In this document: one piece after another, positions 1-64,000 of the stretch
How the letters are laid out: each line of letters begins with the position of its first letter
Position numbering within the stretch: position 1 is the stretch's first letter
From: a virus
Lineage: Duplodnaviria; Caudoviricetes
DNA length: 64,000 bases
Direction: 5' to 3' (one strand)
Virus record (IMG/VR): IMGVR_UViG_3300005713_000004
Coordinates: 1-64,000 of that record
Translations under genes and position numbers: made by a program
Notes under the pieces: generated by a model
Seen by the model: the letters and a program-made list of their open reading frames with translations, nothing else
Database searches by the model: none
Told to the model about the DNA's origin: nothing

Positions 1-128
1 GTCTGCCAAAGTAGGGGGGGTCACGATGGGTGACGGCCCCCCTCCCCTCGCCCCTCACGGTGCGTGACCTAGATCGGGTTCACGCTGCGTGATCGGCCTC
101 CGCGTGGCGCTCGCAGTCATCCGAGACG

Positions 129-470
129 TCACGATCCGTTCGATGCATCGATGTTGCATCGCGCGTGCTCGGCGCCAGCATGGGGGGGAGGGGCCCCACC
201 GGGGGGGCGGGGGGCGTGGCCCAGGTGCCACGCTTCATCAGGTCCGATGACCCGCCCGCAGCGCCAGCAGTCGACCTCGCCAGCAGCGACGGCCGGGGCG
301 AGGCTGGCTCGCAGGGCCTGATGGGCGGCGCCGTACCCCCGCTGTGTCGAGGTCCCCCGCTGGGCGTCCTGCCTGCGCTGAGCGCGGCGACGGTGAGGGG
401 TGGCGCAGTCCGGGCACCTCGTCCCGATGGTGAACTCCCCGCAGTCGAGGCAGGGCCTAGCCGGAGGCAC
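129..470 (-). CDS. HNH endonuclease, probable packaging-associated
   Basis: CxxC-CxxC N-terminus, QRGYG, CWRCG...WHLGH...HARCN; last gene before window end. Confidence 0.8.
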   Translation of the reverse strand: MPPARPCLDCGEFTIGTRCPDCATPHRRRAQRRQDAQRGTSTQRGYGAAHQALRASLAPAVAAGEVDCWRCGRVIGPDEAWHLGHAPRPPGGAPPPHAGAEHARCNIDASNGS

Positions 471-1215
471 AGGTCACCCCTCGCGCGCCCGATGATCGAT
501 GACCATCGCCCACCGTGTCAAGCCGCCCCCCTTCGATCGGGACGTCACAGCCCGGGGGAGGGCAGGGTCCCGGGTGCCCGGACGGGGCCTCGCACGCCGG
601 GTTGCTGCACGTGTCCTGCCGCTGCTGGTCGAGCACGGCGGCGAGGTGGACGAGGTGGGCCGGGGACCAGCGGGCAGGGCAGGCGAGGCAGCGGGCCCAC
701 CCGGTCGAGCGATCCACTTCGAGGGCGGGCCTGCGGACCCGCTCGCCCCCGTCCTCGACGTGGACCACCGCGACCCGGCAGGCTGGGCAGGGGGCGGCGA
801 GGCGCATCGGGCGGGGGGGCTCCACCACCTCGCGGGCACGGGCCACCCACACGGCGAGCGTGTCCACGGCGTCGGGGTCTGCTGTGTGGGCGTGGACCCA
901 GCGCCACACCCGGCGGACCAGCCACGAGCGGGGGCCTCGACCCACGACGTCCTCGACCTCGCCGAGCAGGTCCGCCGCCGACAGCCCGATCGGGGAACGG
1001 CTCGTTCCCCTGCTGCTGCGGTGGCCCGTGCCGGTGCTGGACTCGACGGCGTCGCAGACGAGGTCGAGCAGGGCGGGCACGCGGGCCGTGTGGGGTGGGG
1101 TCTCCCGCAGGAGGTCCACGTCCCGGGGGAGCAGCAGGGCGCGGGCGTGGTCGAGCAGGGTAGGCGGCCGGTCGATCGGGGTCACCGTCACCGCCACATG
1201 GTAGGGCGTGGACAC
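457..1215 (-). CDS. Zn-binding hypothetical protein in the late-regulator position
   Basis: CPAC...CLAC..W motif; directly upstream of HNH; GTG start lies inside a CGTGGACACG motif. Confidence 0.65.
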   Translation of the reverse strand: MSTPYHVAVTVTPIDRPPTLLDHARALLLPRDVDLLRETPPHTARVPALLDLVCDAVESSTGTGHRSSRGTSRSPIGLSAADLLGEVEDVVGRGPRSWLVRRVWRWVHAHTADPDAVDTLAVWVARAREVVEPPRPMRLAAPCPACRVAVVHVEDGGERVRRPALEVDRSTGWARCLACPARWSPAHLVHLAAVLDQQRQDTCSNPACEAPSGHPGPCPPPGCDVPIEGGRLDTVGDGHRSSGARGVTCASG

Positions 1216-1291
1216 GCCGCAGGCCCGGACCGTGATGGTCCGGGCCTGCGATGTCCCCTCGAACGCGGCGCGCGATCGTCAAGCGGCCATC

Positions 1292-1480
1292 TTACGGCGG
1301 GTCGTCCGGCTGAGTGTCGTCGGGCCGCAGGATCCACGCTTCGAGGGCTCCGGCGAGTTCGATCGGCACCCGGTGCTGCCACTTCCCGCCGGAGGCGATC
1401 AGCCGGGTAGCCGCGTCCAGCGCAGCACACCGGGCCTCGACGGTGAGGCGGATCCGGTCGGACGGGTATAGGTCGCTCAC
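1292..1480 (-). CDS. hypothetical protein
   Basis: GTG start (MSDLYPSDRIRL...), protein-like helical sequence. Confidence 0.5.
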   Translation of the reverse strand: MSDLYPSDRIRLTVEARCAALDAATRLIASGGKWQHRVPIELAGALEAWILRPDDTQPDDPP

Positions 1481-1533
1481 CCGTACCCGGCCGAAGTCGG
1501 CGGAGTACGTCTCGTGGCCACCGTCGAGGATGC

Positions 1534-1728
1534 TCACTGCGGGGGTCCTGCGTACGCGAGCAGCCCCACCGCCGTGAGGGCGACCGCAGCAGCGAACACG
1601 CCTCCGGTAGGGACCGCGATCTCCCGTCGGGACGCCCCACGGTCGCGGGCCGCCCACACCATGCGGACCTGCGCGAGCAGGACCACGGCGGCGAGGACGA
1701 AGAACAGCCACGGGGCGAACGGGCTCAC
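1534..1728 (-). CDS. small two-TM membrane protein
   Basis: Two hydrophobic segments; overlapping stop/start junction with upstream gene. Confidence 0.65.
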   Translation of the reverse strand: MSPFAPWLFFVLAAVVLLAQVRMVWAARDRGASRREIAVPTGGVFAAAVALTAVGLLAYAGPPQ

Positions 1729-1904
1729 CCGGGCTCACCCTGCGACAGCCGGGCGATCAGGGCGACGCGTTCGGCCGTATCGAGATCCACTAGGGCATCA
1801 TCACACCCCGGGCCTTCGATACGCAGCCTCACCCGGCCGTCTGCCCGGTCCTCGACCCGCAGCGACGAGGGTCGCGAGCCGAAGAACACGTTCCGCTCGC
1901 TCAC
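1725..1904 (-). CDS. hypothetical protein
   Basis: MSERNVFFGSRP...; coupled to neighbours by 4-nt overlaps. Confidence 0.6.
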   Translation of the reverse strand: MSERNVFFGSRPSSLRVEDRADGRVRLRIEGPGCDDALVDLDTAERVALIARLSQGEPG

Positions 1905-2158
1905 GTGCCGGACGGGATCGGCTCGTCCCCGCCACACTCCGGGACGCCGTAGAACATGCCCTCGATCTCGTCGCCCTTGTCGGAGCGGTCCGCGTAGAAC
2001 ACGAGGACGTTCCCGATGCAGCCCTGCCACACACCCTCGAAGCCGGGGACGGGGTGGGCGCCGTTGACGGTCGCGTCGAAGTCCCGGCCGCAGCCGGACA
2101 GCGCGAGCAGCCCCACGGCGGCGAGGGCGGCGAGCAGGTAGCGCGAGCGGTTGCGCAT
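1901..2158 (-). CDS. lipoprotein
   Basis: Basic N-terminus, hydrophobic core, LSGC lipobox. Confidence 0.75.
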   Translation of the reverse strand: MRNRSRYLLAALAAVGLLALSGCGRDFDATVNGAHPVPGFEGVWQGCIGNVLVFYADRSDKGDEIEGMFYGVPECGGDEPIPSGT

Positions 2159-2180
2159 GGTGGGTGCTCCTCCTGTGGTG

Positions 2181-2528
2181 TTACGCGGACTGGCGGTCGC
2201 CTGCCCGGACGTTGGGGGCCGCGATGGTGGGGTTGACGAGGATCTCGATCCCGTCGTCCCGGACGCGGACCATGTCGATGGGAAGGCCGTCGATCAGGAT
2301 CTCGAAGAGGTGCCCGGCGAGGCGCCCACGGACGCGGAGCGGCTCGCGGGAGTGAGCCACGGGCTCCGCGAGCCGGGGGGCGGCTACGGGGGTCATGGGG
2401 CAGCGGGGGTAGTGCTCGAAGCGAGCGGGGAGCACGGTGGGGCCGCTGAGCGAGGTAACGAGGGTGTCCGCCTCGAAGGGGCGGGAGCAGCGGGCACAGG
2501 TACCGGCTGCGCGAGCGGGGAACGGCAT
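2181..2528 (-). CDS. hypothetical protein (CxxC)
   Basis: ATG start MPFPARAAGTCARC. Confidence 0.55.
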   Translation of the reverse strand: MPFPARAAGTCARCSRPFEADTLVTSLSGPTVLPARFEHYPRCPMTPVAAPRLAEPVAHSREPLRVRGRLAGHLFEILIDGLPIDMVRVRDDGIEILVNPTIAAPNVRAGDRQSA

Positions 2529-2569
2529 GATCCCTACGGTAAGCGGGGTGTTTCGTGTGTGCAGCGCGA

Positions 2570-2662
2570 TCAAGGCCACACGGCGAGTAGTACGACCGTG
2601 GACACGGCCAGCCCGGCGACGAGGGCGAGCAGGACGAGCCGATCCCGCGCCTTCGGGCTCAT
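2570..2662 (-). CDS. small TM peptide
   Basis: MSPKARDRLVLLALVAGLAVSTVVLLAVWP; overlaps stop of upstream gene. Confidence 0.5.
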   Translation of the reverse strand: MSPKARDRLVLLALVAGLAVSTVVLLAVWP

Positions 2663-2853
2663 TTCCACGCCTCGACGGCCGCCCAGTCCAGCCCGGCCGG
2701 GTACAACTCGTGGACACGACCTGCGGCGCGGGCCACCTCGATATCGGGGTCCGGCTCCGACGACCAGCGCGGGCAGACTCGGCAGCGGGAGCGCCATCCT
2801 CGGTTCGAGGGCGCGGCGAGGTACACACGGTACGTGTCGTGCCGCTCGTCCAC
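2659..2853 (-). CDS. hypothetical protein (CxxC...H)
   Basis: ORF with RCRVC and RVHE motifs. Confidence 0.55.
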   Translation of the reverse strand: MDERHDTYRVYLAAPSNRGWRSRCRVCPRWSSEPDPDIEVARAAGRVHELYPAGLDWAAVEAWK

Positions 2854-2875
2854 CCGCCCACGGTAGCCGTGGGCC

Positions 2876-3427
2876 TCACGTGAGCCACAGATAAGCCCCG
2901 TACCCGTGGGCTTCGCGGTGGGCCTCGTAGATCGCCCACGAGATCGAGCAGTCGTTCACGGGGACCCAGTAGCCCGCGAGGATGTCCGAGCAGGCGGCGC
3001 AGACCTCGCCGGGCGTGGTGTGCGTCCGGGTTCCGTCCGGCTCGTGGGTGCCGATCTGGGCTGGGTAGTGCTCCGTGGGGAAGAGCCCGTTCGTGGGGAC
3101 GCTGGTCGCGATGACGGACCCGTCGAGCCCTTCGACGTGGACGCAGGTCCCGCCTTCGGGCGCGACGATAGCCACGGTGACCCACCGGTCGAGGTGGGCG
3201 CTGTAGAGCCGCGAACCGGGCTCCGGCTGCTCGTCCACTGCTGCTCCGTCCTCGTGGTGGGCGACGGGAAGCGGCCCGGGGGTTCGTAGCCTCCGCTGAG
3301 CGGGCTTGCGAGTCCCCCGGGCCGCCATGACCTCCGTCGAGGTCCGCCCCGTCGGGCGCCTTCCCGGACTTACCCTCGCGGTGGCTCTCTCGGCATGGTC
3401 CCCGTCGGGCCTTCGCTTCGATCCCAC
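2876..3427 (-). CDS. hypothetical protein
   Basis: First gene after the promoter at 3462-3491; start uncertain. Confidence 0.55.
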   Translation of the reverse strand: MGSKRRPDGDHAERATARVSPGRRPTGRTSTEVMAARGTRKPAQRRLRTPGPLPVAHHEDGAAVDEQPEPGSRLYSAHLDRWVTVAIVAPEGGTCVHVEGLDGSVIATSVPTNGLFPTEHYPAQIGTHEPDGTRTHTTPGEVCAACSDILAGYWVPVNDCSISWAIYEAHREAHGYGAYLWLT

Positions 3428-3461
3428 CGACCGGGTTCTAACTGCCGGGCCAGTGAGTAAG

Positions 3462-3491
3462 ACTCTACACGTCCTCCGTGGGACATGTCAA
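3462..3491 (-). promoter_or_regulatory. sigma70-type promoter TTGACA-18-TAGAGT
   Basis: Member of the repeated promoter family. Confidence 0.75.
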
Positions 3492-4040
3492 CCCGGGGGG
3501 CGGAAGAGGGCCCTCCGCGCCGCCGAGTAGCTCATCCCGGACGAGGTCGTCCACCAAATCCGCGTGCTCCGCCTCCGTGAGGCACGCAGGCCACTCGCAG
3601 CGCTTCGTGCCCTCCGGGCAGACGTGGTCGAGCACGATGCACCCCTTGTGACACCCACACTCGTCCCGCTTGTCCTTCACGAGGGCCTCATGTCGTGGTA
3701 GCGCGACATGAGAGCGTGCCAGCGTTCCCCGGACAGCGGGATCACCCCGTGGACACGCCGTACCGCCCAGCACGGCCACCACACCGGCGCCTCGCCCGCC
3801 CACAGGCTCCGATCCGTCCGCAGCCGCAGCGACGCGACCCACGGGCCCTCGACACGGGCGACGAGGACCGCGTCCCGCACGCACGGATGCTCGACCTCGC
3901 GGCTCACCACGAGCCCGGACCGTCGCCCGGCGTCCGACACTCCGGACAGCGGCCGTCGCGGCGCCACACGTACCGCAGGACAGCGGAGGTCACCACCCCG
4001 CGCAGCACGAAGCCGACCAGCGCGGCCACCGCGAGCCCGG

Positions 4041-5054
4041 TCACGCTTGCCACCGGACCGGGGCGAAGCGGGCCGCCTGCGGGCGCCGGTCGGACAGGTC
4101 GATCGTGTCGCCGCGCCGGAGCGCCTCGACGAGGGTCGTGTCCACGTCCAGCGGCGCGGAGATCCGGACCACCGGGTCCACGTCCACCACGACCGCGTCC
4201 GGGCGCTCGAACGACGCTTCGAGGCGCGGGCCGCGCTGCGCGAGCGCGTCGACTACCCGCGCCACCGGCGGCGCCTCGCACGTCCACTCGTGGACCTCGT
4301 CGATCACCACGAATCGGGGCGAAGCGCCACGAATGTAGGGGTTGACACCGGCCAGGATTCCGGTAGGGCGCCACCGGGACAGGTCGTCGGCGAAGCGGGC
4401 GAGCGCCTCCCCCGCAGCAGCGAACGCGGCGACGATCCCGTCCACCGACGAGCCCAGCGACGCGAACACGGCCGCCACCTCCCCTTCGGAGGGGATCCAC
4501 GAGGGCCGGGCCGGAGGGAACGCCCACTCGTCCGGGACGAGCGGCATCGTGCCCTCCGCATAGACCGGGGAGTGGGCCTCGACGTCCTCGCGGTCGTACC
4601 CGTGCGCGATCGCGTCCGTGATCGCGTTCTCGTCGACCAGCATCGGGGCAGGCGCGCCCCACTCGAACGGCCACGCGAGGTCGTCGTTCCGCTCGTCCCC
4701 GGCCGCTGCGAGGGCGCCAGCAGCCGCGTACGCGCTCCGGGAAGCGTCGGAGGACAGGTGGGGCGCTCCGGGGCCCTGCGGCGTCGCAGCGGCGGCGAGC
4801 CGGGCCGCAGCATCGGTCACGGCCGGATCCGGGGCCCCGGAGATGCCCTCCGCGATCCCGTCGGCCCACAGCCCGGCGATAAGCCGGGCCTCATGGGCGG
4901 AGATCGCCCCGCCCTCGTTCTGCCGCAGTAGCGCAGCCTCGACGGCGAGCAGGTCCACCATGGTCATGCCCTCGCTCCGCGCCGCGTGGAACCGACGAGG
5001 ACGAGCCGGGTCGTCCGGGTTGGACGCCTCGAAGCGGCGCGGTCCGGTGCACAT
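4041..5054 (-). CDS. hypothetical protein
   Basis: Acidic protein-like sequence; start coupled to stop of the DUF1353 gene. Confidence 0.6.
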   Translation of the reverse strand: MCTGPRRFEASNPDDPARPRRFHAARSEGMTMVDLLAVEAALLRQNEGGAISAHEARLIAGLWADGIAEGISGAPDPAVTDAAARLAAAATPQGPGAPHLSSDASRSAYAAAGALAAAGDERNDDLAWPFEWGAPAPMLVDENAITDAIAHGYDREDVEAHSPVYAEGTMPLVPDEWAFPPARPSWIPSEGEVAAVFASLGSSVDGIVAAFAAAGEALARFADDLSRWRPTGILAGVNPYIRGASPRFVVIDEVHEWTCEAPPVARVVDALAQRGPRLEASFERPDAVVVDVDPVVRISAPLDVDTTLVEALRRGDTIDLSDRRPQAARFAPVRWQA

Positions 5055-5833
5055 CACGGCTTCCCTTCGCGGTCGGCGAGGTCTTCGAGCGCGACGAGGT
5101 CCACGGGTTCGCTGTGGGCGCCTTCGCGGCCCCACCACAGGACGTCCCCGTCCCACCACGTCGTCCCGCCCAGCCGGAGCGCAGCAGCAGCGGCGCGGCT
5201 CTCGCGGTCGTCGCGCTGGACGATCTCCGCCCGGCGCTGTCGAGCCGCCTCCGCGCGCAGTGCTTCGAGGTCGAGTAGCGGGACCGGCTCGCCGGTGGGC
5301 AGGACGACCCCGGATGCGGGGGACGGCTCCGGGGGGCTGGCCTTCGCCGGGGAGAACCACTCCGCCACGAACAGCGGGGCGGAGCCCAGCGCGACGCCCA
5401 GCGCGCCCACGGCCATCCCGGGGAGCGCGGCGAGGCTGATCGCGAGGACGGGGAGCGCGGTCCGCCACCACTCCGACGCCCGGCCGCCGACGAGGGCGCC
5501 CCACCGGACACCGGCCCACATCAGCCACCGGCGGGGCGTGGACACGCCCAGCTCGCGGAGGATGCGGCGGAACACCCCGTCCGCGTCGATCGAGCAGATA
5601 CGGCCTGCGGGGAGTTCCTCCGTGAGCAGGTAGTCGTGCACGATCGCGGCCCGCGTCCAGCGGCCGTAGGTGGGGATGAGCCACGCGGCGATCGGGGGTA
5701 CGGAGGCGTAGTCGGTGACGTAGCCCTTCGGGATGGTCCACGTGTCGTGCGAGCCCTTGTAGACGAGCGGCTCCGCGAGCCGCCACGTCCGATCCGCAGC
5801 GGGGGTGACCAGTAGGCGCGTGGTGAACGGCAT
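5054..5833 (-). CDS. DUF1353-family protein with C-terminal TM segment
   Basis: GYVTDYASVP...AAIVHDYL...AD..F motifs; TATAAT 6 nt upstream of ATG suggests a leaderless mRNA. Confidence 0.85.
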   Translation of the reverse strand: MPFTTRLLVTPAADRTWRLAEPLVYKGSHDTWTIPKGYVTDYASVPPIAAWLIPTYGRWTRAAIVHDYLLTEELPAGRICSIDADGVFRRILRELGVSTPRRWLMWAGVRWGALVGGRASEWWRTALPVLAISLAALPGMAVGALGVALGSAPLFVAEWFSPAKASPPEPSPASGVVLPTGEPVPLLDLEALRAEAARQRRAEIVQRDDRESRAAAAALRLGGTTWWDGDVLWWGREGAHSEPVDLVALEDLADREGKP

Positions 5834-5907
5834 CCGTGGATTATAGGGTGCCGGGGGCCGTCCTTCCGCCCGCTCCGCGACGACAGCCGCCCCCGGCGAG
5901 GCGCACG

Positions 5908-6330
5908 CTACTGGGCCTCGTCGAGCGCCTTCACGAGCCGATCGCAGTAGCCCCGGAGGATGGCGCGAGTCCGCCACGACATCCGCCGAACGTCGGGCAG
6001 GCTGTCCGCCGACAGGATGTACGTGACGACGTCGCCGGGGACGACCTCGACGAGGTACAGCGACGGGTACGCCCCGGAGCCGTTCGCGTCGAGTTCCACC
6101 CGGACGGTCTCCACGGGCAGGTCTAGCGGCTGCCACGGCTCAGCGTGGTTCTTCCCGACGTGGCACGCGCAGGCGATGAACCCGTCGCCACGGGCGTCGG
6201 CTTGCCAGTGGGTGCCGGGCGCCTGCGGGGGCGGGGGCCAGTGGGGGCCGTCGATGCCGGGGACGCGGCCGTCCTCGTCGAGGTGGACGGTCACGTCCCC
6301 GGGCTGCGGCCCGAACGGGTTCCGGTTCAC
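5908..6330 (-). CDS. hypothetical protein
   Basis: 140 aa ORF with overlapping junctions. Confidence 0.6.
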   Translation of the reverse strand: MNRNPFGPQPGDVTVHLDEDGRVPGIDGPHWPPPPQAPGTHWQADARGDGFIACACHVGKNHAEPWQPLDLPVETVRVELDANGSGAYPSLYLVEVVPGDVVTYILSADSLPDVRRMSWRTRAILRGYCDRLVKALDEAQ

Positions 6331-6617
6331 CGCTGCGTCTCCGGGTCGAGCGCGGCTGTCCAGCCGGTACAGCGGAGCAGGATCGCCCCGACGGGGATGG
6401 GGGTCGTGGGGTCCCAGTCGACGACGTCAAGGCCCAGATCGGCGGACTCGTCGACGAGGTAGGCCACCCACGACGCGCGAACCTCGAAGTAGCCGGGGTT
6501 CGTCTGCTCCGCGACGGCGCGCAGGACGTCGCCGGTGATGGACTGGGCGGCGGCGATCGAGCCGCCCCGGGCCAGTAGCAGCGCGCCGGGGACGACCTCG
6601 ACGCGGTGAGTGATCAC
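6327..6617 (-). CDS. hypothetical protein
   Basis: GTG start MITHRVEV; overlapping junctions. Confidence 0.6.
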   Translation of the reverse strand: MITHRVEVVPGALLLARGGSIAAAQSITGDVLRAVAEQTNPGYFEVRASWVAYLVDESADLGLDVVDWDPTTPIPVGAILLRCTGWTAALDPETQR

Positions 6618-6856
6618 GAGTCCGCGCCGGGGAGGTCCACGCGGCTGCGGAAGACGAGGGCTCCCCGGGCGCCGGTCGAGCGGCGCCACTCGTCGACCGA
6701 AGCGGCGTCGAGGGCCACGCTGTCGGAGCCGGACACCTCATCGAACACGAGGACGAACGCGGGCTCTGCCATGCGGTAGGTGACGGTCGAGCCGTCCCCG
6801 GGGCCGGAGTCGACGGGGACGGGCGAGGTGGGCAGTTCGAGGACGCGAAGGCGCAT
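6614..6856 (-). CDS. hypothetical protein
   Basis: TAGAAT 7 nt upstream of ATG (leaderless). Confidence 0.6.
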   Translation of the reverse strand: MRLRVLELPTSPVPVDSGPGDGSTVTYRMAEPAFVLVFDEVSGSDSVALDAASVDEWRRSTGARGALVFRSRVDLPGADS

Positions 6857-7022
6857 CCCGTGATTCTACCCGGCGAGCCGGGGTTAGCCGGGGCAGCAGG
6901 GGCGGTCCGGGGCCGCCCCCCTGCTGCTCCCGCCACGCCATACCCCGGACCGGGCGCGGGACGACTCCCGGAGGTGATCATACGAGAGCGCCCCCGCCAG
7001 GTAGGCGGGGGCGCTGCTCGTG

Positions 7023-7178
7023 TTACCGCTCGTCCCACTCGACCTCGTCGAGCCACTCGCCGGGGAACTCCGGGAGGTCGTCGGCTTCGCATTCGTGGGT
7101 GTCAACGACGGACAGTGGGGCGGTGAGCCCGCAGCAGTCGGCGGTGACGACGATCGAGGCGCGCAGCGTGTCGGACAT
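7023..7178 (-). CDS. small acidic protein (51 aa; not in the ORF track)
   Basis: MSDTLRASIVVTADCCG...; follows promoter at 7236-7265, boxA-like leader and RBS. Confidence 0.65.
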   Translation of the reverse strand: MSDTLRASIVVTADCCGLTAPLSVVDTHECEADDLPEFPGEWLDEVEWDER

Positions 7179-7190
7179 CGTGTGACCTGC

Positions 7191-7265
7191 TCTCTGTTGA
7201 GTTGTCCCGCCGGGGTGTTCCCCCCGACATGACAGACTCTACACGGTCGCCGTAGGTCTCCACAA
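7191..7265 (-). promoter_or_regulatory. promoter (TTGTGG-18-TAGAGT) plus hairpin and boxA-like leader GGGACAACTCAACAGAGA
   Basis: Repeat-family match. Confidence 0.7.
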
Positions 7266-7271
7266 GGGGGG

Positions 7272-7613
7272 TCATCCGACGAGTTCGTACCCGCCCTCGT
7301 CGTCGAGCAGTACCAGCCCCACCGCGAGCCGGACCGGGACCGTGGACACGTCCTCGACCTGCCAGCCCACCGCCCAGCCGTTCGCCTCCGCTTCGGTCCG
7401 GTCGCCCTCAATCCGGCCGTGACACCCCGACGTGTTCCCCATCCCGCACACCGCGAGCAGCCACGCAGGCGAGTGGATCGCCCGTCGGGTCCCGCCCATC
7501 CCCCGGCCGCGCCGGTGGTGGACGTTCGAGGCGGGAGCGGCTCCACAGACCTCGCACATGCCGCCCGCGCGGTCGAGGACGATCCGCCAGTCCCGCGCGC
7601 TCACCGAAGCCAC
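7272..7613 (-). CDS. HNH endonuclease
   Basis: CEVC...HHRRGRGMGG...C...CHG.IE. Confidence 0.85.
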   Translation of the reverse strand: MASVSARDWRIVLDRAGGMCEVCGAAPASNVHHRRGRGMGGTRRAIHSPAWLLAVCGMGNTSGCHGRIEGDRTEAEANGWAVGWQVEDVSTVPVRLAVGLVLLDDEGGYELVG

Positions 7614-7819
7614 GAGGACAGCCTACGGGCTCCGTGGGACAGCGGCCGGGGGTCTGACCGACCCCCGGCCGGGTGCAAGCGCCGACGAGCGCTCCGATCC
7701 CGACCGAGGGGTGGGAGCAGGTCGTCTCGCGCGCTCACCCCGCACTGCTCGCGTCCTCGCCCACCCGTCACGGCGGCTACTCCGCGAGATGGTGAGCAGC
7801 GTACGCCCGGACACGACGA

Positions 7820-7846
7820 AGCCCCCCGCCGGATGGGCGGGGGGCT
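7820..7846 (-). terminator. GC-rich hairpin, probable terminator
   Basis: 11-bp stem just after the stop of 7852-8223. Confidence 0.6.
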
Positions 7847-7851
7847 GGTCG

Positions 7852-8223
7852 TTAGCAGGTGCAGCCGGGGAGAGCCTCCGCGACCGTCATCTCCGCCCGG
7901 ACCTCGTCCGCGTGCTGGCAGGCGGGGAGTTCGGCGAGGATCCGGGTCGTGATCCGGTTGAGCCGGTCGGCTTCCTCGACCACGTAGGCGGCGAGGTTGC
8001 GGGCCCGGAACTCGCTCCGGCGGGTGGCGACCCGCTCCGCGTCGCGGCGCAGGTTGCCGTGCCACGTGTGGAGGTTGTAGACCCGGTGGCTCCGGAGACA
8101 CGCCCAGTCGCGGTTCATGTCGCCGGTCTCTGCGTCTCCGGCGGGCCCGCACATCAGTGGGAGCGCGAGGAGGCTCGCAACGGCGGCGGCGGCGCGGGTG
8201 GCGTGCTCGGCGATGGTGTCCAT
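7852..8223 (-). CDS. hypothetical protein
   Basis: Own promoter, leader and downstream hairpin. Confidence 0.75.
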   Translation of the reverse strand: MDTIAEHATRAAAAVASLLALPLMCGPAGDAETGDMNRDWACLRSHRVYNLHTWHGNLRRDAERVATRRSEFRARNLAAYVVEEADRLNRITTRILAELPACQHADEVRAEMTVAEALPGCTC

Positions 8224-8233
8224 CGTGTGTGCC

Positions 8234-8312
8234 TCTCTGTTGAGTTTTCAACCCCGGGAGGAGTTCCCCTCCCGACATGAGAGACATTACCCGCCTCGCC
8301 GTGGGTTGTCAA
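8234..8312 (-). promoter_or_regulatory. promoter TTGACA-17-TAATGT plus hairpin and boxA-like TTGAAAACTCAACAGAGA
   Basis: Repeat-family match. Confidence 0.8.
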
Positions 8313-8333
8313 CCCGACGAGGTCACGAGATCG

Positions 8334-8573
8334 TCACGGCGCCCAGCACGCCCGGCACATCTCCCCCCGAAGCGCCTTGAGCGCCGTCGCCCACGGCCGG
8401 ACGACCGGGGACAGCGGCGAGGCGGTCCCGGAGCCCAGCGCCCCACAGGCGGCTCGCCACGAGGTCGTGGTGATGCCGTTCGGGTGGGTCGTCGAGGTCG
8501 AGTCCTCGCAGCGGTGGAGCGGGTAGCCGACGACCTGCGCGCCGGTGTGATTGAACGCGGGATGACGGGCCAC
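8334..8573 (-). CDS. hypothetical protein (Cys/His-rich)
   Basis: GGAGG RBS upstream. Confidence 0.55.
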   Translation of the reverse strand: MARHPAFNHTGAQVVGYPLHRCEDSTSTTHPNGITTTSWRAACGALGSGTASPLSPVVRPWATALKALRGEMCRACWAP

Positions 8574-8672
8574 GAGGGCACCTCCGAACGAAGCGGGGGC
8601 CCGGAGCCGCTCCCCCGTGGCTCCGGGCCCCCTGGTGAGCAGCAGCGGCCCCCCGGCCCACTGCTGCGAGGT

Positions 8673-8873
8673 CTACGTGTGGTCGCTGGTGAACTGCGTG
8701 CAGCGGCAGTTCACCGGCCGGACCCAGCGCCGACCGTCGAGGTCGTATCGCTGGTGGGTCCGCGCGTCCTGTGCGTCGGAGTCCTCCACCGGCCCTTCGG
8801 TCGGGCCGTCGCGCTTCGGCGGCTCCGGCTCGCCCTCGTGTCCGAACTGAATCCAGCGGTTCCGCCAGCCCAT
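8673..8873 (-). CDS. small hypothetical protein
   Basis: GGGAGG RBS; downstream of promoter at 8922-8949. Confidence 0.55.
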   Translation of the reverse strand: MGWRNRWIQFGHEGEPEPPKRDGPTEGPVEDSDAQDARTHQRYDLDGRRWVRPVNCRCTQFTSDHT

Positions 8874-8921
8874 CGGTGCCTCCCGTGGTGGGTGGGGGGC
8901 TCGTTCCCCCCGACACCAGTA

Positions 8922-8964
8922 ACCTTACACGGTCCCCGGGGAATGTCAACCCCGGGGACCGTGT
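8922..8964 (-). promoter_or_regulatory. promoter TTGACA-16-TAAGGT inside a 15-bp inverted repeat
   Basis: Arms 8927-8941 and 8950-8964 are perfectly complementary. Confidence 0.8.
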
Positions 8965-9068
8965 CGGCTACTTCGGCCGGGTGTCCACCTTCCGGCCCGT
9001 CTTGTCCCGGGGCGGGGTGCAGATGCACACCCGCCCTTGCGGCGAGCAGCGCCCGCAGGTCGAGGCGC

Positions 9069-9221
9069 TCACTTCGACTTCCTCGACGGGTCCACATAGT
9101 CGGTGTCCGGCTTGACCGGCTCCGGCCACCCGCTCTTCTTGTCCGACCGCTGGTCGTCACGCGGACACGTGCACGTCACGCCCCGCGATGCGCAGTCCCT
9201 TACGCAGGCCACGAAGGGCAC
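9069..9221 (-). CDS. small Cys-containing peptide
   Basis: MPFVACVRDCASRG...; preceded by hairpin and boxA-like ACCAACCCAACAGAGAG. Confidence 0.5.
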   Translation of the reverse strand: MPFVACVRDCASRGVTCTCPRDDQRSDKKSGWPEPVKPDTDYVDPSRKSK

Positions 9222-9430
9222 CGCCTCTCTGTTGGGTTGGTCCCCGGGGCCGCTGGTCGCGACCCCGGGGAGGTGGGCGCTAGTCCTCGCCCTGCTCGCG
9301 CTCCCGCTGGTCGCGGTCGTCGCTGTCGACCTTGTCGGGGGTTCGCTGGTCGCCCCCGCTGGGCTTCGGGTCGGTGATGGTCTCGCTCCCTTCGTGTGGT
9401 GGCGCCGGGCCTCTCGGCCCGACAGGAGTA

Positions 9431-9472
9431 ACCTTACACGACCTCCGGGGCTTGTCAACCCCGGAGGTCGTG
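9431..9472 (-). promoter_or_regulatory. promoter TTGACA-16-TAAGGT inside a 14-bp inverted repeat
   Basis: Arms 9437-9450 and 9459-9472. Confidence 0.8.
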
Positions 9473-9476
9473 CCGG

Positions 9477-9635
9477 TCACCGCGTCGGCTGCGGCGGGCC
9501 CTTCGGCTCCGACGTGCCCAACGGGGTCCCGCTGGGCAGGCTGCCCCGGTCCGCCTCCGTGCGGTGGCGGCCGGTCCCCGTCTCGACCTGCGGGATGGGG
9601 TGCCTACCCGTGGCCTCCGGCGTGTGTCGCGCCAT
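9477..9635 (-). CDS. small disordered peptide
   Basis: AGGAGG RBS then MARHTPEATGRH...; end at the ORF-track stop, start approximate. Confidence 0.45.
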   Translation of the reverse strand: MARHTPEATGRHPIPQVETGTGRHRTEADRGSLPSGTPLGTSEPKGPPQPTR

Positions 9636-9925
9636 CGGTCTACCTCCTGTGCGTGGTGGTTGTGGTGGCTCCACCTCGACCCCCTGCACCGGCGAGCGGT
9701 GGTCTGTGGGGGTCGAGGTGGGGGGAGTGCCCTCCGGGCCGGTCGCCGCTCCCCGCGACGCTCACTCCCATCCCGGGACACCGACCGTCCATGCCCCGAA
9801 GGGGTCTCGGCCGGATCCTCCGTGAGCGGAGGTTGCCGGGCTCGTCCCCGGCTGCCACCGTCCCGTAGGACACCCCGGGTCCGTGCCCCTGTGGGGGTCA
9901 CCCGGAGATCCTCCCGGTGGGGGAG

Positions 9926-10047
9926 GTTATTGAGTTATCAAGGGGCGGAGCCCCGGGGGGCTTCCGTCCCCCTCATGAGAACTACTTTACACGGTTTCCG
10001 GGGAGAGTCAAGCCGAATCCGTAGGCCGATCGGGTGACTTCCCACGG
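9926..10047 (-). promoter_or_regulatory. promoter TTGACT-16-TAAAGT with upstream GTCACCCGATCGG box and boxA-like leader TTGATAACTCAATAAC
   Basis: Repeat-family match. Confidence 0.8.
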
Positions 10048-10349
10048 CGAGCCCGGCTGCGAGCGACCCGCGCCGCCACGATCACCACCACGTACCAGCC
10101 CACGGCCAGCGGCCGTAGCAGCGCCAGCAGCAGCGACAGGACCGCCACGACCAGCGCGAACGGGCCCCGGTGCTGCTCGCGGAACGCCCGGAAGCCGTCG
10201 AGGATCCCGGCCGCTTCGTCCACTCCCGGCTGTCCCGCGTCCCGCTCCGGGAGGTGGTCCCACCCGCCGGTCAGGATGTGGAACGCGAGAGCCGCGACGA
10301 GCAGCCCCACGACCACGTACGCGAGGGCCACGATGTCGCCCGCGCTCAC
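10008..10349 (-). CDS. membrane protein
   Basis: Two to three hydrophobic segments. Confidence 0.65.
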   Translation of the reverse strand: MSAGDIVALAYVVVGLLVAALAFHILTGGWDHLPERDAGQPGVDEAAGILDGFRAFREQHRGPFALVVAVLSLLLALLRPLAVGWYVVVIVAARVARSRARRGKSPDRPTDSA

Positions 10350-10609
10350 CGCCACGACCTCGTCCGCAGGCGCCTGCGGATCCCGTTCACGAGCGGGATC
10401 GGCCACGCGACGATCGTCATCACGCAGACGACCGCGATGACGATCGCGGCCACCCGGTGGTCCTCGTGGCGGATGCCCTCGACGATCCGGCGCCGCGCCG
10501 GGTTCGTGGCCCGGTGGTCGGCCCGCCCGGACACGAGGTCGAGCAGGGACGCGGCCATGGCCAGCCCGCAGACGAGGTAGCCGACGATGGCGAGTTCGAG
10601 CCCGGTCAC
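10346..10609 (-). CDS. membrane protein
   Basis: Two TM segments; resembles its neighbours. Confidence 0.65.
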   Translation of the reverse strand: MTGLELAIVGYLVCGLAMAASLLDLVSGRADHRATNPARRRIVEGIRHEDHRVAAIVIAVVCVMTIVAWPIPLVNGIRRRLRTRSWR

Positions 10610-10827
10610 CGCTGCGCCCACCGGACGACGACGACCCCGACCAGCAGGACCGCGAACACGGGCCACGCGATGACCCACAACAGGCAGGCGCCCAGCGTAG
10701 CGCCGCCCGCCTCGACGAGGGCGCGCCCGCCGTCCGTGGCGCCGAAGATGAGCCGGGCCATCGCGGCGGCTCCGGCGAGGTAGACGACGAAGGGCAGCAG
10801 CGGGGCGAGGCTCGCGAGCGTGGACAC
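10606..10827 (-). CDS. membrane protein
   Basis: Two TM segments; start codon inside a CGTGGACACG motif. Confidence 0.65.
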   Translation of the reverse strand: MSTLASLAPLLPFVVYLAGAAAMARLIFGATDGGRALVEAGGATLGACLLWVIAWPVFAVLLVGVVVVRWAQR

Positions 10828-10829
10828 GG

Positions 10830-11135
10830 TCAGCCCACCTCGACCCAGCGGCCGACGCAGGCGAGGACGTCGCCGTACGAGCCGGAGTCCATGACCTCCG
10901 CGCGGAACGCCTTGACGGCTGCGGCGTCGGCTCCGGCGCGGCCCAGCGCGCGGGCGACGCGGCCCATGATGGCGCCCACGTTCCCGTCCTCGCCGGAGAG
11001 CTGAGCGAAGGCGTCGGGGTAGTACGGGCGCTCCGGGTCGCGGTCGGGCCAGTGGATCGGGTGGGCGCAGGTGGTGGACTCCGCCTGCGTGGCGGGGTGG
11101 TCGGCGATGGGGCAGGTCTGTTCGGCCGTGGACAC
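10830..11135 (-). CDS. conserved phage hypothetical protein
   Basis: QLSGEDGNVGAIMGRV...SGSYGDVL motif typical of a widespread small phage protein. Confidence 0.7.
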   Translation of the reverse strand: MSTAEQTCPIADHPATQAESTTCAHPIHWPDRDPERPYYPDAFAQLSGEDGNVGAIMGRVARALGRAGADAAAVKAFRAEVMDSGSYGDVLACVGRWVEVG

Positions 11136-11199
11136 GGCTTCCTCCTGTGGAACAAGGTCCGCCCCCGCCGGGTGGCGGGGGCGGAGGGTGGGCGGTCGG

Positions 11200-11406
11200 T
11201 CAGTCCTGCTCGAAGAGGTGGGGGGCGACGGTGAGGCGCTTGCCCTTGCGGGACCAGCCGCCGACGCCTCCGGTGAGGGTCTCGACGAGCAAGCGGCCGT
11301 GGCTGTAGCCGATGAGGACCACGGGGGCCCACAGGGTGGCGGAGTGGGTGACAACCCCGGTGATCTCTGCGTCGCGGGCGGTGGCGGCTGCGGTGGTGGT
11401 GTTCAT
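11200..11406 (-). CDS. hypothetical protein, leaderless
   Basis: ATG 7 nt after the -10 element. Confidence 0.7.
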   Translation of the reverse strand: MNTTTAAATARDAEITGVVTHSATLWAPVVLIGYSHGRLLVETLTGGVGGWSRKGKRLTVAPHLFEQD

Positions 11407-11413
11407 GAGGTAG

Positions 11414-11455
11414 ACACTACACGACCCCCGGGGGATGTCAACCCCGGGGGTCGTG
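11414..11455 (-). promoter_or_regulatory. promoter TTGACA-16-TAGTGT inside a 14-bp inverted repeat
   Basis: Arms 11420-11433 and 11442-11455. Confidence 0.8.
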
Positions 11456-11473
11456 AGTTTCCAACCGGCCCGA

Positions 11474-11740
11474 TCAGGCAGGGCTACCCCCGTCGATCGG
11501 ACGGCCCCACATCGGGTCCCATCGCGGGAGCCGGGTCGTGTGCACGAAGTTGAACTCGCACACGTACACCCGCGCCAGCCCCCACCGGTCAGCGTTCACC
11601 TGCGCCTCCGCCTTGCTCCCGAAGATCGCCTTCCCGCACTCGCAGCGCGGCCGACGCTCCCGCGCCTTCCGGCGCTTCCGGCGAGCGTGGTGGTTCGGCG
11701 GAGCGTTCCCGGTCATGCGGAGGTGAGTGTGTCTCCCCAC
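11474..11740 (-). CDS. small Zn-finger-like protein
   Basis: CECGK..F....A....Y.C...HTT motif common in actinophages. Confidence 0.65.
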   Translation of the reverse strand: MGRHTHLRMTGNAPPNHHARRKRRKARERRPRCECGKAIFGSKAEAQVNADRWGLARVYVCEFNFVHTTRLPRWDPMWGRPIDGGSPA

Positions 11741-11759
11741 CGCTGGTCCTCCCTTCCTC

Positions 11760-12110
11760 CTACGCCACGGGCTCGTCCCACGGCGTCCACTCGTAGAACG
11801 CGAGCCACGTCCGGAACGTCACGGGCCGCGCGTCCTCGTCCTGTCCCGCCACCTCGATACGGCGGATGTCCGCATCCTGTGCGAGCCGGAAGCCCTCGAC
11901 CATCTCGCAGTGCCGACAGTTCCCGCTGTGCCGGTTTCGTGAGGCGAGGCGCTTCGCACAGCGGGTCGAGCAGGTCCGCGCCCGCGCCCACGGCTGCTCG
12001 TCCCGGTCGAGGACGAAGGGGTCCCCGCAGGACGCGCAGAGCCCAGCAGCGAACCGGACCCCCGCTCGTGGGCGGTGGCCCGGCGCTGCTGGGCTGCGAC
12101 GCGTGGACAC
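11760..12110 (-). CDS. Cys-rich hypothetical protein
   Basis: CASC, CSTRC, CRHC; start inside a CGTGGACACG motif. Confidence 0.6.
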   Translation of the reverse strand: MSTRRSPAAPGHRPRAGVRFAAGLCASCGDPFVLDRDEQPWARARTCSTRCAKRLASRNRHSGNCRHCEMVEGFRLAQDADIRRIEVAGQDEDARPVTFRTWLAFYEWTPWDEPVA

Positions 12111-12112
12111 GG

Positions 12113-12352
12113 TCAGTCCTCGACCTGCTCGCGCGGCTGCGCGTGACGCCCGGCGCGGCAGTTCTCCACGACCGCGCGGGACTGCCGGGCGATCAGGTCG
12201 TAATGGTCGCGGACGCGGGCGCGTCGGGCCTGCTCGACCAGCCACGGGGACGAGTCGCCGACCGTGTGGATCCGGATGCCACCCGGGGTCATCGGGGCGT
12301 CGGCCCAGCGGAGGAAGAGGTCCCGGCACGGAGGGCACAGGGGCGGGTTCAT
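12113..12352 (-). CDS. hypothetical protein
   Basis: MNPPLCPPC... Confidence 0.55.
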   Translation of the reverse strand: MNPPLCPPCRDLFLRWADAPMTPGGIRIHTVGDSSPWLVEQARRARVRDHYDLIARQSRAVVENCRAGRHAQPREQVED

Positions 12353-12354
12353 GG

Positions 12355-12657
12355 TCACCTCAGCCACGCGAGGACAGCGGCGCGCTTCCCCCGGCTGCGG
12401 CTGCTGTGGACCTCGCGGACGGTCCACGTCCCGCCCATGTCCATGAGGGCGGAGCCCTGCTCGTCGGCGACGCGGCGGTCCGCGTAGCTCACGCGGCCGG
12501 TGGGGGTCCAGTCGACGGAGATCGCGGTGTCGCCCTTGACGAAGCGGGAGCGGAGGTCTCCGCCGCGCCGCTGGACGTCCCATCCGGCTTCGCGGGCGGC
12601 GGCAATGATCGCTGCGGCGGCCCCGGTGGTGGTCCGGTCTGCGGTGGTGGTGGTCAT
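12355..12657 (-). CDS. hypothetical protein, leaderless
   Basis: ATG 7 nt after the -10 element. Confidence 0.7.
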   Translation of the reverse strand: MTTTTADRTTTGAAAAIIAAAREAGWDVQRRGGDLRSRFVKGDTAISVDWTPTGRVSYADRRVADEQGSALMDMGGTWTVREVHSSRSRGKRAAVLAWLR

Positions 12658-12664
12658 GGTGTAG

Positions 12665-12705
12665 ATACTACACGGCCCCCGCAGGTTGTCAACCTGCGGG
12701 GGCCG
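12665..12705 (-). promoter_or_regulatory. promoter TTGACA-16-TAGTAT inside a perfect 15-bp inverted repeat (3-nt loop)
   Basis: Arms 12673-12687 and 12691-12705. Confidence 0.85.
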
Positions 12706-12719
12706 ATGGGAGCGGACAG

Positions 12720-13019
12720 TCAGGAGATGATCCCCGCCTCGAAGACGACCAGCGTCTCCCCGAACTCGTCGGTCACGACGGAGGAGAACTCGCCCTCCGT
12801 GCGGGCGGCGAGGTCGAGGACCACGGCGAGCATCTCGTCCCGGCCGTTGACGTCGCCCATGGCGAGCGGCCACATGTCGTCGAGGTGGACGCCGACGCCC
12901 CACCGGTCGCCGCGCTCGTCCGGCACGACCTCCGGAACGGCGTAGGTGGCGAGGGACTGGTACGCCATCAGGGCAACGGCGTGGCGGGGGGCGAGGGCGG
13001 GGCGGTCGGTGTTCGTCAT
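12720..13019 (-). CDS. hypothetical protein, leaderless
   Basis: ATG 7 nt after the -10 element. Confidence 0.7.
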   Translation of the reverse strand: MTNTDRPALAPRHAVALMAYQSLATYAVPEVVPDERGDRWGVGVHLDDMWPLAMGDVNGRDEMLAVVLDLAARTEGEFSSVVTDEFGETLVVFEAGIIS

Positions 13020-13026
13020 GAGGTAG

Positions 13027-13068
13027 ACATTACACGACCCCCCGGGGATGTCAACACCCGGGGGGTCG
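13027..13068 (-). promoter_or_regulatory. promoter TTGACA-16-TAATGT inside an inverted repeat
   Basis: Arms 13035-13047 and 13055-13068 (one bulge). Confidence 0.8.
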
Positions 13069-13078
13069 GTGGTCTCGA

Positions 13079-13330
13079 TCAGACGAGCGCCGAGACGAGG
13101 TCCCGCGCCATCGCGGGGGCCGCCTCGCGCGGGATCGCCGCGACGTCGCCGGTCCACAGGATGTGCCGCCCGTCGCGGCGGCTACTGCGGCTCCACACGG
13201 TCCGGCGCAGGACGAGCGTCGCCGGGTCGTCGGCGACCCAGTCCATCTCGACGAGCACGTCCGGCGTGGAGACGAGCGTCGTCGCGTGGCGCTCGTCCCA
13301 CCGGGGGTAGTCGGCGGCGGTGTCGGTCAT
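13079..13330 (-). CDS. hypothetical protein
   Basis: MTDTAADYPRWDERH... Confidence 0.6.
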   Translation of the reverse strand: MTDTAADYPRWDERHATTLVSTPDVLVEMDWVADDPATLVLRRTVWSRSSRRDGRHILWTGDVAAIPREAAPAMARDLVSALV

Positions 13331-13334
13331 GATC

Positions 13335-13544
13335 TCAGCCCTTCGGGTGGACGGCGTCGCGGACGTCGAGGATCTTGCCGAGCACGCCCGCCCACTCCTG
13401 CGCCTCCGGGCCGCCGTAGCGGACCATGCGCTCACGGAAGGTCTCGACGCGTGCGACGAGGTCCGCGAGGTTCTCGGCGCGCTCGCGCTCCGCCTGCTGG
13501 CCTCGCAGGGCCGCGTCCAGGGCGCGGGATCCGGTGCTCGCCAT
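13335..13544 (-). CDS. small coiled-coil protein
   Basis: AGGAGG RBS. Confidence 0.7.
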   Translation of the reverse strand: MASTGSRALDAALRGQQAERERAENLADLVARVETFRERMVRYGGPEAQEWAGVLGKILDVRDAVHPKG

Positions 13545-13581
13545 CGTGGGTTCCTCCTGTGGTGGTGGGGTGTTGAGATAG

Positions 13582-13621
13582 AGACTACACGGCCCCCGTG
13601 GGATGTCAACCCACGGGGGCC
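13582..13621 (-). promoter_or_regulatory. promoter TTGACA-16-TAGTCT inside a 12-bp inverted repeat
   Basis: Arms 13591-13602 and 13610-13621. Confidence 0.8.
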
Positions 13622-13639
13622 CTGTACGTGCTCCCGCTA

Positions 13640-13897
13640 TTACGTGCCCTTGCCCCACTTCGTCCGTGGCGCCGGAGGCGCAGGCGGCGGCGTCTTCGGG
13701 CGGGGCGGGAGTGGGGCGCTCCGGGCCTCCCGCTGCTCGTACAGCAGCCGCGCCCGCGCGTTGTCCGCCTCCGCCCGCGCCATCGACCGGCGCGCCTCCG
13801 TGAGCCGGTCAGCCACCCCCACGACCGCGCAGACGACGAGCAGCGCGAGGAAGAACGCGGACACCGGGTTCGCGGCGGCGAAGTCGAGGACGCTCAC
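13640..13897 (-). CDS. membrane protein with coiled-coil tail
   Basis: N-terminal TM segment. Confidence 0.65.
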   Translation of the reverse strand: MSVLDFAAANPVSAFFLALLVVCAVVGVADRLTEARRSMARAEADNARARLLYEQREARSAPLPPRPKTPPPAPPAPRTKWGKGT

Positions 13898-14088
13898 CGT
13901 GGCCTACCCAGCAGACCCAGCAGCCCCCACCCCGCGAGCCACCACACGACCGCCGGGGTCGGGATCCCACCGGCGAGGATCTCCCACCCGGCGACCCACA
14001 GCAGCGACAGCGCGGACACCGCGAGGATCCCCGACGAGGTCCCCCGGTTCTGCGCCCGCTGCTCGGCGGCCGGGCCCTGCGCGATCAC
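13894..14088 (-). CDS. small two-TM protein
   Basis: Hydrophobic segments; overlapping junctions. Confidence 0.6.
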   Translation of the reverse strand: MIAQGPAAEQRAQNRGTSSGILAVSALSLLWVAGWEILAGGIPTPAVVWWLAGWGLLGLLGRPR

Positions 14089-14103
14089 ACGCCGTCCCGG
14101 CGG

Positions 14104-14796
14104 TCACGGGCGAGCGAGTGGAGCAGCGCCCGGAGGTCCGACTTCGTCGCCTGCGGGTTGTCCAGCCGGAGCAGGTGGAGCCGCTCCGCTCGCGTCACCC
14201 GACCCGCCTTCCGGGTCGACGCCTGCGCCCGGCGCTCCGTCGCCGCCGCCACCTGCTCCGGGGTCACCGGTCGGCCCCGGTCCATCGGAGGGAAGGGGGA
14301 CGGGGCCGCTGCTGCTGCTCGGACCCGGGCCGGGGGTCGCTGTCGGAGCAGGGTCGCGAGTCGCTGGGCTCGTCGGTGGCTGCGCGGTCCGCGCGGGTGG
14401 GTCGGTGGGGTCTGCTCCCGCTCCGGGTCGAGCGCCACCGCTTCCCGGTGTCGCTGGTCCTGCTGCTGTCGTGGGGTTGGCACTGGTGGTGTCCTCCGTG
14501 ATGTAGGGCAGGAGGACCGGGACCTCTCGGACCACGGTCTCCGGGGGTGGTGGCGGGATCGTGACGACCAGCGTGGTTGCGGGCACGTCGGGCGGGAACT
14601 GCGGGACGGTGATCGGGGCGCCTTCGCCCCGGAGCAGGGCGCGGACGTCGTCGAAGGCGGAGAGCGGGCCCGCGAGGTGGGAGAGCCATCCTCCCCCGGC
14701 GAGGGCTACCGCTGCGGCGGTGAGGTAGCAGGGCCACCGGTACGCGTCGAGGTCGAGGCGCCTCCGGGGGACCTGCTCGATCTGCTGCGTGTCCAC
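14104..14796 (-). CDS. membrane-anchored Pro/Thr/Gly-rich protein
   Basis: TM segment then low-complexity tail; divergent from the transfer operon; start inside a CGTGTCCACG motif. Confidence 0.55.
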   Translation of the reverse strand: MDTQQIEQVPRRRLDLDAYRWPCYLTAAAVALAGGGWLSHLAGPLSAFDDVRALLRGEGAPITVPQFPPDVPATTLVVTIPPPPPETVVREVPVLLPYITEDTTSANPTTAAGPATPGSGGARPGAGADPTDPPARTAQPPTSPATRDPAPTATPGPGPSSSSGPVPLPSDGPGPTGDPGAGGGGDGAPGAGVDPEGGSGDASGAAPPAPAGQPAGDEVGPPGAAPLARP

Positions 14797-14901
14797 GCCC
14801 CCCATCCTGCTCCGATCCACGGTACCCAGGTATTGTATCGGCAGGCGTTCCACTTCGGAACGCGGGAGGAGTTCGGGGCATGGACCAGACGGGGAGGCCC
14901 G

Positions 14902-15117
14902 GTGGCGGAACCGGTAGTACCGCTGCTCGCGGAACTGCGAGCGCTGCGGGAAGCGAGGGACCGGTGGCACAGCCGGGCGCCGGAGATCGTCCGGCTGCTG
15001 CGGGAACAGGGGGTGAGCCTGCCCGCGATCCGGGAGGCGACCGGGGTCGCGCAGGCGACCGCGCATCGGCTCGCGTCCTCCACGTCGCGCAACTCACGCT
15101 CGCCGGACCCCCGGTGA
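14902..15117 (+). CDS. small HTH DNA-binding protein (candidate transfer-operon regulator)
   Basis: GGGGAGG RBS; GVSLPAIREATGVAQATAHRL helix-turn-helix pattern. Confidence 0.7.
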   Translation: MAEPVVPLLAELRALREARDRWHSRAPEIVRLLREQGVSLPAIREATGVAQATAHRLASSTSRNSRSPDPR

Positions 15118-15223
15118 ACGTGTGCGACGAGCGGCCGTGGCAGGCGGCGGAGGCGGACGCGGAGCAGTGCCGCGCCTGCCAGACGAAGCAGTGGGTTCGG
15201 GCCGGGCGACAGGGAGAGACCCG

Positions 15224-15418
15224 ATGATCGCGGCGGCTGCGCTCGCCGTGATCCTGCTGGGCGTCCTGCTGTTCCGGGGCGACGCCGGGCGCGTCGGGAT
15301 CCTCGTCGCGTTCGCCTGCGGCTCCGTGCTGTCCGGCGCGGCGATGCTGTGGGGTCTCGGATACGACCTGCTCGGCGTGGTCGTACAGGTGGCGTCGAGC
15401 GTGGCAGGGATCGGCTGA
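15224..15418 (+). CDS. small two-TM membrane protein
   Basis: Hydrophobic; stop overlaps start of next gene. Confidence 0.65.
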   Translation: MIAAAALAVILLGVLLFRGDAGRVGILVAFACGSVLSGAAMLWGLGYDLLGVVVQVASSVAGIG

Positions 15419-17031
15419 TGGCCACGTCCTCGACGAGTCGCCGCGCGGACGCGACCCCGGCGGCTCCGCCCACCCCCCCGGCTTCGCGTCCGGCGCAGGG
15501 TCGGCCGCAGCGGACCGACGCCCCCGGCGCCGACGAGGGCGTGGACACGAAGCGGCCCGGCCTGCCGGTGTGGGTCCTCGCGGTGCCCGCCGTGCTGGCC
15601 GTGGCGATGTGGATCGGGTGGGCGTTCGGGTGGGGGTGGGGTGTCGCGTTCGCGGTGGCCGCGCTGCTCGCCCTGCTCGTGTGGCGGCTGCTGGTCGCCC
15701 GGAAGGCCCGCGACGCGAAGAGCACGAAGGACGGGAAGGGCAGCCGGTCGGCCGCCCGGAGGGAGCGCAGGTGGAACAGGCGGACGACGGACGGGTCTAC
15801 CCGTTCGGGACAGCCGGGGTCGGCTCGTGGTCTTCGGGGGCTGGCACAGCGGCTGCGTGCGAGGGCTGCGGGGAACCCGTTCCGTGGCGGTACCTCCGGT
15901 GGGGGCCGGTCGAGCGGGACGGGCGGGTCGTCGTCGAGCGGCTCGAACCGGCGTGGCACCCGGCGTGCGGGCGGCGGGCCGCGTGGCAAGGGCTCCGGGC
16001 TGATGTCGCGACGGCGCGGGATGCGGTCGTCCTCGTCGGGGAAGGGCTCGCCCGGCTCGTCCCGCCGATCGTCGGGGCCGTCGGGCCCGTCCTCGAAGCG
16101 GGGGTCCCGATCGTCGTCGAGCGGTTCGGGGTGGTGGTCGCGACTGCGCGGGAAGTCGGGCGCGTCCACCTCGTCCAGGCGCGGCGGGGGCTCCGGTGGG
16201 TCCGGGTCGACCGGGTCGGGCGGGCGGCCGGGCGGTGGGTCGGGGGGCTCGTCGTCCGGGTGGACGCGGCGCGGCAGGAGTGGGCGCGCGGGGTGGGCTA
16301 CACCCGGGCGTGGCGGCGGGCACTCGACGGGGACGACGAGGTGGGTCCCGTGGTGGCGGCGCCGGGGTGGCGCGGGTGGGACGTCCTCCCCGGGGGGGAG
16401 CGGTTCCGGCCGCTCGCGCCGGGGGAGTTCGAGCGGTGGGGGTTCCGGTGGGACGGGCGGCACGCCTCCGTCATCCGGCGGGACCCGGCCGCAGGGGAAG
16501 CGGGCCCGGCTTCGGGGGCGGGGGTCCTCGACGCCTTCCGGCGGTTCGACGGGATCGGGCCCAGCGGGCACGGGGACGTGGACACGCCGTCGCAGCAGCG
16601 GCGGCGCCGACAGGGCCGCAGGCCCGGACAGGAGTAGCGACATGCCGAAGAGCAGCAGCGCGCCGCGTGGGCGGCGGGGGACCGGGGCCGGGCCGTGGGG
16701 CCCGATGGTGGACGCGGCGGCGAACGTCGCCCGCGCGTTCTCCGACCCGGTGGCCATGGAGGGCGTGAACGCGCTCGACACGGCCGGGGACGCGTGGGAG
16801 CAGATGGGCCGGTCCGTCAAGGTTGTGGGCGCCACGATCGCCGACGAGATCGATTGGGACCCGCGCGTGGCCCGGTTCTTCGAGGTGATGGGGGACGTCC
16901 TCATCCGGGCTGCGAAGCCCGCCCGCGACGGTGCCGCCGCTGTCCGGCGCGCGGAGCACGAGCGGATCAACAACGTGGAGGAGGGCGGCTCGCGCCGTCG
17001 CCGGTGGGATATCAGCGCCCACGACAACTAG
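15418..17031 (+). CDS. TraA-like accessory transfer protein (TM, long Gly/Ser/Arg linker, helical C-terminal domain)
   Basis: C-terminus AEHERINNVEEG...RWDISAHDN resembles proteins encoded just upstream of traB on actinomycete plasmids; position. Confidence 0.55.
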   Translation: MATSSTSRRADATPAAPPTPPASRPAQGRPQRTDAPGADEGVDTKRPGLPVWVLAVPAVLAVAMWIGWAFGWGWGVAFAVAALLALLVWRLLVARKARDAKSTKDGKGSRSAARRERRWNRRTTDGSTRSGQPGSARGLRGLAQRLRARAAGNPFRGGTSGGGRSSGTGGSSSSGSNRRGTRRAGGGPRGKGSGLMSRRRGMRSSSSGKGSPGSSRRSSGPSGPSSKRGSRSSSSGSGWWSRLRGKSGASTSSRRGGGSGGSGSTGSGGRPGGGSGGSSSGWTRRGRSGRAGWATPGRGGGHSTGTTRWVPWWRRRGGAGGTSSPGGSGSGRSRRGSSSGGGSGGTGGTPPSSGGTRPQGKRARLRGRGSSTPSGGSTGSGPAGTGTWTRRRSSGGADRAAGPDRSSDMPKSSSAPRGRRGTGAGPWGPMVDAAANVARAFSDPVAMEGVNALDTAGDAWEQMGRSVKVVGATIADEIDWDPRVARFFEVMGDVLIRAAKPARDGAAAVRRAEHERINNVEEGGSRRRRWDISAHDN

Positions 17032-17076
17032 GCCGCAGGGCCTAGGCAGTACCAACCACCACCACAGGAGGACCAC

Positions 17077-19377
17077 GTGTCGGAGACGCCTACCCGGATC
17101 ACGATCCCGCCCGCGCTGGGCTACCCGGTGTTGGGCGTCCTCGTCGTGTTCATCGCCGGGTGGCTCTACACGTTCGCCGGGGCGGAGCACTTCGCGCCGT
17201 GGTGGCTCCTGCTCGCCGTGCCGGTGCTGGGCTTCCTCGGCGCCGCGCTCGCCCGGACCTTGTGGGCGGACGTCGCGTACGGGGTCGCCCAGCAGCGGGC
17301 GGCGGTGTGGTTCGCGTGGGTCGCGGCGGCCGGGGCGGGGGCGTGGCTCACGTGGGCCGGGCTCGTCACCCCGGGCGCCGCGCTCCCGCTGCTCGTGTTG
17401 GGCGCCCTGCCGTTGTGGGGGTGGTTCGCGATCCTGTGCCTGCGGGCGCCGAAGGCCCACGCCCGGCAGGTCGAGCGCCGGGAGGAAGGGCGGCAGATCG
17501 TCCAAGAACGGTCGTGGCGGACGATCCTCGACCGGTCGGGGTCGGAGGACGTGGTGATCACGGAGGTCCGAGAGCACCGGGCCGGGATGGTCCTCACGGT
17601 CGAGCCGGACCCGGACGCGGCGAAGTTCCCGACGTACGACGAGTTCGCGGGCCGGGCGCCGTCGATGGCGACGCAGGCGGCGATGCACTACCGGCGGACC
17701 TCGAACACGCGGCTTCCGAAGAACTGCGTCCGGACGGAGCCGGGCCGCGACGACGCAGAGTTCCTCGTCCACATCACGATGCGGGACGTGTTCGGGGCCT
17801 CGACGTGGTACCAGCCGGACGAGGTCCCGGGGGACATCGCGGACCCGGTGGATCTGGGCGAGTACGAGGACGCGGCACGGCTGCTGCTCCCGCTGGACGC
17901 GAACACGAAGATCGTGGGGGCGACGGGGGCGGGGAAGTCCAACCTCGTGAACAACATCATCGGGCGGATCACCGGCACCATGAACGCGCTCGTGTGGGTC
18001 GCGGCCACGGACAAGTTGGTCCCGCTCGTGTGGCCGTGGCTGCGGGCGTGGCTGTCGGGGAAGACGAGCCGCCCGATCCTCGACTACGTCGCTGGGCAGG
18101 ACATCGACTCCGTGTTGCGGCTGCTGCGGGCGACGTACCGGCTCGTCTGCGAGCGCAACGCCCGACTTGAGGACGAGTCGAAGATCCGGCCGACGGCGGA
18201 CCTGCCGGTGGTGTTCGTGATCCTCGAAGAGGTGTCCCACCTCACCGACTTCCCGGACACCATCCGGACCCACGACGGGATCGACTGCACGGCTTCGGAC
18301 CTGCTCAAGATGATTGCGCAGGCGGACCGGTCGGCGGGGGTCCGGCTGTTCATGCTGTCGCAGTACGGGATCAACGCGGCTCTCGGCGACCGGGCGTCGG
18401 AGTTGATCCGCAACATCACGTGCAGGATCTGCCTTCGGACCATGGAATCCCACGACGGGTTCCGGACCCTGCCGGGTCTGCCGTCGACCGTGGACACGAC
18501 CTCGCTCGCAAACTTCACGATGTACGTGCAGCCGAACACCGAAGAGGCGCGGGCGTTCCCGGCGAAGGCGCCGGAACTGGACGGCGCCGAGCAGGTCGAG
18601 CCGGTCGCGATCGGGAACACCCGGTGGCGCCCGGCCGGGGTCGAGCCGGAGGTGGCCGCGCTGCTCGGCCTCGACTACGAGCGGCGGTGGGCGTCCTCGC
18701 GCCTGCCGATCCTGGCGGCCCCGGTGGCGAGGCGCGGGTGGGAGTGGCCCGGCGAGCAGGTGGCGCCGGTCCCGGTCCCGGCGGCGCCGGTCGACGAGGT
18801 GGACGAGGGGTCGCCCGTGGCGGGCGGCCCGAACGATGGGGGGGACAGCGTGGATACGACCATGAGTCCGGAGGACGAGGACGCGTTCCGGCGGCTGCTC
18901 GGCGGCGACGAGCCGGAGCAGCGGCAGGGACCGGCTGCGGCTGCGTCGGTCGCGGTCGACCGGGACGAGGACACGAGCGGGCGCGCGGCGCCGTTCGAGG
19001 TCCCCGACTTCGGCGCGGAGATGGCGGAGATGGAGGCGCTCGCGGCGGACATCGCGGCGAACCCGTTCGTCCCGGGTCGCGATCAGGACGCGACCCGGGA
19101 GGCTGGTCCGGGTCGCCCGGTCCCCGACCCGCTCGACCGGGTCGTCCGGTGGCTGGACTCCGTCCCGGTCGACGAGGACGCGTGGGTCCGGACGGAGGAA
19201 CTCGTGTTCCGGATCGGGTGGGACCGGGACGCGGCGGCTCTCGGTCGGGCGCTCGCGAAGTTCCCGGGCGTCCGGTCGGACAACCTGCCCCGGCAGTTCG
19301 ACCCGCAGCAGCGGAAGGGCTACCCGGTCCGGATGCTTCGGGAGGCGGCGACCCGGTACCGGTTCGGGTCGCCGTAG
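17077..19377 (+). CDS. traB: TraB-type FtsK/SpoIIIE DNA translocase (actinomycete conjugation ATPase)
   Basis: N-terminal TM helices, Walker A GATGAGKS, Walker B VFVILEE, DRSAGVRLFMLSQ arginine-finger region, acidic linker, C-terminal winged-helix-like domain. Confidence 0.88.
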   Translation: MSETPTRITIPPALGYPVLGVLVVFIAGWLYTFAGAEHFAPWWLLLAVPVLGFLGAALARTLWADVAYGVAQQRAAVWFAWVAAAGAGAWLTWAGLVTPGAALPLLVLGALPLWGWFAILCLRAPKAHARQVERREEGRQIVQERSWRTILDRSGSEDVVITEVREHRAGMVLTVEPDPDAAKFPTYDEFAGRAPSMATQAAMHYRRTSNTRLPKNCVRTEPGRDDAEFLVHITMRDVFGASTWYQPDEVPGDIADPVDLGEYEDAARLLLPLDANTKIVGATGAGKSNLVNNIIGRITGTMNALVWVAATDKLVPLVWPWLRAWLSGKTSRPILDYVAGQDIDSVLRLLRATYRLVCERNARLEDESKIRPTADLPVVFVILEEVSHLTDFPDTIRTHDGIDCTASDLLKMIAQADRSAGVRLFMLSQYGINAALGDRASELIRNITCRICLRTMESHDGFRTLPGLPSTVDTTSLANFTMYVQPNTEEARAFPAKAPELDGAEQVEPVAIGNTRWRPAGVEPEVAALLGLDYERRWASSRLPILAAPVARRGWEWPGEQVAPVPVPAAPVDEVDEGSPVAGGPNDGGDSVDTTMSPEDEDAFRRLLGGDEPEQRQGPAAAASVAVDRDEDTSGRAAPFEVPDFGAEMAEMEALAADIAANPFVPGRDQDATREAGPGRPVPDPLDRVVRWLDSVPVDEDAWVRTEELVFRIGWDRDAAALGRALAKFPGVRSDNLPRQFDPQQRKGYPVRMLREAATRYRFGSP

Positions 19378-19567
19378 GCTGTCCGGGTCGTCCCGTCCTG
19401 CTACGCGACCCGCTACGTGGGTCGGGGCGACCCGGACAGCCACCGGCGCGCGGCGAGCCGGAGCGGGTCGCCGGACCGGGGTGGACGACCCGGGAGAACC
19501 TGCTCCACGCGAGAGGCCCGGCCCCGACGGGGGCCGGGCCTCTCTGCTGTCCCGGGTTAGCGACCCG
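19071..19567. repeat. clt-like cluster of CGACCCG repeats (about 15 copies)
   Basis: Counted in the traB 3' end and downstream intergenic DNA; resembles the GACCCGGA TraB recognition repeat of pSVH1. Confidence 0.65.
19511..19544. terminator. bidirectional hairpin between convergent units
   Basis: Perfect 15-bp stem, 4-nt loop. Confidence 0.75.
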
Positions 19568-19898
19568 CGAGCCAATCGTTGAACCGGTCGCGAGCCTCTT
19601 CCTCGGACCCGGCGTAGTAGCCGCCGCCGGGGCCTTCCTCGAAGTAGCGTTCCGCCGCGCGCTCCGCCGCGATCTCCGCCCGGTGCTCGGCCTCCCATTC
19701 CTGCTGAATCGCCCAGCAGTGTCGGACGTGGGCAACGGTGGCGTGGCGGACGATCGCGTCCGGCCCGGTGACGCCGTAGCCCCGTTCGGTGTCGGAGCAG
19801 GATCCGCAGCGGACGCCGTCCGCTGTGCGCTCCGGGAGGCGGTAGTACTCGATCTCGTCGATCGGGCGGGCGGTGGCGGCCGTGGTGAGGGTCGACAT
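19557..19898 (-). CDS. hypothetical protein (CxxC, HxxxC)
   Basis: GGAGG RBS after boxA-like leader. Confidence 0.7.
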   Translation of the reverse strand: MSTLTTAATARPIDEIEYYRLPERTADGVRCGSCSDTERGYGVTGPDAIVRHATVAHVRHCWAIQQEWEAEHRAEIAAERAAERYFEEGPGGGYYAGSEEEARDRFNDWLAGR

Positions 19899-19916
19899 CG
19901 TGTCCTCCGGTGAGGG

Positions 19917-19990
19917 TCTCTGTTGAGTTTTCAACCGGACCCGGTGGGCCCGACACGAGAGACATTACACGGCGACCCACGACCACGCAA
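19917..19990 (-). promoter_or_regulatory. promoter TTGCGT-17-TAATGT plus hairpin and boxA-like TTGAAAACTCAACAGAGA
   Basis: Repeat-family match. Confidence 0.75.
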
Positions 19991-20034
19991 GCCCCCTGCG
20001 CGACCCGTTGCAGATCGAGACCCCACCGTGACCC

Positions 20035-20157
20035 GCAACGGTTGCGCAACCGTTGCGCCCAGCCGTGGACACGGCCAAAGCCCCCTCCCCACCTGCGAAA
20101 ACACCGCGAGGGGGGAGAGGGCTCCGCGTGCAACGGTTACAGCCGCAACGGTTACAG
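20035..20157. repeat. GCAACGGTT palindrome and direct repeats
   Basis: 22-bp perfect palindrome at 20035-20056; GCAACGGTTACAG twice (20130, 20145). Confidence 0.7.
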
Positions 20158-20721
20158 GACCAGCAATGCGACCCCCACCCACGACATCACCGACACCGGG
20201 AAGTACAGCCACGCGAGGCGGCTCGCTTCGACCTCGGACCCCGTCGAGAACACCCGCCCGATCCGCAGCCGCCCATCCCGAACCGCCGTGTAGTACCCCC
20301 GGTCGCGGCCGGGCCACGGGATCCCCGACATCGTCCGAGCGTCCCCCCACAGGTGGACGCAGCAGCCCACGAACACGCAGGCCCACCACCACACCGCCAT
20401 GACCGGGCCGCCCAGCGGCGCCGGGACCAGCAGCGCCAGCAGCGCCACCGGGAGCCCGAACACCGCCGCTGCGGACCTCGTGTGCGTCCACCCCCTGTGC
20501 TCCACGAACAGGCACAGCAGCCACGACACGAGCCGCGTCGCCGGTCCGAGCGAGTGGGTCACCGTCGAGCCCGGGTGGTCGAGGTCCGGCAGGAGAGCGG
20601 AGTACCCGACGAGGATCCCGCCGAGCACGGCCGCCGGGAGCGGGACGCCCAGCCCGTGACCCGCCCCGGCGACCCACGACCCGGCGGCGAGCCCGGTCGT
20701 GAGGTGGCTCCGGGCCATCAT
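20152..20721 (-). CDS. YdjM-family membrane metal-dependent hydrolase
   Basis: RSH...ALLPDLDH...HRGWTH...HLWGDA motifs. Confidence 0.85.
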   Translation of the reverse strand: MMARSHLTTGLAAGSWVAGAGHGLGVPLPAAVLGGILVGYSALLPDLDHPGSTVTHSLGPATRLVSWLLCLFVEHRGWTHTRSAAAVFGLPVALLALLVPAPLGGPVMAVWWWACVFVGCCVHLWGDARTMSGIPWPGRDRGYYTAVRDGRLRIGRVFSTGSEVEASRLAWLYFPVSVMSWVGVALLVL

Positions 20722-21644
20722 GACGCGGACTCCGCGTCCTGCTCGACCGGAGCCGGGACGGGTCGCACAGCGGGTCGCGCGTCCCGGGCCTGCGCGAGCA
20801 GCCGGGTTGCCTTCGACCCGCCGCAACCCGCGTGCTCCCGGACCGCCTTCGCGGTCGGCGGGCGGCCGACCCGGTCCCACTCCGACCCGATCCACGCGAC
20901 CGTCGCCGGGTCGTCCGGGTCGCCGACCCGGGTTGACCCGGCGGGTCGTGCCGGGTTGCGGGTCGCCGGGACCCGGGTCGGGGCCTTCCGGTCGGGACGG
21001 GTCGCCGGGTCGGCGACGGCCGGGACGGGTCGCGAGACGACCTGCTCGACCCGGGTCGTCGGGCGGGCGGCGAGCGCGGCGCCTACGGCGTCCCGGATCG
21101 CGTCCCGCTGCTCGACCCGGATCGCGTCCCGGATGCGCTCCGGGTCGGCGGAGACCGGGATGCCGACGAGGTGGGTCACGGGCCACGTCGTGTCCACGTC
21201 CGCGCGCATCCGGGCGACGTAGTCGCGGACGCGGCCCAGCATGACGGCGACGAGTTCGAGGGTGACCGCGAACGAGATCGGGGCCCACACGGCGGCGGCG
21301 AGGCGGCCGACGCCCTCGCCGACGGACGGGGCGCCGAACGCGTCGGCGCTCGCGAGGTTCGCGGCGATGGTGCCGATGAACCCGACCCCGAACGCGAGCC
21401 ACGGGACGAAGCCGATCGGCTGCTGCGCCCAGCGGCGGGAGTACATCACCACGAGCGCGGCGATCAACATCCCGTCGGTGGTGAGCGGGAGCCACGCGGC
21501 GCGGGACTCCGCCTCGCCGTAGGTCCGGAACACCTCGTACGCGTGGTGGTAGGAAGCGACGGCGGCGGGCCCGCCGACGGACGCGAGGATCGCGGCGATA
21601 CCGAGCAGCATCGCGGCGACCGCGAGAGCGGTTCGGGTGGTCAC
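20718..21644 (-). CDS. DUF2637-family spread-type membrane protein with C-terminal HTH
   Basis: ASYHH...GE...AWLPLTTDG, four TM helices, PPTAKAVREHAGCGGSKATRLL winged helix. Confidence 0.8.
   Translation of the reverse strand: MTTRTALAVAAMLLGIAAILASVGGPAAVASYHHAYEVFRTYGEAESRAAWLPLTTDGMLIAALVVMYSRRWAQQPIGFVPWLAFGVGFIGTIAANLASADAFGAPSVGEGVGRLAAAVWAPISFAVTLELVAVMLGRVRDYVARMRADVDTTWPVTHLVGIPVSADPERIRDAIRVEQRDAIRDAVGAALAARPTTRVEQVVSRPVPAVADPATRPDRKAPTRVPATRNPARPAGSTRVGDPDDPATVAWIGSEWDRVGRPPTAKAVREHAGCGGSKATRLLAQARDARPAVRPVPAPVEQDAESAS
20759..21147. repeat. second CGACCCG cluster (about 20 copies) inside the DUF2637 gene
   Basis: Encodes ATRP/DP-rich linker; mostly direct repeats on the coding strand. 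Confidence 0.7.
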
Positions 21645-22084
21645 GGGAGGATCTCCAGTCGGACGGAGCGGGTGATGTCGTGGCCGTTGTCGTCGAGCAG
21701 CGCGACCGGCTCCGCGCGAACCTCGATCAGGTCCGACGGCGGGCGGCGCGTGGTGGTGGCGGTGGCGCGCATGAGGGTCATGTGGTGGGCGACGGCGACC
21801 GCGTCGGCCGGGTCTTCGGCGATGTGGACCCCGACGACCTGCTCGTCCGCGTAGTGGCCGACGAGCAAGATGTACGCCTGCGTGCGCGGCTGCTCCGGGT
21901 CGGTGGCGCCCAGCCGCTCCGCTTCGCGGGCGACGGCTTCGCGGTAGGCGTGTCCGGTGTCGCGGACGATCAGGCAGGCGGCGCGGTGACGGAGCCCGGC
22001 GCCGGTGAGCCCGGCGCCGATCGGGCAGGTCATCTCACAGTCGTCGCGGGCCTCGAAGTAGTTCGCGGGGGTGAGGGTGTCCAT
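21641..22084 (-). CDS. hypothetical protein
   Basis: AGGAG RBS; coupled to the DUF2637 gene. Confidence 0.65.
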   Translation of the reverse strand: MDTLTPANYFEARDDCEMTCPIGAGLTGAGLRHRAACLIVRDTGHAYREAVAREAERLGATDPEQPRTQAYILLVGHYADEQVVGVHIAEDPADAVAVAHHMTLMRATATTTRRPPSDLIEVRAEPVALLDDNGHDITRSVRLEILP

Positions 22085-22139
22085 CGGGGTTCTCCTGTAG
22101 TGGGGCCCCGGCCCCCGGGGTGGGGGCCGGGTCCGGCGG

Positions 22140-22268
22140 TCAGTTCTGCGCTCGCCACGCGGCGGCGTCGGCGCAGGTCTCGCAGTGCCCGTCGCACTGC
22201 GGGTCGCCGCAACCGGCGGGGGAGGTGTCGGGGCGGGGGATGTAGATCCGGTGGCCGCTGCTGCTCAT
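22140..22268 (-). CDS. small Cys-rich peptide
   Basis: GAAGGA RBS; CGDPQCDGHCETC. Confidence 0.55.
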   Translation of the reverse strand: MSSSGHRIYIPRPDTSPAGCGDPQCDGHCETCADAAAWRAQN

Positions 22269-22314
22269 CTGTCCGGTCCTTCCGTTGGGGCCGCTGTCCG
22301 GCCCGACACGACAG

Positions 22315-22378
22315 ACATTACACGCCCCCCGTGGGTCACGCAACCCCCTTGCGTGAACCCACGGCAGGCGTGTAACGT
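22315..22378. promoter_or_regulatory. back-to-back divergent promoters (TTGCGT-17-TAATGT leftward; TTGCGT-18-TAACGT rightward)
   Basis: -35 boxes form CACGCAA-N5-TTGCGTG; gene orientation switches here. Confidence 0.8.
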
Positions 22379-22385
22379 CTGCGGC

Positions 22386-22724
22386 ATGACGACACGGACA
22401 GCACAGCCCCCCGCCCCACCGAAGCCGGTCCACCTCACCCCCGGCGAGACCCGGGGCACGTGGACGGCCGTTGACGGCCGGTTCACGATCACGACCTACC
22501 GTGCCGGGCGAGGCGCCACCGCCGACGAGCGGGAGCAACAGGCCGCCGGAGCGCTCGACATCGTGGACACGGCGCGGCGCAACATCCTCGGACACGTGGG
22601 TACCGACACCGCCCGCGTCTACGACCGCGAGGACGCCGTGGGCGCCATCACCCGCGTCCTACGGATCGAGCACCGGGACGCGGTCCGCCTCGCCGAACTC
22701 CGCGTCGCCCGGCGGGTGATCTGA
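22386..22724 (+). CDS. hypothetical protein, leaderless
   Basis: ATG 7 nt after the -10 element. Confidence 0.7.
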   Translation: MTTRTAQPPAPPKPVHLTPGETRGTWTAVDGRFTITTYRAGRGATADEREQQAAGALDIVDTARRNILGHVGTDTARVYDREDAVGAITRVLRIEHRDAVRLAELRVARRVI

Positions 22725-22726
22725 TC

Positions 22727-22954
22727 ATGTGCTCGAACACGAAGCGGCACTTCCGCGACGAGGGCCCTGCGCTCGCCGCGATGCACCGGATGATCCTCAA
22801 CCCGCAGAACCGGCGCCACCACAACCCGTGCCGGGTCATCCCCTGCGACCGGCACTGCGGGGAGTACGTGCTCACCTCGTCCCCACAGCGGGCGACGAGC
22901 GGGCGAGGCAGGACGAACGGCGGGAAGGGCTCCCGCCGGAGCGGACGGAGGTAA
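22727..22954 (+). CDS. small Cys/His protein
   Basis: C..KRHF...PC..HCG.Y.LTS, similar in pattern to 11474-11740. Confidence 0.6.
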   Translation: MCSNTKRHFRDEGPALAAMHRMILNPQNRRHHNPCRVIPCDRHCGEYVLTSSPQRATSGRGRTNGGKGSRRSGRR

Positions 22955-22959
22955 CGACG

Positions 22960-23319
22960 ATGGGCCACACGATCGGGCAGGCCGGGACCCGCGAAGAGCA
23001 GCGGGTGTTCATGGTCGCCACGCTGGACGAGGACGCGACAGTCCTCGTCTCCGGATACCACCGCAAGCAGGAGTGGCGCCCGACCCGGGTGGCCGCGACG
23101 TTCGAGCGGGACCGCCCGAACACCACCGGGCCGTGGAACTCGTGGACGATGATGTCCGCGCACGTGAGCGGGTTCAACCTCCGGAAGGACGGGTCCGCAG
23201 GCGCGGACCACCGCGAGCGGCTGTACAGCAACGACCGGGGCGGCCCCGACGTGGCCGCCGCGCTCGCCGACATGGCCCGGCTCGTCGAGGCCCACGGCGT
23301 CGACCAGCCCGAAGCCTGA
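22960..23319 (+). CDS. hypothetical protein
   Basis: GGAGG RBS; hairpin downstream. Confidence 0.7.
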   Translation: MGHTIGQAGTREEQRVFMVATLDEDATVLVSGYHRKQEWRPTRVAATFERDRPNTTGPWNSWTMMSAHVSGFNLRKDGSAGADHRERLYSNDRGGPDVAAALADMARLVEAHGVDQPEA

Positions 23320-23330
23320 CCGGAACGACC

Positions 23331-23364
23331 AGCAGCCCCCGGACCACATGGTCCGGGGGCTGCT
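23331..23364. terminator. bidirectional hairpin
   Basis: Perfect 15-bp stem. Confidence 0.7.
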
Positions 23365-23369
23365 TCGTG

Positions 23370-23451
23370 TCGCGGCGGTGGGACTCGAACCCACGACCTC
23401 CGGGGCCTCCCCCGGCGCGCTGCTCGTGATCCGCTGGTCGTACGCCCGGCG
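23370..23451 (-). pseudogene. tRNA-like element (intact T-arm, degenerate remainder)
   Basis: AGGTC variable loop and GTGGG-TTCGAGT-CCCAC T-arm; 5-bp anticodon stem with non-canonical 6-nt loop; acceptor stem only partly paired. Confidence 0.45.
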
Positions 23452-23508
23452 GGCGAGGCTTCCGGCTGCGCCACACCGCGAGCCCCCACAGTAGCCGTGG
23501 ACACGGCC

Positions 23509-24396
23509 TCACGACCAGACGAGCCCCACGACGTTGACGTAGCCGCCTCCGGTCCCGAGGACGAGCGGGGCGGTCATCGTGATGGTGCAGCCGGTCGCGG
23601 TGAGCGTCCCCGACTTGAGGACCATCGTGATCGAGCCCAGCGTCCCGCCTCCGGGCTCGCGCAGGATCGCGATCGAGGTCGGGACGGCGCCTGCGCTGGT
23701 CCACGTGACCGCGACGTCGGTCGGGGTATTCAGCGCGAGCGCAGGCACCGCGACGCGGCCGTGGACGAGCCGGGGCCGGAGCGCTTCGAGCGCGGTCACG
23801 CGGGTGGTGAGCGCGGCGACCGCAGCGGCTGCGGCGTCGGCGGTGGTCTTCGCTCCGGCCGCTGTCGCGCCCGCTGCGGTCGCGGTCGACTGGGCGGCGG
23901 CTGCGTCCGTCTTCGCGGTGTTCGCCGTGGACTGGGCGGCGGAGGCTGCGGTACCGGCTGCGGTGGCGGTGGTCTGTGCTGCGGCGGCTGCGGTCGAGGC
24001 TGCGGCGGCTGCGGCGGTCGCCTCCGTGGCGCTCGTCTTCGCGCTGTCCCCGGTGGCCTTCGCGGTGTCGGCGGCCGTCTTCGCCGCAGCAGCGGCGGTC
24101 GAAGCGAGCGCGGCGGCTGCGCTCGCGGACTGGGCGGCGGTCGAGGCGGCTCCGGCTGCGGTGGTCGCGTCGGCGGCTGCGGTCCCGGCGGCGGTGGCCA
24201 TGGTCCGGGCGTTGCTGGCCATGGTCCGGGCGCTGTCCCCGGTGGCCTGCGCGCTGTCGGCGGATGCCTGTGCCGCAGCAGCAGCGGCGGCGGCTTGAGC
24301 AGCGGCGTAGGACCGACGCTCAAGCTCGATCAGACGTTCGGTGACCGGGCCGGTGATCTGGCGCACGCTCGACCTCCCGTCGGCGCGGGCGGACAC
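23509..24396 (-). CDS. Ala/Thr-rich coiled-coil protein with C-terminal beta domain (tail-fibre-like)
   Basis: About 170 aa of A/T/S heptad-like repeats ending LTTRVTALEAL, then a beta-rich domain; start uncertain. Confidence 0.6.
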   Translation of the reverse strand: MSARADGRSSVRQITGPVTERLIELERRSYAAAQAAAAAAAAQASADSAQATGDSARTMASNARTMATAAGTAAADATTAAGAASTAAQSASAAAALASTAAAAAKTAADTAKATGDSAKTSATEATAAAAAASTAAAAAQTTATAAGTAASAAQSTANTAKTDAAAAQSTATAAGATAAGAKTTADAAAAAVAALTTRVTALEALRPRLVHGRVAVPALALNTPTDVAVTWTSAGAVPTSIAILREPGGGTLGSITMVLKSGTLTATGCTITMTAPLVLGTGGGYVNVVGLVWS

Positions 24397-24525
24397 GAGG
24401 ACAGGGTAGGGCGGGGCGCCGGGCGACGCACCTTCCCCACCGTGGATTACCTTGCCAAACCTTCCGTGGATTGTCAACCCGCCTGGTCCGATCGGGTGAC
24501 AATCCACGGAATCCACGCAGGGGGC

Positions 24526-24555
24526 TTGCGCGTGTCCACGCCTTGCGGGTAATGT
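24526..24555 (+). promoter_or_regulatory. promoter TTGCGC-18-TAATGT with CGTGTCCACG overlapping the -35/spacer
   Basis: Repeat-family match. Confidence 0.75.
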
Positions 24556-24595
24556 CTCTCATGTCAGGCAAGCCCCCCCCGCCACGGAGGACACG

Positions 24596-25288
24596 ATGAG
24601 CGACAACGACACCACCACCGGCCCCACCTACCGACTCACCCGCGAGGACTGGTTGCACCGGGCGACCGACATCCTCCGCCCGATGTTCGAGCAGGTGGGC
24701 GCCACCCTCCCCGACGTGATCCACCTGTCCGTCGGCTTCGGCGGCTCCGGCGCCGGGAAGTACGAGCGGTTCGTAGAGGGCGTCACGTGGTTCCGCGCGG
24801 CCGACGCCTGCGGCCACAACCACGTGTTCATCTCCCCGACGCTGGGCGACACCGCCCACGTCCTCGAAGTCCTCGTTCACGAACTGTGCCACGTTGCCAC
24901 GGACAACGTGGGTGGTCACGGGGGCGAGTTCGCGGAGTTCATGACCCGGCTAGGCATGACCGGGCGGATGACCACCGCGCAGGCGGACGTGCCGTTCATG
25001 GCGGAGCTGATGGTCATCGCGGCGGAGTTGGGCGACTACCCCCACGGGGCGCTCGACATGGCGCCCGTCAAGGTCGAGGCGCCGGTGGGCCCGGACGGGA
25101 TCGAGATCCCGGTCGGGCGGCCGACCAGCGGCCCGAAGGCGCAGACAAACCGGTGGATCTCGTTCTCCTGCCCCGTCCACGACGCGCCGGTCCGGATGTC
25201 GCGGACGAAGGCGGCTCTCGGCGCCCCGTACTGCGGCCACCGGGACGAGCAGGGCGTCCCGTGCCTCACGGAGATGGTGGCGCGGTAG
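24596..25288 (+). CDS. SprT-like zinc metalloprotease with C-terminal Zn ribbon
   Basis: VLVHELCH...HGGEF; CP.H...PYC. Confidence 0.8.
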   Translation: MSDNDTTTGPTYRLTREDWLHRATDILRPMFEQVGATLPDVIHLSVGFGGSGAGKYERFVEGVTWFRAADACGHNHVFISPTLGDTAHVLEVLVHELCHVATDNVGGHGGEFAEFMTRLGMTGRMTTAQADVPFMAELMVIAAELGDYPHGALDMAPVKVEAPVGPDGIEIPVGRPTSGPKAQTNRWISFSCPVHDAPVRMSRTKAALGAPYCGHRDEQGVPCLTEMVAR

Positions 25289-25298
25289 GCGGGTGGAC

Positions 25299-25328
25299 AC
25301 GGCCCCCCGGCTGCGGCCGGGGGGCCGT
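25299..25328 (+). terminator. hairpin
   Basis: 13-bp stem after the SprT-like gene stop. Confidence 0.65.
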
Positions 25329-25384
25329 TCTGCGTCCTCGACCTGCCGCAGGTCGTGTCCACGGTCACGAGTCGGTCACGGGGC

Positions 25385-25413
25385 TTGCACTTCCCACGGT
25401 CGCCGGGTAATGT
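25385..25413 (+). promoter_or_regulatory. promoter TTGCAC-17-TAATGT
   Basis: Repeat-family match. Confidence 0.75.
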
Positions 25414-25460
25414 CTCTCATGTCGGGGGGAACAGCCCCCCACCACCACCCGGAGGTCCCG

Positions 25461-25850
25461 ATGATCGCCACCACCGCCACCACCACCCCCTACGCCCCGG
25501 CGAAGTTCGCCCGGGTCGTTGCCGCCCTGGTCCGGCAGTTCGCCGGGCTGGTCGTCGGCGCCGAGTGGGTCTCCGGGCTCGCGCTGGGCTGGGATGTCGA
25601 GATGTGGGCGCCGAAGGCGGACCACCTCTCGCTCGCGCTGTGCCCGGTCGAGGAGGACGGGTCCACCGGCGCAGCCGTGCGCCGGGCGACGATCGTCCCG
25701 GGCCAGTACCGGGCGTGGGAGGTCGTGGCCGACGGGATCGTGCTGGGCGAGTTCCACGGCCTCGACGCGGCGGTGAGCCACGCGCTCGACCACGTCGCGG
25801 TGCCGTGCTGGGCGCCGGTCCAGCATGACCACGACGCGTTCGCCGTGTAG
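25461..25850 (+). CDS. hypothetical protein
   Basis: GGAGG RBS; own cassette. Confidence 0.7.
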   Translation: MIATTATTTPYAPAKFARVVAALVRQFAGLVVGAEWVSGLALGWDVEMWAPKADHLSLALCPVEEDGSTGAAVRRATIVPGQYRAWEVVADGIVLGEFHGLDAAVSHALDHVAVPCWAPVQHDHDAFAV

Positions 25851-25879
25851 GCGAGCCGGGCCCCGGCTCCGGCCGGGGC

Positions 25880-25989
25880 CCGTGGGTTGTCACCCGATCG
25901 GACCACCTCCCCGGCTTGACTTCCCCCGGGTCGCCGTGTAATGTCTCTCTTGTCGGACACGGAGCCCGGCGGGACAACTCAACAGAGGG
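25880..25989 (+). promoter_or_regulatory. GTCACCCGATCGG box, TTGACT-17-TAATGT promoter and boxA-like leader
   Basis: Repeat-family match. Confidence 0.8.
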
Positions 25990-25997
25990 AGTCAGGG

Positions 25998-26243
25998 ATG
26001 AGCGAGTTCACCCCCACCGGCCGCATGATCGTCTACGTTGAGTGGGACGTCCGGGCCGGGAAGCACGGGGCCTCCACCGGCGACGTGTGGGCGCGAGCGG
26101 ACCTGATCGGCGGCGGGAAGGCGGAGTTCGCCGGGACCGACCAGCAGGTCACGGACTGGGCGCTCAACGTCATGACCGCAGCCGGAGCGCGCGGGATCGC
26201 CTGCGAGATCCGGGACGGTCGGGGGCTGGTGACGCAGGACTGA
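25998..26243 (+). CDS. hypothetical protein
   Basis: Own cassette. Confidence 0.7.
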   Translation: MSEFTPTGRMIVYVEWDVRAGKHGASTGDVWARADLIGGGKAEFAGTDQQVTDWALNVMTAAGARGIACEIRDGRGLVTQD

Positions 26244-26249
26244 CCGGGC

Positions 26250-26285
26250 GCGAGAGCCCCACTGCTTCGGCGGTGGGGCTCTCGC
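26250..26285 (+). terminator. hairpin with cUUCGg tetraloop
   Basis: 16-bp stem (one G-U pair). Confidence 0.7.
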
Positions 26286-26397
26286 CGTGTCCGGGCCCGT
26301 GCGACCGGCTGAGCGGGCCGGTGCCGGGCGCAGCGGGCGCGGCTGGGCTCCGGGCCCACCGAAGCGGTCGCGGGCCGCAGGAGACCTCTCACGGCCT

Positions 26398-26506
26398 CCG
26401 TGGAATGTCACCCGATCGGACCATGGTCCGGGCTGGACAACCCACGGTCGACCGGGTAATGTCCCTCGTGTCGGGCCGGTCGGCCCGGCGGGACAACTCA
26501 AGAGAG
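26398..26506 (+). promoter_or_regulatory. box, TGGACA-17-TAATGT promoter and boxA-like leader
   Basis: Repeat-family match. Confidence 0.75.
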
Positions 26507-26517
26507 ATGGTGCAGAG

Positions 26518-26670
26518 ATGATCGAGGTCACCGTGGTTACCCTGCTCCGCCTGATCGCCGCTCGCGCGGACGGTCGGATCGCGGGCCCCACCGTTGACGC
26601 GAAGATCGCCGAACTCACCGCCCGGTTCACCGCCTCCGGCGAGATCGTCGCGGTCCTGAGCGCCGAGTGA
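26518..26670 (+). CDS. small hypothetical protein
   Basis: First gene after the leader. Confidence 0.6.
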   Translation: MIEVTVVTLLRLIAARADGRIAGPTVDAKIAELTARFTASGEIVAVLSAE

Positions 26671-27164
26671 TCGAGCAGCCGCCCCGCTCCGGCGGGGCGG
26701 CTGCCCCTCTCCACCACCTCGACCAGCAGGAGGACATGATGGGCACGTTGATCGACAACCCGGACATCGGCTCGTGGCGGCAGCGGCTCGCAGGTCTGCT
26801 CGCCGGGTACGACCTCGCCGACCCGCGCGAGCGGCAGGCGGCCCACGAGGTCGTCGCGGAGGCCGCTGCCCAGACGTCCATGCGGGGTCTTCGGGACCTC
26901 ACGTTCCGGTTGGGGTACCGGGGCTACTCGCCCCGGAGCCGGGGCGAGGCGGTCGCGAAGATCGTCGCCCGGTGGGCGGACCTGCCTGCCGAGCAGCGCC
27001 GGGCGCCCGACGCCACGGACGCGGATGTCGTGGACACGCTGCGGCAGGTGGCGGACCTCGCAGCCGAAGCGGCGGCCGACTTCGAGGTCACCGCCGAGCA
27101 GGTGACCCGGCTCGCGCGGCTGGTCCGGTACCTCGTGGACGTCACGCCCGGGGCGCAGCGGTGA
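26667..27164 (+). CDS. hypothetical protein
   Basis: Overlapping junctions; internal AGGAGG may mark a later start. Confidence 0.6.
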   Translation: MIEQPPRSGGAAAPLHHLDQQEDMMGTLIDNPDIGSWRQRLAGLLAGYDLADPRERQAAHEVVAEAAAQTSMRGLRDLTFRLGYRGYSPRSRGEAVAKIVARWADLPAEQRRAPDATDADVVDTLRQVADLAAEAAADFEVTAEQVTRLARLVRYLVDVTPGAQR

Positions 27165-27376
27165 GGGCGCAGCGGTGGGCGGACCGGCTGCTCGACGTCG
27201 CGGCCGACGAGGTGGCGGGGTCGCCGGTGTTTAGGCAGGTCCGCCGCGACATCGTGGCCGCGTACGCCCCGCAGGTCCGGGCGTCGGTGCTGCGGGAGGT
27301 GGGGACCCTGCTCCCCCGGACGAGCCTTCACCGGGCCGGGTGGGCGGGCGAGATCGCCCGGGACCTCGCCCGGTAG
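27161..27376 (+). CDS. hypothetical protein
   Basis: Overlapping junction. Confidence 0.55.
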   Translation: MRAQRWADRLLDVAADEVAGSPVFRQVRRDIVAAYAPQVRASVLREVGTLLPRTSLHRAGWAGEIARDLAR

Positions 27377-27518
27377 CGGCTGGTCGAGCAGCGGAGCCCC
27401 CGGCGTGTCGCGCGCCGGGGGCTCCGGCGTGTCGCGGGGCGGCGAGGCTGTGACCTGCGAGAACCCGGGGAGGCGACACGCCCGGGTGCACAACACGCCG
27501 CGTCCACGCCCCCGGGTG

Positions 27519-27546
27519 TTGACATCCCACGGCGACCGTGTAGAGT
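27519..27546 (+). promoter_or_regulatory. promoter TTGACA-16-TAGAGT
   Basis: Leaderless ATG 7 nt downstream. Confidence 0.8.
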
Positions 27547-27553
27547 CTCCCTC

Positions 27554-27958
27554 ATGAACAACGCAGCCGCCGCCCCCGCCCCCCTCGCCCCCACCGCCCC
27601 GGCGACCGTCGCCGGTGCTTCGACCCAGGAGGTCACCATGTCCGCTCTCACCGCCGCCCGCGCCGCCGTCGAGGCGATCGAGGCTGAGGTCCACGACCTC
27701 ATGGCCTGCGACGACACCGCGTTTGACGCGGACCTCGCCGACCGCCACGAGCGGGCCCTTGCCGCCCTCCGGGCTGCGGAAGCGCAGGTCACGGCGCCGC
27801 AGGCGGTCCGGTGGGTCGTCGAGGGTCGGCGGCTCGCGACCCGGCGGGTGCTCCGCTGGGCGGGCGAGGCGACCAGCCGGGCCGACGCGGTGGCGCAGGC
27901 ACAGGCGAAGTGGGGCGCGGGCGCGCTGGTCGACGCGGCGGGCGAGGTGATCCGCTAG
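27554..27958 (+). CDS. hypothetical protein, leaderless
   Basis: Own cassette. Confidence 0.7.
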   Translation: MNNAAAAPAPLAPTAPATVAGASTQEVTMSALTAARAAVEAIEAEVHDLMACDDTAFDADLADRHERALAALRAAEAQVTAPQAVRWVVEGRRLATRRVLRWAGEATSRADAVAQAQAKWGAGALVDAAGEVIR

Positions 27959-28038
27959 GGGCCCGGGGGTCCGGCTTCGGCCGGGCCCCACCCCCTCCGA
28001 CCTGCGACGATGCGGCGAGCCCGGCGGCTGCGACGCAC

Positions 28039-28093
28039 GTCACCCGATCGGCCCACCCCCGGGGGTTGACTTCCCACGGCCACCGTGTAGAGT
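28039..28093 (+). promoter_or_regulatory. box plus TTGACT-16-TAGAGT promoter
   Basis: Repeat-family match. Confidence 0.8.
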
Positions 28094-28100
28094 CATTCCC

Positions 28101-28466
28101 ATGACGAACACCACCGCCCCCGCCGCCCTCCCCGCCCGCCCGGCTCGCGCCCCCCGGGGCTTCGTTGCCGCCGACCGCTGCGGGACCTGCGACGGGCGCG
28201 GCGCCCACCTCGTCCCGGCCGTGGACGGGGACGGTGAGTTCGTCCTCGACGGGGAGGGCTTCGAGGTCGAGGTCCCCACCACCTGCGAGGACTGCGAGGG
28301 CCGGGGCTGGGCGCGGGACGAGCGGACCCCGGAGCAGGTCCGCGCGGAGGCGGAGGCGGCGAAGGCGGAGCGCATCGCCGATCACCTCGCCTTCGTGGCG
28401 GAGTTCGGGTACACCCCGGGTCGGGCCCCGTCCTGCGGGGGGAACTACTGCCGCTGCGAGCGGTGA
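28101..28466 (+). CDS. DnaJ-type Zn-finger-like protein, leaderless
   Basis: CGTCDGRG...CEDCEGRG. Confidence 0.7.
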   Translation: MTNTTAPAALPARPARAPRGFVAADRCGTCDGRGAHLVPAVDGDGEFVLDGEGFEVEVPTTCEDCEGRGWARDERTPEQVRAEAEAAKAERIADHLAFVAEFGYTPGRAPSCGGNYCRCER

Positions 28467-28544
28467 GGTGGGGCGGTGACCAGGGGAAACCCTGGTCACC
28501 GACACGCCCGGCCGGGCGACACGCCGGGGATCCCCCTCCGGGGG

Positions 28545-28572
28545 TTGACATCCCACGGCGACCGTGTAGAGT
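28545..28572 (+). promoter_or_regulatory. promoter TTGACA-16-TAGAGT
   Basis: Nearly identical to 27519-27546. Confidence 0.8.
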
Positions 28573-28579
28573 TACACCC

Positions 28580-28843
28580 ATGACGAACACCGGAACCCCC
28601 GCCCCCGCCGCCCCCGCCTACACCGACGCGGAGGCCCTCGACGAGTCGGTCCTGATGATGCTCCGCAAGGCCCGCCGGGTCGGCGTGCTGGACCAGGTCC
28701 GGGCCCTGCTCGGCGACGACGTGTGGGACACCCTCTGCGCCGCCGAGACCCGGGCCGACGCCCTCCGCTTCGCCGACGAGCGGCGCGGCATCCCCCTCTG
28801 CTCCCGCCCCTTCCCCGTTGCCGACGAGGACGAGGACGCCTGA
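28580..28843 (+). CDS. hypothetical protein, leaderless
   Basis: Own cassette. Confidence 0.7.
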   Translation: MTNTGTPAPAAPAYTDAEALDESVLMMLRKARRVGVLDQVRALLGDDVWDTLCAAETRADALRFADERRGIPLCSRPFPVADEDEDA

Positions 28844-29181
28844 CCGGGCGGGGGCTGCGGCCCCCACCTGCGGCCCCCGGTGCTCCGGCTCCGGGGGCCG
28901 CTTCGTGTCCACGGCCCGGAGGCGCTGAGCGACCCTGTGCGGCCCGCTGCGGGGCGGGCGGGCGGGAGGGACCGGCGAGGGCTGAGAGGCCCGCAGCGGG
29001 CCTCTCACGGCTCGCGTGGGGTGTCTCCGCTGGGCGGCCGGAGCGGGCGGCAGGCGGGCCGCGCGTACGCGGTGACGGGCCCCCGGCGCGTGCCCGCTCC
29101 GGCCGCTGGCCAGGGTACCCGCCGGGCGGGATCGAGGTCGGTTACCTGTAGACGATGCCACATCCGGACATCCCACGTCAA

Positions 29182-29246
29182 CCGTGGGATGTCACCCGAT
29201 CGTACGAACTTCCGGGCTTGACTTCCCACGGTCGGCCGGGTAATGT
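29182..29246 (+). promoter_or_regulatory. box plus TTGACT-17-TAATGT promoter
   Basis: Repeat-family match. Confidence 0.8.
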
Positions 29247-29293
29247 CTTTCATGTCAGGGGGGAACGGCCCCCCGGGAAGATCGGAGAACATC

Positions 29294-29521
29294 ATGAACG
29301 CCGCCACCGCCGCCGCCCTCACCGCCACCCTCACCGCCGCCGGGGCGACCGACATCCACGAGGTCTCCACCACCCGCCGCACGATCGTCGCCTTCACCGC
29401 CGCCGGTGACTCGATCTTCCCGATCATGGACGCCCTGCTCGTCGCCTCCGCCGCCGACCGGCACGCCGCGATCTTCACCCACGCCGACACCTCGACCGGC
29501 CGCTACCACGTGCAGGGCTGA
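29294..29521 (+). CDS. hypothetical protein
   Basis: GGAG RBS; hairpin at 29535-29558 downstream. Confidence 0.7.
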   Translation: MNAATAAALTATLTAAGATDIHEVSTTRRTIVAFTAAGDSIFPIMDALLVASAADRHAAIFTHADTSTGRYHVQG

Positions 29522-29579
29522 GCCCTCCGGGCTGGCCCCCGCCCTCCGGGGCGGGGGCTTCCTGCTGGTCCCGGCAGGG

Positions 29580-29632
29580 TTGACAACACCACGCCGATCG
29601 TGTATCGTCTACAGGTAACCGTGCTCGACCCC
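29580..29632 (+). ncRNA. promoter TTGACA-17-TATCGT plus candidate small RNA (CTACAGGTAACCG..CTCGA)
   Basis: No ORF before the next promoter; leader repeated at 30064 and inverted at 29128. Confidence 0.35.
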
Positions 29633-29643
29633 GCGACCCGGCT

Positions 29644-29708
29644 CCGTGGGACGTCACCCGATCGGACCATGGTTCGGGGTTGACTTCCCACGGCGTGCCG
29701 GGTAATGT
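29644..29708 (+). promoter_or_regulatory. box plus TTGACT-17-TAATGT promoter
   Basis: Repeat-family match. Confidence 0.8.
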
Positions 29709-29746
29709 CTCTCTTGTCAGCAGGGAACGAACACCAGGAGGACACG

Positions 29747-29983
29747 ATGTCGAACACCACCGCCGCCCAGGTCACCACCACCGGCCGCATCGCCGCCGCC
29801 ATCCGGGCCGCCGGGTTCACCATCTCCTACCTGCCGCTTCCCTCCGGCCGGACCGTGGTCCGGGTTGACGTCCCCACCCTCGACCCCCGGGTCTTCGACC
29901 TGATGACCGCCGTGGCGGACTTCGGGGTCACGGTCTTCCCGGCGGGCGACGGCGAGCGCTGGACGAACGTCGCGGCCATCTGA
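29747..29983 (+). CDS. hypothetical protein
   Basis: AGGAGG RBS; hairpin at 29998-30019 downstream. Confidence 0.7.
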   Translation: MSNTTAAQVTTTGRIAAAIRAAGFTISYLPLPSGRTVVRVDVPTLDPRVFDLMTAVADFGVTVFPAGDGERWTNVAAI

Positions 29984-30040
29984 GCCTGCGGGCTCCGGCC
30001 CCCGCCTCCGGGCGGGGGCTTTCCCGTGCGCCGAGTGGGC

Positions 30041-30093
30041 TTGACTTCCCAACGGCGACCGTGTATCGTCTACAGGTAACCGGGCTCGATTCC
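30041..30093 (+). ncRNA. promoter TTGACT-17-TATCGT plus candidate small RNA, further copy
   Basis: Same 5' sequence as 29603. Confidence 0.35.
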
Positions 30094-30114
30094 GGCAGGT
30101 CGTCGCCGGGACCT

Positions 30115-30228
30115 CCGTGGGATGTCACCCGATCGGCCAACCCTTCGGGGTTGACAACCCACGGCGACCCACGTAATGTCTACATCACCGGGAGGGACAC
30201 CCCGCCCGGACAACTCAACAGAGGGAGG
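30115..30228 (+). promoter_or_regulatory. box, TTGACA-17-TAATGT promoter, hairpin and boxA-like leader
   Basis: Repeat-family match. Confidence 0.8.
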
Positions 30229-30233
30229 TTCCG

Positions 30234-30389
30234 ATGGGATCCGGAAACGGTGATCAGGAGGACATCACGGAGGACGGGACGTGGTCCTGTCCCATGTGCG
30301 GCGAGAGCGGCACATGCGTGACGGGTGACGAGGGCGCAGCCCTCACGGCCCACGTTGCGTTCGGGTGTCCGGCGGCGCAGGCCGACTGA
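30234..30389 (+). CDS. small Zn-finger peptide (51 aa; not in the ORF track)
   Basis: GGGAGG RBS; WSCPMCG...H...C. Confidence 0.65.
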   Translation: MGSGNGDQEDITEDGTWSCPMCGESGTCVTGDEGAALTAHVAFGCPAAQAD

Positions 30390-30466
30390 TCACCACCCGC
30401 CCCCGGCTTCGGCCGGGGGCGGGACCGGGTCCCGGATCCACCCTCGCCACGAAGGGAGGGCCGGTC

Positions 30467-31039
30467 ATGGACTGGCGGCACGGCGCCCACTGCCGGGGCG
30501 CGAGCGAGCCGGAGGTGTGGTTCCCGGTCGACGAGGACCAGGGCCACGACGCGCCGGGTGTGGTTCGGGCGCGCCTCGCCTGCGCGCCGTGCCCGGTCCG
30601 GGCGGAGTGCCTGTCATGGGCCTTCGAGTCCGGGCAGACGGCCGGTGTGTGGGGCGGGATGTCGACGCCGGAGCGCCGGGCCCTGCGCGCCCCGGAGCGG
30701 CTCCGTGTGGCCGCTGCTGCGGCGTCGGACCGGCGAGCCCGGGAGGACGCACAGCGGGACGCACAGGAGGACGCAGGCGCCAGCACGGAGGGCGGGGCGG
30801 GGGACACCCTGCCTCGCCCTCGTCGGCGGCGGGGTGGCCAGCCGCCGGGGACGACGCGGGCCCACCGGTCCGGGTCGGTCGGCCGCTGCGCCACCTGCTC
30901 GAAGCGCCTCGACCTGCGCGCGGACGGGCGAGTCGTCCGGCACGACCGGGTGTTGGACGGGAAGCGTGGGCACTGCCCCGGCTCCGGCGAGGTGTCGGCG
31001 GTCGAGGCGCTTCCCGGGTCGGGGCGTGTCCACGGGTAG
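30467..31039 (+). CDS. whiB: WhiB-family Fe-S transcription regulator with C-terminal extension
   Basis: C...WFP...CAPCPVRAECL...GVWGG...ERR. Confidence 0.9.
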   Translation: MDWRHGAHCRGASEPEVWFPVDEDQGHDAPGVVRARLACAPCPVRAECLSWAFESGQTAGVWGGMSTPERRALRAPERLRVAAAAASDRRAREDAQRDAQEDAGASTEGGAGDTLPRPRRRRGGQPPGTTRAHRSGSVGRCATCSKRLDLRADGRVVRHDRVLDGKRGHCPGSGEVSAVEALPGSGRVHG

Positions 31040-31066
31040 CCGTGACATACTCCGCATGGCGGGGGG

Positions 31067-31095
31067 TTGCGTAACCCCCGGCGAGCGTGTAGTGT
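31067..31095 (+). promoter_or_regulatory. promoter TTGCGT-17-TAGTGT; -35 flanked by GGGGG/CCCCC
   Basis: Repeat-family match. Confidence 0.7.
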
Positions 31096-31151
31096 CATCT
31101 ATGGTGGGAGAGGGTCTCTCGCCAGAACGAGACGAGAGGGAGGGGACAGCA

Positions 31152-31529
31152 GTGGCAAAGCGCAAGGAACCGATGGCGCCGATCAGCTACAAGACGGCGG
31201 GCGCGGAGTGGGGCAACGCGGCTGCGGCTGCGGCCCTGTGCGTGGGCAGCGACGGCAAGGCGATCTCCGCCGACACGTTCCAGTGGTACGTGCGAACCGC
31301 CGACCCGAACGGCGACAACCCCCCGCCGAAGGCGGAGCGGGTGGACCCGCACACCCGGCAGAGCATGTACCGGCTCAAGCGGGTACGGGAGTGGCACGCG
31401 AAGCGGCCCGGCCGTGGGAATTGGGGCGGCATCGGCGCCCGCGCCCGCCTGCCGAAGGACCAGCAGGGCGAGCCCGTGGACACGCCCGCCCCGGAGGCGG
31501 GCGCGGAGCCCGCCTCGCAGGACGCGTGA
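31152..31529 (+). CDS. AlpA/excisionase-like HTH protein
   Basis: ISADTFQWY...PPP...MYRLKRVREWHAKRPGRG. Confidence 0.65.
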   Translation: MAKRKEPMAPISYKTAGAEWGNAAAAAALCVGSDGKAISADTFQWYVRTADPNGDNPPPKAERVDPHTRQSMYRLKRVREWHAKRPGRGNWGGIGARARLPKDQQGEPVDTPAPEAGAEPASQDA

Positions 31530-31780
31530 CCAGCATGCACGGGGCCCTCTCCTCGCCGGTGATCCTGCCGGTCGTGGGGAGGGCTCCGCTGTATCGGGAT
31601 GCGGTCGCGTGGCTCGAAGCGCTGCGGGACGTCGCCGACGCGAACGGCCACGGGCAGGCGGCCCGGTACGCGGTCGCCGTGCTCGACCTCGTCGCCGCTG
31701 CGCACGACGCGGCCGACGCCGGGTACGGTCCGCCGGACCTGCTCGCCGCGCTGCTGCCCTTCCCCCGGTCCGCGCTGTGA
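31526..31780 (+). CDS. hypothetical protein
   Basis: Overlapping junction. Confidence 0.55.
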   Translation: MTSMHGALSSPVILPVVGRAPLYRDAVAWLEALRDVADANGHGQAARYAVAVLDLVAAAHDAADAGYGPPDLLAALLPFPRSAL

Positions 31781-32150
31781 CCCGCTCGTGGTCGCACGCG
31801 GCGAGGACCATCGACGCGGTCCCGCTGTACCGGCTGCGGATCGAGGCGGCGCAGGTGGACCCGCTGCGTCACCTCGCCCTGCCGGGGCAGCGGGCCGGGT
31901 ACCTCGAAGGGGTCGCCGCCGTGCACCTCGAACCGGACGACTTCGGGTCGCCTGCCCATCGGGTCGAGTGGCGGGAGCAGCGGGGCGGCTCGTGGTTCAC
32001 CATCGGGTACGCGGCCGACGAGCCGGGCGGCGAGCAGGATCCGGCGGCGGACCCGCGCGTCGAGGACGTGATGCGGCGCCTCGACCGGGGGCGGGTCGGG
32101 GTGCTGACCGGGGACCCGGTGTCGCTGCTCGCGGCGGAGGTCCGGCGTCT

Positions 32151-32266
32151 CCGTGGATTGTCACCCGATCGGCCCACCTCCGGGGTTTGACAACCCACGG
32201 CTAGCCGGGTAATGTCTCTCTCATCGGGCGGGGCGCTCCCCCTCCCGGGTTGATAACTCAACAGAG
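32151..32266 (+). promoter_or_regulatory. box, TTGACA-17-TAATGT promoter, hairpin and boxA-like TTGATAACTCAACAGAG
   Basis: Repeat-family match. Confidence 0.8.
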
Positions 32267-32277
32267 ATGAGGCGCAG

Positions 32278-32685
32278 ATGAGCAACACCGCGACGTACCG
32301 GATCCTCGGCACCACCGACGAGGTCACCCGCTGCGAGCACTGCGGCCGGGACGACCTCCGGTCCACCGTCGTCCTCGCCGCCCTTGACGACGAGGGCAAC
32401 GACGACGGCGGCCGGGTGTACCTCGGCTCCACCTGCGGCGCGAAGGCCGCAGGCTGGACCAGCCCCCGGAAGTTCCGCGAGGACGCAGCCGCCGCCGACC
32501 GCGGGAAGGGCGCGGCGGTCCGCAAGGCCCGCGACGCTCGGTTCGCCGAGTGGGTCCAGCGGACCTACGGCCTCACGGTCACCGGCCCCCGCGATCTCTA
32601 CGGGATCCGGAACCGGGAGGTCACCGGAGCGGAGCCCACCGACGTTCTCGCCCGGTACCGGGCAGAGACCGGAGAGACCGCCTGA
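32278..32685 (+). CDS. hypothetical Zn-binding protein
   Basis: CEHCGR..L...Y.GSTC. Confidence 0.75.
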   Translation: MSNTATYRILGTTDEVTRCEHCGRDDLRSTVVLAALDDEGNDDGGRVYLGSTCGAKAAGWTSPRKFREDAAAADRGKGAAVRKARDARFAEWVQRTYGLTVTGPRDLYGIRNREVTGAEPTDVLARYRAETGETA

Positions 32686-32687
32686 CA

Positions 32688-32725
32688 GCAAGCAACCCCC
32701 CGGCTCCGGCCGGGGGGTTGCTTGC
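32688..32725 (+). terminator. hairpin with cUCCGg tetraloop
   Basis: Perfect 17-bp stem. Confidence 0.75.
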
Positions 32726-32769
32726 GTTACGGCGTGTCCACGGGGTACCCCTGCCGGGAGGTGATGGAC

Positions 32770-32943
32770 ATGGTGTCCAGCAGGGGCGGGAAGTACGGCT
32801 TCGTCTACCGCGACGAGCAGGACCGGTATCGGGCCCTGCTCCGACAGCCGGGGATGACGAAGGCGAAGGCGGCGGCGATCTCGAACGCGGCCCACAACGG
32901 GACCCTCAAGCGGGGCGGCCGGAAGCGGCGACGCCGCCGGTGA
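32770..32943 (+). CDS. small basic protein (Y.AL...GMTKAKAAAISNA type)
   Basis: GGGAGG RBS; poly-Arg tail. Confidence 0.6.
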   Translation: MVSSRGGKYGFVYRDEQDRYRALLRQPGMTKAKAAAISNAAHNGTLKRGGRKRRRRR

Positions 32944-33406
32944 CGACCAGCGGCCGGAGCGCAGCAGCCGGGACGAACCACGCCCGGCGGTGGCCGTGCG
33001 GGTTCCGCTCCCACTCCGGCCGCTTCGCCGCCCTCCCGAGGATCGAGCCCCGGACCGTCATCGTCGGCGGCTCGCCCGTCACGAGGTAGAACCACCGGTC
33101 GTCCGCGTCGTTGTCCCGCACGATCAGGCACCCGTCCGCGCGGGCGGTGGAGCGGACCTCGACGTTCGAGCCCATGTCCGCGAGCGCGTGGAACGTGCCC
33201 ACCGACGGGGACCAGAACCGGCCGACCGCCTTGCACAGGGCCATCTCACCGCAGGCGCCCACGACCTCCTGTGCCATCCGTTCGAGGTAGCCGCGCTGGT
33301 ACGTGGACGCGTGGTCGTGTCCACGCTCCGACGACTCGACGAAGCGTGCCATGCCCACCCCGGCGGCCGTCGCGAACTCGCGCGGGGTGAGCACAACCAG
33401 CGTCAC
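32906..33406 (-). CDS. hypothetical protein, possible PD-(D/E)XK-like fold
   Basis: GACGEMA...ADMGSNVEVRST. Confidence 0.6.
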   Translation of the reverse strand: MTLVVLTPREFATAAGVGMARFVESSERGHDHASTYQRGYLERMAQEVVGACGEMALCKAVGRFWSPSVGTFHALADMGSNVEVRSTARADGCLIVRDNDADDRWFYLVTGEPPTMTVRGSILGRAAKRPEWERNPHGHRRAWFVPAAALRPLVVTGGVAASGRPA

Positions 33407-33939
33407 GCCGGGACCGGCTGCGCCTTCGGGGCGTACCGCGTCGGCCCGGTCTCCCCGGTCACGAGGTCCCGCCACTGCGGGCCGTCGAACAGCGCCCCGC
33501 CCCACAGCCCGTCGTACCCCCGGTCGAGCGCGGTCGCCCGGCACAGGTCCCGCACGGGGCACGCGGCGCACAGCCCCCGCGCGGCGCGGCTGCGCGCGTC
33601 CCGCTGCTCCGCCCGCTGCTGCTCGTCCACCTCGTCGTCGGGGTCCGGCTCCGGCTCGAACGCGGACGGCGGGAGCGGGACCAGCACGCAGCGGAGGTCC
33701 CCTCGCCGTCGCCACGCAGGCTCGTCCTCCGGGCGCTCCGCCGGGACCTGCTCGGCGACGTTGCCCCGGCGGGCGCGCGGGTCGGCGCCGCCGTTGCGGG
33801 CCCGCCACGACACGCAGGTGTCGCAGGCGCCCGGCTCGCGGTCGGCGGCGGTGGACAGGAGACCCGTCTTCCCGCCGCCGCTGGACCACGTCGCGCGGAG
33901 GCAGTACCGGCACAGACCGGCGTACGTCGGGAGGCTCAT
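33403..33939 (-). CDS. whiB: WhiB-like protein with N-terminal Zn finger
   Basis: CRYC...CDTC then LRC...CAACPVRDLC...GLWGG. Confidence 0.75.
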   Translation of the reverse strand: MSLPTYAGLCRYCLRATWSSGGGKTGLLSTAADREPGACDTCVSWRARNGGADPRARRGNVAEQVPAERPEDEPAWRRRGDLRCVLVPLPPSAFEPEPDPDDEVDEQQRAEQRDARSRAARGLCAACPVRDLCRATALDRGYDGLWGGALFDGPQWRDLVTGETGPTRYAPKAQPVPA

Positions 33940-34346
33940 CCGGGGAACAGCCCTTCGGGTGGTGGGGGTGGTGTCGGGTCGGGGCGGCGCCGGATCCCGG
34001 TGGGCTGCGGCCGGGTCGCCTTCGGCCCGCGCTGCCACTGCTCGGCGCGTGGACACGACACGGCGTGGTGCTCGAACAGCAGCCACCCATCGGCGCGCAT
34101 CCCCGCCGCGCGGCGGGCGTCACGACCTCGTGTCGGGAGGACGTCGCACACCAGCAGCCGGGGATCATCCGGCGCCGGGTAGGCGAGGACGTTCCCCCGC
34201 TCCGACGGCTCCGCGTCGAGCGGCATCCACTCCGTCCGCCCGGACGCGTTCGTCTTCGCCCACATGATGCGGCGCCCGCAGCCTGCGGGGCGGCGGCACT
34301 CCCGCTCGAATAGCTCGAAGTCGGCGAGGACCGGGCGGGCCGTCAT
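33936..34346 (-). CDS. conserved actinophage Zn-binding protein
   Basis: CGRRIMWA...MPLDAEP..GNV...HAVSCP.A..W. Confidence 0.7.
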   Translation of the reverse strand: MTARPVLADFELFERECRRPAGCGRRIMWAKTNASGRTEWMPLDAEPSERGNVLAYPAPDDPRLLVCDVLPTRGRDARRAAGMRADGWLLFEHHAVSCPRAEQWQRGPKATRPQPTGIRRRPDPTPPPPPEGLFPG

Positions 34347-34720
34347 CGGCGGGCGGGGTCGGCGAGGTGGGACCGGAGCCGGTCGGCGAACCGGACCGCC
34401 TCCCACAGCAGCAGCGTAGGGACGTCGTCCGGTCGGGCCTGCGTGCGCTCGACCTCTGCGCCCAGGTAGGCGACCGCGTCTAGCGCTTCCTCGTAGGCGT
34501 CGGCGACGTGGTCGCGGGGCGAGTCGACTTGCAGCGTCTGCTTGTACTTGCGCAGCCCGTACGCGGCTCGCTCCCGCAGGTCCGCCGCGAGGGCGTCGAG
34601 CCCGATCGAGTCGAGTTCGACGGCGACGATCTCGTGGACGGACGCGGCGCCCGGCGTGTCCACGGGCGGGGGCTGCGCAGTCCGGGGCCGGTCGTCCCGG
34701 TCGGTGTCGAGGTGGCCCAT
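34343..34720 (-). CDS. MazG-like all-alpha NTP pyrophosphatase
   Basis: R...G.RKY...L...RD...AYEEALDAVAYL. Confidence 0.55.
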   Translation of the reverse strand: MGHLDTDRDDRPRTAQPPPVDTPGAASVHEIVAVELDSIGLDALAADLRERAAYGLRKYKQTLQVDSPRDHVADAYEEALDAVAYLGAEVERTQARPDDVPTLLLWEAVRFADRLRSHLADPARR

Positions 34721-34992
34721 CAGCGGGACGCGCGGGGGTAGGCGAGGGAGATTCGGTTCATCGCCCGATCGGCCGCTTCGGAGATCGCGGCGGCCACCTG
34801 CTCGGCGGTGTCCGGCTGCGGGTCCTCGACGTCGCGGGTCCGGTCGGCGGCGAAGCACATCCGGTGGTGGTCGTCTTCGGTGAGCGGCGAGCCGCGCCGG
34901 TCGGTGATGCGGACGATGACCTCGACCTCGACGTCCGGGCGGTCGTCCACGGAGCGGACGGCGCGGAGTCGTGGGTTCGTGTCGCTGTGCAT
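34720..34992 (-). CDS. hypothetical protein
   Basis: GGAGG RBS. Confidence 0.6.
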   Translation of the reverse strand: MHSDTNPRLRAVRSVDDRPDVEVEVIVRITDRRGSPLTEDDHHRMCFAADRTRDVEDPQPDTAEQVAAAISEAADRAMNRISLAYPRASR

Positions 34993-35013
34993 GATGCTGG
35001 TCCTCCGTGGTGG

Positions 35014-35262
35014 TTACGCGGGCGGCGGCCCGGCAACGGCGTCGGGTCCGAGTAGGTCCGCGACGTAGGCGCGCGGCAGGTCGTGGCGGGCGGCGGCCCG
35101 GTGGATGTCGGCGAGCGCGTCCGCGTTGCGGGCCGCGTCGGTGAGCCGGAGCCGGGCGAACTCGAAGCCGGGTCCGACGAGGTGGCGCCCGGCTGCGTCG
35201 AGGTTGCCCGCGAGGGCGTCGAACGTGCGGGCGGCGGAGGCGTGGTCCATGAGGTCTCCCAA
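35014..35262 (-). CDS. hypothetical protein
   Basis: GGAG RBS. Confidence 0.6.
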   Translation of the reverse strand: MGDLMDHASAARTFDALAGNLDAAGRHLVGPGFEFARLRLTDAARNADALADIHRAAARHDLPRAYVADLLGPDAVAGPPPA

Positions 35263-35311
35263 CGGGAAGGCCCGCCCCCGCCGTGTCCATCGGCGGGGGC
35301 GGGCGGGTCGG

Positions 35312-35932
35312 TCAGCCCCGGACGATCTCCGCGCGGAGCGGCTTGATCGTCTCGGCGAGGGCGGCGCGGGCCTGCGGTGGCAGACCGGCGGCGGCGAGGA
35401 CGTCGACGAGCGTCCCGATCACGGCGTCGTACACGTCACCGGTGATCGGCTTCCCGTCGGGGGTGGTGATGGTGCCGTGCTTGCGGCGGAGGAAGTCGAT
35501 CGTCCCGGCGGTGAGGCCCTTGCTCGCGACGAGGTCGAGCGCCCGGAGGAAGTGGCCCTCTTGCCGGTTCCGGTCGGTCCGGTAGAAGTACGCGGCCACG
35601 GCCGGGACGCCGAGACCTCGCGTGTAGAACTCCCGGACGACGTCCGCCCACACGTTGTCCCGGTCGGGGTTGAGGTGGACGAGCATGTCCCGGACGTTGA
35701 TGCCGTCGACCTCCGGGGCGGGGGTGACCTGATCGGTCGGGTGGTACCAGCGGTCACCGACGCGGATCATCGGCCGCTGCTCCCGGCGGGGCGCGGCGGG
35801 CCGGGCGCGGGACGCGGCGCGGACCTGCTCGGCGAGCCGGTTCTGTCGGACGAGCAGGATCACGACCCCGATCGCGGCGGCGATAGCGGAGCCGTTCCCG
35901 ATGCCGTCGAGGAACAGGAGGAACGTGGTCAC
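35312..35932 (-). CDS. membrane-anchored group I truncated (2/2) haemoglobin
   Basis: VVREFYTR (B10 Tyr), AYFYRTD (CD1 Phe), RQ..HF (E7 Gln), LRRKH (F8 His), IT...YDAVIGTLVDVL, PLRAEIV; N-terminal TM helix. Confidence 0.8.
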   Translation of the reverse strand: MTTFLLFLDGIGNGSAIAAAIGVVILLVRQNRLAEQVRAASRARPAAPRREQRPMIRVGDRWYHPTDQVTPAPEVDGINVRDMLVHLNPDRDNVWADVVREFYTRGLGVPAVAAYFYRTDRNRQEGHFLRALDLVASKGLTAGTIDFLRRKHGTITTPDGKPITGDVYDAVIGTLVDVLAAAGLPPQARAALAETIKPLRAEIVRG

Positions 35933-36531
35933 TCGCCGCCCCCGCCGGAGGACGAGCCGCCGCCGGAGTCGGAGCCGCCGGAGTAGCCGCCGCCGCTGGA
36001 CCCGCTGTCGTGGCTGCTGTGCCCGGACGAGTAGCCGCCGCCGGAGTAGCCGCCCCACGACGAGGACGAGCCGGAGTCCGTCGAGGGGTCGGGGGTCGAG
36101 TGCCGCTCCGGCGGCGTGTCCACGGCGCCGCCCATGTAGTACGGGGACGCGGGGTTCGTCCAGCCCAGCGGCTCGACCGGCGGCGGGACGTCCGCCGCGC
36201 GGGCCGCCTGCGAGCGGGTGGTGTGGCGGCCGGTCGAGGACCCGCCGCCGAACACGCCGTCGGAGCGGATCGGCCGCCGCTCGCGCTCGTACATCCCGGG
36301 GTGGTACGGGAGGCCCTCCCGGGCGGCGCGCTCCCGGAGCGGCTGGTCCGTGTAGATCCCGGACGGCGGGTGGGGCATCGGGTCCCCGTCCTCGTAGCCG
36401 GGGCCGTCGGGGGTGGGGCCGGTCGTGTCCACGCTCTCGTCGGCCCGGCGGGACCGGACGACGAAGAACGCGACGACCGCGACGACGAGCAGTACGCCCG
36501 CCGCGAGGGTGATCGTCCATGCGGTGTTCAC
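35929..36531 (-). CDS. membrane-anchored protein with Gly/Ser-rich tail
   Basis: N-terminal TM; SSGGYS repeats. Confidence 0.7.
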   Translation of the reverse strand: MNTAWTITLAAGVLLVVAVVAFFVVRSRRADESVDTTGPTPDGPGYEDGDPMPHPPSGIYTDQPLRERAAREGLPYHPGMYERERRPIRSDGVFGGGSSTGRHTTRSQAARAADVPPPVEPLGWTNPASPYYMGGAVDTPPERHSTPDPSTDSGSSSSWGGYSGGGYSSGHSSHDSGSSGGGYSGGSDSGGGSSSGGGGE

Positions 36532-36588
36532 GGTGGTGATGTTCCCTTCGTGGTGATCCTCGCGCCCGCCGAAAGCGGGTGCGGGAGT

Positions 36589-37308
36589 TTAGGTGGCGAC
36601 GGCCAGCGGGCGCAGTAGCTCCGCCTCGACCTCGTCGCCGACGAGCCCGTGAGCGTCGAGGTACATCCGGGCGCTTCCGCCCTGCGCGCCCCGGCGGGCC
36701 GCCTCCCGCAGCAGCAGGAACGCCCGACCGCCGGAGGTGACGTCCCCGTCCGCGCTGTGGTCTCCGACCGGGATGCCGCAGTACGTGGCGACGGCGCGGG
36801 CGGACAGGCTCGTGGTGCCCGGCTCGACCCCGATCACCCCGGCCGCGTACGCGCCCAGATCGATCGGGTGATGGTGCCACTCCGCCGTCTTCGCGTGGGC
36901 GGGGTCGGAGAACTTGTGGCGGACGAACAGCCGCCGGAGGAACCCCTCGTCGAACGAGGGCTTGGACCCGACGAGCACGGGAAGCGGGAGCGCGTCCATC
37001 TCCGCGCGGGTCCCGACCCGGCCGCCGGACAGCACCTCGCGGAACGCCTCGATCTGCGAGGTCGTCTCCCGGTAGGTGGGGCACGGCCCGTCGAGGGGGT
37101 ACCGGTCGAGGAACCGGTTCACCCGCAGCGCCTTCGGGTCGGAGCGGGCGAGGAACGTGGACATGTCGGGGATGTCCGCGAAGAACTGGATGCGGTGCCC
37201 GGTGGTGAGGTTCCACGCGGCGACGTCCCACGCGTCATGCATCCGGTCGTCGAGCCCGTTCGTCTCCGTGTCCACGAACACGATGTCCCGGATCGGCTGG
37301 TCGTTCAC
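36589..37308 (-). CDS. DnaQ-like DEDDh 3'-5' exonuclease
   Basis: VFVDTETNG, GSKPSFD, HSADGD. Confidence 0.88.
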   Translation of the reverse strand: MNDQPIRDIVFVDTETNGLDDRMHDAWDVAAWNLTTGHRIQFFADIPDMSTFLARSDPKALRVNRFLDRYPLDGPCPTYRETTSQIEAFREVLSGGRVGTRAEMDALPLPVLVGSKPSFDEGFLRRLFVRHKFSDPAHAKTAEWHHHPIDLGAYAAGVIGVEPGTTSLSARAVATYCGIPVGDHSADGDVTSGGRAFLLLREAARRGAQGGSARMYLDAHGLVGDEVEAELLRPLAVAT

Positions 37309-37562
37309 TGCGGCGGCTCCGGCTTCCGGTGGCGGCAGGCGTCGAGGACGCTCACGAGGTGGGTCGTGGTGGTGGTGATCGTGAGGATGGTCCCGTTCGC
37401 GACGGCGGACACGACCTGCTCCGCCGCCTCACGGATCGCGGACTCGCGGGCGTGGCAGCCGTCGCGGCGGGCGATGCGGTCGAGCAGCCGGGCCGCGTCG
37501 GCGGGCGGGACCGGGGACCCGGTGGCGACGAGCGCGCGGACGACGTCCTCGACGTCGGTCAT
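37305..37562 (-). CDS. hypothetical protein
   Basis: Overlapping junctions. Confidence 0.55.
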   Translation of the reverse strand: MTDVEDVVRALVATGSPVPPADAARLLDRIARRDGCHARESAIREAAEQVVSAVANGTILTITTTTTHLVSVLDACRHRKPEPPQ

Positions 37563-37912
37563 CACTGCGGGCTTCCCTTCGGGCAGTGCTCGTGTTCGGC
37601 GGCGTAGGTGTAGATCGCGGCCATCGCGCCGGACGCGGCGATCGAAGCGGGCGACCCCATCCCGGCGCGGGCGATCTCCGCGAGCGCCAGCCGGGACAGG
37701 ACCGCGAGCGCGGCGTCCACCGTGGGCAGGTTCCCGCCGCCGGGGCGGAGCGAGGACGGGATGGGGTCCGGCTCCGCGTCGAGGATCTCGCGCAGGCGAC
37801 GGCAGTCGTCGAGGTCGAGGAACTCCGGGCGGTGGTCGAGGTCGAGCCGGGCGGCGGCGGCGGCCACCTGCGCCCGCCACTCGCACAGCGCGGCGGAGTG
37901 GGGGGCGGTCAC
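37562..37912 (-). CDS. hypothetical protein
   Basis: Overlapping junctions. Confidence 0.55.
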   Translation of the reverse strand: MTAPHSAALCEWRAQVAAAAARLDLDHRPEFLDLDDCRRLREILDAEPDPIPSSLRPGGGNLPTVDAALAVLSRLALAEIARAGMGSPASIAASGAMAAIYTYAAEHEHCPKGSPQ

Positions 37913-38091
37913 GACGTCACGCCTTCGATGACCCATTCGATCACGCGGGGGCCCAGCCACGCGGCGAGCGCGGCGGCGATCACGGCGAGGGTGATCGCGG
38001 GTCCGTCGGCGAGTTCGAGCAGGACCGTGCAGCCGCCGTAGGTGATGCCTCCGGCGAGGACCGCGAGGAGGAAGCGAAGCGCGGCGGTCAC
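37909..38091 (-). CDS. small two-TM protein
   Basis: Hydrophobic. Confidence 0.6.
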   Translation of the reverse strand: MTAALRFLLAVLAGGITYGGCTVLLELADGPAITLAVIAAALAAWLGPRVIEWVIEGVTS

Positions 38092-38723
38092 GCGTCCACC
38101 GCGCAGCACTCGTCGCGGGTCGCTTCGACCTGCTCGACCAGGACGAACGGGACAGTGATGGCGCCGCCGGTGACGATGCCCGCGTAGTCCCACAGGTCCG
38201 CGAGGGTGTTCGACGCGGCGAACATGTACACGATGTCGTCGGGTGCGACACCCCCGAACGGGGGCCGGTCGAGCAGGGCGCCCACGGCCACCTCGCGGAT
38301 CGTGACCCGGCGGCCGTCGAGTTCGAGCGCGGCCACCTCGCGGGACTCGACGCCGGAATCGTAGTGGATCACGAACGGGTCGTACACCGGTCGGGCGTTC
38401 GGCTGGGCGAAGTGGGCGAGCCACCCGGCGACGCAGCGGAACGTGCCGCAGTGGGCGGCGACCGCGTCGGAGTCCGAGTCGGGTAGCGGGTAGCGCACGG
38501 CCATCCATGTGCCCTGGTCGTGGCGCAGGGTTCCGATGGTGATGCCCGCGAGGACATCGAAGAGCAGCAGGACCGCGCGCTCCGTGGCGACGAGCGGGTT
38601 CCCGTGGGCCCAGCCCCGTTCGATGCGGGTCGTCACCTCCGCGCGGTGGTCGAGGATGGCGACCGCGAGCGGGGGGTCCGTCGTGGCGAGGTTGTCCAGC
38701 GCCTTGATCGTTGCGTCTCGCAT
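38088..38723 (-). CDS. hypothetical protein
   Basis: GGAGG RBS; promoter at 38809-38838. Confidence 0.7.
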   Translation of the reverse strand: MRDATIKALDNLATTDPPLAVAILDHRAEVTTRIERGWAHGNPLVATERAVLLLFDVLAGITIGTLRHDQGTWMAVRYPLPDSDSDAVAAHCGTFRCVAGWLAHFAQPNARPVYDPFVIHYDSGVESREVAALELDGRRVTIREVAVGALLDRPPFGGVAPDDIVYMFAASNTLADLWDYAGIVTGGAITVPFVLVEQVEATRDECCAVDA

Positions 38724-38808
38724 GGTGTTGTGTTTCCTCCGTGTGGTGGACGGGGGTCCGGGGTGGGACTACGCGTTCCTCATGTCCCCGTGCCCCGGAC
38801 CGAATGTG

Positions 38809-38838
38809 ATGCTACACGGTTTCCGTGGGAAGCGTCAA
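38809..38838 (-). promoter_or_regulatory. promoter TTGACG-18-TAGCAT
   Basis: Same CCCACGG...CGTG spacer pattern. Confidence 0.65.
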
Positions 38839-39338
38839 GCGGGGTCGAGCCCGAACAGCATCCGCTCAGACGCCAGCCTCGACGGGTGCACGAACCCCGG
38901 CACGAACCGACCACGCGGCGGACGGCACGCCAGCCCCGGCGCCATCCCGCAGCCGCCCACCGGAACCCCCGCCGGACCCGGTTCCCCATCGCACCCGACG
39001 TGCCGACCGCGCGGGTCGAACCCCCCGCCCAGCCGCTCGAACATCGACGGGAGCGGCGCGACGTGGACACGACGCGCGGCGGCGAAGTGGTCGGCCCGCT
39101 GCTGCTGCTCGTCGAGGGACAGCGGGGTCCGCCGGTACTCCTCCGGCTCCGCTGCGACGAGGTCGTCGGGGATCTCCTCCGCGCGGATCGGCTGCGGGTC
39201 CCACGGCTCCGGCTCCGGCTCGTCCTCGCCGACCCACCCGCAGGCGGACCCGCCCCGGCAATCCTCCGCGCCGGAGCACATCGACCGCAGGCACGGCCAC
39301 GACGGGTCGAGGTCCGGCGGCTGCTCGACCGCCGTCAC
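38835..39338 (-). CDS. hypothetical protein (Cys-containing)
   Basis: ORF in operon frame. Confidence 0.5.
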   Translation of the reverse strand: MTAVEQPPDLDPSWPCLRSMCSGAEDCRGGSACGWVGEDEPEPEPWDPQPIRAEEIPDDLVAAEPEEYRRTPLSLDEQQQRADHFAAARRVHVAPLPSMFERLGGGFDPRGRHVGCDGEPGPAGVPVGGCGMAPGLACRPPRGRFVPGFVHPSRLASERMLFGLDPA

Positions 39339-39544
39339 TGCTCGCCCCTGTGTCCGGCCATCCGCTCGCGCAGCCGGTCGAGGTACAGCGTGTGGCGGTG
39401 AGCGCTCCGCTTCGTCGCATCGTCCGCAGCGGCGAGAACCTCCCGCAGCACGGCGACCGCCTGCGTCACGCGAGGCGGTTCCGTGTCGCGGCCGACGAGA
39501 TCGAGTTCTGCTCGGATCACGTCGAGCGCGTCCGCCGCCGTCAC
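39335..39544 (-). CDS. hypothetical protein
   Basis: Overlapping junctions. Confidence 0.55.
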   Translation of the reverse strand: MTAADALDVIRAELDLVGRDTEPPRVTQAVAVLREVLAAADDATKRSAHRHTLYLDRLRERMAGHRGEQ

Positions 39545-39984
39545 GCGAACACCGCCGGGCGGTGGGCCTCGACGAGCGCGCCGTCCGGGCCGTAGACCAT
39601 CAGCCCGATCCGGGCGCGGCGAGCGCGGCGGATGGTGTACCACGTGCCGGACCGCTGCTCCTCCACCCACGTACGCGGGCACGCGATCAGCACGGCCGAC
39701 ACCTCGACGATCCGGCGGTCCCGGTCGAGGTAGGGCAGCGGCGCGTCCGACTCGTCCGACGGGAACCACGCCCGGAAGCGCGGGTTCGTCGGCGGGTGCC
39801 CGATCACGCGGAGACCCAACTTGCGGGCGACCGCCGCCGCTGCTGCGTCCGCCTCGACGCAGTCGCCGTGATGGAACTCGTCGGCGCCGTGGTCGTCGCG
39901 CAGCATCCGCAGCCGGGACGCGACCACGCCGATCTGTGCCGGGGTGATCCGGTGGCGCGAGCCGGTGAACCCGACGGCGATCAT
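39541..39984 (-). CDS. SLOG-superfamily (YspA/DUF2493-like) protein
   Basis: VGFTGSR, FHHGDCVEAD, RD..IV, SGTWYTIRRA. Confidence 0.82.
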   Translation of the reverse strand: MIAVGFTGSRHRITPAQIGVVASRLRMLRDDHGADEFHHGDCVEADAAAAAVARKLGLRVIGHPPTNPRFRAWFPSDESDAPLPYLDRDRRIVEVSAVLIACPRTWVEEQRSGTWYTIRRARRARIGLMVYGPDGALVEAHRPAVFA

Positions 39985-40220
39985 CGACGGGCCTCCGCCC
40001 ACTCCACGAGGGCGACCCTCTCCCGACGCGTGGTGGCCGCCGCGTCCGAGTGGCCCACCTCGACGAGGAACATCCGGAAGGACGCCCACGTCTCCGCAAG
40101 CATCGCGGCCACCGGGTCGTCCGGGTGCTGCTCGCGGGCGTCGAGCAGGTCCGCCCGCGCCATCGCCCACTCCGGGTCGCTCTCGTACTCGTCCCGCGTG
40201 AGGCGGCTCGCCCCGCTCAC
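39981..40220 (-). CDS. hypothetical protein
   Basis: Overlapping junctions. Confidence 0.55.
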   Translation of the reverse strand: MSGASRLTRDEYESDPEWAMARADLLDAREQHPDDPVAAMLAETWASFRMFLVEVGHSDAAATTRRERVALVEWAEARR

Positions 40221-40708
40221 GCGCGCTTCGCCATCGTCCGGGTCATGCTCGCTTCGAGCGCGGGGCGCACGTGCTCCGGCGCCTGCGCGAGGATCTCGCC
40301 CAGTCGGGCCGGGCCGCCCTGCTCGATCCCGGCGGGGCGCGGCTCCGCCCCGGTCTCCGCCCAGTGGTGCAGGACGCCCGCGACGTGGCGGGCCATCTGC
40401 TCGCGGTACCACTCCGGGTAGGTCATCCCGTCCGGGAGAGCGCCCGGGATGACGGGGTCCTCGAACGAGTCGGCCGCCTTCCGGCGGATCTCGCGGAGCC
40501 GGTCGGAGATCGCGGCCGGGGAGATCCGGGGGCGGGCCGCGTCGCGGGAGTAGTGCTCCACGATGACGCGGGTCACGGCGGCGCCGTCGTCCCACCGCTC
40601 CGCCTGCGCGACCATCTGCCACGCCTTGACGTCAATCTCCGAAACCTTGCGCTGGTCGAACGTGGCGGCGAGCGCCACGAGATCGACCATGTCGTCCCAC
40701 TCGATCAC
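40217..40708 (-). CDS. helicase loader/inhibitor-like protein
   Basis: AATFDQRKV...AW...V.EHY; directly downstream of the initiator. Confidence 0.65.
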   Translation of the reverse strand: MIEWDDMVDLVALAATFDQRKVSEIDVKAWQMVAQAERWDDGAAVTRVIVEHYSRDAARPRISPAAISDRLREIRRKAADSFEDPVIPGALPDGMTYPEWYREQMARHVAGVLHHWAETGAEPRPAGIEQGGPARLGEILAQAPEHVRPALEASMTRTMAKRA

Positions 40709-41640
40709 TATCCGGTCCTGCCTTCCGTGGTGGATCCCCCGCGCTTGAGCGCGAGGACAGCGGAGACGCGCTCCGCCGTGGTGCCTTCGCCGAGACCACC
40801 GTTGACCGTGCGGTCCGGGCCTCGACGGGCCGGGGCGAGGGAGGGGGGCGGGTCGGAGTACCGGCCCTCGTTTAGCCACCGCGACGGGTGGACGATGAAC
40901 CGCTCTTCCGTCCGGGCCGCCTGCCAGTACCGGGCGTACACCTCCATGCGTCGGGTCATCGTCGCGGCGTCGAGGTCACTCCGCTTGAGCGCCTTCGTGA
41001 ACGCCTTCGCTGCGGCTTCCTTGCCCACCTTGCGGGGGCACGCTTCCCAGAACGCGGCGAACTCCGGGGAGTAGCGCACGTGCGGCGTCGAGCGCGGAGC
41101 GCTTGACGAAGTGTTTTCCGTAGTTGTTGGGATGGGGAGGGGAGGGGAGGGGAGGGGTCGGTGTGACTCCCCTGTGACTCCGGCGTCCGTCACATCGTCG
41201 TCACGTGTGACATTCTCGTCGGTCACGCGTGACCCGAACGTGACACCTCCGCCGGGTCCATCGTCGTCCGGGGGGCCGAACGTCCCGTTCGCCTGCCGCG
41301 CCCGCTCCCGGCTGCGCCGCTTGCGCTCCGCTCCGTCGGCCCGCGCCGCCTCGACCTGCTCGCGGGTCTTGTTCGACCCGGCCCAGTCGTGGAACCGGTA
41401 CCCCTCGTCCTCGTCCGTCTTGTCCTCGACCCACAGCCCCACGCGGACCAGCGCCCGCGCCATGTCGAGCGTCGGGTCCCACGACATCACGATGTAGTCG
41501 GGGACGAACCCGTCGGTGAGGTGGGCGCTCGCCCACGACCCGGCCGTGACCCACAGCCCGGAGGCGGCGAGGCGGTCGGCGCCCAACTTCGCGAACTTCC
41601 GGTGGCTGTGCATCTGATCATCTACCGCCATCCATGGCAC
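40708..41640 (-). CDS. phage replication initiator (lambda O-like)
   Basis: MPW..VDD..HSH.K, TDGFVP, GYRFHDW; C-terminal F..FW.A.PRKVGK...HPSRWLNEGRY. Confidence 0.85.
   Translation of the reverse strand: MPWMAVDDQMHSHRKFAKLGADRLAASGLWVTAGSWASAHLTDGFVPDYIVMSWDPTLDMARALVRVGLWVEDKTDEDEGYRFHDWAGSNKTREQVEAARADGAERKRRSRERARQANGTFGPPDDDGPGGGVTFGSRVTDENVTRDDDVTDAGVTGESHRPLPSPPLPIPTTTENTSSSAPRSTPHVRYSPEFAAFWEACPRKVGKEAAAKAFTKALKRSDLDAATMTRRMEVYARYWQAARTEERFIVHPSRWLNEGRYSDPPPSLAPARRGPDRTVNGGLGEGTTAERVSAVLALKRGGSTTEGRTG
41104..41245. other. candidate replication origin inside the initiator gene
   Basis: Clustered GTGAC/GTCAC repeats, two GTCAC-NN-GTGAC palindromes, adjacent AT-richer tract. Confidence 0.55.
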
Positions 41641-41643
41641 GGG

Positions 41644-41886
41644 TCATGCTCCGATCGCGGTCGAGGTGGGACGTCCGCCGACGCCGCGCCCCTCGTGGGC
41701 CTCGCCCGTGAACTGCGCTTCGACCCACGCGATGACGTCGGAGGTCTGGTACATCACGCGGCGTCCGACGTTCGTCCACTTCGGTCCGGGGCGCCCCGGC
41801 TGTCGGCGCCAGTACTTGAGCGTCTCGATCGGAACGCCGGACAGCCGGGACGCCTCCCGGGCGTCGATCATCAGGGGGGTGGTCAC
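41644..41886 (-). CDS. AlpA/MerR-like HTH (excisionase-like)
   Basis: ASRLSGVPIETLKYWR..GPKW..VGRRVMY...VIAW. Confidence 0.8.
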   Translation of the reverse strand: MTTPLMIDAREASRLSGVPIETLKYWRRQPGRPGPKWTNVGRRVMYQTSDVIAWVEAQFTGEAHEGRGVGGRPTSTAIGA

Positions 41887-41940
41887 GGCGGGGAACCTAC
41901 CTCATGGGTGGTCGGGTGTCTACGGGTGGGGGAGGGGGTG

Positions 41941-42189
41941 TCAGGCGGCGAGGATGCGGCGGACCGTGTATTCCGTCGTGCGTGTCCACGCCCCGATCTC
42001 TGCGGGGGTGAGACCGTGCGCACGCAGGCTACGGAAGAGGGCCGCACGGTGGACGCTGGGCAGGCTTTCGGCCGGTTCCTGCCCGGCCCACACCCGCGCC
42101 CACAGGACGAGCGTGGGACCGCGCCAACGGGGCGGCTCCGGGATCCGGATCGTGAACTCGCGGACGAGCGGTTCGGGCGTGGTCGTCAT
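41941..42189 (-). CDS. small HTH protein
   Basis: GLTPAEIGAWTRTTEYTVRRI. Confidence 0.65.
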   Translation of the reverse strand: MTTTPEPLVREFTIRIPEPPRWRGPTLVLWARVWAGQEPAESLPSVHRAALFRSLRAHGLTPAEIGAWTRTTEYTVRRILAA

Positions 42190-42258
42190 CGGGCCTCCGA
42201 ACGGGACGAGCCCCCGCGCCGGGGAAGGGCGCGGGGGCTCGTCGGTGGTGGTGGTCGA

Positions 42259-43149
42259 TCAGCGGCGGTGGCGGCTGTACGGCTCCGGCGCCGGACCGGA
42301 GAACACCGGCGCCTCACCGGTCCCGGCGTCGATCTGCTCGACCACCGACCGGAACGCGGTGTCGATGGCCTCCGCCTTGCGGATGATCCGGAAGCCCAGC
42401 CGTACCCCGTCCTGCGCGGGCTTGACCCGCAGGCGCGCGGTGAACACCACGGGCTCCGTGCCCTCCCACACGGGGACGCGGAACGCGAACTCCTGCGGGA
42501 TGTCGATCGAGGACTTCCCGCGCCCGGCCCGCTGCACGGTCTCCTGCTCCACGGAGAACGACATGTCGCCGTTGTCCAGTCGGGTCCGCGACGAGTAGTC
42601 GAGGGTCGTCTTCGCGGTGAGCGTGGTCGCGATCTCCAGCATGGTTGCCCCGTCGGGGGTCTCCATGGTGTGGGCGAGCGCCTCGACGAGTTCGCCGAAC
42701 CCCTGTTGCGTGAACGTCTCCCGGTCGGCCCGCGCCCACTCCGCCCAGTCGTCGGCGAGGACGAGGTCCAGCACGGCGCGGTGGTCCGCGTACCCGGCCG
42801 TCTGGTTCTCGGACGGGAGGTCGGTCTCCGCGATGGGGTCGCCGTTGAACACCGCGACGAAGCGGCCGTTTCGCTTCGACCCAAAGATCACCGTCTCCGG
42901 AGTGGTGTTGCGCTGGACGAACCGGACGAACGACTCCGGGTCGTCGAGGTTCGTCGTGCCCAGCGTGCGGGCCGGGCGGTCGAGCGCGTCGGACCAGTCG
43001 ACCCGGTGGCCGCCGGGGTAGACCGCGAGTCCGCGCCGCTCGTCGAGGTGGATCGGGGTCGCGGACAGCGCGGCCACGGCTTCGGTGAGTTCGGCGGCGA
43101 GCGCGGCTCCGGCGCCGGGGGTGTCGCGGTAGTTGCTGATGATGTCCAT
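42259..43149 (-). CDS. DUF2303 (YfdQ-like) protein
   Basis: L.DPESF..F, AVFN, DHRA.L, W..W, Q..F, PDGATMLEIATTL, VPVWEG. Confidence 0.8.
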   Translation of the reverse strand: MDIISNYRDTPGAGAALAAELTEAVAALSATPIHLDERRGLAVYPGGHRVDWSDALDRPARTLGTTNLDDPESFVRFVQRNTTPETVIFGSKRNGRFVAVFNGDPIAETDLPSENQTAGYADHRAVLDLVLADDWAEWARADRETFTQQGFGELVEALAHTMETPDGATMLEIATTLTAKTTLDYSSRTRLDNGDMSFSVEQETVQRAGRGKSSIDIPQEFAFRVPVWEGTEPVVFTARLRVKPAQDGVRLGFRIIRKAEAIDTAFRSVVEQIDAGTGEAPVFSGPAPEPYSRHRR

Positions 43150-43181
43150 GGGTGTGAGTGGTTCTCCTGTCGGGTGGGTGA

Positions 43182-43550
43182 TCAGTCGCGGTCGCGGAAC
43201 GCGTCGTCGCGGTGGGGGTCGTCGCGGGTGATGCCGCGCAGCCCGTCCGCGTAGAAGATCGACGCGGCCCGCTCGAAGCGGGGGCACTTCGCCTCGACCT
43301 TCCCGGAGATGAGGAGGACGCCGGTGTCCGCGTGGGTCTTCGGGTCCTGCGGCTCGACCTCGACCGTGAGGATCACCTTGCCCTTGCCGCTGGTCCGGCC
43401 GACCCATTCGATCACGTCCGCGAGCGCGGTCGTGGCGTCGTCGTGGACCTTGCCCCGGTCGAGGTCGAGCAGCGCGGCGGAGAACTCCCGCTCGTCCTGC
43501 TTCGCCTTCGGGGGGGTCTGCTGCGGGGTGTTGTCGGGCACGGGGCCCAC
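43182..43550 (-). CDS. YfdP-like partner of DUF2303
   Basis: L..G..HD...L..V...GKGKV.LTVEV...IFYAD..G.TR.DP. Confidence 0.7.
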   Translation of the reverse strand: MGPVPDNTPQQTPPKAKQDEREFSAALLDLDRGKVHDDATTALADVIEWVGRTSGKGKVILTVEVEPQDPKTHADTGVLLISGKVEAKCPRFERAASIFYADGLRGITRDDPHRDDAFRDRD

Positions 43551-43717
43551 TCCCTTTCCGGTCTGCCGTCGCCGGGGTGGCGAGCGGTCACCCGCCCCCC
43601 GCCGGGCGGTCCCGGCGAGGGGCGGGGCGGATCACCGTATCATACACGGTTTCCGTAGATCATGTACATCTGCTGTGCACTTGCCCTGCTCCGCGAGCCC
43701 ACGGCTCGCGTGGAACA

Positions 43718-44602
43718 TCAGAGCTTACGGGCGTGCTTGTCCACCGCCGACCGGAACCCGACCAGCGGGACCAGCACCCCCCACAACTCCCGGGACCAGT
43801 CCGCCGCCACCTCCGGCGGGACCTCGCCCAGCGACGCGGCCCCGTGCTCCACCTGCTTGCCCAGCGCGGCGAGCGCCTCGATCAGCGGCGGCACGACCTC
43901 CGCGAGATCCACCGCCACCGGCGGCACGTCCGGCTGCGGCAGGACCACCCCGCCGCGCTCCGCGAGATCCACGACGTACCGCTCCGTCACGCCCAGCGTC
44001 GCCGCCGACTCCGCCACCGACATGCCCTGCGCGATCAGCCGGGCCAGCGTCTGCCACTGCTGCCGCACAGCGGTCGGAGTGTCGTTCGCCCGCAGGGCCG
44101 TGTAGACCGTGACGACGTCCATCGCCCCGGCCGCCCGCGCCGCCAGCAGCGCAGCCGCGAACTCCTCGTCGTTCGCGTCGGCCATCGCGGCGCAGCGGCG
44201 TCGGACCTGCGTGTCGAGGCCCAGCGCCTCCGTCGCCGCCACCTCATCGAGGCGGGCGACGAGCCCGGTCACTCGCTCCGCCACCCGGACCGCCTGTTCC
44301 GCCGACGCGGCCGGGAGCCCCCGCGCGCTGAGCAGGTCCGCGACCGTGGCGACCCCGCGCCGGAGCGCGGCCACGTCCTCGAACGCGGACGCCGGGACCT
44401 GTCCCGCCTCGACGCACGGGCGGACCTGCTCGCGGTACGCCTCGACGTCCGCGAGCAGCGCGGCGCCCAGCGCAGCCGCCCCGGCCGCGCCCTCCCGGGG
44501 AACCGCCGTCCCGGCCGGGACCGTGGACAGCGGACCGGGCCACACCGCAGCCGTGGACACGGCCTCCGGGGTTTTCTGCTCCGGGGTCTCCTGCTCGTTC
44601 AC
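43718..44602 (-). CDS. hypothetical protein with C-terminal HTH
   Basis: GMSVAESAATLGVTERYV. Confidence 0.6.
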   Translation of the reverse strand: MNEQETPEQKTPEAVSTAAVWPGPLSTVPAGTAVPREGAAGAAALGAALLADVEAYREQVRPCVEAGQVPASAFEDVAALRRGVATVADLLSARGLPAASAEQAVRVAERVTGLVARLDEVAATEALGLDTQVRRRCAAMADANDEEFAAALLAARAAGAMDVVTVYTALRANDTPTAVRQQWQTLARLIAQGMSVAESAATLGVTERYVVDLAERGGVVLPQPDVPPVAVDLAEVVPPLIEALAALGKQVEHGAASLGEVPPEVAADWSRELWGVLVPLVGFRSAVDKHARKL

Positions 44603-45408
44603 GCCTTCGCTCCGCTCTTCCTCGCCGGGGGCTCGTACCAGTAGAGGCCCTTCCGGGCCGCCGGGGTGTCGCGGGTCGCGCCACCCTTGATCTTGCCTGC
44701 CTTGACGAGGTCTCGGCAGGCGCCGCCGATCTCCGACGGCTGCCAGTCCTCCGGCAGGTCGTCGCCGATGTTCCCCGCGAGCCCGGCCGGGTTCATCCGC
44801 GTACCGGGGTGGGCGGTGAACCACGCGAGGGCGGCCCGCCGGATCACCTCCGCCCGGGACAGCGGCTTCGCCTTCGGCTTCGCGACCGGGCCCGCGCTGC
44901 GCAGGTGGCGGACCTCCGCGCGAACCTCGTCCAGCGCGGCGCCCTGATCGGCGATCGTCTCCGCCTGCGCGATGACCCGGCGGTCCGCTTCGGCCAGCAT
45001 CCCGGCGAGCGCGTCGCAGGTCTCGGACACCTTGCGGACCATCTCCCGGAGTTCGGCGCCCTCGCGCCGGGTCATCGCGGGGGAGATGTCGGGGACTCTC
45101 TCGGCCGTCATGGTGGTGGGGTCCTCCTGCTGCTTCGGGGGGCCGGGCTTCGGGGTCGGCTTCGTGCGCTCCGCGAGGATCGCCCGGACGTCGATCCCGG
45201 CGCGGCGAAGATCGGATATCTTGTTCGCCATCCCGGACGAGGTCCGGAGTCTGATCGACGAGAAGAACACCGGGGACGTTCCACGGTTGGGCGGGTACAC
45301 CCGGTACGTGGTGCCGTCGAGTTCGACGCGGCACCCCTCGACGGAGCGGCAGATGTCCGCGAGTTCGTCCGGGGACAGGACCGGGACCGCGGCCACAGCG
45401 GCACTCAC
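44599..45408 (-). CDS. hypothetical protein (coiled coil plus winged-helix-like C-terminus)
   Basis: Overlapping junctions. Confidence 0.6.
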   Translation of the reverse strand: MSAAVAAVPVLSPDELADICRSVEGCRVELDGTTYRVYPPNRGTSPVFFSSIRLRTSSGMANKISDLRRAGIDVRAILAERTKPTPKPGPPKQQEDPTTMTAERVPDISPAMTRREGAELREMVRKVSETCDALAGMLAEADRRVIAQAETIADQGAALDEVRAEVRHLRSAGPVAKPKAKPLSRAEVIRRAALAWFTAHPGTRMNPAGLAGNIGDDLPEDWQPSEIGGACRDLVKAGKIKGGATRDTPAARKGLYWYEPPARKSGAKA

Positions 45409-46526
45409 TCCCCACCGTCCGACGGCTCGACCAGCGCGGCGAGCGTCTCCGCCGTGGCGGCGGCGAGGTACTCCCGGACGATCTCCGCCTCCGTGGTGGT
45501 GATGTCGTTCGTCGACCCGATGACCGGCTCGTCCGGGTTGCGGTCCACGATCGCCCGGAGGATCGCGAGCCTGCGGTCCCGGACGTCCGCGCCCCGGCCG
45601 GACACGCCCAACTCGCCCAGTCGCGCGAGGATCCCGTTGACCGCCTGCCGCGACGCGGGCGGCTCGCCCGTGGACACGGCCTCGCCCTCGACCGTGTCGG
45701 GCCGCTGGTCCGCGTTGAGCGTGTTCATGATGTCCGTCGTCGAGCGCGGCTGCGGCTTCCGCTCGAACTCGTCTTCGAGGGAGGACTCACCGATCCGGAT
45801 GGACTGCCCGATCACGGTCAGCGTCGCGAGATCGACTTCCGTCCACGAGTCGACCGGCGCCCCGATCCGGCGGATGAGTTCCTCCCGCCGCGCCCCGATC
45901 GCCTCGAACGTCTCGACCATCTGCCGCCGCCGGTCCTCGATCGGCTTCCCGCCGCCCTGCTTCGCGATGGTCTCGGCACACCACCCCTTGCCCATCTCCA
46001 CGAACCACGGCGGGAGCGCGGCTAGGATCTGCTGCCGCTCGACCCGCGACCCGGCGGACTGGTTGTTCTCCCGGACGTCGCGGACCGCGACCAGCGTCCG
46101 CGCCGGACGGGGTCGTCCGTCCTCGCCCTGCTCCGGCGTGTCGGTGTATCCGGAGTGGGGGGACACGAACGTCGTCCGCCGTGTGAAGTTCGTTTCGAGG
46201 TCCCACGCGAACGCGACCACCGTCGACTGTCCAGGCCGCCGCTCGATCTCCGCGCTCCCGGAGGTCATGTTCCCCCAGCAGCGGGCCGCCTCGATCGCGA
46301 AGCGGATCGTCACGTCGGTGAGTCGCTTCCCGCCGCGCGGGTAGTTGTAGAACGCCCGCTGCGCGAACTCCATCCGGACGCACGACCGCTTGAATCGGGC
46401 GATGGCGAGGTCTTCGTCCCGGGGTCGCTCCGCAGCAGCGAAGACGGACGCGGCCACCTCCGCGACCGCGCGGGCCTGTTCGACCTGCGTCGCCTGCGTC
46501 GCGTTCTCGGTCATGTTCATGGTCAC
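45405..46526 (-). CDS. putative single-strand annealing recombinase
   Basis: PRDE...AFYNYPRGG...TIRFA.EAARCWGNM; next to the RecE-like gene. Confidence 0.65.
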   Translation of the reverse strand: MTMNMTENATQATQVEQARAVAEVAASVFAAAERPRDEDLAIARFKRSCVRMEFAQRAFYNYPRGGKRLTDVTIRFAIEAARCWGNMTSGSAEIERRPGQSTVVAFAWDLETNFTRRTTFVSPHSGYTDTPEQGEDGRPRPARTLVAVRDVRENNQSAGSRVERQQILAALPPWFVEMGKGWCAETIAKQGGGKPIEDRRRQMVETFEAIGARREELIRRIGAPVDSWTEVDLATLTVIGQSIRIGESSLEDEFERKPQPRSTTDIMNTLNADQRPDTVEGEAVSTGEPPASRQAVNGILARLGELGVSGRGADVRDRRLAILRAIVDRNPDEPVIGSTNDITTTEAEIVREYLAAATAETLAALVEPSDGGE

Positions 46527-46816
46527 TGCTCGATCTCCTCGTATGTGGCGCGGTACCGCTCGTCGGACAGGATCCGGACGGTGGACGCGCGGGGGTCGAA
46601 CACGACCCACGATCCGGGCTCGACCCACAGGTCCCGGCCCAGTGCTTCGATGACGAGGACGGAGCGGCTACCGGTGCCCTCGCCCAGGTGGGATCCGAAC
46701 CGGACGCGGATCTCCAGCCACGCGAGCATCCGGCCCACGTTCGCCATGTCGGTGTCCGGCGTCCACCGCATGGCCTCGAACTCCGGCCGCCGCTCGACCA
46801 CGATCCGGGCGGTCAC
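46523..46816 (-). CDS. hypothetical protein
   Basis: Overlapping junctions. Confidence 0.55.
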   Translation of the reverse strand: MTARIVVERRPEFEAMRWTPDTDMANVGRMLAWLEIRVRFGSHLGEGTGSRSVLVIEALGRDLWVEPGSWVVFDPRASTVRILSDERYRATYEEIEQ

Positions 46817-47856
46817 CGGATGTCCAGCGCGCCGGATGCCCACTGGTCCTCCAGCGCTCGCGTCGACCAGCGCGGCAGACCTACCCGCATCGGCTCCCCG
46901 ACGGCGAGCCCTTCGAGGCCCATGTGGTCGGGCCACTCCCCGGTGCCGACGCAGCGGGCGTAGCGGTCGAGCGCCTCGCGGACCTTGAGTCGTCCCCACT
47001 GCTGCGCTTCGTCGTCCATCTCCACGACGGTGACGAGGTAGGGGTACCGGGTCTCTTGGAACACGAACAGGAACACGGGGTCCTGCTCGTCGTCGAGCAG
47101 CGCCCGAACACCATCCCGATAATACGCGTCCTGCGTGTAGTACCAGAAATCCCACAGCGCCTTCGCGATCCCCTCGCGATTGACCTGCGACCCCCGGGAC
47201 TTCACGTCCACGATGGCGAGGCGGCCGTCCGCGAGTCGGCACGTCCAATCCAACTTCGCCCGGCGCCAGACCCCGAACTCCTCGTCGTACCAGAACATCG
47301 CGCGCTCCGGGGTCCCGCGCTCCCGCTCGAACAGGTGGCCCGTCCGGGGGTTCGAGCGGATCGCCTTCGCCATCCCCCGCGCCTTCGCGTCCTCGCGTTC
47401 GAGGATCGGCACGCGACCCGCCTCACGGGCGGCGGCCCGCTGCTGCTGCGCCGCCTTCCCCCGCCAGTCCTTCGCGTGAACGACCTCGATCTCCGCGCCG
47501 ACGCCCAGCACGTAGAAGTGCACGGCGTGACCCAGGTCGAACGCGTCTTTCGGCTCGCGCGGGTGGGTCCCGTCCAGCGACGCCCGGTAGAACGCGGGCG
47601 AGTCGGTCATGAGGGTCTTCATCCCGGAGTGGGACAGGCTCCCCGCCTTGACGGGGTCCCGGTGGTACACCTCGTCGGACATGCCGTCCACGACGCAGGG
47701 CTCCGTGATGATGTTCGAGCCGATGCCCTGAATCGCGGCGATCACCACGTCCGGCGCGTCGGCTACAGTGGGCCCCGGTGTCGCTTCGGCGCGCTCCATC
47801 GTGGTGGATGGTTGGACGGAGCCCTCGTCGCCTTCGGGTGTCGGGGGCTTCGTCAT
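46813..47856 (-). CDS. exonuclease VIII / RecE-like PD-(D/E)XK nuclease (DUF3799)
   Basis: YH.D...LS.SG.K, GHAVH..VL, RAKLDW, IVDVKS, Y.TQDAYY. Confidence 0.88.
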   Translation of the reverse strand: MTKPPTPEGDEGSVQPSTTMERAEATPGPTVADAPDVVIAAIQGIGSNIITEPCVVDGMSDEVYHRDPVKAGSLSHSGMKTLMTDSPAFYRASLDGTHPREPKDAFDLGHAVHFYVLGVGAEIEVVHAKDWRGKAAQQQRAAAREAGRVPILEREDAKARGMAKAIRSNPRTGHLFERERGTPERAMFWYDEEFGVWRRAKLDWTCRLADGRLAIVDVKSRGSQVNREGIAKALWDFWYYTQDAYYRDGVRALLDDEQDPVFLFVFQETRYPYLVTVVEMDDEAQQWGRLKVREALDRYARCVGTGEWPDHMGLEGLAVGEPMRVGLPRWSTRALEDQWASGALDIR

Positions 47857-48212
47857 GCCGGAGGCGGGAAGTCGGAGCCGTGGACGAGGTCCACCCGGGA
47901 CGGGTGCTCGGCGGCCGGGACGGGCGGGAGCGCGTCGGGGTTGAGCGCCCCGGGCGGCGGCGCCTTCGAGATCCCGGGGAGCCACACGATCTCCTCGATC
48001 GCGAGCCCGGGGATCTGCTCGTGGATGCGCCGGGCGACGGCGGCCGTGGTGGGCGCCCCGGCGAGCATCCGGCCGACGGTCGACTCGTGGACGCCGACGC
48101 GTCGCCCGAACTCTGCCTTCGACCAGCCGAGCACGCGGCGGGCGAAGTTGAGGACGGGGCCGTTCACGAGGTACGACGCGCCGTCGGGGGCGGACTCGAA
48201 TGCCGCCGTCAT
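47853..48212 (-). CDS. XRE/Cro-like HTH regulator
   Basis: LGWSKAEFGRRVGVHESTVGRMLAG; first gene of the leftward operon. Confidence 0.82.
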   Translation of the reverse strand: MTAAFESAPDGASYLVNGPVLNFARRVLGWSKAEFGRRVGVHESTVGRMLAGAPTTAAVARRIHEQIPGLAIEEIVWLPGISKAPPPGALNPDALPPVPAAEHPSRVDLVHGSDFPPPA

Positions 48213-48255
48213 GGGGCACCTCCGGGGGTCGGGGTAAGTCTCGATCACGGCACCG

Positions 48256-48319
48256 ACAATACCCGGCGCAAGCGGGTTGCGCAAGCCGCTTGCGCGACAC
48301 CACGGCGGCCGGGTATCGT
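48256..48319. promoter_or_regulatory. divergent promoters (TTGCGC-17-TATTGT leftward; TTGCGC-18-TATCGT rightward) overlapping a 30-bp near-palindrome
   Basis: GCGCAAGCGG-GTTGCGCAAG-CCGCTTGCGC at about 48266-48295. Confidence 0.75.
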
Positions 48320-48326
48320 CTCCGCC

Positions 48327-48749
48327 ATGCCCCACACCACGATGCGCCGGGACGCCGCGCGGACGCTGGTCGTCGCCGCGCTCGCGCTGCTCGTCCTCAT
48401 CTCCGCGTGCTCCGGCGGCGAGCGCCCGCGCCTGTCCACCTGCGGATCCGCCGACACCCCGCCGATCGCCCTCGACCGCGCCGCCTGCGACGGCCACCCC
48501 GCCACCGGCCGGTGGTACAGCGGATGGGCCGACGACCTCGACGAGCCGGACGAGCGACCCGTCACCGGCGAGCCGCTGGACGAGGACTGGTGGGACCCCA
48601 TCGCGCAAGCGGACCTCGACGATCCCGGCCACCGCGTGTCCACGCCCCGCGCCACCGCGCCACCCCGGGTGACCACCGCCCCGAAGCCGACGCCCGCGCC
48701 GCGCGCCACCGCAACCCGGGCGCCCCGCACGACGAGCAGCAGCCGATGA
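48327..48749 (+). CDS. lipoprotein, leaderless
   Basis: ISAC lipobox. Confidence 0.75.
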   Translation: MPHTTMRRDAARTLVVAALALLVLISACSGGERPRLSTCGSADTPPIALDRAACDGHPATGRWYSGWADDLDEPDERPVTGEPLDEDWWDPIAQADLDDPGHRVSTPRATAPPRVTTAPKPTPAPRATATRAPRTTSSSR

Positions 48750-48931
48750 CCGGCCGCGAGGACGAGGACCGACCCCGCCGCGTCCGGCTGTCCCTGCGCG
48801 TCCGCGTCGGGATCACCATCGCCGCCCTGCTGCTCGGCGGCCTCGCCTTCGCCGCCGTCGTCCCCGACGACGATGACGACGACGACCGCGAGCAGCAGAC
48901 GGAGCAGGTCGTCTACGAGGACGAGGACTAA
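48746..48931 (+). CDS. small membrane protein with acidic tail
   Basis: One TM segment, poly-Asp. Confidence 0.65.
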   Translation: MTGREDEDRPRRVRLSLRVRVGITIAALLLGGLAFAAVVPDDDDDDDREQQTEQVVYEDED

Positions 48932-48935
48932 CGCC

Positions 48936-49205
48936 GTGGCCGAGACCCTCACCGACATATACGACCGGCTGCGGAAGATCCGGCGCCCGAAGCGCCCGGT
49001 CCGCATCGCCGCCGTGGTCGCCCTCGTCGTCGCGCTCGCCGGATGCTCGACCGGGCAGGCGGAGTCCGTCGGCCGCGCGCCCGACGGGTGGCAGTGGACG
49101 AACGTCTCCTACCTCATGGAATCGTGCACATCCCACGGCGACCGTGTGTACGCCTACTACTCGACCGGCGCGCTCGCGGTCGTCGCCGGGGGGTGCAAGT
49201 CGTGA
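48936..49205 (+). CDS. lipoprotein
   Basis: LAGC lipobox. Confidence 0.65.
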   Translation: MAETLTDIYDRLRKIRRPKRPVRIAAVVALVVALAGCSTGQAESVGRAPDGWQWTNVSYLMESCTSHGDRVYAYYSTGALAVVAGGCKS

Positions 49206-49654
49206 CCGTCGAGATCACCCCCGTCCTGCGCCACGCGTGGCAGGGGCAGGCGCCCGGCATCACCGACGACGAGATCCGGCTACTCCTCCCGATCGTCCAG
49301 TCCGGCGGCTCGTGGGTCCTGCGGCTGCTCCGCGCCTACCGGGCCGGGGTCGCCGTCCACGACCCGGCGCAGCAGCCGGACACCGTGAGCGGCGACGGCT
49401 GCCCGGTGTGCGGCTCGACCTCCGCGCGGTCCCTGCTGTGGCAGGTCGTCCAGCGGGACGAGCGGGTGGCGCTGCTCGCCGGGGTCGCCCCGTACGCGGT
49501 GATGTGGACCCGCTGCGCCGCCTGTGACGCCGTGTACCGCGCCGCGACCGGCGAGGTCTGGCCCCGACCGGTGGACGGCCTGCTCGAAACGGAGCCGACC
49601 GCCCAGCCCACCACCGACGAGATCGTCCGACCCCTCCCGGAGGGCCCAGTATGA
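49202..49654 (+). CDS. Zn-ribbon hypothetical protein
   Basis: CPVC...CAAC. Confidence 0.6.
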   Translation: MTVEITPVLRHAWQGQAPGITDDEIRLLLPIVQSGGSWVLRLLRAYRAGVAVHDPAQQPDTVSGDGCPVCGSTSARSLLWQVVQRDERVALLAGVAPYAVMWTRCAACDAVYRAATGEVWPRPVDGLLETEPTAQPTTDEIVRPLPEGPV

Positions 49655-49805
49655 GCGACACCACCACCGCCGCAGACGCGGCCCTTGACCGCCTCGACCA
49701 GATCGACCGGCCGTGGACCACCGAAGAGGCGGAGTTGGCAGCCGCCGCCCGCCGCGCCGGTGGGGGCCGGTGACCCTGCTCCGCCGACCCGTCGAAGGGC
49801 TGACC

Positions 49806-50171
49806 GTGTCCACGACCTGCGTCACCGACACCCGTACCCGGATCATCAGCAGCGACAGCCTCCCGTGGGCGGACATCCCCACCCCGGCCGCCGCGTTCGC
49901 GCCGGAGCGGGTCGCCGCCACCTACCACGGGGCCGTGGCCCCGGACGGCCGGATCGCGTGGATCGTCAACGCCCACGTCACCGGCCGCCGCCGGGGGAAG
50001 ACGGGCCGCAAGGTGGGCGAGGTGCAGACCGTCTGGTACCTCGCCACCCCCGACAACCACGACGAGCGCGCGACGTGGCCCGTGTGGCTCGTCGCGTGGT
50101 TGGAGAAGTACCACCCCGACCGGCCCGGCGGATGGCTCGCCGACGAGGACCCGCACGGGGGCTACCTGTGA
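49806..50171 (+). CDS. hypothetical protein
   Basis: Start inside a CGTGTCCACG motif. Confidence 0.6.
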   Translation: MSTTCVTDTRTRIISSDSLPWADIPTPAAAFAPERVAATYHGAVAPDGRIAWIVNAHVTGRRRGKTGRKVGEVQTVWYLATPDNHDERATWPVWLVAWLEKYHPDRPGGWLADEDPHGGYL

Positions 50172-50389
50172 TCGACCACCACGACGAGGACGAGGAACAC
50201 ACCGCCATGCGCAAGTTCGGACTGTCCCTGCCCACCGACGACGAGCCGGACGCCCGGGGCACCGTGCACGGCTCCCGCTCCGACGCGCTCGCCGCCGCCC
50301 GCGCGCTGGACGAGCGGACCGGACGCCACCACCTCGTCCAGCCGGACGGCGCCGTCGTCGCGCCCGCCCCCGGCACCCACAGCCGATGA
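50168..50389 (+). CDS. hypothetical protein
   Basis: Overlapping junctions. Confidence 0.5.
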   Translation: MIDHHDEDEEHTAMRKFGLSLPTDDEPDARGTVHGSRSDALAAARALDERTGRHHLVQPDGAVVAPAPGTHSR

Positions 50390-50565
50390 CCCCGCAGGGC
50401 TACCCGCTCACCTGCCGCACAGCGGACGGGTGGTTCTTCGTCATCGGGTGGGAGGCGACCCCGAACGGGAAGTACACGCCCGTCGGGGTCCCGATGAACG
50501 GCGGCGGCGAGCCGGTCGCGCTGCCCCGGAGCGAGATCACCGAATGGGACGAGGTCATGCCGTGA
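50386..50565 (+). CDS. hypothetical protein (59 aa; not in the ORF track)
   Basis: ATGA/GTGA coupling on both sides. Confidence 0.55.
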   Translation: MTPQGYPLTCRTADGWFFVIGWEATPNGKYTPVGVPMNGGGEPVALPRSEITEWDEVMP

Positions 50566-51074
50566 CCCCGGACGAAGCGCTCGCGGAGATCGTGCGGATC
50601 TTCGACCTCGAACCGATGGGGACCCAGCCGGACGGGAAGGCGACGTGGGACGACGCGGTCGCCTACGTCGCGAAGCGGGCCGGGACCGCGCGGTCCGCGC
50701 TCGACACCATCGCCCGCCGGAACGAGTGGCTCGCCGAAGCGCTGGGCGTCCCCGCCGACACGCCGTACCGGACGATGGTCGAGCGGGTCCGGCTGTACCG
50801 GACGAACGTCACGCTCGGCGGTCCGCCCCCGGCGATCGACTCGACGTGGGGGAACCGGGCCGACCCCGGCCCGCCGCCCAGCGCCGGGGACGCGGCACCC
50901 GAAGCGCTCCGCCAGGTGATGCGCTGCCCGGCGCCGCCGCAGGGCTGCGGCCACATGTTCAACCGCCACGACCCGGACGGGCAGGGGTGTCACGTCCGGA
51001 TCGAGGTCAACCACGTGGACGGGGTCGCGCAGGGCTTCGACCTGTGCGGCTGCACGGAGAGGCGGCCGAGATGA
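50562..51074 (+). CDS. hypothetical protein with C-terminal C..CGH...H...C...C.C motif
   Basis: Overlapping junctions. Confidence 0.6.
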   Translation: MTPDEALAEIVRIFDLEPMGTQPDGKATWDDAVAYVAKRAGTARSALDTIARRNEWLAEALGVPADTPYRTMVERVRLYRTNVTLGGPPPAIDSTWGNRADPGPPPSAGDAAPEALRQVMRCPAPPQGCGHMFNRHDPDGQGCHVRIEVNHVDGVAQGFDLCGCTERRPR

Positions 51075-51946
51075 TGTGGGACGAGCCCCCGGACTACCAC
51101 ACGGTTCCCGGGTTCCGGACGACGACGTTCCACGCGGAGATCATGGCGGGCCGGATGCCGATCTCCCGTGACCTGCTGGACGATCCCCGGACGTCGCGGT
51201 TCCGCCACGAGATCATGGCTCGCGGCCGGGAACAGGCCATGATGGTCGTCGAGCGGGAGGTGTGGAAAGCGCGCCTCCCCACCGGGACGCAGACGATCCC
51301 CGTCGAGGTCGAGGTCCCGTACTCCGTGGCCGTGCCGATGACGTGGCCCCGGACATGGTGGCAGCGGATGCTCGGACGCCCCCGCCGCGTCGAGGTCGTC
51401 GAGGTGGGCGGGACGGTGACCGCGCGAGCCACGGTCCGCGTGGATCTCGAGGCGGAGTTCCGGTACCCGGACGCGAACGAGCGTCTCGGACCCGCGATCC
51501 CCACGGGGCAGGCGAGCGCCCGGCCGGGACGGGCGCTCGTCGAGGTGGTGTCCACCTATCCCGGGTTCGGCCCGCACGCGGCCGTGTCCACGGCCCGGCT
51601 CCGCTGCCCGGACGACGGGACCGGCTGCGGTCATCACGTCCTGTCTCACATCCGGCCCGACGTGTTCGAGCACGGCGGGTGCACCATCGACGGCTGCGAC
51701 TGCCGCCGCTACTTCGAGGACCACGGCGCCCCGGTCGTCCGCGCGTCGTGGGCGGCCGACCCGGAGCCTGTCCCCGGACACTGCACGGCCCGGCTCGACC
51801 ACAACCACGGGGTCACCCGCTGCGGCGAGGTGGGCCCCCACGACGAGCATCGCGGGCTCTGCGCCGCGTGCCTCGAAGACGACCCCGCCGACGCGTGGCT
51901 TACCTGGCGCGGCGCCGGACTCACCAGGATGGACGAGGTGGACTGA
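51071..51946 (+). CDS. hypothetical protein with Cys/His-rich C-terminus
   Basis: Overlapping junction. Confidence 0.6.
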   Translation: MMWDEPPDYHTVPGFRTTTFHAEIMAGRMPISRDLLDDPRTSRFRHEIMARGREQAMMVVEREVWKARLPTGTQTIPVEVEVPYSVAVPMTWPRTWWQRMLGRPRRVEVVEVGGTVTARATVRVDLEAEFRYPDANERLGPAIPTGQASARPGRALVEVVSTYPGFGPHAAVSTARLRCPDDGTGCGHHVLSHIRPDVFEHGGCTIDGCDCRRYFEDHGAPVVRASWAADPEPVPGHCTARLDHNHGVTRCGEVGPHDEHRGLCAACLEDDPADAWLTWRGAGLTRMDEVD

Positions 51947-51948
51947 TC

Positions 51949-52635
51949 ATGCCGACCATGCACCCGCACACGAAGTGGCGCGCCATCGCGCGGGACGCCG
52001 GGATCCCTCGCCACCTGTCCGACCCGCCGTCCGACTCCCCGATCGGCCAGTGGCTCGCCGCCCTGTCCCTCTTCATCGGGGCCCCGGACTCGACCCTCGA
52101 CGTCCTCGCCGGGTACATCATCGAGCGCTTCGAGCAGGACCGGCAGGGTCCCCACCCGAAGGGCGTCGGGCAGCGCGAGGACCCCTGCGTCCTGTGCCCG
52201 CATGTGCGGTGGGACCACGGCTCGCACACCGGCTGCTCCCGCTGCGACTGCCGGGGCGGGACCCGGGACCAGCCGTTCGGGCAGATGCAGATCCGGCGGC
52301 CGGAGGCGGCCGACAACCCGGGCGACGCGCTCGTGATGATGCAGCAGATGTACGACCGGCTCGCGCCGCTGCTCGACTTCGTCGGCGGGTCGGTCGATCG
52401 GGACGACCTGCTCGCCGCGCTGGGCGTCGTCGCGCACGGCGGGAGCATGGTGTACCTCGCGAGCGCGCAGGACCGGGAGTCCGGGGATCGCGTGATCCTG
52501 GGCGTGTCCACGACCGGCGAGGGCGCGACCGCGTACATCGGGGCTGCGTGGCTCCGCGACCGGGGAGAGCTGATCAACCCGGAGGTTCTCGCCCTCGAAC
52601 TCGACGACCCCACGGGGAAGGTGGTCAAGCAGTGA
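51949..52635 (+). CDS. hypothetical protein with internal C..C.H...H...C..C.C motif
   Basis: Protein-like sequence in operon. Confidence 0.6.
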   Translation: MPTMHPHTKWRAIARDAGIPRHLSDPPSDSPIGQWLAALSLFIGAPDSTLDVLAGYIIERFEQDRQGPHPKGVGQREDPCVLCPHVRWDHGSHTGCSRCDCRGGTRDQPFGQMQIRRPEAADNPGDALVMMQQMYDRLAPLLDFVGGSVDRDDLLAALGVVAHGGSMVYLASAQDRESGDRVILGVSTTGEGATAYIGAAWLRDRGELINPEVLALELDDPTGKVVKQ

Positions 52636-53000
52636 GGTACGACCAGACGAGCGAGGCTCTCGACGACCTCGACGAGCCGCCGCCGATCGAGCGCCGGGAC
52701 TGGCGCGAGCCGGACCCGGACCGGCTGCGGGAGCTACAGGACAAGCAGCGCCGCACGGTCCGGATGGCCTCGATCGAGGCGGGCGAACTCGCGGACCTGC
52801 TCGCCGGGGCGACCGTCCGCCGGGACCTGCTCGCGCTCCGCCGCCGCGTCGAGGGGTGGGCGATCGACTGGATCGCGAACCACGGCGAGGACCCGGGCCG
52901 GGGCGAGGACGGGGACGCGATCATCATCATGCGCGACATCGTGACCGCGCTGGACGAGCGGCTCTCCGACCGGGGCGCGATCGAGCGGGGGACCCGATGA
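52632..53000 (+). CDS. hypothetical protein
   Basis: Overlapping junctions. Confidence 0.6.
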   Translation: MRYDQTSEALDDLDEPPPIERRDWREPDPDRLRELQDKQRRTVRMASIEAGELADLLAGATVRRDLLALRRRVEGWAIDWIANHGEDPGRGEDGDAIIIMRDIVTALDERLSDRGAIERGTR

Positions 53001-53383
53001 GCGCCGGGCGCTCGTTCGACGAGCAGGTCCGCCAGCAGCGCGACGACCTCCGGGATCGGCTCGCCGCGCTCGACTACGTCGCGGAGCAGAACGCGCAGGC
53101 GGAGAAGGATCCGGGGAACGCGAAGGCCCGCGAGCGCGGCGGGATGGTCCTCGACCCGGTGGACCCGACCCGCGCGATCGTGCCGCTCGTGTGGCTGCGG
53201 ACGCTGCTCGTGTCCGCGCGGATGGGCGGGTACGGGGCGCTCGCGAACGACGCGACCACGGTCGCGCTGGTCGCCGAGTGGAACGCGAACTACGGCGGCA
53301 AGACGGGCGACGAGTTCGAGCCGCTCCACCGGGAACACCCCGAACTCGCCGACGCCCTCCGCGCGTTCATGGGGATTCTGTGA
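52997..53383 (+). CDS. hypothetical protein
   Basis: Overlapping junctions. Confidence 0.6.
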   Translation: MSAGRSFDEQVRQQRDDLRDRLAALDYVAEQNAQAEKDPGNAKARERGGMVLDPVDPTRAIVPLVWLRTLLVSARMGGYGALANDATTVALVAEWNANYGGKTGDEFEPLHREHPELADALRAFMGIL

Positions 53384-53592
53384 CCGGCGGCGAGGTGGAC
53401 GAGGTCACGGCGGGGGAACTCGCGACGCTCACGTTCTGGCCTGCCGCGATGATGTTCTACCTCCTGCCTCCGTCGGCGGGGATGGTTCCGACGATGCTGA
53501 CCGGGGTGGTCATGATGGGCTGCGCGTCGCGGCTCGCTCCGGCTGTGCTCGATCGGATCTTCCGGAAGGCGCCGAGTCTGCCGCCCCGGTGA
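53380..53592 (+). CDS. small membrane protein
   Basis: Hydrophobic core. Confidence 0.55.
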   Translation: MTGGEVDEVTAGELATLTFWPAAMMFYLLPPSAGMVPTMLTGVVMMGCASRLAPAVLDRIFRKAPSLPPR

Positions 53593-53597
53593 ACGAC

Positions 53598-53633
53598 GAA
53601 GCGGCCCCCACCTCGTGAGGTGGGGGCCGCTTC
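53598..53633. terminator. bidirectional hairpin between the early block and the lysis operon
   Basis: Perfect 17-bp inverted repeat. Confidence 0.8.
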
Positions 53634-53700
53634 ACGCGTCGACCGGCTATGCCGCTCAGCGGGTGCCGGGTGGTCGCCCGGCAGACGATCATCCGCTCAG

Positions 53701-54528
53701 CTATGCTACCACACGGTATCCGTGGGTCTCCAACTTCGCCCACGTCGCCGGGCCCACCACGGCGTCCGCGTCCAGCCCGGTCCGCCGCTGGAACTCGCGG
53801 ACCGCCGCAGCGGTCGCCGGACCGAAGTCGCCATCGACGACCAGCCCGCCCGCGTACGACGGGAACACCCGGCGCATGAACGACTGGAGAGCCGACACCG
53901 CCGCGCCGGTCGAGCCCTCCCGCAGCAGCGGGCGCCCGCCCGTCGAGGTCCCCGGCGTGGACACGCCCAGCGCTGCGACCCGGGCCCGGCGCCACCCCAT
54001 GTCGTACCGGGGATCCGACTTCCGACCGGGCGCCCACTCCCGATGCCCGACCACGTTCGCCGACCCCACCCGACACACGTCCAGCACGGCCCGGAACAGC
54101 ACATCGTGCGCCCGGTGAGCCGCGTCCGTGTAGGGCTCCGACACGCCGTCGTTCGCGGCCTCCGCCCCGTAGAGCCACGAGTTCCCGGAGTCCTTCGGGG
54201 CGCCCAGCAGCGGCCCGCCCTTCCCGGCGTGGTTCGCCCGCCCGGCCGCGACGACCGCGACCCGTGGGCGGCCGTCGAGGCAGCGGCCGATCTGGAACTG
54301 CGCGAGCGGTCCCGACACGTCCGGGCGCCCGTCGCGGATGATGCCCAGCGCGCCCCACTCCCCCGACTTCCGGGTGGACGCGTCGTGGTGGTCGACGATC
54401 CCCCGGGGGACCCTCGTCCAGTCCGCGCCGCGCGTCGCCCAGCCGGGGACTTCGAGCACCTCGACCCCACCCGCGCGCAGGCGGGCGATGATGTCGCGCA
54501 TCCGCGCGACGTCCGCGCTACTCGCCAT
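53701..54528 (-). CDS. endolysin: N-acetylmuramoyl-L-alanine amidase plus peptidoglycan-binding domain
   Basis: VDHHDAS, ANHAGKG, YGAEAAN, VGHREWAPGRKSDP; LLREGSTG...LQ...DGDFGPAT..AVREFQ. Confidence 0.93.
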   Translation of the reverse strand: MASSADVARMRDIIARLRAGGVEVLEVPGWATRGADWTRVPRGIVDHHDASTRKSGEWGALGIIRDGRPDVSGPLAQFQIGRCLDGRPRVAVVAAGRANHAGKGGPLLGAPKDSGNSWLYGAEAANDGVSEPYTDAAHRAHDVLFRAVLDVCRVGSANVVGHREWAPGRKSDPRYDMGWRRARVAALGVSTPGTSTGGRPLLREGSTGAAVSALQSFMRRVFPSYAGGLVVDGDFGPATAAAVREFQRRTGLDADAVVGPATWAKLETHGYRVVA

Positions 54529-54775
54529 CGGGGAGGGTCCCGTCCCACTGCCCGGCGAGCGGCGCCACGTCGTGGGCGTCGCCGCCCGTGCGGGCCGGAG
54601 CGCCCGGCGACCAGACGTAGGTCATCTGCCGGGCGATCTCGTCCACCTGCTCCGGGTCGCCGCAGTCCCCGACGAGGTCGAGCGTGAGCCGCTCGTGGGC
54701 GTCGCGCCATTCCTCGTCGGTCACGGTCGCGAGGTCACCCGCGAGGTAGTCGGCTCCGATGGGGGTCGCCATCAC
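54518..54775 (-). CDS. hypothetical protein
   Basis: Between lysis genes. Confidence 0.6.
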   Translation of the reverse strand: MMATPIGADYLAGDLATVTDEEWRDAHERLTLDLVGDCGDPEQVDEIARQMTYVWSPGAPARTGGDAHDVAPLAGQWDGTLPDGE

Positions 54776-55188
54776 GTCTCCTGTTCAAGTCCGGGCGGGG
54801 GCGGCGGGTACGGGATCTCGTGGTCGGCGAGGATCCGCAGCAACTGCCGCGCGTACGACGTGAGTTCCCGGATCCGGGCCCGGTCGCGCTCCCGGCCGTC
54901 TTCGAGTTCGTCCACGCGAGCCCTCAACTCCTGCGCTGTCCGCCGCTGCCTCTCAGCGTCCTCACGCAGGTCTGCCAACTGCTCGCGCAGCGAATCGACG
55001 TGCTCGTCCCACGTCTGCCGCGCGCTCTCGTACGCCTGCGCGTCCACCTTCGTGCGTTCGAGCGCGGCCGTCCGCTCCGCTGCGGCGCGGGTCGCGCGCT
55101 GCGTGAACCGTACCCCCATGAGGGTAAACAGCGCGGCGAGGACAACCCCGCCCGCCGTGATCAGTGCCGTGATGATCGTCGGATCCAC
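54772..55188 (-). CDS. holin-like/lysis membrane protein (1 TM plus coiled coil)
   Basis: N-terminal TM, long coiled coil, position. Confidence 0.65.
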   Translation of the reverse strand: MDPTIITALITAGGVVLAALFTLMGVRFTQRATRAAAERTAALERTKVDAQAYESARQTWDEHVDSLREQLADLREDAERQRRTAQELRARVDELEDGRERDRARIRELTSYARQLLRILADHEIPYPPPPPGLEQET

Positions 55189-55194
55189 GGGGCC

Positions 55195-55647
55195 TCACTT
55201 CCTCGTGGCGACGTCCGGGTCTGCGTCCGGCCATCCACTGATCAGGGTGACGACGAGCCACACGAGCGCCCACACGGCCGCGCCGGAGATCGAGTTGATC
55301 CGGCCCGTGTCCCCGGCCGTCGCGACGTAGGACACCACGGACGTAGCGTAGAAGATCGACCACACCCCGGGGGGGATGAGCAGGGCCACGAACCCCGGTG
55401 CATCGGCACGGGACCGGATCCGAAGCGCGCCGTTCACCGTGGCGACCAGCCCACCCACGATCCACATCAGCCCCCACGCCGGATCGTCGAGGATCGGGCC
55501 GATGACCGGGATCGCCGTGAACCGCTGCGAGCGCAGCGACAGGTACGAGACCCCGATGGCCACGTACACCAGCCCGAACATCATCAGGAACACGCCCCGG
55601 CGCCCGAACATCCGGATAAGCGGGCCCGGTGTCCCGTCGAGGCGCAT
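55195..55647 (-). CDS. four-TM membrane protein, putative holin
   Basis: Hydrophobic; position upstream of the endolysin. Confidence 0.7.
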   Translation of the reverse strand: MRLDGTPGPLIRMFGRRGVFLMMFGLVYVAIGVSYLSLRSQRFTAIPVIGPILDDPAWGLMWIVGGLVATVNGALRIRSRADAPGFVALLIPPGVWSIFYATSVVSYVATAGDTGRINSISGAAVWALVWLVVTLISGWPDADPDVATRK

Positions 55648-55817
55648 CACGCCACCGGCGGCGGAGCGAAGCGGACGCCCAGCGTCTCCAGTTCCGCGTC
55701 TACCTCCGCGAGCCGCTCGACCTCGTCGGGCATGACCCCGCCGTCGCTGTCGATGATCCGGGTCCGCTCGTGGGTGAGCGCGCGGATCCGTGCTCGGACC
55801 TCGCCCTCGTCGTCCAT
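55647..55817 (-). CDS. small hypothetical protein (56 aa)
   Basis: MDDEGEVRARIRAL...; stop overlaps next ATG. Confidence 0.55.
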   Translation of the reverse strand: MDDEGEVRARIRALTHERTRIIDSDGGVMPDEVERLAEVDAELETLGVRFAPPPVA

Positions 55818-55874
55818 GCGCCCTGCCCTTCGTAGTGGTCCGCCGTGGACACGATGTCACCTCCGGCGGAGGTT

Positions 55875-57056
55875 TCAGGCGGGTACGCCTGCGCGCCACC
55901 CCGGAGACGTGGACACGTCCCCGGCGGACCAGCCTGCCGACACGACCGGGGTACCCGCCCGCAGCGGGCGCACGAACTCCGGCGGCGGCGGCTCCGACTG
56001 CGTCGCCACGAGCGTGCCCACTGCGGACGGCGCTGTCCCGGACAGCGCGCCGGGGAACCCCGCCGTTGCGACGAGCGTCCCGACCGCCCGGGGCGCGGAC
56101 CCGGCGAACTCCGCGAGGTTGTCGTCCGTCTCCTCGACGTCGCCCGTGAGCGCGCCGACCGCGCGGGGCGCCGACCCGGCGAGAGCGGCCGGGGTCGTCT
56201 GCGTCGCGGCGAGCGAGCCGGTCGCGCGAGGGCTCGAACCGGCGAGCGCGCCCGGGTCGGTCTGCGTCGCCGCGAGCGAGCCGGTCGCGCGGGGCGCCGC
56301 TCCGGCGACCGCGCCGGTCGTGGTCTGCGTGGCCGCGAGCGCGCCCGTCGCCCGGGGCGCCTGCCCAGCCACGACCCCATCGTTCGACGGGATCGTCCGC
56401 GCGAACACCGTCATGACGCCGGTGTGCTGGTCCGCCGTGCCGCCCGCCCGGTCGAACGTCACGGACACCGTGTCGCCCTTCGTGACCGGCGCCGTCGCGA
56501 TCCACAGACCCGCCTGTCCACCGCCGGATGCGGTGGCCCGGCGGGCGGTGAACGTGTGCCCGGTCGACGAGGTCCACGACACGGTTCCCTGCGTGTTCAC
56601 GGAGTCCGCCGCGACGGCCGCGATCGCGAGCCCGGTCTCCGTGGCGACCAGCCCGGTGAGCGCCACGGAGGTCACGTCGGAGCCGGTGGTCTCGTTCGTG
56701 ACGGAGCCCCACCGGGCCCACGCCCCGGTCCCGACGTCGTCGGTGAGTTCGGCGACCCAGACCTGACACCCGGCGGTGTTCGAGGTGATCGACCCGGAGA
56801 TCACGGTCTCCCCGCCGTCCGCTGTCCCGTAGGCGAGCGCGAACGTGACTTGATCGGCGGGGGAGCCGGTGCCCTTGAGCAGGTAGGGGAGGTTCGGGGT
56901 GTCGGTGGGCTGCGTGACCGTCCCGGAGTTCTTGTCGCCGCCCAGGATCCACAGCAGCGCGTTCGGGGACGTCGCCCCGGCCGACAGCGTCGCGGCCATG
57001 GTGAGGTTCGCCGCCCCCGGCGAAGCGGTCGCCGTCTGGACGATCGACACGGTCAC
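55875..57056 (-). CDS. minor tail protein
   Basis: Thr/Gly/Ala-rich beta sequence with internal GAAPRATG repeats; tail operon. Confidence 0.75.
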   Translation of the reverse strand: MTVSIVQTATASPGAANLTMAATLSAGATSPNALLWILGGDKNSGTVTQPTDTPNLPYLLKGTGSPADQVTFALAYGTADGGETVISGSITSNTAGCQVWVAELTDDVGTGAWARWGSVTNETTGSDVTSVALTGLVATETGLAIAAVAADSVNTQGTVSWTSSTGHTFTARRATASGGGQAGLWIATAPVTKGDTVSVTFDRAGGTADQHTGVMTVFARTIPSNDGVVAGQAPRATGALAATQTTTGAVAGAAPRATGSLAATQTDPGALAGSSPRATGSLAATQTTPAALAGSAPRAVGALTGDVEETDDNLAEFAGSAPRAVGTLVATAGFPGALSGTAPSAVGTLVATQSEPPPPEFVRPLRAGTPVVSAGWSAGDVSTSPGWRAGVPA

Positions 57057-57112
57057 GTTAAATCACCTCCCCCGATGTAAAGCCCTGCCCGGTCAGACGT
57101 TAAAAGCCCAGG

Positions 57113-57526
57113 TCAGGGGGTGCCCTGCGGGACGGTGATCGTGCCGCCGGTGATGTCGACCGTGGTCCCCGACACGACGGACGTCGAGGCGAGGGTGAGG
57201 TCCCCACCGCCGCCGGTCGCGGTGACGCTCCCGTCGAAGCACGCGGCGCCGTTCGAGTCGAGCGCCCGGAACCACGACGCGGTCCCGGTCGCAGCAGCGG
57301 TCACCCCGGCCGGGTCGGAGATCGTCGCGGCCCCGGACGACGCGGCCCCGAACGCCGGGTCGGCGCACGTGACCGTGGCGAGCAGGGTCCCGGTCGCGGT
57401 GGTCGCCGGGTCGGCGGGCCGCGTGCCGCTGCGGATCTGGATCGTCCCGGCGCCGGACCCGGCGTCGAGGCTGTCGACGATGATGTCCGTCATCGCGTTG
57501 CGGATGGCGGTCGTGAGCGTGAGCAT
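57113..57526 (-). CDS. minor virion protein
   Basis: I.IRSGTRPA.P....GTLLAT...A..AS.F R..D pattern. Confidence 0.75.
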   Translation of the reverse strand: MLTLTTAIRNAMTDIIVDSLDAGSGAGTIQIRSGTRPADPATTATGTLLATVTCADPAFGAASSGAATISDPAGVTAAATGTASWFRALDSNGAACFDGSVTATGGGGDLTLASTSVVSGTTVDITGGTITVPQGTP

Positions 57527-57539
57527 GTCCGGTCTCCTC

Positions 57540-57950
57540 CTACCTCGTGACCTCGTGAATGAGGGTGATCGTCCCCGGCCGGGTGATCTGGTGGGGCTCG
57601 CCGGTCGTGTCCACGACCTCGACGTCCCACCAGACCACGCCCTCCCCGAACGAGCCGGGCCAGGTGACCCGCCAGTCGGAGGTCTCCGCGCTGGTCGCCC
57701 AGATCCGGAGCGCCCCGGTCGCGCCGCCTTCGAGCGCAGCGTTTGGGGGGTCCGCCTCCGTGTCGAAGACGAACAGGATGTCCGGGGAGTCCACCGACGG
57801 CCGGACGTGGACACGCCCACGGAGCAGGTCGTCCACGTCCACCGCCGCCCCGGTCCCGTCGAGGATCGGGACCGTGACCTCGAACGGCTGCCCCGCCAGG
57901 TGGGTGATGTTCCACCGGTCGGGGACGGATCCGATCTCGCGGGTCGCCAT
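57540..57950 (-). CDS. minor tail/baseplate-associated protein
   Basis: Tail-operon position; beta-rich. Confidence 0.65.
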   Translation of the reverse strand: MATREIGSVPDRWNITHLAGQPFEVTVPILDGTGAAVDVDDLLRGRVHVRPSVDSPDILFVFDTEADPPNAALEGGATGALRIWATSAETSDWRVTWPGSFGEGVVWWDVEVVDTTGEPHQITRPGTITLIHEVTR

Positions 57951-57953
57951 CGC

Positions 57954-58649
57954 TCACCCCACCATGAACAGGTCGAGGTTCGCCCACTCGCCGGAGTTCG
58001 GCTCCACGACCCGCTGTCCGCCGGTGCCGTTGAAGATGAACACCGCGAGCGTCGTGTTCGCCGGGAGGTAGCGGGTCCGGTTCGGCTGCAACGTCCGGGG
58101 CAGCCCCTCGCGCCTGCCGCCGTCGACCGCCACGACCGTCTCGAAGTTCGTCCCCCCGGCGAGGTCCGCCCGGATCGAGCAGGACACCTCGCCGCCGGTC
58201 GAGGTCGAGGCGATCCGGCACGACGAGCCGCACGCCCAGATCCCGCCCGCGAGCAACTGGAACTTGTGGCCTGCGCCCTGCGTGCTGCGGGTGATCAGGT
58301 CCCCGTCGTCACCGTCGGGCAGGGACAGGATGGTTCCCGGCCCGCTGGTCGTGTTTGGGATGTTCTGCGCGGACGACTGCTCGAAGTGGGCGCCGCCCGA
58401 CGTCCCCCCGCCGCCTCCGCCGAAGGGCTGCCAGACGGAGCCGTTCCAGTAGTACGGGGCGTCGAGGTCGGAGTCATAGATCAGGAAGCCTTCGGGCACG
58501 CCGACGGGGCGCCCGGCGGTCGGGTAGGACTTGAGCCGCGACAGCAGCGCGTCGACCGCCTCCGCGAGATCCTTCACGGCGTCGGGGCCGTCCGGCTGGT
58601 CGTCGAGTCCGGGGTAGGGCAGCGAATGCCGCGTGGTGAGGCCCGCCAT
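57954..58649 (-). CDS. minor tail (fibre-like) protein
   Basis: LPYP...QPDG...LAEAVD; GFLIYDSD....YWNGSVW. Confidence 0.75.
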   Translation of the reverse strand: MAGLTTRHSLPYPGLDDQPDGPDAVKDLAEAVDALLSRLKSYPTAGRPVGVPEGFLIYDSDLDAPYYWNGSVWQPFGGGGGGTSGGAHFEQSSAQNIPNTTSGPGTILSLPDGDDGDLITRSTQGAGHKFQLLAGGIWACGSSCRIASTSTGGEVSCSIRADLAGGTNFETVVAVDGGRREGLPRTLQPNRTRYLPANTTLAVFIFNGTGGQRVVEPNSGEWANLDLFMVG

Positions 58650-59026
58650 CACGAAGCCAACGGGTAGCGGATGATGTACGCCCCGGCCGGGAGTTCCCAG
58701 TCGTCGCCGGAGATGACCGGGCTCGCGGTGATGAGCCCGGAGATCCGGAACGTCCCGCCGCTCGACAGCGTCCAGAACGATGCGTGGGTGTAGTCCTCGG
58801 ACCCGGCGACACCGGGCCACGAGAGGTCGTTCGTGTGGGTCATCTCGACCGCGACCCCGACGAGGGCCGGGGTGTCCCACGTGACGGACTTCCGGTCCGT
58901 CTCGGCCGCGATGTTCGCGGTTCCGTTGGGGCCGGGTGCCCCGATGTGCAGTTGCATGTAGAGCGCGCGGGTCGCGAGGTCTTCGAGCAGGTCGATGGCC
59001 TCCGCCTGCGACAGTCCTTCCGCCAT
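58649..59026 (-). CDS. minor tail protein
   Basis: YMQLHIGAPG.NGTAN motif. Confidence 0.7.
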   Translation of the reverse strand: MAEGLSQAEAIDLLEDLATRALYMQLHIGAPGPNGTANIAAETDRKSVTWDTPALVGVAVEMTHTNDLSWPGVAGSEDYTHASFWTLSSGGTFRISGLITASPVISGDDWELPAGAYIIRYPLAS

Positions 59027-59043
59027 GCGGTCCCCCTCCCTTC

Positions 59044-59322
59044 CTATCCGGGCTTCGTGATGCGTCCGAGGATGATCGGAGCGCCGGGTGTGATCAAGAG
59101 CAGGACGCGGCCGACCGCGAGCGCGGCGGGGTCGCCGACGAACGCGAGGTTCACGAACTCCTGCGTCCCGGAGAACAGGACGCGGTTCGCGCCGGTGAGC
59201 GGGTCCCACTCGGACATGTAGCCGGGCATGATCTGCTGCTCCCCGCCGCCCGGCTGTCCGGCGAGGTACTGGCCCAGTCGCTGCCCCATCAGGCGTTCGG
59301 CTTCGTGTAGACGCGAACCCAC
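59044..59322 (-). CDS. minor tail protein
   Basis: OB-like beta pattern ending ILGRI. Confidence 0.65.
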   Translation of the reverse strand: MGSRLHEAERLMGQRLGQYLAGQPGGGEQQIMPGYMSEWDPLTGANRVLFSGTQEFVNLAFVGDPAALAVGRVLLLITPGAPIILGRITKPG

Positions 59323-61205
59323 GCCATGTCGAACTTGCAGCGGCGCGGCTTCCCGCCGAAGTGGTCGAGTTGGAACGTGAGGTGCATCGACCCGGGGGCC
59401 TCCGCGACCCGGCCGCGTCCGTCGTAAACCAACTTCCCGTCACACCACGTCTTGAGCGTGCGAGCCTTCGGGTTCCACTCGCACGCCATGTTGAACCACT
59501 TCGTGATATCCACAGGGAACGTGTAGTGATCCTGTCGATATGGCGTGTGGTTCGGGAGGTGCATAAAGCCACCACCCTTGTTGTCACCCTCGTCGCACTC
59601 CAGGAAATCGTATTCCGCGCCTTCGGGCCACTCGTCGGAGTCGGGCCACAGGATGAGCACGGGGTGATAGTTGTCCGTCCGACCAGGGGATTCACCGTCG
59701 CGGTACACCCGGACCCGGCACTCTACACGGTAGCCGTAGGACTTGTACCGGAACGCGGCGCCGCCGGACTGGTTGTTATTGTCCCCCGTGATCGTGAGCA
59801 TTCCATCGTGCTGCGAGAACGCAGCCGGACGCCGCGTCCCGTTCCCGGAGTGACCCGGACCGTTATAGAGACCCCACTTCGAGGTGTCGATCGTGTTGCC
59901 CACGAACTCGTCGGAGGCGGACAACTTCGTCCCCCACCCGTTGAGAATCGCCGCTTGGATCCCGTCCTCCGCCGCGCCGCCGCCCGTCCCCGGACCAGGG
60001 CCCGGATCGGGGTCCGGGCCGGGGCCCGGCTCCGGCTCCGGCTGCGGGTCCGTGGTGATGTCGTCGACCGGGTTCAACGTCCGCGTCTTGAGCGCGAGTT
60101 CCCCGCCGCCGACGAGCGGGACCGCCACCTCGTCGAGGACCCACGTCCCGAACCCGTTCGAGGTCGGGGCGCTCACCACGTCCAGCGGCTGCAACGCCGG
60201 GTTCGGCACGACCCACAACCCGGTCTCCTCCGGGAGCCCGGTCGAGCGCGCGAGGATCGTCTCCGCCGCCGCGTCCGCCTGTTCGCTCGTCTCCAGCAGC
60301 GGCGAGGCGTAGTAGCGGACCCGGGGCCCGATCGGGCCGTTCCATCGCAGCGGCGAGGACGGGGCTTCGTTGTACGCCAGCCGGTAGCCCGTCTGGAACG
60401 CCGGGTCTGACCCGGTCGCCCGCACGATGTTGTAGACGCCCTTCCGGCTGACCTTCCGGGAGCGGCGGACCAGCGTCCCCGTCTTCCCGGCCCGGAGCGC
60501 GTAGACCGCCGGGGCGTCGAGCGGCGGGTCCCTGCGCACGACCGCGAGTTCCCCGGTCGGCAGGAACCGCAGTTGCGCGCCCTGCGCGTCGACCAACTTC
60601 GCGAGGAAGTCGTACGCGGACCCGTCGACCACCTGCTGTCCGCCGACGAGCGTGGTGTCCGGGTTGTACCCGGCGTTCGTCCAGATGATCGGGACCTGCG
60701 GGCCGCCCTGCGCCGCGTACATCCCGTACGTGCCGGAGCCCGTGGACACGCCGTTGACGAGAGCGTTCACCACCGTGCGATGGCTGGTCCCGTCCGGGAT
60801 CTGCCACGGGTAGACGACCCTCGTGTCCACGAGCCGGAGCGTCCGGTCGTCGGAGGTGATCGTGATCGGGCCGTACGGGGCGTCCGGCTGCTCCGGCTCG
60901 TCGATGGGGAAGTAACCCAGCGGGACGAGTTCGGTCCGGCCGTCCCCGAAGGCAACGCCCCGGGCGGCGAAGAACTCGTACCCGTAGGGCTGGACCTCGT
61001 CCCACCAGTCCCCGGGGATCGATGCGCTGAGCTGCGCCTTGACGTCCGCCGTCCCGTAGAGGGTCACGGCCGACCCTTCGAGCATCGGGACCTCGTCGCC
61101 CTCCGGGTTGGGCCCGAACTGGACGGACTTGCACAGGACCAGCCGGGCCACCGCCCGGTGGCTTCCGGTCACGACGTCGAGGAACTCGTCCGACACGTCC
61201 CACAT
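59289..61205 (-). CDS. tail hub/Tal-like protein with C-terminal GH16-like glycoside hydrolase domain
   Basis: DUF5047-like N-terminus; (EP)n/(GP)n linker; DEF.G..IDTSKW, E.RV, LILWP....P...EYDFLE. Confidence 0.8.
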   Translation of the reverse strand: MWDVSDEFLDVVTGSHRAVARLVLCKSVQFGPNPEGDEVPMLEGSAVTLYGTADVKAQLSASIPGDWWDEVQPYGYEFFAARGVAFGDGRTELVPLGYFPIDEPEQPDAPYGPITITSDDRTLRLVDTRVVYPWQIPDGTSHRTVVNALVNGVSTGSGTYGMYAAQGGPQVPIIWTNAGYNPDTTLVGGQQVVDGSAYDFLAKLVDAQGAQLRFLPTGELAVVRRDPPLDAPAVYALRAGKTGTLVRRSRKVSRKGVYNIVRATGSDPAFQTGYRLAYNEAPSSPLRWNGPIGPRVRYYASPLLETSEQADAAAETILARSTGLPEETGLWVVPNPALQPLDVVSAPTSNGFGTWVLDEVAVPLVGGGELALKTRTLNPVDDITTDPQPEPEPGPGPDPDPGPGPGTGGGAAEDGIQAAILNGWGTKLSASDEFVGNTIDTSKWGLYNGPGHSGNGTRRPAAFSQHDGMLTITGDNNNQSGGAAFRYKSYGYRVECRVRVYRDGESPGRTDNYHPVLILWPDSDEWPEGAEYDFLECDEGDNKGGGFMHLPNHTPYRQDHYTFPVDITKWFNMACEWNPKARTLKTWCDGKLVYDGRGRVAEAPGSMHLTFQLDHFGGKPRRCKFDMAWVRVYTKPNA

Positions 61206-62680
61206 CAGCCGATCACCTCCCCCCACGTCTCGAACGCTTCGAGCACCTCGCCCCACGTCTCGTACTGTTCGAGCAGGATCGCCCACGTCATCCCGGACCC
61301 CACGACCGACGGCGGCGGCGGCGCAACCTCCGTGACCTGGACCTCCGTGATGTAGGTCCGGCCGTTGCGCGCCTTCCCGATCCGCCGCGCCCGGATCGAG
61401 CCGATCGCGACGTACATCGACGGGAACGGCACGGACTCCGGGACTTGCAGGAACGCCGGGGCGCCCTGCGTGAGCGCCCGCTTGAGCGCGAGCCGGTCCG
61501 CCTCCGTGTGGGTGGCGAACCGGACGGTCGTGGACACGCTGTCGTGCACGTCGGTCACCACGATGGGGTCCGACCGGCCCGCGACCCGGTGGACCACGTT
61601 GCGGCTCTCCTGCGCGAGTTCGTGGAGATCGGCGATGATCTCCACCTTGAGGTTCGTGTGCGGCGCCGGGATGAACTTGAGCCACGACTGGTCGAGCGTG
61701 TCTTCGAGGTCCGCGAACGCCGTTTGCACGACCGCCTGCGGCTGCACGTTCTCCGGGCTCGACAGCGCGTCGATCCGGTATTCCACGCCTCGCCCGGCTT
61801 GCCACTCGTAGTCGTCGACCCGGCGGACCGTGGTCCCGGCGGCGACGGCCACCTTCCCGCCCCGCACGGGCCGCCACCGGGACGTCCCCTTCGCGCGGCT
61901 GTAGACGATGACCCGGATCACCTCCTGCGCGAGCCCCTGGATATCGAGCCGGATCCGGCCGCGCCGGTCGTCGTACGTCGCGGTCGCGAACAGGCCCGTC
62001 GAGGCGAACGGCGGGAGCAGGTCCGCCGCGCCGGTACCCCGGGAGGTCCGGACACCCAGCCCGAACGCTGCGGGCGTGTCCACGACCGTGAGCCCGGTCG
62101 TGGGCGGGTCGGTGTCCCACGTCGAGGTCCCCTGCCCCGGAGTCCCGTCGTCCCAGACGGCGCCCGGCGTGTCGCCGTCGAAGTAGTTCGCGCCGAGCAC
62201 GGAGTACGCGAGCGCGGCTTCCGCCTCCGGCAGGGTGTCGAACTCCTCGACCATGTAGGCGGTGACCTGCGCCTCGCCCGTGATGTCGTTGAGGGTGCCG
62301 GTCAGCCGGACCGCGTTCACCGGGGCCTGTCCGAGCACGGCGAACCGGTTCGTGGTGTTCGCCGCCTGCGAGAACGTGGGGCCCTGCGTCGAGGGGGACA
62401 GGAACACGTTCCCGCCGGTGTACCAGTCGATGTTCATCTGTCCCGACGCGCACGGGGCGATGAACCGGACGGACACGGAGACGACGTAGTACTTCCCGGC
62501 GGTCACGGCCGCGCGGGTCATGGCGATCTGCCCGCTGCTGGGCGCTGCTGCGCCCCGGAACGCGGTCGAGCGCGGCAGGCTCGCGTGAGCGCCGGTGATG
62601 CGGTCCCACGCGGACGGGAACCACGTCGTGTCATCGACGCCGAGAGCGGGGTTGATCGCGAGGTTGCGGCGGATCGTCAC
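61205..62680 (-). CDS. distal tail protein with N-terminal carbohydrate-binding-like module
   Basis: NLAINP...YFDGDT module; directly downstream of the tape measure. Confidence 0.75.
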   Translation of the reverse strand: MTIRRNLAINPALGVDDTTWFPSAWDRITGAHASLPRSTAFRGAAAPSSGQIAMTRAAVTAGKYYVVSVSVRFIAPCASGQMNIDWYTGGNVFLSPSTQGPTFSQAANTTNRFAVLGQAPVNAVRLTGTLNDITGEAQVTAYMVEEFDTLPEAEAALAYSVLGANYFDGDTPGAVWDDGTPGQGTSTWDTDPPTTGLTVVDTPAAFGLGVRTSRGTGAADLLPPFASTGLFATATYDDRRGRIRLDIQGLAQEVIRVIVYSRAKGTSRWRPVRGGKVAVAAGTTVRRVDDYEWQAGRGVEYRIDALSSPENVQPQAVVQTAFADLEDTLDQSWLKFIPAPHTNLKVEIIADLHELAQESRNVVHRVAGRSDPIVVTDVHDSVSTTVRFATHTEADRLALKRALTQGAPAFLQVPESVPFPSMYVAIGSIRARRIGKARNGRTYITEVQVTEVAPPPPSVVGSGMTWAILLEQYETWGEVLEAFETWGEVIG

Positions 62681-64000
62681 TAGTAGCTCACCCCCGGCCC
62701 GGCTCCGGCGCGCTGGATCGTTTCCCGTTCGGAGTCGTCCACCTCGATCCGGACGATGCCCCGGAGTTCGGTGTCCCCGATGTAGACCCGGACGTCGGGC
62801 GGGGGCGTGTCCACGCTGCGGCCCATGATGTCGGCGAGCGCGGCGGACCCGGCTCCGGCGGCCTGCGCCGCCTGCGCGGTGAGCGAGGCGGTCACCGGAG
62901 CGAGGTCGAGCGAGAGCCCGGTCACGGGCGCGGCCATGTTGTCGACCGCTGCCTGTCCGAGAGCGCGGGCGCTCGCGATCACGTCGCCGGTCATGTCAGT
63001 GATGCCGAGCGAGAACCCGGAGCCCACGTTCCGTCCGACCGTGAACCGCATGAGCTTGGACGGGGAGGCGATCCCGAAGAACTCTTGCATGGACTGCCAC
63101 GCCGAATTGGCGAGATCCTGGGCGGCCTGCCCGACGGCACCGATTCCGTCCTTAATTCCCTGGACGAATCCGTCGATGATTTCCTTAGCGATATCAGCGA
63201 CCTTGCCGGGCAGTTCCTTAATCCACTTAATGAACTCGTCGACGAGTTCCTGTGCTTTTTCTCCCGCCTGCCGGACGAGGTCCTGGAATCCGTTTACGGC
63301 CTGCGTGATCATGTCGTTGATCCACGTCATGACCTGTCCGGGCAGCCCGGAAATAAAGCCGATCACGCCGGTGACGAGTTCGCCCGCCTTCGCGACCGCC
63401 TGTGTCACCATGTCGGTGAACCCGGTCACCACGTCCGTGACCAGCGTCGTTACCCACTCGATCGCGCCGGTCACGAGATCGGCGAAGAACTGGATCACCT
63501 GCGGGACCCAGCCTGCCAGGCCCGTAAGAACGTTGTTGATCAAGTCGAGGAAGAACTGAATAACGGTCGTCACGAATCCCACGACCGACTCGATAACCGC
63601 CGCCGCCATTTCGACGAACACGGCGATGATCTGCGCCGCGAACTCGATTATCGGAGTGATAATTGTGATGATCGCGGTCGCAATGGAAATGATCGCCTCG
63701 ACCATAGGAATGATCGCGGGGACCACAGAAATGAACGCATCGACCAGCGGAGGAATGACGGTGGTCGCCAGATTGGAAATAATCGGAAGCAGTGGAATAA
63801 GCGCCTGGACGAGTTGCGAGAACCCATCGACGATCACCGGGACCAGCGGAGCCACCGCGTCCAGCGCCCGCGACAACTGCTCCGCCACCACCGCGGCGAT
63901 CTGCTCGATCACCGGCCGCAGCGCCACGAACAGCGGTTGCAGCGCTTCGAGCGCCCCGACGAGCAGTTGCGAGATGATCCCGGCCGCTTGCTCGATCACC
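62680..64000 (-). CDS. tape measure protein, C-terminal part (5' truncated by window)
   Basis: Amphipathic repeats; FFGIASPSKLMR...GFSLG motif; start lies outside the window. Confidence 0.9.
   Translation of the reverse strand, partial: VIEQAAGIISQLLVGALEALQPLFVALRPVIEQIAAVVAEQLSRALDAVAPLVPVIVDGFSQLVQALIPLLPIISNLATTVIPPLVDAFISVVPAIIPMVEAIISIATAIITIITPIIEFAAQIIAVFVEMAAAVIESVVGFVTTVIQFFLDLINNVLTGLAGWVPQVIQFFADLVTGAIEWVTTLVTDVVTGFTDMVTQAVAKAGELVTGVIGFISGLPGQVMTWINDMITQAVNGFQDLVRQAGEKAQELVDEFIKWIKELPGKVADIAKEIIDGFVQGIKDGIGAVGQAAQDLANSAWQSMQEFFGIASPSKLMRFTVGRNVGSGFSLGITDMTGDVIASARALGQAAVDNMAAPVTGLSLDLAPVTASLTAQAAQAAGAGSAALADIMGRSVDTPPPDVRVYIGDTELRGIVRIEVDDSERETIQRAGAGPGVSY

Follow-up and report, generated by a model that had tools for sequence, protein, structure and literature searches.

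A Genome-Wide, Asymmetric 10-mer in a Soil Phage and Its Candidate Link to a SprT-like Gene

Introduction

DUS/USS, Chi, and KOPS/SRS are host-chromosome words recognized by machinery of the host; among them, Chi and KOPS are oriented relative to replication. SPRTN and Wss1 target DNA-protein crosslinks and show no sequence specificity in binding DNA; we know of no sequence-specific docking word or autoregulation described for either. In phages, the closest described systems are the stoperators of Cluster A mycobacteriophages, which belong with an immunity repressor of the L5 gp71 type (PMC9283540), and the 17-bp dyad repeats TGTTCGGNNNCCGAACA of Cluster O mycobacteriophages (PMC4351075).

Here we analyzed a 10-mer dispersed over a phage genome (G000; full virus record of 76,733 bp). 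The window, i.e., the whole stretch of DNA under analysis, covers positions 1-64000 of this record. Our best reading is that the 10-mer is stoperator-like but distinct, constituting a docking or operator site.

Results

An Exact Word Selected at the DNA Level

The initial annotation had reported at least 49 copies genome-wide. An exact search of the window identified 50 copies of CGTGGACACG/CGTGTCCACG (27 on the + strand and 23 on the - strand), about one per 1.3 kb, and every coordinate listed earlier was correct. The strand given below is the one reading GGAC.

859..62815, both strands: 50 exact copies of CGTGGACACG, located by exact search at the starts below
1207, 2597, 2709, 3748, 5537, 7341, 10819, 11127, 12102, + strand: first group
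15540, 16577, 18489, 20064, 22562, 23496, 27029, 31475, 34048, + strand: second group
39062, 44552, 45669, 53956, 55844, 55908, 57806, 60741, 61529, + strand: third group
859, 4137, 14788, 21189, 24531, 25354, 28904, 31025, - strand: first group
32733, 33316, 34655, 36115, 36424, 37267, 41981, 48635, - strand: second group
49805, 51583, 52503, 57606, 60822, 62075, 62806, - strand: third group

Beyond the window, the same record carries 11 further copies (64273-75778), bringing the total to 61, where a third-order Markov model predicts 1.56. For the window, the expectation was 0.65 copies (maximum 4) and none of 100 dinucleotide-preserving shuffles reached 50. The excess is highly specific: among the ten CGTG-NN-CACG control words, GA/TC alone was enriched (61 copies) and the others were found 0-1 times. 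Across the full record, the 30 single-mismatch variants each remained at background (0-4 copies), and neither perfect palindrome (CGTGGCCACG, CGTGTACACG) occurred.

Codon usage does not generate the word. The codon usage of G000 predicts the 10-mer with a probability of 0.077 for VDT and 0.032 for VST, and yet the exact word encodes 84 of the 103 VDT/VST tripeptides of motif-rich genomes, against the 3-8% predicted, which excludes a codon-model origin. Indeed, these tripeptides are themselves over-represented (VDT 2.6x, VST 2.4x), in motif-rich proteomes only. A codon or hexamer explanation, which the initial annotation had named as a finding that would overturn its reading, is thus not borne out by the codon and Markov models. 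The word is kept by selection acting on DNA itself and is not a compositional effect, as follows from this tripeptide excess together with the even spacing of the copies, their positional turnover at held density, and their rarity in genomes of the likely host family.

Placement of the Copies

The copies of G000 are more evenly spaced than under random placement (CV 0.67 vs 0.98, P=0.0002), and the largest gap is 3478 vs 5779 expected. Even spacing was also found in the motif-rich G302 (CV 0.61, P=3e-3) and in the cultured Arthrobacter phage Powerpuff (CV 0.54, P=4e-4). About 69% of the copies lie inside genes, and density outside coding sequence is enriched ~2-fold. In-gene copies sit at tolerant parts of genes, in the sole GC3-compatible frame, and 35 of 41 share one frame; they show no polarity past a GA excess that codon or residue usage could explain. 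In contrast, non-coding and gene-edge copies are polarized, the sense strand reading CGTGTCCACG 13:4 in G000 and 42:14 when ten motif-rich records were pooled. The strand split had been given as 27/22 and taken as unpolarized; the recount is 27/23, and this overall balance masks the polarity of the non-coding and gene-edge copies.

Several copies overlap start codons. The six reported initially (1215, 10827, 11135, 12110, 14796, 49806) were all verified, and we found two more, at 22563 and 32734.

1207..1216, + strand: copy providing the GTG start of a - strand gene (start at 1215)
10819, 11127, 12102, 14788, 22562, 32733, 49805: the other start-codon copies

The start at 11135 has the arrangement GGAGG-N5-C-GTG, and the three junctions at 10827, 12110, and 49806 read TGA-C-GTG-TCC-ACG.

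Turnover among Relatives

Over 154 orthologue pairs, 100 word sites were unique, 16 were common, and three were common but flipped. For example, the same TerL codons encode VST in G000 and VDT in L124. Word positions are thus renewed at new places with density held. The MCP and portal genes had no copies in four relatives. For the motif-rich, G000-like contigs L123 and L124, about 20 kb of each was covered.

The word tracks the early-gene block of the lineage (WhiB/Xis-like/DUF2303) and not the virion module. Indeed, G302 is motif-rich although its TerL is just 31% identical, whereas L126-L129 have zero copies despite TerL identities of 60-66% (L126 and L128 carry a Prim-Pol replication module). 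All six independent genomes sharing the early block carry the word, at 0.46-1.11/kb. The block includes two WhiB-like genes, both with homologues in G302, L374, L375, and L377.

30467..31039, + strand: WhiB-like protein, early block (PF02467 E=1e-17; phrog_472)
33403..33939, - strand: second WhiB-like protein, extended at the N-terminus, early block (PF02467 E=1e-8)

The SprT-like Gene and Its Promoter

One copy overlaps a promoter at 24526, as noted initially; the overlap was verified at 24531-24540, and the promoter is that of a SprT-like gene.

24500..24575, + strand: SprT-like promoter region, with hairpin GCGCAAG...CTTGCGC and an 18-nt spacer containing the 10-mer
24526-24531 and 24550-24555, + strand: promoter boxes, -35-like TTGCGC and -10 TAATGT
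24531..24540, - strand: operator-like copy at a conserved position in the SprT-like promoter spacer; the sense (+) strand reads CGTGTCCACG
24596..25288, + strand: SprT-like zinc metalloprotease gene, 230 aa, leading candidate reader (Pfam PF10263, E=7e-6)
25354..25363, - strand: downstream copy, 66 bp past the SprT-like gene, which it brackets together with the copy at 24531

In a six-genome alignment, the promoter 10-mer is invariant and in the same orientation in 6/6 genomes; it directly follows a -35-like TTGC(G/A)C, and the -10 GTAATGT lies 7-9 bp further. This promoter is one of about 12 TTGACA-N17-TAATGT promoters in G000 and the sole one containing the word. An equivalent copy downstream of the gene was found in L376, L374, and L375, and in Powerpuff at 35656.

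The protein presents HExxH at residues 95-99 and a C-terminal Cys/His zinc ribbon, and H95, E96, H99, H108, C192, and C213 are invariant in 20 homologues. Its AF2 model (pLDDT 82) predicts a zincin domain (16-145), a linker, and the ribbon (186-230). The top Foldseek matches were SPRTN (6mdw), IrrE, abylysin (4jiu), CapP, and Wss1, all of them weak (E about 0.02-3). A preprint on Cluster AZ phages terms the C-terminal module of their SprT-like protein a DNA-binding domain (10.1101/2025.05.26.655371).

A Word Family Accompanies SprT-like Genes

The word belongs to a family Y-GT[T/G]T[A/C][A/C]AC-R, of general shape Y-GTnTnnAC-R, with the same Y...R flanks in all classes. Low- and mid-GC phages carry GTTTAAAC, those of 61-69% GC carry GTGTAAAC/GTTTACAC, and the G000 lineage carries GTGTCCAC. 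The last is strictly asymmetric, differs by two substitutions from GTTTACAC or GTGTAAAC and by three from GTTTAAAC, and is confined to one SprT-like clade (support 100/100) of phages of 70-73% GC. It is a third, GC-shifted word class, added by this window. The dimeric reader proposed initially would fit the palindromic ancestor GTTTAAAC; the strictly asymmetric center of the G000-lineage word fits a symmetric dimer poorly.

Among distant SprT-like viral loci, GTTTAAAC or GTGTAAAC reaches a density of at least 0.25/kb in 69 of 80, whereas it does so in none of 181 control loci. Powerpuff has both a distant SprT-like homologue and a sister word, and together with the complete genomes G307 and G309 it shows 24-58 sites vs 0-4 for controls. 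Of the G000 proteins, only the SprT-like one has homologues in every one of the 80 loci of the other classes, and its gene is the sole family common to the three word classes. Word classes also cluster on the SprT-like tree (8 changes vs 29.6 when shuffled), a pattern that does not prove co-evolution since related genomes share labels. A SprT-like gene is not sufficient for the word: Microbacterium phage Dismas has the gene and no word of this family, and 11 of 86 SprT-like loci fall below the word-density threshold. A copy upstream of the gene was found in just 12 of 54 GTTTAAAC-class loci.

Comparison with Host Genomes

Across 301 genomes of Pseudonocardiaceae, word density reached at most 0.016/kb vs 0.79/kb in the phage, so that the word is at least 50-fold rarer there; the comparison covers the most likely host family of the phage, whose record comes from a soil metagenome. 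The genome of P. hispaniensis has 16 copies vs 17 of the control. A similar density in the host, which the initial annotation had considered fatal to its reading, is thus not seen in chromosomes of this family, and an origin as a host word is unsupported.

These counts bear on two alternatives. The replicating phage genome could act as a sponge titrating a host DNA-binding protein, such as DnaA or a regulator with tens of chromosomal sites. The 7-bp core TGTCCAC is identical to that of the high-affinity DnaA box of actinobacteria, TTGTCCACA (PMC4285127), and host-family genomes carry 10-180 copies, a regulon-like number that is often about 3x the reversed-word control. However, this excess also fits codon usage, eight motif-rich records lack the canonical TTGTCCACA altogether and show strictly CG...G flanks, and neither of the sister words (GTTTAAAC, GTGTAAAC) is a DnaA box. 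The word family moreover follows a phage gene through phages of hosts of 35-73% GC, which a single host factor cannot account for. We regard titration as very unlikely.

Alternatively, the word might be the target of a DNA-modifying enzyme of the phage or host, with repair or protection driving the excess, as in the HIP1-like methylation motif suggested earlier. The all-or-none specificity is enzyme-like, the ancestral GTTTAAAC is an 8-bp palindrome as expected of a type II enzyme target, and Powerpuff encodes a DNA methyltransferase. This reading fails on the lack of host-wide enrichment and of any methyltransferase or other modification enzyme among the 105 non-structural proteins of G000, and it explains neither the promoter-spacer placement nor the transcription-linked polarity. 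Restriction targets are, in addition, normally depleted in phages, not enriched. It is therefore highly improbable.

Candidate Readers

The HTH proteins proposed initially as readers omit the SprT-like gene (24596-25288), the one gene tracking the word across phage lineages. Four other proteins were considered.

31152..31529, + strand: excisionase/MerR-type winged-helix protein, second candidate reader (phrog_597, 'DNA binding protein')
47853..48212, - strand: Cro/CI-type HTH, possible repressor, weak candidate (HTH_31/HTH_3, E about 2e-4 to 9e-4)
41644..41886, - strand: MerR/Xis-type HTH of 80 aa, weak candidate (MerR_1/HTH_17; phrog_66)
17077..19377, + strand: FtsK/SpoIIIE (TraB-like) translocase (phrog_31069, E=2e-15)

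The protein at 31152 (AF2 pLDDT 76) has an invariant PGRGNWGGIGARAR tail in an alignment of 19 homologues, and its top VIA-align matches, of modest Z, were Pukovnik Xis (Z 5.2), RdfS, GIsul2 Xis, BldC, and MerR DNA-binding domains. It is lineage-specific: homologues were found in G302, L374, L375, and L377 and none in the 80 loci of other word classes. The HTH protein at 47853 is 34% identical to its G302 homologue and was not found in other word classes, and the protein at 41644 has a homologue in G302 only.

These proteins could serve a stoperator-type network in which a small, lineage-specific repressor of the early block (best the Xis/MerR-like protein at 31152, else 47853 or 41644) silences the phage genome by occupying both the SprT-like promoter operator and the copies scattered elsewhere. 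The SprT-like gene would then be merely the first regulated gene, or encode an anti-repressor protease like ImmA/IrrE/CapP, and its fold indeed resembles the repressor-cleaving IrrE and CapP, through weak matches. A stoperator-like network, named in the initial annotation, comes closest of the mechanisms listed there, given the conserved promoter-spacer copy and the polarized non-coding copies. The protein at 31152, with its predicted winged-helix fold and invariant residues, is present in 5/5 block genomes with sequence covering the region, and the asymmetry of the site agrees with a monomeric two-part reader, as for Cluster A repressors (PMC9283540). However, the three proteins lack homologues in the 80 sister-class loci, where the word architecture is kept, so each class would need an unrelated repressor of near-identical specificity. 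In addition, the in-gene majority of copies has no polarity past the codon-explicable GA excess, and no DNA-binding family is encoded beside the SprT-like gene in G000. Such a network is rather unlikely.

The word might instead be a dispersed centromere or tether for a non-integrating prophage, comparable to the four dispersed N15 sites or RacA ram sites. G000 has a replication initiator and no detected integrase, its copies are evenly spaced, and the MerR-like fold of 31152 also matches the DNA-binding domains of RacA and pSK1 Par. Against the partition system suggested initially, no ParA, ParB, or TubZ family was detected in G000, Powerpuff combines its sister word with a serine integrase, and the transcription polarity is not accounted for. 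Sixty sites are also far above any centromere known to us. We give this reading very little credence.

Finally, the translocase or the DNA-packaging machinery might use the word for loading or recognition. The translocase is common to G000, G302, L374, and L376, and high turnover at constant density recalls KOPS, SRS, and DUS. Yet the arrays flanking the gene (CGACCCG, CGGACCG, ACCGCTCC) differ per phage and the translocase C-termini are 37-48% identical between phages, whereas the 10-mer is invariant; this contradicts the packaging idea put forward earlier, and the translocase was rejected as reader. Sister words also occur in phages such as Powerpuff that have no annotated FtsK/TraB-like translocase, and TerS and TerL of G000 and G302 are unrelated. 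This reading is extremely improbable.

Discussion

We consider it fairly likely that the 10-mer acts in cis and is recognized by a sequence-specific DNA-binding factor that the phage encodes and that has a genetic tie to the SprT-like gene. Of the proposal that a protein coats the genome at recognition sites, the selected, genome-wide site stands as the best-supported reading; the mechanisms named with it are mostly unsupported. On the basis of co-occurrence, the reader is probably linked to the SprT-like gene. The SprT-like protein itself is the most probable single candidate, a more tentative suggestion that again draws on co-occurrence. The true reader could alternatively be a small, fast-evolving DNA-binding protein beyond the reach of BLAST, or its gene could lie at a distance of over 5-10 kb from the SprT-like gene.

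If the SprT-like protein is the reader, its C-terminal zinc ribbon would contact the word, and the protein would control its own promoter and dock on phage DNA about every 1 kb. Docking may position a DNA-dependent protease to clear DNA-bound proteins off the phage chromosome. Alternatively, like stoperators, the sites may act on transcription as a brake or operator whose effect depends on orientation. Our results point to a hitherto undescribed arrangement: a phage protein would read a signal distributed along the chromosome of the phage itself, and the G000 word would be the GC-rich form of a mark found in many unrelated phages alongside one gene, SprT-like.

Like DUS/USS, Chi, and KOPS/SRS, the word is exact, has constant density and rapid positional turnover, and its in-gene copies occupy tolerant sites and affect peptide composition. 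Unlike them, it is the phage's own and not a chromosomal word of the host family (at most 0.016/kb there). The SprT-like protein resembles SPRTN/Wss1 in its HExxH zincin core and C-terminal zinc-binding, putative DNA-binding module, and the same domain description is given for the Cluster AZ homologue (10.1101/2025.05.26.655371).

The Cluster O repeats are similarly dispersed in >30 copies, roughly one third of them coding and many intergenic, with orientation-biased central bases and dimeric regulators suggested for them. They differ in sequence and length (7-3-7 dyad), are concentrated toward one genome end, occur in a single cluster, and have no reported link to a SprT-like gene. With Cluster A stoperators, the word shares a short asymmetric sequence in tens of copies (about 0.5-0.8/kb), one copy as operator in an early promoter, non-coding orientation correlated with transcription, and phage specificity with a phage protein as reader, here presumed. 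It is 10 bp long vs 13 bp for stoperators, the sequences are unrelated, and about 69% of its copies lie in genes whereas stoperators lie in short intergenic spaces. Finally, Cluster A stoperators go with a repressor of HTH and stoperator domains, whereas this word family tracks a SprT-like protease gene.

Abundance, exactness and spacing of the 10-mer

The 76,733-bp record (G000) represents a tailed actinophage of 72.6% G+C that was assembled from a soil metagenome; its initial 64 kb constitute the window. We found 50 exact copies of the word CGTGGACACG on both strands of the window, as compared to 0.65 expected from dinucleotide-preserving shuffles. The initial annotation had reported this dispersed 10-mer, and its observation was correct: the word is highly non-random. 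The full record contains 61 copies (0.79/kb), where a third-order Markov model predicts 1.56, and among the ten words of the form CGTG-NN-CACG it was GA/TC alone that was enriched. The 30 single-mismatch variants presented 0-4 copies apiece and the two perfectly palindromic versions of the 10-mer presented none. The signal is all-or-none. The word TGGACACG occurs 63 times, 61 of these within the full 10-mer, and outside the 10-mer the flank preference is weak (GGn...nCC).

The copies are spaced more evenly than random in G000 (CV 0.67, P=0.0002), where the widest gap is 3.5 kb as compared to 5.8 kb expected. The same holds for G302, an independent complete genome (CV 0.61, P=0.003), and for the related word of the cultured Arthrobacter phage Powerpuff (CV 0.54, P=0.0004). 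A polar word of the Chi/KOPS type was rejected based on the orientation of the copies in G000 (33 runs vs 31.4 expected, non-significant) and on the lack of enrichment in the chromosomes of the presumed host family. Pairs of copies 60-64 bp apart were observed three times in G000 (0.54 expected, P=0.015). Such pairs lie at 55844/55908 of the window and at 4489/4552 and 6918/6979 of L001, and further ones were found in G302, G303, G305 and G306. We gave these pairs no weight because some at least represent homologous positions in relatives.

A phage word rather than a host word

All terminase relatives with organism names were prophages of Pseudonocardiaceae. The genome of Pseudonocardia hispaniensis contains 16 copies of the 10-mer in 4.8 Mb, as compared to 17 copies of a reversed control. 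Across 301 genomes of Pseudonocardiaceae, the presumed host family, the maximum was ~0.016/kb, at least 50-fold lower than the 0.79/kb of the phage. Nine of these genomes are unpublished (G285, G130, G063, G276, G233, G088, G039, G005 and G124); none of them yielded the maximum and the conclusion is independent of them. When all species genomes were scanned for pairs of the 10-mer in the same orientation, the 120 matches listed were local tandem repeats alone, and a viral scan with the extended word GGnCGTGGACACGnCC gave only chance singletons among the matches listed. Megablast of 20 kb of G000 against deposited phages and plasmids returned 0 matches, a capsid-based search of genome contigs returned no relatives, and the sole match among sequencing runs was the source soil metagenome, with no RNA data set listed. 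We therefore regard the 10-mer as belonging to the phage and not to its host.

A methylation-driven word comparable to HIP1, the alternative raised in the initial annotation, was rejected: the 10-mer does not exceed 0.016/kb in the 301 genomes of the presumed host family, and Pfam (E<=1e-3) detected no methyltransferase among 105 non-structural proteins of G000. The same scan yielded no integrase and no ParA/ParB. The proposal of a dispersed centromere of the ParABS kind was likewise unsupported, since no ParA/CbiA, ParBc or TubZ/TubR family was found by Pfam in these 105 proteins, although small or novel centromere-binding proteins could escape such a scan.

Association with an early-gene block

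Phages with related virion genes form two groups, those rich in the 10-mer and those devoid of it. The relatives L123, L124/L125 and G303 present 0.67-0.81 copies per kb, whereas the 10-mer is absent from L126-L129, among them a syntenic 74-kb contig and two prophages of Pseudonocardia. L123 and L124 have the JGI identifiers 3300057009 and 3300062857. A Prim-Pol/AAA_25 replication module was found in L126 and L128. The 62-kb, 90%-complete IMG/VR genome G302 has 29 dispersed copies; its terminase is just 31% identical to that of G000, and the two genomes have a syntenic early block in common.

Genes of the early block common to G000 and G302
FtsK/TraB-like translocase
YdjM-like protein
SprT-like protease
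Two WhiB-like proteins
phrog_597 DNA-binding protein
DUF2303 protein
YfdP-like protein
PD-(D/E)XK nuclease
Small HTH proteins

Four further independent contigs with the early block (L374-L377) present 0.68-1.11 copies per kb, and the block and the 10-mer were found together in six of six genomes. The 10-mer follows the early-gene block.

Other features of these relatives were recorded separately. L374 possesses a second over-represented 10-mer, CGTGAGAACG, beside the main word (5 copies, ~70-fold). The motif-free prophage of P. hispaniensis (L126) has a modestly enriched word of its own, CGTGCAGGA(C), with 9 and 6 copies (~30-56-fold). At 7566-9209, the motif-rich L376 encodes a TROVE/Ro60-like protein of 547 aa that includes a vWA domain, an unusual find among phages.

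Sister words in phages with SprT-like homologues

One gene of the early block extends the comparison to distant phages:
24596-25288 (+), SprT-like gene, zinc metalloprotease of family PF10263

A search of viral contigs with an alignment of SprT-like proteins recovered 80 loci of 28-45% identity and 35-71% G+C. Nearly all of them present their own dispersed and strongly over-represented word with the same shape as the 10-mer: C/T-GTTTAAAC-G/A in phages of 35-58% GC and C-GTGTAAAC-G in phages of 61-69% GC. As features of the SprT-linked word family we took a word Y-GT[T/G]T[A/C][A/C]AC-R dispersed genome-wide at >=0.25/kb, a SprT-like protein having HExxH and a Cys/His ribbon at its C-terminus, and a copy of the word closely preceding the SprT-like gene. 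G000 has all three, with 61 copies at 0.79/kb. In every class the word is preceded by a pyrimidine (-1) and followed by a purine (+1), and in G000 these positions are C in 94% and G in 93% of the sites. Counts over whole records confirm that the sister words are genome-wide.

Whole-record counts of sister words
G307: 24 sites in 46.7 kb; reversed-word control 0
G309: 58 sites in 62.7 kb; reversed-word control 4
G308: 53 sites in 38 kb; reversed-word control 0
Arthrobacter phage Powerpuff (cultured): 27 sites in 44.7 kb; reversed-word control 0

Of the 27 GTGTAAAC sites of Powerpuff, 13 are intergenic, and the SprT-like gene (gp49) has one site 44 bp before it and another just after.

Using a threshold of at least three sites at >=0.25/kb, 69 of the 80 viral loci passed, as did 75 of the 86 SprT-like-bearing loci in all. 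None of 181 unrelated viral loci (1.87 Mb) passed and none of these encodes an SprT-like homologue. The word classes cluster on the SprT-like tree (8 changes vs 29.6 when shuffled), and the loci of the GTGTCCAC class fall together in one clade (support 100/100). The SprT-like protein is the sole G000 protein with homologues in the other word classes, and its family is the sole one common to the word classes within 5 kb either side. The exceptions include the 11 of 86 SprT-like-bearing loci that fall under the threshold. In Microbacterium phage Dismas (W02, MG670586.1), an annotated SprT-like protease adjoins a ParB-like nuclease gene; despite its SprT-like gene, this phage has 0 copies of GTKTAMAC in 41.6 kb and is a natural negative case for the association.

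We found no description of the 10-mer or of the sister words in the searchable literature, where our queries returned primers and unrelated uses alone, and the Cluster AZ papers mention the SprT-like protease and no repeated word. G000 adds a third word class that is GC-shifted and strictly asymmetric.

Selection acts on the DNA word

Genes were called using GC3 periodicity. Wholly within called genes lie 42 of the 61 copies, and 31% are found outside called coding sequence as compared to 15% expected, a ~2-fold enrichment. One frame, that keeping G or C at third positions, is shared by 35 of 41 in-gene copies, which then read nC-GTG-GAC-ACG (VDT) or nC-GTG-TCC-ACG (VST). These tripeptides are over-represented 2.6-fold (VDT) and 2.4-fold (VST) in motif-rich genomes, and neither is clearly so in motif-free relatives (1.4-fold and 0.8-fold). 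Of the 103 VDT/VST tripeptides of motif-rich genomes, 84 are encoded by the exact word, whereas codon usage predicts 8% for VDT and 3% for VST. Selection on the 10-mer is exerted at the level of DNA and not of protein. In seven to eight cases the GTG start codon of a gene is part of the 10-mer, and the most conserved genes, capsid and portal, contain no 10-mer in any of four relatives. Three gene junctions (window 10827, 12110 and 49806) have the form RBS-N-TGA-C-GTG-TCC-ACG, in which the stop codon of one gene is found one base ahead of a start codon contained in the word.

Across 154 orthologous gene pairs of motif-rich genomes, 100 sites were found in one partner alone, 16 were shared and 3 were shared but inverted. 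At the same codons of TerL, G000 has VST where L124 has VDT, and unique sites are often opposite indels. Together with the even spacing, this comparison therefore indicates that the density and coverage of the 10-mer are conserved and that its positions are not.

A conserved copy in the SprT-like promoter

One copy stands at a fixed position:
24531-24540, 10-mer in the promoter spacer, 56 bp before the SprT-like start codon

This copy is conserved in six of six genomes. In all of them, it directly follows a -35-like TTGC(G/A)C and precedes the -10 GTAATGT by 7-9 bp, in one constant orientation. Considering all loci, a word was found upstream of the SprT-like gene in 31 of 78. Non-coding and gene-edge copies present CGTGTCCACG predominantly on the sense strand. 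The ratio is 13:4 in G000 and 42:14 when ten motif-rich records are pooled (P=2e-4, a value that overstates independence because related genomes share some sites). Coding copies lean the other way (22:20 in G000, 86:55 for the pooled records), a bias that could originate from codon and residue usage.

Two other repeated elements occur in this part of the genome. About 12 copies of a promoter unit, composed of a TTGACA-like -35, a 17-nt spacer and the -10 GTAATGTCT, were identified over 8237-32264, and several of them have a hairpin and then the leader AACTCAACAG downstream. The -10 word AGACATTAC of this unit is present again in relatives L374 and L375. The 12-13-mer GTCACCCGATCG(G) has nine copies (>130-fold over expectation), mostly ~50 bp upstream of the repeated promoters, and may be a second operator-like element.

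Repeated elements of this part of the genome (window positions)
Promoter unit, examples: 8284, 13027, 19962, 22315, 24550, 25408, 25939, 26457, 29241, 29703, 30174, 32210
GTCACCCGATCG(G): 10027, 24489, 25889, 26407, 28039, 29191, 29653, 30124, 32160

Candidate readers of the word

The SprT-like protein of G000 matches PF10263 and possesses an invariant HExxH (H95, E96, H99) as well as invariant C192 and C213. In its model, a zincin domain predicted with confidence is joined by a disordered linker to a zinc-ribbon at the C-terminus, and the best fold matches (SPRTN, IrrE, abylysin, CapP and Wss1) are weak. A preprint on Cluster AZ phages reached the same structural reading and interpreted the C-terminal module as a DNA-binding domain (10.1101/2025.05.26.655371). 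The predicted complex of two copies scored 0.44, as compared to 0.31 for the control, values that favour neither self-association nor its absence. None of the immediate neighbours of the gene belongs to a DNA-binding family.

A second candidate is encoded further downstream:
31152-31529 (+), Xis/MerR-like protein

About 90 residues of this protein form a conserved domain, and its PGRGNWGGIGARAR tail is invariant. Its model matches winged helices of the excisionase/MerR type with modest scores (Pukovnik Xis, Z 5.2, then RdfS, BldC, RacA and pSK1 Par). Searches of viral and metagenome contigs re-found G302 alone, and the family profile gave nothing meaningful against solved structures. Because protein searches seeded with the word failed to recover known homologues, we did not treat absence from their results as evidence.

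Other readers were considered. Arrays flank the FtsK/TraB-like gene (window 18900-19950; L374 2300-3300; L240 1-1700), and their units vary by phage (CGACCCG, CGGACCG and ACCGCTCC, with CGACCCG present 14 times near 18.9-19.9 kb). These arrays fit clt-like sites specific to the translocase, comparable to the TraB-specific 8-bp TRS/clt repeat clustered by traB, and the 10-mer, dispersed and invariant, is not such a site. The translocase itself is an unlikely reader: the 10-mer is invariant across phages, in contrast to the C-terminus of the translocase (just 37-48% identical) and to its phage-specific repeat unit. The replication initiator is not common to all motif-rich genomes. A DnaA box was rejected: the 10-mer matches TTGTCCACA at 7 of 9 positions, but none of the eight motif-rich records examined contains the canonical 9-mer. 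The positions flanking the DnaA-like core are fixed as G and G. The 7-bp core of the 10-mer, TGTCCAC, is also the core of the actinobacterial DnaA box TTGTCCACA. WhiA, whose motif is GACAC, was dropped on two grounds: conservation of the flanks of the 10-mer is strict, and GACAC is absent from the sister words.

Interpretation and comparison with known systems

Of the explanations considered, we favour a word that acts in cis, at which a phage factor linked to the SprT-like gene would dock or exert operator control; the most economical candidate for this factor is the SprT-like protein itself. A more ambitious reading, which we consider rather unlikely as it stands, is that of a widespread and undescribed system in which a SprT/Spartan-like metalloprotease would be a sequence-specific reader docking on a 10-bp word every 1-2 kb of the phage chromosome. 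Protease and word would co-evolve in step with changes in the GC content of the host (GTTTAAAC to GTTTACAC to GTGTCCAC). The docked protease would clear host proteins from the DNA by proteolysis, for example stripping silencers, defence proteins or stalled complexes off the phage genome, and would autoregulate at its own promoter.

To our knowledge, phages rarely keep a genome-wide sequence mark, and the known marks (Cluster A stoperators and Cluster O repeats) belong to single clusters, their readers being repressors or unknown factors. Here, phages whose hosts differ widely share one mark architecture and, with it, one gene; the bases of the mark change with the GC content of the genome, and its pressure suffices to skew the protein sequences of the phage itself. 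If the SprT-like protease reads the word, the Spartan protease family would gain its first sequence-addressed member, and viruses a new way to police what is bound to their DNA. The word also constitutes a cheap signature for spotting the SprT-linked phage supergroup in metagenomes, and calls for caution with gene callers and codon or peptide statistics in word-bearing genomes.

Among the mechanisms proposed in the initial annotation, a stoperator-like network comes nearest to these observations. Like the stoperators of Cluster A, G000 presents many dispersed copies of one asymmetric site, including an operator-like copy at an early promoter, and its non-coding copies, though not its coding ones, may be polarised with transcription. 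Location differs: stoperators occupy promoters and short intergenic spaces, whereas 42 of the 61 copies are inside genes and non-coding sequence is just ~2-fold enriched. Pfam recognised no immunity repressor with the architecture of an HTH and a stoperator domain among 105 proteins of G000. In its turnover and its embedding in genes, the 10-mer resembles DUS and Chi; unlike these words of host genomes, it is owned by the phage.

What the first reader, a model, noticed from the sequence alone, without database searches (positions are those of the whole stretch)
7191..32266. rRNA-operon-like leaders (hairpin then boxA-like AACTCAACAG) on phage mRNAs
Seen: nine leaders (7191, 8234, 9222, 9926, 19917 on minus; 25971, 26490, 30208, 32250 on plus) contain a variable-sequence GC hairpin. 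It is followed by (TTGA[A/T]|GGAC)AACTCAACAGAG or a close variant and, in most cases, then the RBS; eight lie right after a family promoter. Established (from memory, to be verified): actinobacterial rrn leaders contain TTGAGAACTCAA(C/T)AG at boxA, preceded by a boxB hairpin; NusB/NusE bind boxA for antitermination, and the same segment helps form the RNase III stalk. Inference: the phage mimics host rrn leaders to recruit the Nus antitermination complex, stabilise transcripts, or titrate Nus factors away from host rRNA synthesis.
Basis: partly seen in the sequence, partly recalled or inferred. Interest (0 to 1): 0.75.

Follow-up and report, generated by a model that had tools for sequence, protein, structure and literature searches.

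The report
Phage leaders copying host rRNA leader
An uncultured soil actinophage begins eight or nine of its early messages with a GC hairpin followed by a 12-base sequence identical to the most conserved part of the leader of actinobacterial ribosomal RNA operons. It probably does this to borrow a host transcription factor, and I found related copies in over 140 sequenced Streptomyces and Mycobacterium phages and no paper describing them.

Summary
AACTCAACAGAG, or a one-mismatch variant, occurs 8 times in the 76.7-kb phage record against 0.43 expected. Every copy lies in a non-coding leader, is co-oriented with the gene, follows a GC hairpin and sits 10-19 nt before the start codon. A ninth degenerate copy lies at 9926-9940.

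The rRNA comparison holds. TTGAGAACTCAAYAG lies 106-255 nt upstream of 16S in actinobacterial genomes. In four Streptomyces genomes 26 of 32 exact AACTCAACAG copies are the leaders of all 26 16S genes. A second copy precedes 23S.

The mimicry is widespread. R4-like Streptomyces phages carry a near-complete rrn promoter-plus-leader copy before their first early gene. Several Mycobacterium, Nocardia and Gordonia phages carry the full element near the right genome end or before a tmRNA gene.

This phage keeps only the 3' part. The boxA core that binds NusB/NusE is absent from all copies, so it is not a canonical boxA. The retained segment matches the region reported as the NusA site in M. tuberculosis.

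Function is untested. A translation-level role is a serious rival, because the motif always abuts the Shine-Dalgarno sequence.

Earlier work in this scan noted rrn-boxA mimicry in phiEco32-like coliphages and a cyanophage, and T7 has a proven boxA. I class this as a new variant of a known kind.

The parts
7176..7264 (-). Leader unit 1: promoter, 5' hairpin, motif and start of a 51-aa gene that heads a roughly 3.8-kb gene block
   Evidence: Promoter -10 TAGAGT at 7236-7241. Hairpin 7209-7228 (-14.9 kcal/mol, z -3.2). GGGAC plus AACTCAACAGAG at 7192-7203. ATG at 7176-7178..
8221..8312 (-). Leader unit 2: promoter, hairpin, TTGAA plus motif, and start of a 123-aa gene
   Evidence: -35 TTGACA at 8307-8312 and -10 TAATGT at 8284-8289. 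Hairpin 8254-8275 (-16.4 kcal/mol). TTGAAAACTCAACAGAG at 8235-8251, matching 14 of 15 bases of the rrn block. ATG at 8221-8223..
9210..9271 (-). Leader unit 3, internal with no promoter directly upstream: 13-bp hairpin after a stop codon, one-mismatch motif, small ORF
   Evidence: Hairpin 9241-9271 (-31.2 kcal/mol, z -5.2). AACCCAACAGAG at 9227-9238. GTG at 9219-9221 or 9210-9212..
9926..10011 (-). Leader unit 4, degenerate variant: promoter, hairpin, TTGATAACTCAATAAC, then a second hairpin and no convincing ORF for about 300 nt
   Evidence: TTGACT-16-TAAAGT at 9984-10011. Hairpin 9941-9972 (-23.2 kcal/mol). Variant motif at 9926-9940. The downstream ORF has a GC3 of only 0.71.
19896..19990 (-). 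Leader unit 5: promoter, hairpin, TTGAA plus motif, and start of a 113-aa gene
   Evidence: -10 TAATGT at 19962-19967. Hairpin 19935-19953 (-12.5 kcal/mol). TTGAAAACTCAACAGAG at 19918-19934. ATG at 19896-19898..
25916..26000 (+). Leader unit 6: promoter, weak hairpin, GGGAC plus motif, and start of an 81-aa gene
   Evidence: -35 TTGACT at 25916-25921 and -10 at 25939-25944. Hairpin 25950-25972 (-7.2 kcal/mol, z -0.2, weak). Motif at 25976-25987. ATG at 25998..
26434..26520 (+). Leader unit 7: promoter, hairpin, GGGAC plus one-mismatch motif, and start of a 3-gene block
   Evidence: -10 at 26457-26462. Hairpin 26469-26490 (-17.3 kcal/mol). AACTCAAGAGAG at 26495-26506. ATG at 26518..
30151..30236 (+). 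Leader unit 8: promoter, hairpin, GGAC plus motif, and start of a 5-gene block that includes a WhiB-like gene
   Evidence: -35 TTGACA at 30151-30156 and -10 at 30174-30179. Hairpin 30188-30209 (-16.0 kcal/mol, z -3.6). Motif at 30212-30223. ATG at 30234. WhiB (PF02467, E 9.7e-18) at 30467-31039..
32187..32280 (+). Leader unit 9: promoter, hairpin, TTGAT plus motif, and start of a 135-aa gene
   Evidence: -35 at 32187-32192 and -10 at 32210-32215. Hairpin 32224-32248 (-16.2 kcal/mol). TTGATAACTCAACAGAG at 32250-32266. ATG at 32278..
29252..29280 (+). Control leader: same promoter family and 5' hairpin, but no motif
   Evidence: Hairpin of -13.7 kcal/mol. The leader runs straight to GGAG and an ATG.
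22283..22309 (-). Control leader: 5' hairpin without motif, heading a 3-gene, 2.2-kb block
   Evidence: Hairpin of -13.9 kcal/mol, z -2.3..
9400..9425 (-). Control leader: 5' hairpin without motif
   Evidence: Hairpin of -18.0 kcal/mol, z -3.5..
8890..8916 (-). Control leader: 5' hairpin without motif
   Evidence: Hairpin of -13.9 kcal/mol..
25419..25463 (+). Control leader: 5' hairpin (GGGGGG/CCCCCC stem) without motif, then an A/C-rich stretch, GGAGG and ATG
   Evidence: Read from the sequence printed. It was not folded with the tool.

Best explanation
The 12-mer AACUCAACAGAG is an RNA element taken from, or converged on, the most conserved block of the host's rRNA operon leader. It is placed on the phage's host-RNAP-transcribed early mRNAs.

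Proposed mechanism (inferred): as the nascent leader leaves RNA polymerase, the single-stranded motif is bound by the host factor that reads the same sequence on pre-rRNA. That factor is most likely NusA, through its KH domains. NusA then stays tethered to the elongating polymerase in its rrn-type, termination-resistant mode. In that mode it no longer assists the U-less GC hairpin terminators, or Rho, that punctuate this 73% GC cassette array.

The copies lack the NusB/NusE-binding boxA core. I therefore read them as a minimal, NusA-only version of a nut-like site. The full boxB-boxA-boxC version is what R4-like and several Mycobacterium phages carry.

[quoted passage not shown] It is most likely a 5'-terminal stabiliser against 5'-end-dependent RNases, because it also heads leaders that have no motif.

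Shown here: the sequence identity with rrn leaders, the placement, the enrichment, and the spread among actinophages. Inferred: which factor binds, and what the binding does.
For: 1. Enrichment and placement. There are 8 copies against 0.43 expected, all in leaders and all co-oriented with the gene.

2. Identity with rrn.
Of 69 loci with enough downstream sequence, 59 have the 16S 5' end 106-255 nt downstream.
- In 4 complete Streptomyces genomes, 26 of 32 exact AACTCAACAG copies are the leaders of all 26 16S genes. Two more lie in rrn-leader-like sequences on a plasmid and on a chromosomal site I read as an integrated element. None is an ordinary mRNA leader.
- The phage therefore holds as many copies in 77 kb as a host does in 7-8 Mb.

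3. A second rrn copy precedes 23S (TTGAGAACT[A/G]CACAGTG). The positions shared by the two rrn copies, AACT..ACAG.G, are exactly those invariant in the phage motif. This argues for a common reader rather than stalk pairing alone.

4. Other phages.
- Amela and about 117 R4-like Streptomyces phages have tandem rrn-like promoters, a hairpin and the full block 176 nt before the first early gene.
- PegLeg has it between tRNA-Trp and a tmRNA gene.
- Scherzo, MrMagoo, Bantam and PegLeg have it within about 1.5 kb of the right genome end on the leftward strand.
- Placement before untranslated RNA, or far from any start codon, fits a transcription-level role.

5. Literature.
- In M. tuberculosis the element just 3' of boxA is part of a specific NusA binding site, with the trinucleotide AUA critical (PMC2724277; PMC6614797). 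In T-type leaders the only AUA nearby lies in ...CAATAG....
- NusA enhances readthrough on the M. tuberculosis rrn nut template (PMC12781872).
- T7 has a functional boxA behind its early promoters (PMC3709561).
Against: - The boxA core is missing. Its consensus is GYTCTTTAANA in gamma-proteobacteria, 8 nt of it are read by NusB-NusE, and the actinobacterial equivalent is GTT(C/G)(C/T)TTGAGA. It is absent from every copy and from the whole phage. A complete rrn-type antitermination complex is therefore unlikely to form.
- In this phage, and in 20 of 32 other high-GC phage contexts, the motif directly abuts the Shine-Dalgarno sequence and start codon. A transcription factor site does not require that.
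- Motif-bearing promoters do not head significantly longer transcription units (Mann-Whitney p = 0.18).
- The C/T position is not strictly matched to the host. MeganTheeKilla and Stella are T-type Streptomyces phages.
- The host of this metagenomic phage is unknown.
- There are no RNA or binding data.
- The exact RNA used in the NusA structural work could not be read here.
Confidence: 0.45

Rival explanations
1. Factor-independent translation initiation region. The A/C-rich, unstructured 12-mer is a ribosome standby or enhancer segment just 5' of the Shine-Dalgarno sequence. It keeps the start site open in a 73% GC transcript, while the 5' hairpin stabilises the mRNA. The match to the rrn leader has no functional meaning.
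For: - The motif ends 10-19 nt before the start codon in all 8 copies, and its AGAG tail runs into the SD.
- In other phages, 20 of 32 high-GC contexts have an SD and a start 7-21 nt after it, before unrelated genes such as an endolysin, a sigma factor and an HNH endonuclease.
- The hairpin is optional in those phages.
Against: - An exact 10-12-mer shared by unrelated phages and by every host 16S leader is more than low structure requires.
- Host mRNAs do not use it: no ordinary host mRNA leader among the 32 copies in 31 Mb of Streptomyces DNA.
- Leaders of the same promoter family are built without it.
- It shows no special complementarity to mature 16S rRNA (-10.4 kcal/mol against -10.1 +/- 1.6 for shuffles).
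- Full-length versions lie far from any start codon or before a tmRNA gene.
Confidence: 0.2
2. The same host factor binds, but the output is translational control, as at E. coli suhB. Nus-factor binding next to the SD loops the leader to RNA polymerase. This represses or times translation and exposes the message to Rho, tying phage early gene expression to the pool of free Nus factors, that is, to host growth state.
For: At suhB a boxA 6 nt from the SD gives Nus-dependent translational repression followed by Rho termination. Lambda nutL represses N translation in a similar way (PMC5725501). The phage motif is equally close to the SD.
Against: suhB regulation needs the NusB/E-binding boxA core, with point mutations at core positions abolishing it. 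That core is missing here. Repressing eight early operons has no obvious benefit.
Confidence: 0.13
3. Binding site for a phage-encoded regulator, acting on RNA or on DNA as an operator downstream of the start site. It would co-regulate a subset of the early cassettes.
For: The motif is multi-copy only in this phage; five other motif-bearing phages have a single exact copy. It marks a subset of an otherwise uniform promoter family. Many small ORFs nearby have no known function. The base of the hairpin, GTCGGG...CCCGG, is conserved in sequence and shows no covariation.
Against: The identical 12-mer occurs in unrelated phages and in all host rrn leaders. The motif is not palindromic. Its distance to the promoter varies with hairpin length while its distance to the SD does not. 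No relative with the same promoter and operator system was found for testing co-occurrence.
Confidence: 0.08
4. Decoy. Abundant early leaders either titrate NusA away from host rrn operons or pair in trans with the conserved spacer sequence (CTGTTGGGT) that normally pairs with the 16S leader. Either would disturb host ribosome synthesis.
For: Eight copies sit on promoters close to the TTGACA/TAnnnT consensus. The motif core is complementary to the conserved spacer segment, forming a 9-bp duplex with one G-U pair in 6 of the 9 rrn operons printed.
Against: The predicted trans duplex is not better than shuffled controls; 13% of shuffles do as well. Pairing in cis within pre-rRNA would outcompete it. 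Most other phages carry only one copy, which is too few to titrate anything.
Confidence: 0.04

Closest known systems
Actinobacterial rrn operon leader (boxB-like hairpin, boxA, boxC) and its NusA/Nus-factor complex
   Same: There is an exact 10-nt identity (AACTCAACAG), rising to 14 of 15 in three copies. A variable hairpin lies upstream, and the element sits on a host-RNAP transcript just after a strong promoter.
   Different: The 5' boxA core and the GU-rich tail (YGTG) are missing. The hairpin sits 2-7 nt from the motif rather than about 20 nt away. No stalk partner exists, and the motif is followed at once by an SD and a protein gene.
T7 early-region boxA (Savalia et al. 2010, as cited in PMC3709561) and lambda nutL/nutR
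   Same: A phage places a copy of the host rrn antitermination signal downstream of early host-RNAP promoters.
   Different: T7 and lambda keep the NusB/E-binding boxA core, and lambda adds an N-binding boxB. This phage keeps only the segment 3' of the core, repeats it 8-9 times, and fuses it to translation start regions.
rrn-leader copies in R4-like Streptomyces phages (Amela, Verse, Joe, Lannister and others) and in Mycobacterium phages PegLeg, MrMagoo and Scherzo. These were found here, and I found no paper describing them.
   Same: The same conserved block is present, and the phages infect the same host phylum.
   Different: Those phages have 1-2 copies with the full boxA. The copies usually sit in long untranslated leaders near the right genome end or before a tmRNA gene.
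E. coli suhB 5' UTR boxA (Baniulyte et al. 2017, PMC5725501)
   Same: It is an rrn-type signal on an mRNA a few nucleotides from the SD.
   Different: suhB has a full boxA and is repressed through NusB/E. It is a single cellular autoregulatory site.
Start-associated sequences (SAS/ESAS) of Cluster K mycobacteriophages (Pope et al. 2011, PMC3203893)
   Same: SAS is an asymmetric repeat in 11-19 copies, restricted to the non-structural genes. It lies a few bases before start codons, is often preceded by an inverted repeat, and has no known function.
   Different: SAS (GGGATAGGAGCCC) contains the SD itself and is absent from host genomes. ESAS arms do not covary as RNA. The motif here is upstream of the SD and is present in every host rrn leader.
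5'-terminal stabilising stem-loops of bacterial mRNAs, such as the ompA 5' UTR (named from my own knowledge, not checked here)
   Same: [quoted passage not shown]
   Different: The transcription start sites are inferred from promoter spacing only.

Membership tests
rrn-type boxA (NusB-NusE binding site) | The 8-11-nt core read by NusB-NusE. Consensus is GYTCTTTAANA in gamma-proteobacteria, and the aligned actinobacterial block is GTT(C/G)(C/T)TTGAGA. | tested here: not met
   No copy of GTT[CG][CT]TTGA occurs anywhere in the 76.7-kb record. The positions 5' of TTGA are taken by the 3' arm of the hairpin. Core definitions come, and the actinobacterial block.
rrn-type boxA (NusB-NusE binding site) | Located on the nascent transcript downstream of a promoter and upstream of the region to be antiterminated | tested here: met
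   Seven copies and the variant lie 26-42 nt after family promoters.
Actinobacterial rrn leader conserved block, 3' segment (reported NusA site, 'boxC' region of M. tuberculosis) | The sequence AACTCAA(C/T)AG immediately 3' of the boxA core | tested here: met
   Six copies match exactly and two have one mismatch. The same 10-mer lies in all 26 16S leaders of 4 Streptomyces genomes.
Actinobacterial rrn leader conserved block, 3' segment (reported NusA site, 'boxC' region of M. tuberculosis) | Specific binding by NusA KH domains | not testable with these tools
   Only literature statements for M. tuberculosis are available. The primary papers are not held.
Actinobacterial rrn leader conserved block, 3' segment (reported NusA site, 'boxC' region of M. 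tuberculosis) | GU-rich continuation (YGTG) after ...CAG | tested here: not met
   rrn leaders have YGTG at +15 to +18 in over 88% of 103 loci. The phage has AGAG or AGGG there, running into the SD.
16S processing stalk (RNase III stem) | A complementary partner on the same transcript | tested here: not met
   The host spacer carries CACGCTGTTGGGT, complementary to the leader. In the phage the only CTGTTGRGT sites are the reverse strands of the motifs themselves.
Lambda-type nut site | A boxB hairpin of conserved loop sequence bound by a phage N-like protein | tested here: inconclusive
   Hairpins are present, but their loops and upper stems differ between copies. No N-like protein was recognised among the 30 window proteins searched. 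Most small ORFs are unannotated.
Start-associated sequences (Cluster K SAS) | The repeat contains the SD, lies 3-7 bp from the start codon, and is absent from the host genome | tested here: not met
   The motif is upstream of the SD, ends 10-19 nt from the start codon, and is present at every host rrn operon.

The most novel reading that the evidence does not exclude
The short form defines a new class of phage leader element. It consists of the 5' hairpin where present, then the rrn-derived AACUCAACAGAG fused to the SD, with no boxA core. It would be a NusB/E-independent NusA tether placed at the translation start. It would either disable NusA-assisted termination at the U-less terminators typical of high-GC actinobacteria, or physically couple the polymerase to the first ribosome. 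This class is used by many unrelated actinophages before early and late genes alike, and is amplified to 8-9 copies in this phage.
Probability: 0.25. Interest if true: 0.8.

Novelty: new variant of a known kind. Interest (0 to 1): 0.6.

Why it matters
Phage use of the host rRNA antitermination signal is textbook for lambda and proven for T7. In the literature I could search it has not been described for phages of Actinobacteria, despite thousands of sequenced Streptomyces and Mycobacterium phages.

This work shows that the most conserved block of the actinobacterial rrn leader recurs in over 140 isolated actinophages and in many metagenomic ones. It recurs in two forms: a full promoter-plus-leader copy, and a truncated form fused to ribosome binding sites.

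If the truncated form binds NusA on its own, it would separate NusA's RNA-tethered role from the NusB/E pathway in a natural system. It would also help explain how phages transcribe through the U-less terminators of high-GC hosts, and it would give a compact expression part for Streptomyces engineering.

The question can be tested directly with cultured R4-like phages and standard Streptomyces or M. smegmatis genetics.

Tried and rejected
- Stalk mimic: rejected. The phage has no complementary partner sequence.
- Enhancer pairing with 16S rRNA: rejected. The duplex energy equals that of shuffled controls.
- Coding element or leaderless uORF starting at the NTG in front of GTCGGG: rejected. Frames and lengths are inconsistent, and 2 of the 7 promoter-proximal motif leaders have no start codon there.
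- Longer operons behind motif leaders: not supported (p = 0.18).
- Canonical U-tailed terminators: none in 3-14.5 kb or 19-34 kb, so terminator placement could not be used as a test.
- Rfam: no family matches the leaders.
- Column-wise covariation: MAFFT/RNAalifold aligns only the sequence-conserved stem base and finds 0 compensatory pairs. Support for the hairpins therefore rests on per-copy folds.
- Close relatives of this phage: none found by capsid in genomes, by an early protein or by the operator pattern in IMG/VR. Orthologous leaders could not be compared.
- RNA evidence: no RNA holder listed.
- Strict host-matched C/T covariation: rejected, because two Streptomyces phages are T-type.
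- Universality in the phylum: only 25 of 301 evenly sampled Actinomycetota genomes have the exact 15-mer, mostly the large genomes. Many of the sampled genomes are small, 1.3-3.5 Mb.
- Primary NusA-RNA papers: not held. Sequence-string literature searches found nothing relevant.
- The first 14-mer scan of IMG/VR was mostly chance hits in low-GC contigs.

Full report
WHAT THE WINDOW IS. The window is the first 64 kb of a 76,733-bp IMG/VR virus record, assembled from a soil metagenome, with 66-75% GC across 2-kb windows. It is a tailed actinophage. Terminase, portal, major head and tail proteins lie at 53-76 kb. The terminase is 37.6% identical to that of Streptomyces phage Kromp. The first 34 kb hold many small genes, a TraB/FtsK-like gene, a DUF2637 gene and a WhiB gene. 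No 16S gene or tRNA is present, so the host rrn leader had to be examined in bacterial genomes.

THE OBSERVATION. AACTCAACAG with up to one mismatch occurs 8 times against 0.43 expected, and 0 of 100 shuffles reach 8. The whole record adds no further copy of the 12-mer AACTCAACAGAG, even at two mismatches. All eight lie outside my gene calls and point toward the next gene. A start codon opening a high-GC3 ORF follows 10-19 nt after the 12-mer. The ninth site, TGATAACTCAATAAC at 9926-9940, is a degenerate variant with no convincing ORF behind it.

Seven sites and the variant follow a family promoter, TTGACA-N16/17-TA(A/G)(A/T/G)GT, of which the region holds about 25. The site at 9227 is internal, lying after a stop codon and a 13-bp hairpin.

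The promoter family feeds three kinds of leader:
- leaderless, with the ATG 7 nt after the -10;
- hairpin, motif and SD;
- hairpin and SD without the motif.

In the leaderless members the start codon sits 7 nt after the -10. The same spacing puts the likely 5' end of the hairpin leaders at or next to the G of GTCGGG, so the stem would begin within about three nucleotides of the 5' end. This is an inference.

Thirteen such hairpins fold at -7.2 to -31.2 kcal/mol, with z-scores from -0.2 to -5.2. Their upper stems and loops differ. Only the stem base is conserved in sequence, so a column-wise alignment finds no compensatory pairs.

THE rRNA COMPARISON. TTGAGAACTCAAYAG was scanned over one genome per prokaryote species. 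Of 69 loci with at least 500 nt downstream, 59 have the 16S 5' end 106-255 nt downstream. Most of the short loci end at contig edges, which is what I would expect where an assembly breaks at an rrn operon.

The conserved block is G(C/T)GT(C/G)(C/T)GTT(C/G/T)(C/T)-TTGAGAACTCAA(C/T)AG-(C/T)GTG. In four complete Streptomyces genomes the exact 10-mer occurs 32 times, and 26 of these are the leaders of all 26 16S genes. Two more lie in rrn-leader-like sequences on a 104-kb plasmid and at a chromosomal site I read as an integrated element. Four are chance hits in apparent coding DNA. Host mRNAs therefore do not use this sequence.

A second copy precedes 23S: GTCGTTG(C/T)TTGAGAACT(A/G)CACAGTGGACGCGAGC. 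The positions shared by the two rrn copies, AACT..ACAG.G, are the ones invariant in the phage.

The spacer also holds CACGCTGTTGGGT, which is complementary to the leader's ACTCAACAGCGTG (13 bp with one G-U pair). This fits the 16S processing stalk. A variable hairpin lies about 20 nt upstream of the block in rrn leaders.

The exact 15-mer was found in only 25 of 301 genomes sampled evenly across the phylum, mostly the large ones. It is therefore a feature of the large-genome actinobacteria in that sample, not shown for the whole phylum.

WHICH PART THE PHAGE KEEPS. The gamma-proteobacterial boxA consensus is GYTCTTTAANA (PMC5725501). Eight of its nucleotides are read by NusB-NusE (PMC3177189). 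Aligned to it, the actinobacterial boxA is GTT(C/G)(C/T)TTGAGA. The phage 12-mer begins at the last base or two of this core.

Three copies and the variant retain TTGA.A, and five retain only GA or AC. In all of them the 5' core is replaced by the 3' arm of the hairpin. No full core exists anywhere in the phage.

The retained segment is the stretch just 3' of the core. In M. tuberculosis the element following boxA is described as part of a specific, high-affinity NusA site bound by the two KH domains, with the trinucleotide AUA critical (PMC2724277; PMC6614797). In T-type leaders the only nearby AUA is in CAATAG. NusA is reported to enhance readthrough on the M. tuberculosis rrn nut template (PMC12781872). 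I could not read the primary papers, so the exact RNA used in that work is not verified here.

OTHER PHAGES. IMG/VR scans found 32 distinct high-GC contexts of AACTCAACAGAG. They fall into two classes.

The first class has the full block inside a long leader. One member is Streptomyces phage Amela (100% identity). There the block lies at 48806-48815 on the leftward strand, 176 nt before gp75, the first gene at the right end. It is preceded by two tandem promoters, a hairpin and GAGGAAGCGTCCGCACC. This closely parallels the Streptomyces rrn promoter and leader.

A 75-nt Streptomyces rrn leader query hit 122 phage records: 120 Streptomyces phages and 2 Gordonia phages. A Mycolicibacterium rrn leader query hit 25 records, of which 23 are Mycobacterium phages. 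Nearly all the listed hits lie in unannotated DNA.

Reading the sequences gave these placements:
- PegLeg has the full T-type block between tRNA-Trp and its tmRNA gene.
- Scherzo has it about 30 nt after a promoter-like site near the right end.
- MrMagoo, Bantam and PegLeg's second, one-mismatch copy lie within about 1.5 kb of the right end on the leftward strand; Nocardia phage P3.1 has it about 3 kb into a circular record.
- MeganTheeKilla copies the rrn promoter sequence as well.

The second class is the short form seen in this window. It runs: a -10 element, often a GTCGG-initiated hairpin, (TTGA[A/G])AACTCAACAGAG, GGAG, then a start codon 7-15 nt later. The genes that follow are unrelated: unknowns, an HNH endonuclease, a sigma factor and an endolysin. 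Five such phages have one exact copy each. This phage has eight or nine.

In these other phages a strong upstream hairpin is present in only about a third of contexts. The motif, not the hairpin, is therefore the constant part.

MECHANISM. The best-supported reading is that the motif is an RNA site for the host factor that reads the same sequence on pre-rRNA, most likely NusA. Bound to the nascent leader, NusA would hold the polymerase in an rrn-like, termination-resistant state. The grounds are as follows:
- the exact identity with a sequence that the host uses almost only in rrn leaders;
- the retention of precisely the positions shared by the 16S and 23S copies;
- the full-length versions in other phages that sit before untranslated RNA or far from start codons;
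- the published NusA data;
- the T7 precedent (PMC3709561).

The hairpin is best read as a separate 5'-end stabiliser, because it also heads motif-less leaders.

The weak points are these:
- the boxA core is missing;
- the motif always abuts the SD;
- motif-bearing promoters do not head longer transcription units (p = 0.18);
- there is no experimental evidence at all.

RIVALS. I considered four.
- A factor-independent translation enhancer fits the SD adjacency. It does not explain the exact identity with rrn, the absence from host mRNAs, or the lack of 16S complementarity.
- A suhB-like translational control by Nus factors (PMC5725501) fits the position but needs the missing core.
- A phage-encoded regulator fits the multi-copy state in this phage, but not the sharing with unrelated phages and with the host.
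- A decoy role is the least supported.

NOVELTY. Phage copies of rrn boxA are known for lambda and T7. Earlier follow-ups in this scan reported them in phiEco32-like coliphages and a cyanophage; I did not re-test those. Searches of the held literature for boxA together with Streptomyces phage, mycobacteriophage or actinobacteriophage found nothing relevant.

The nearest described actinophage feature is the Cluster K start-associated sequence. It differs in containing the SD and in being absent from the host (PMC3203893).

I class the finding as a new variant of a known kind. It is an rrn-leader mimic that has lost the NusB/E core, is fused to translation starts, and is amplified to 8-9 copies. 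It sits within a wider set of actinophage rrn-leader mimics for which I found no description.

Noticed in passing
window 25880-25935, 26398-26455, 30115-30172, 32151-32208 and others: Many family promoters are preceded by CCGTGG(G/A)(A/T)TGTCACCCGATCGG. The first 14 bases of that upstream box are the inverted repeat of the promoter's own -35 region (TTGACAACCCACGG). GTCACCCGATCGG occurs 9 times exactly. This looks like an operator pair bracketing the -35, or a divergent promoter half.
   Followed up: partly
window 27541, 28088, 28567 (+); 13032, 12670, 11419 (-): Six members of the same promoter family are leaderless. The ATG lies 7 nt after the -10, and most of the encoded N-termini begin MTNT or MNN.
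   Followed up: partly
window 29580-29608 and 30041-30069 (+): Second promoters (TTGAC[A/T]-17-TATCGT) lie about 100 nt upstream of the promoters at 29703 and 30174. These are tandem promoters, as in rrn operons.
   Followed up: no
window 9640-9940 (-): After the degenerate motif at 9926-9940 comes a second hairpin (CCTCCC...GGGAGG) and about 300 nt without a convincing ORF (GC3 of 0.71). It may be a non-coding RNA or a long leader.
   Followed up: no
window 23371-23419 (-): Weak Rfam hits to a tRNA-like RNA (mascRNA, 25.6 bits) and to the 3' end of tmRNA (E 0.034). A tRNA-like fold may lie in an intergenic region. ARAGORN finds no tRNA.
   Followed up: no
L334 (Streptomyces phage Amela, NC_028904) 48630-49000, leftward strand: R4-like phages carry two tandem rrn-like promoters, a hairpin and the full rrn boxA block 176 nt before their first early gene. 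About 117 related Streptomyces phage records share this region.
   Followed up: partly
L335 (Mycobacterium phage PegLeg, NC_021299) 54636-54650: The full rrn-type block lies between tRNA-Trp and the phage's tmRNA gene. It may act as an antitermination signal for a stable-RNA cluster. A second, one-mismatch copy lies at 79543 near the right end.
   Followed up: partly
L241 / L340 (Streptomyces plasmid, G002:C2:66839) and L245 / L341 (G004:C1:2752949): A 104-kb Streptomyces plasmid and a probable integrated element carry rrn-leader-like sequences. The plasmid copy matches the rrn leader over about 37 nt, including the boxA core. Both lie ahead of a conserved but doubtfully coding stretch.
   Followed up: partly
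window 15771-21611: A TraB/FtsK-like protein (17077-19377), a DUF2637 protein (Pfam family of unknown function) and a YdjM-like membrane protein sit inside a tailed-phage genome. This is a plasmid-like module.
   Followed up: no
L252, L257, L315, L293, L046, L269, L345 and this window: In unrelated actinophages the leader begins (T)GTCGG or GTCAGG a few bases after the -10. Streptomyces rrn promoters also read TAGAGTCGG. This may be a preferred initial transcribed sequence.
   Followed up: no
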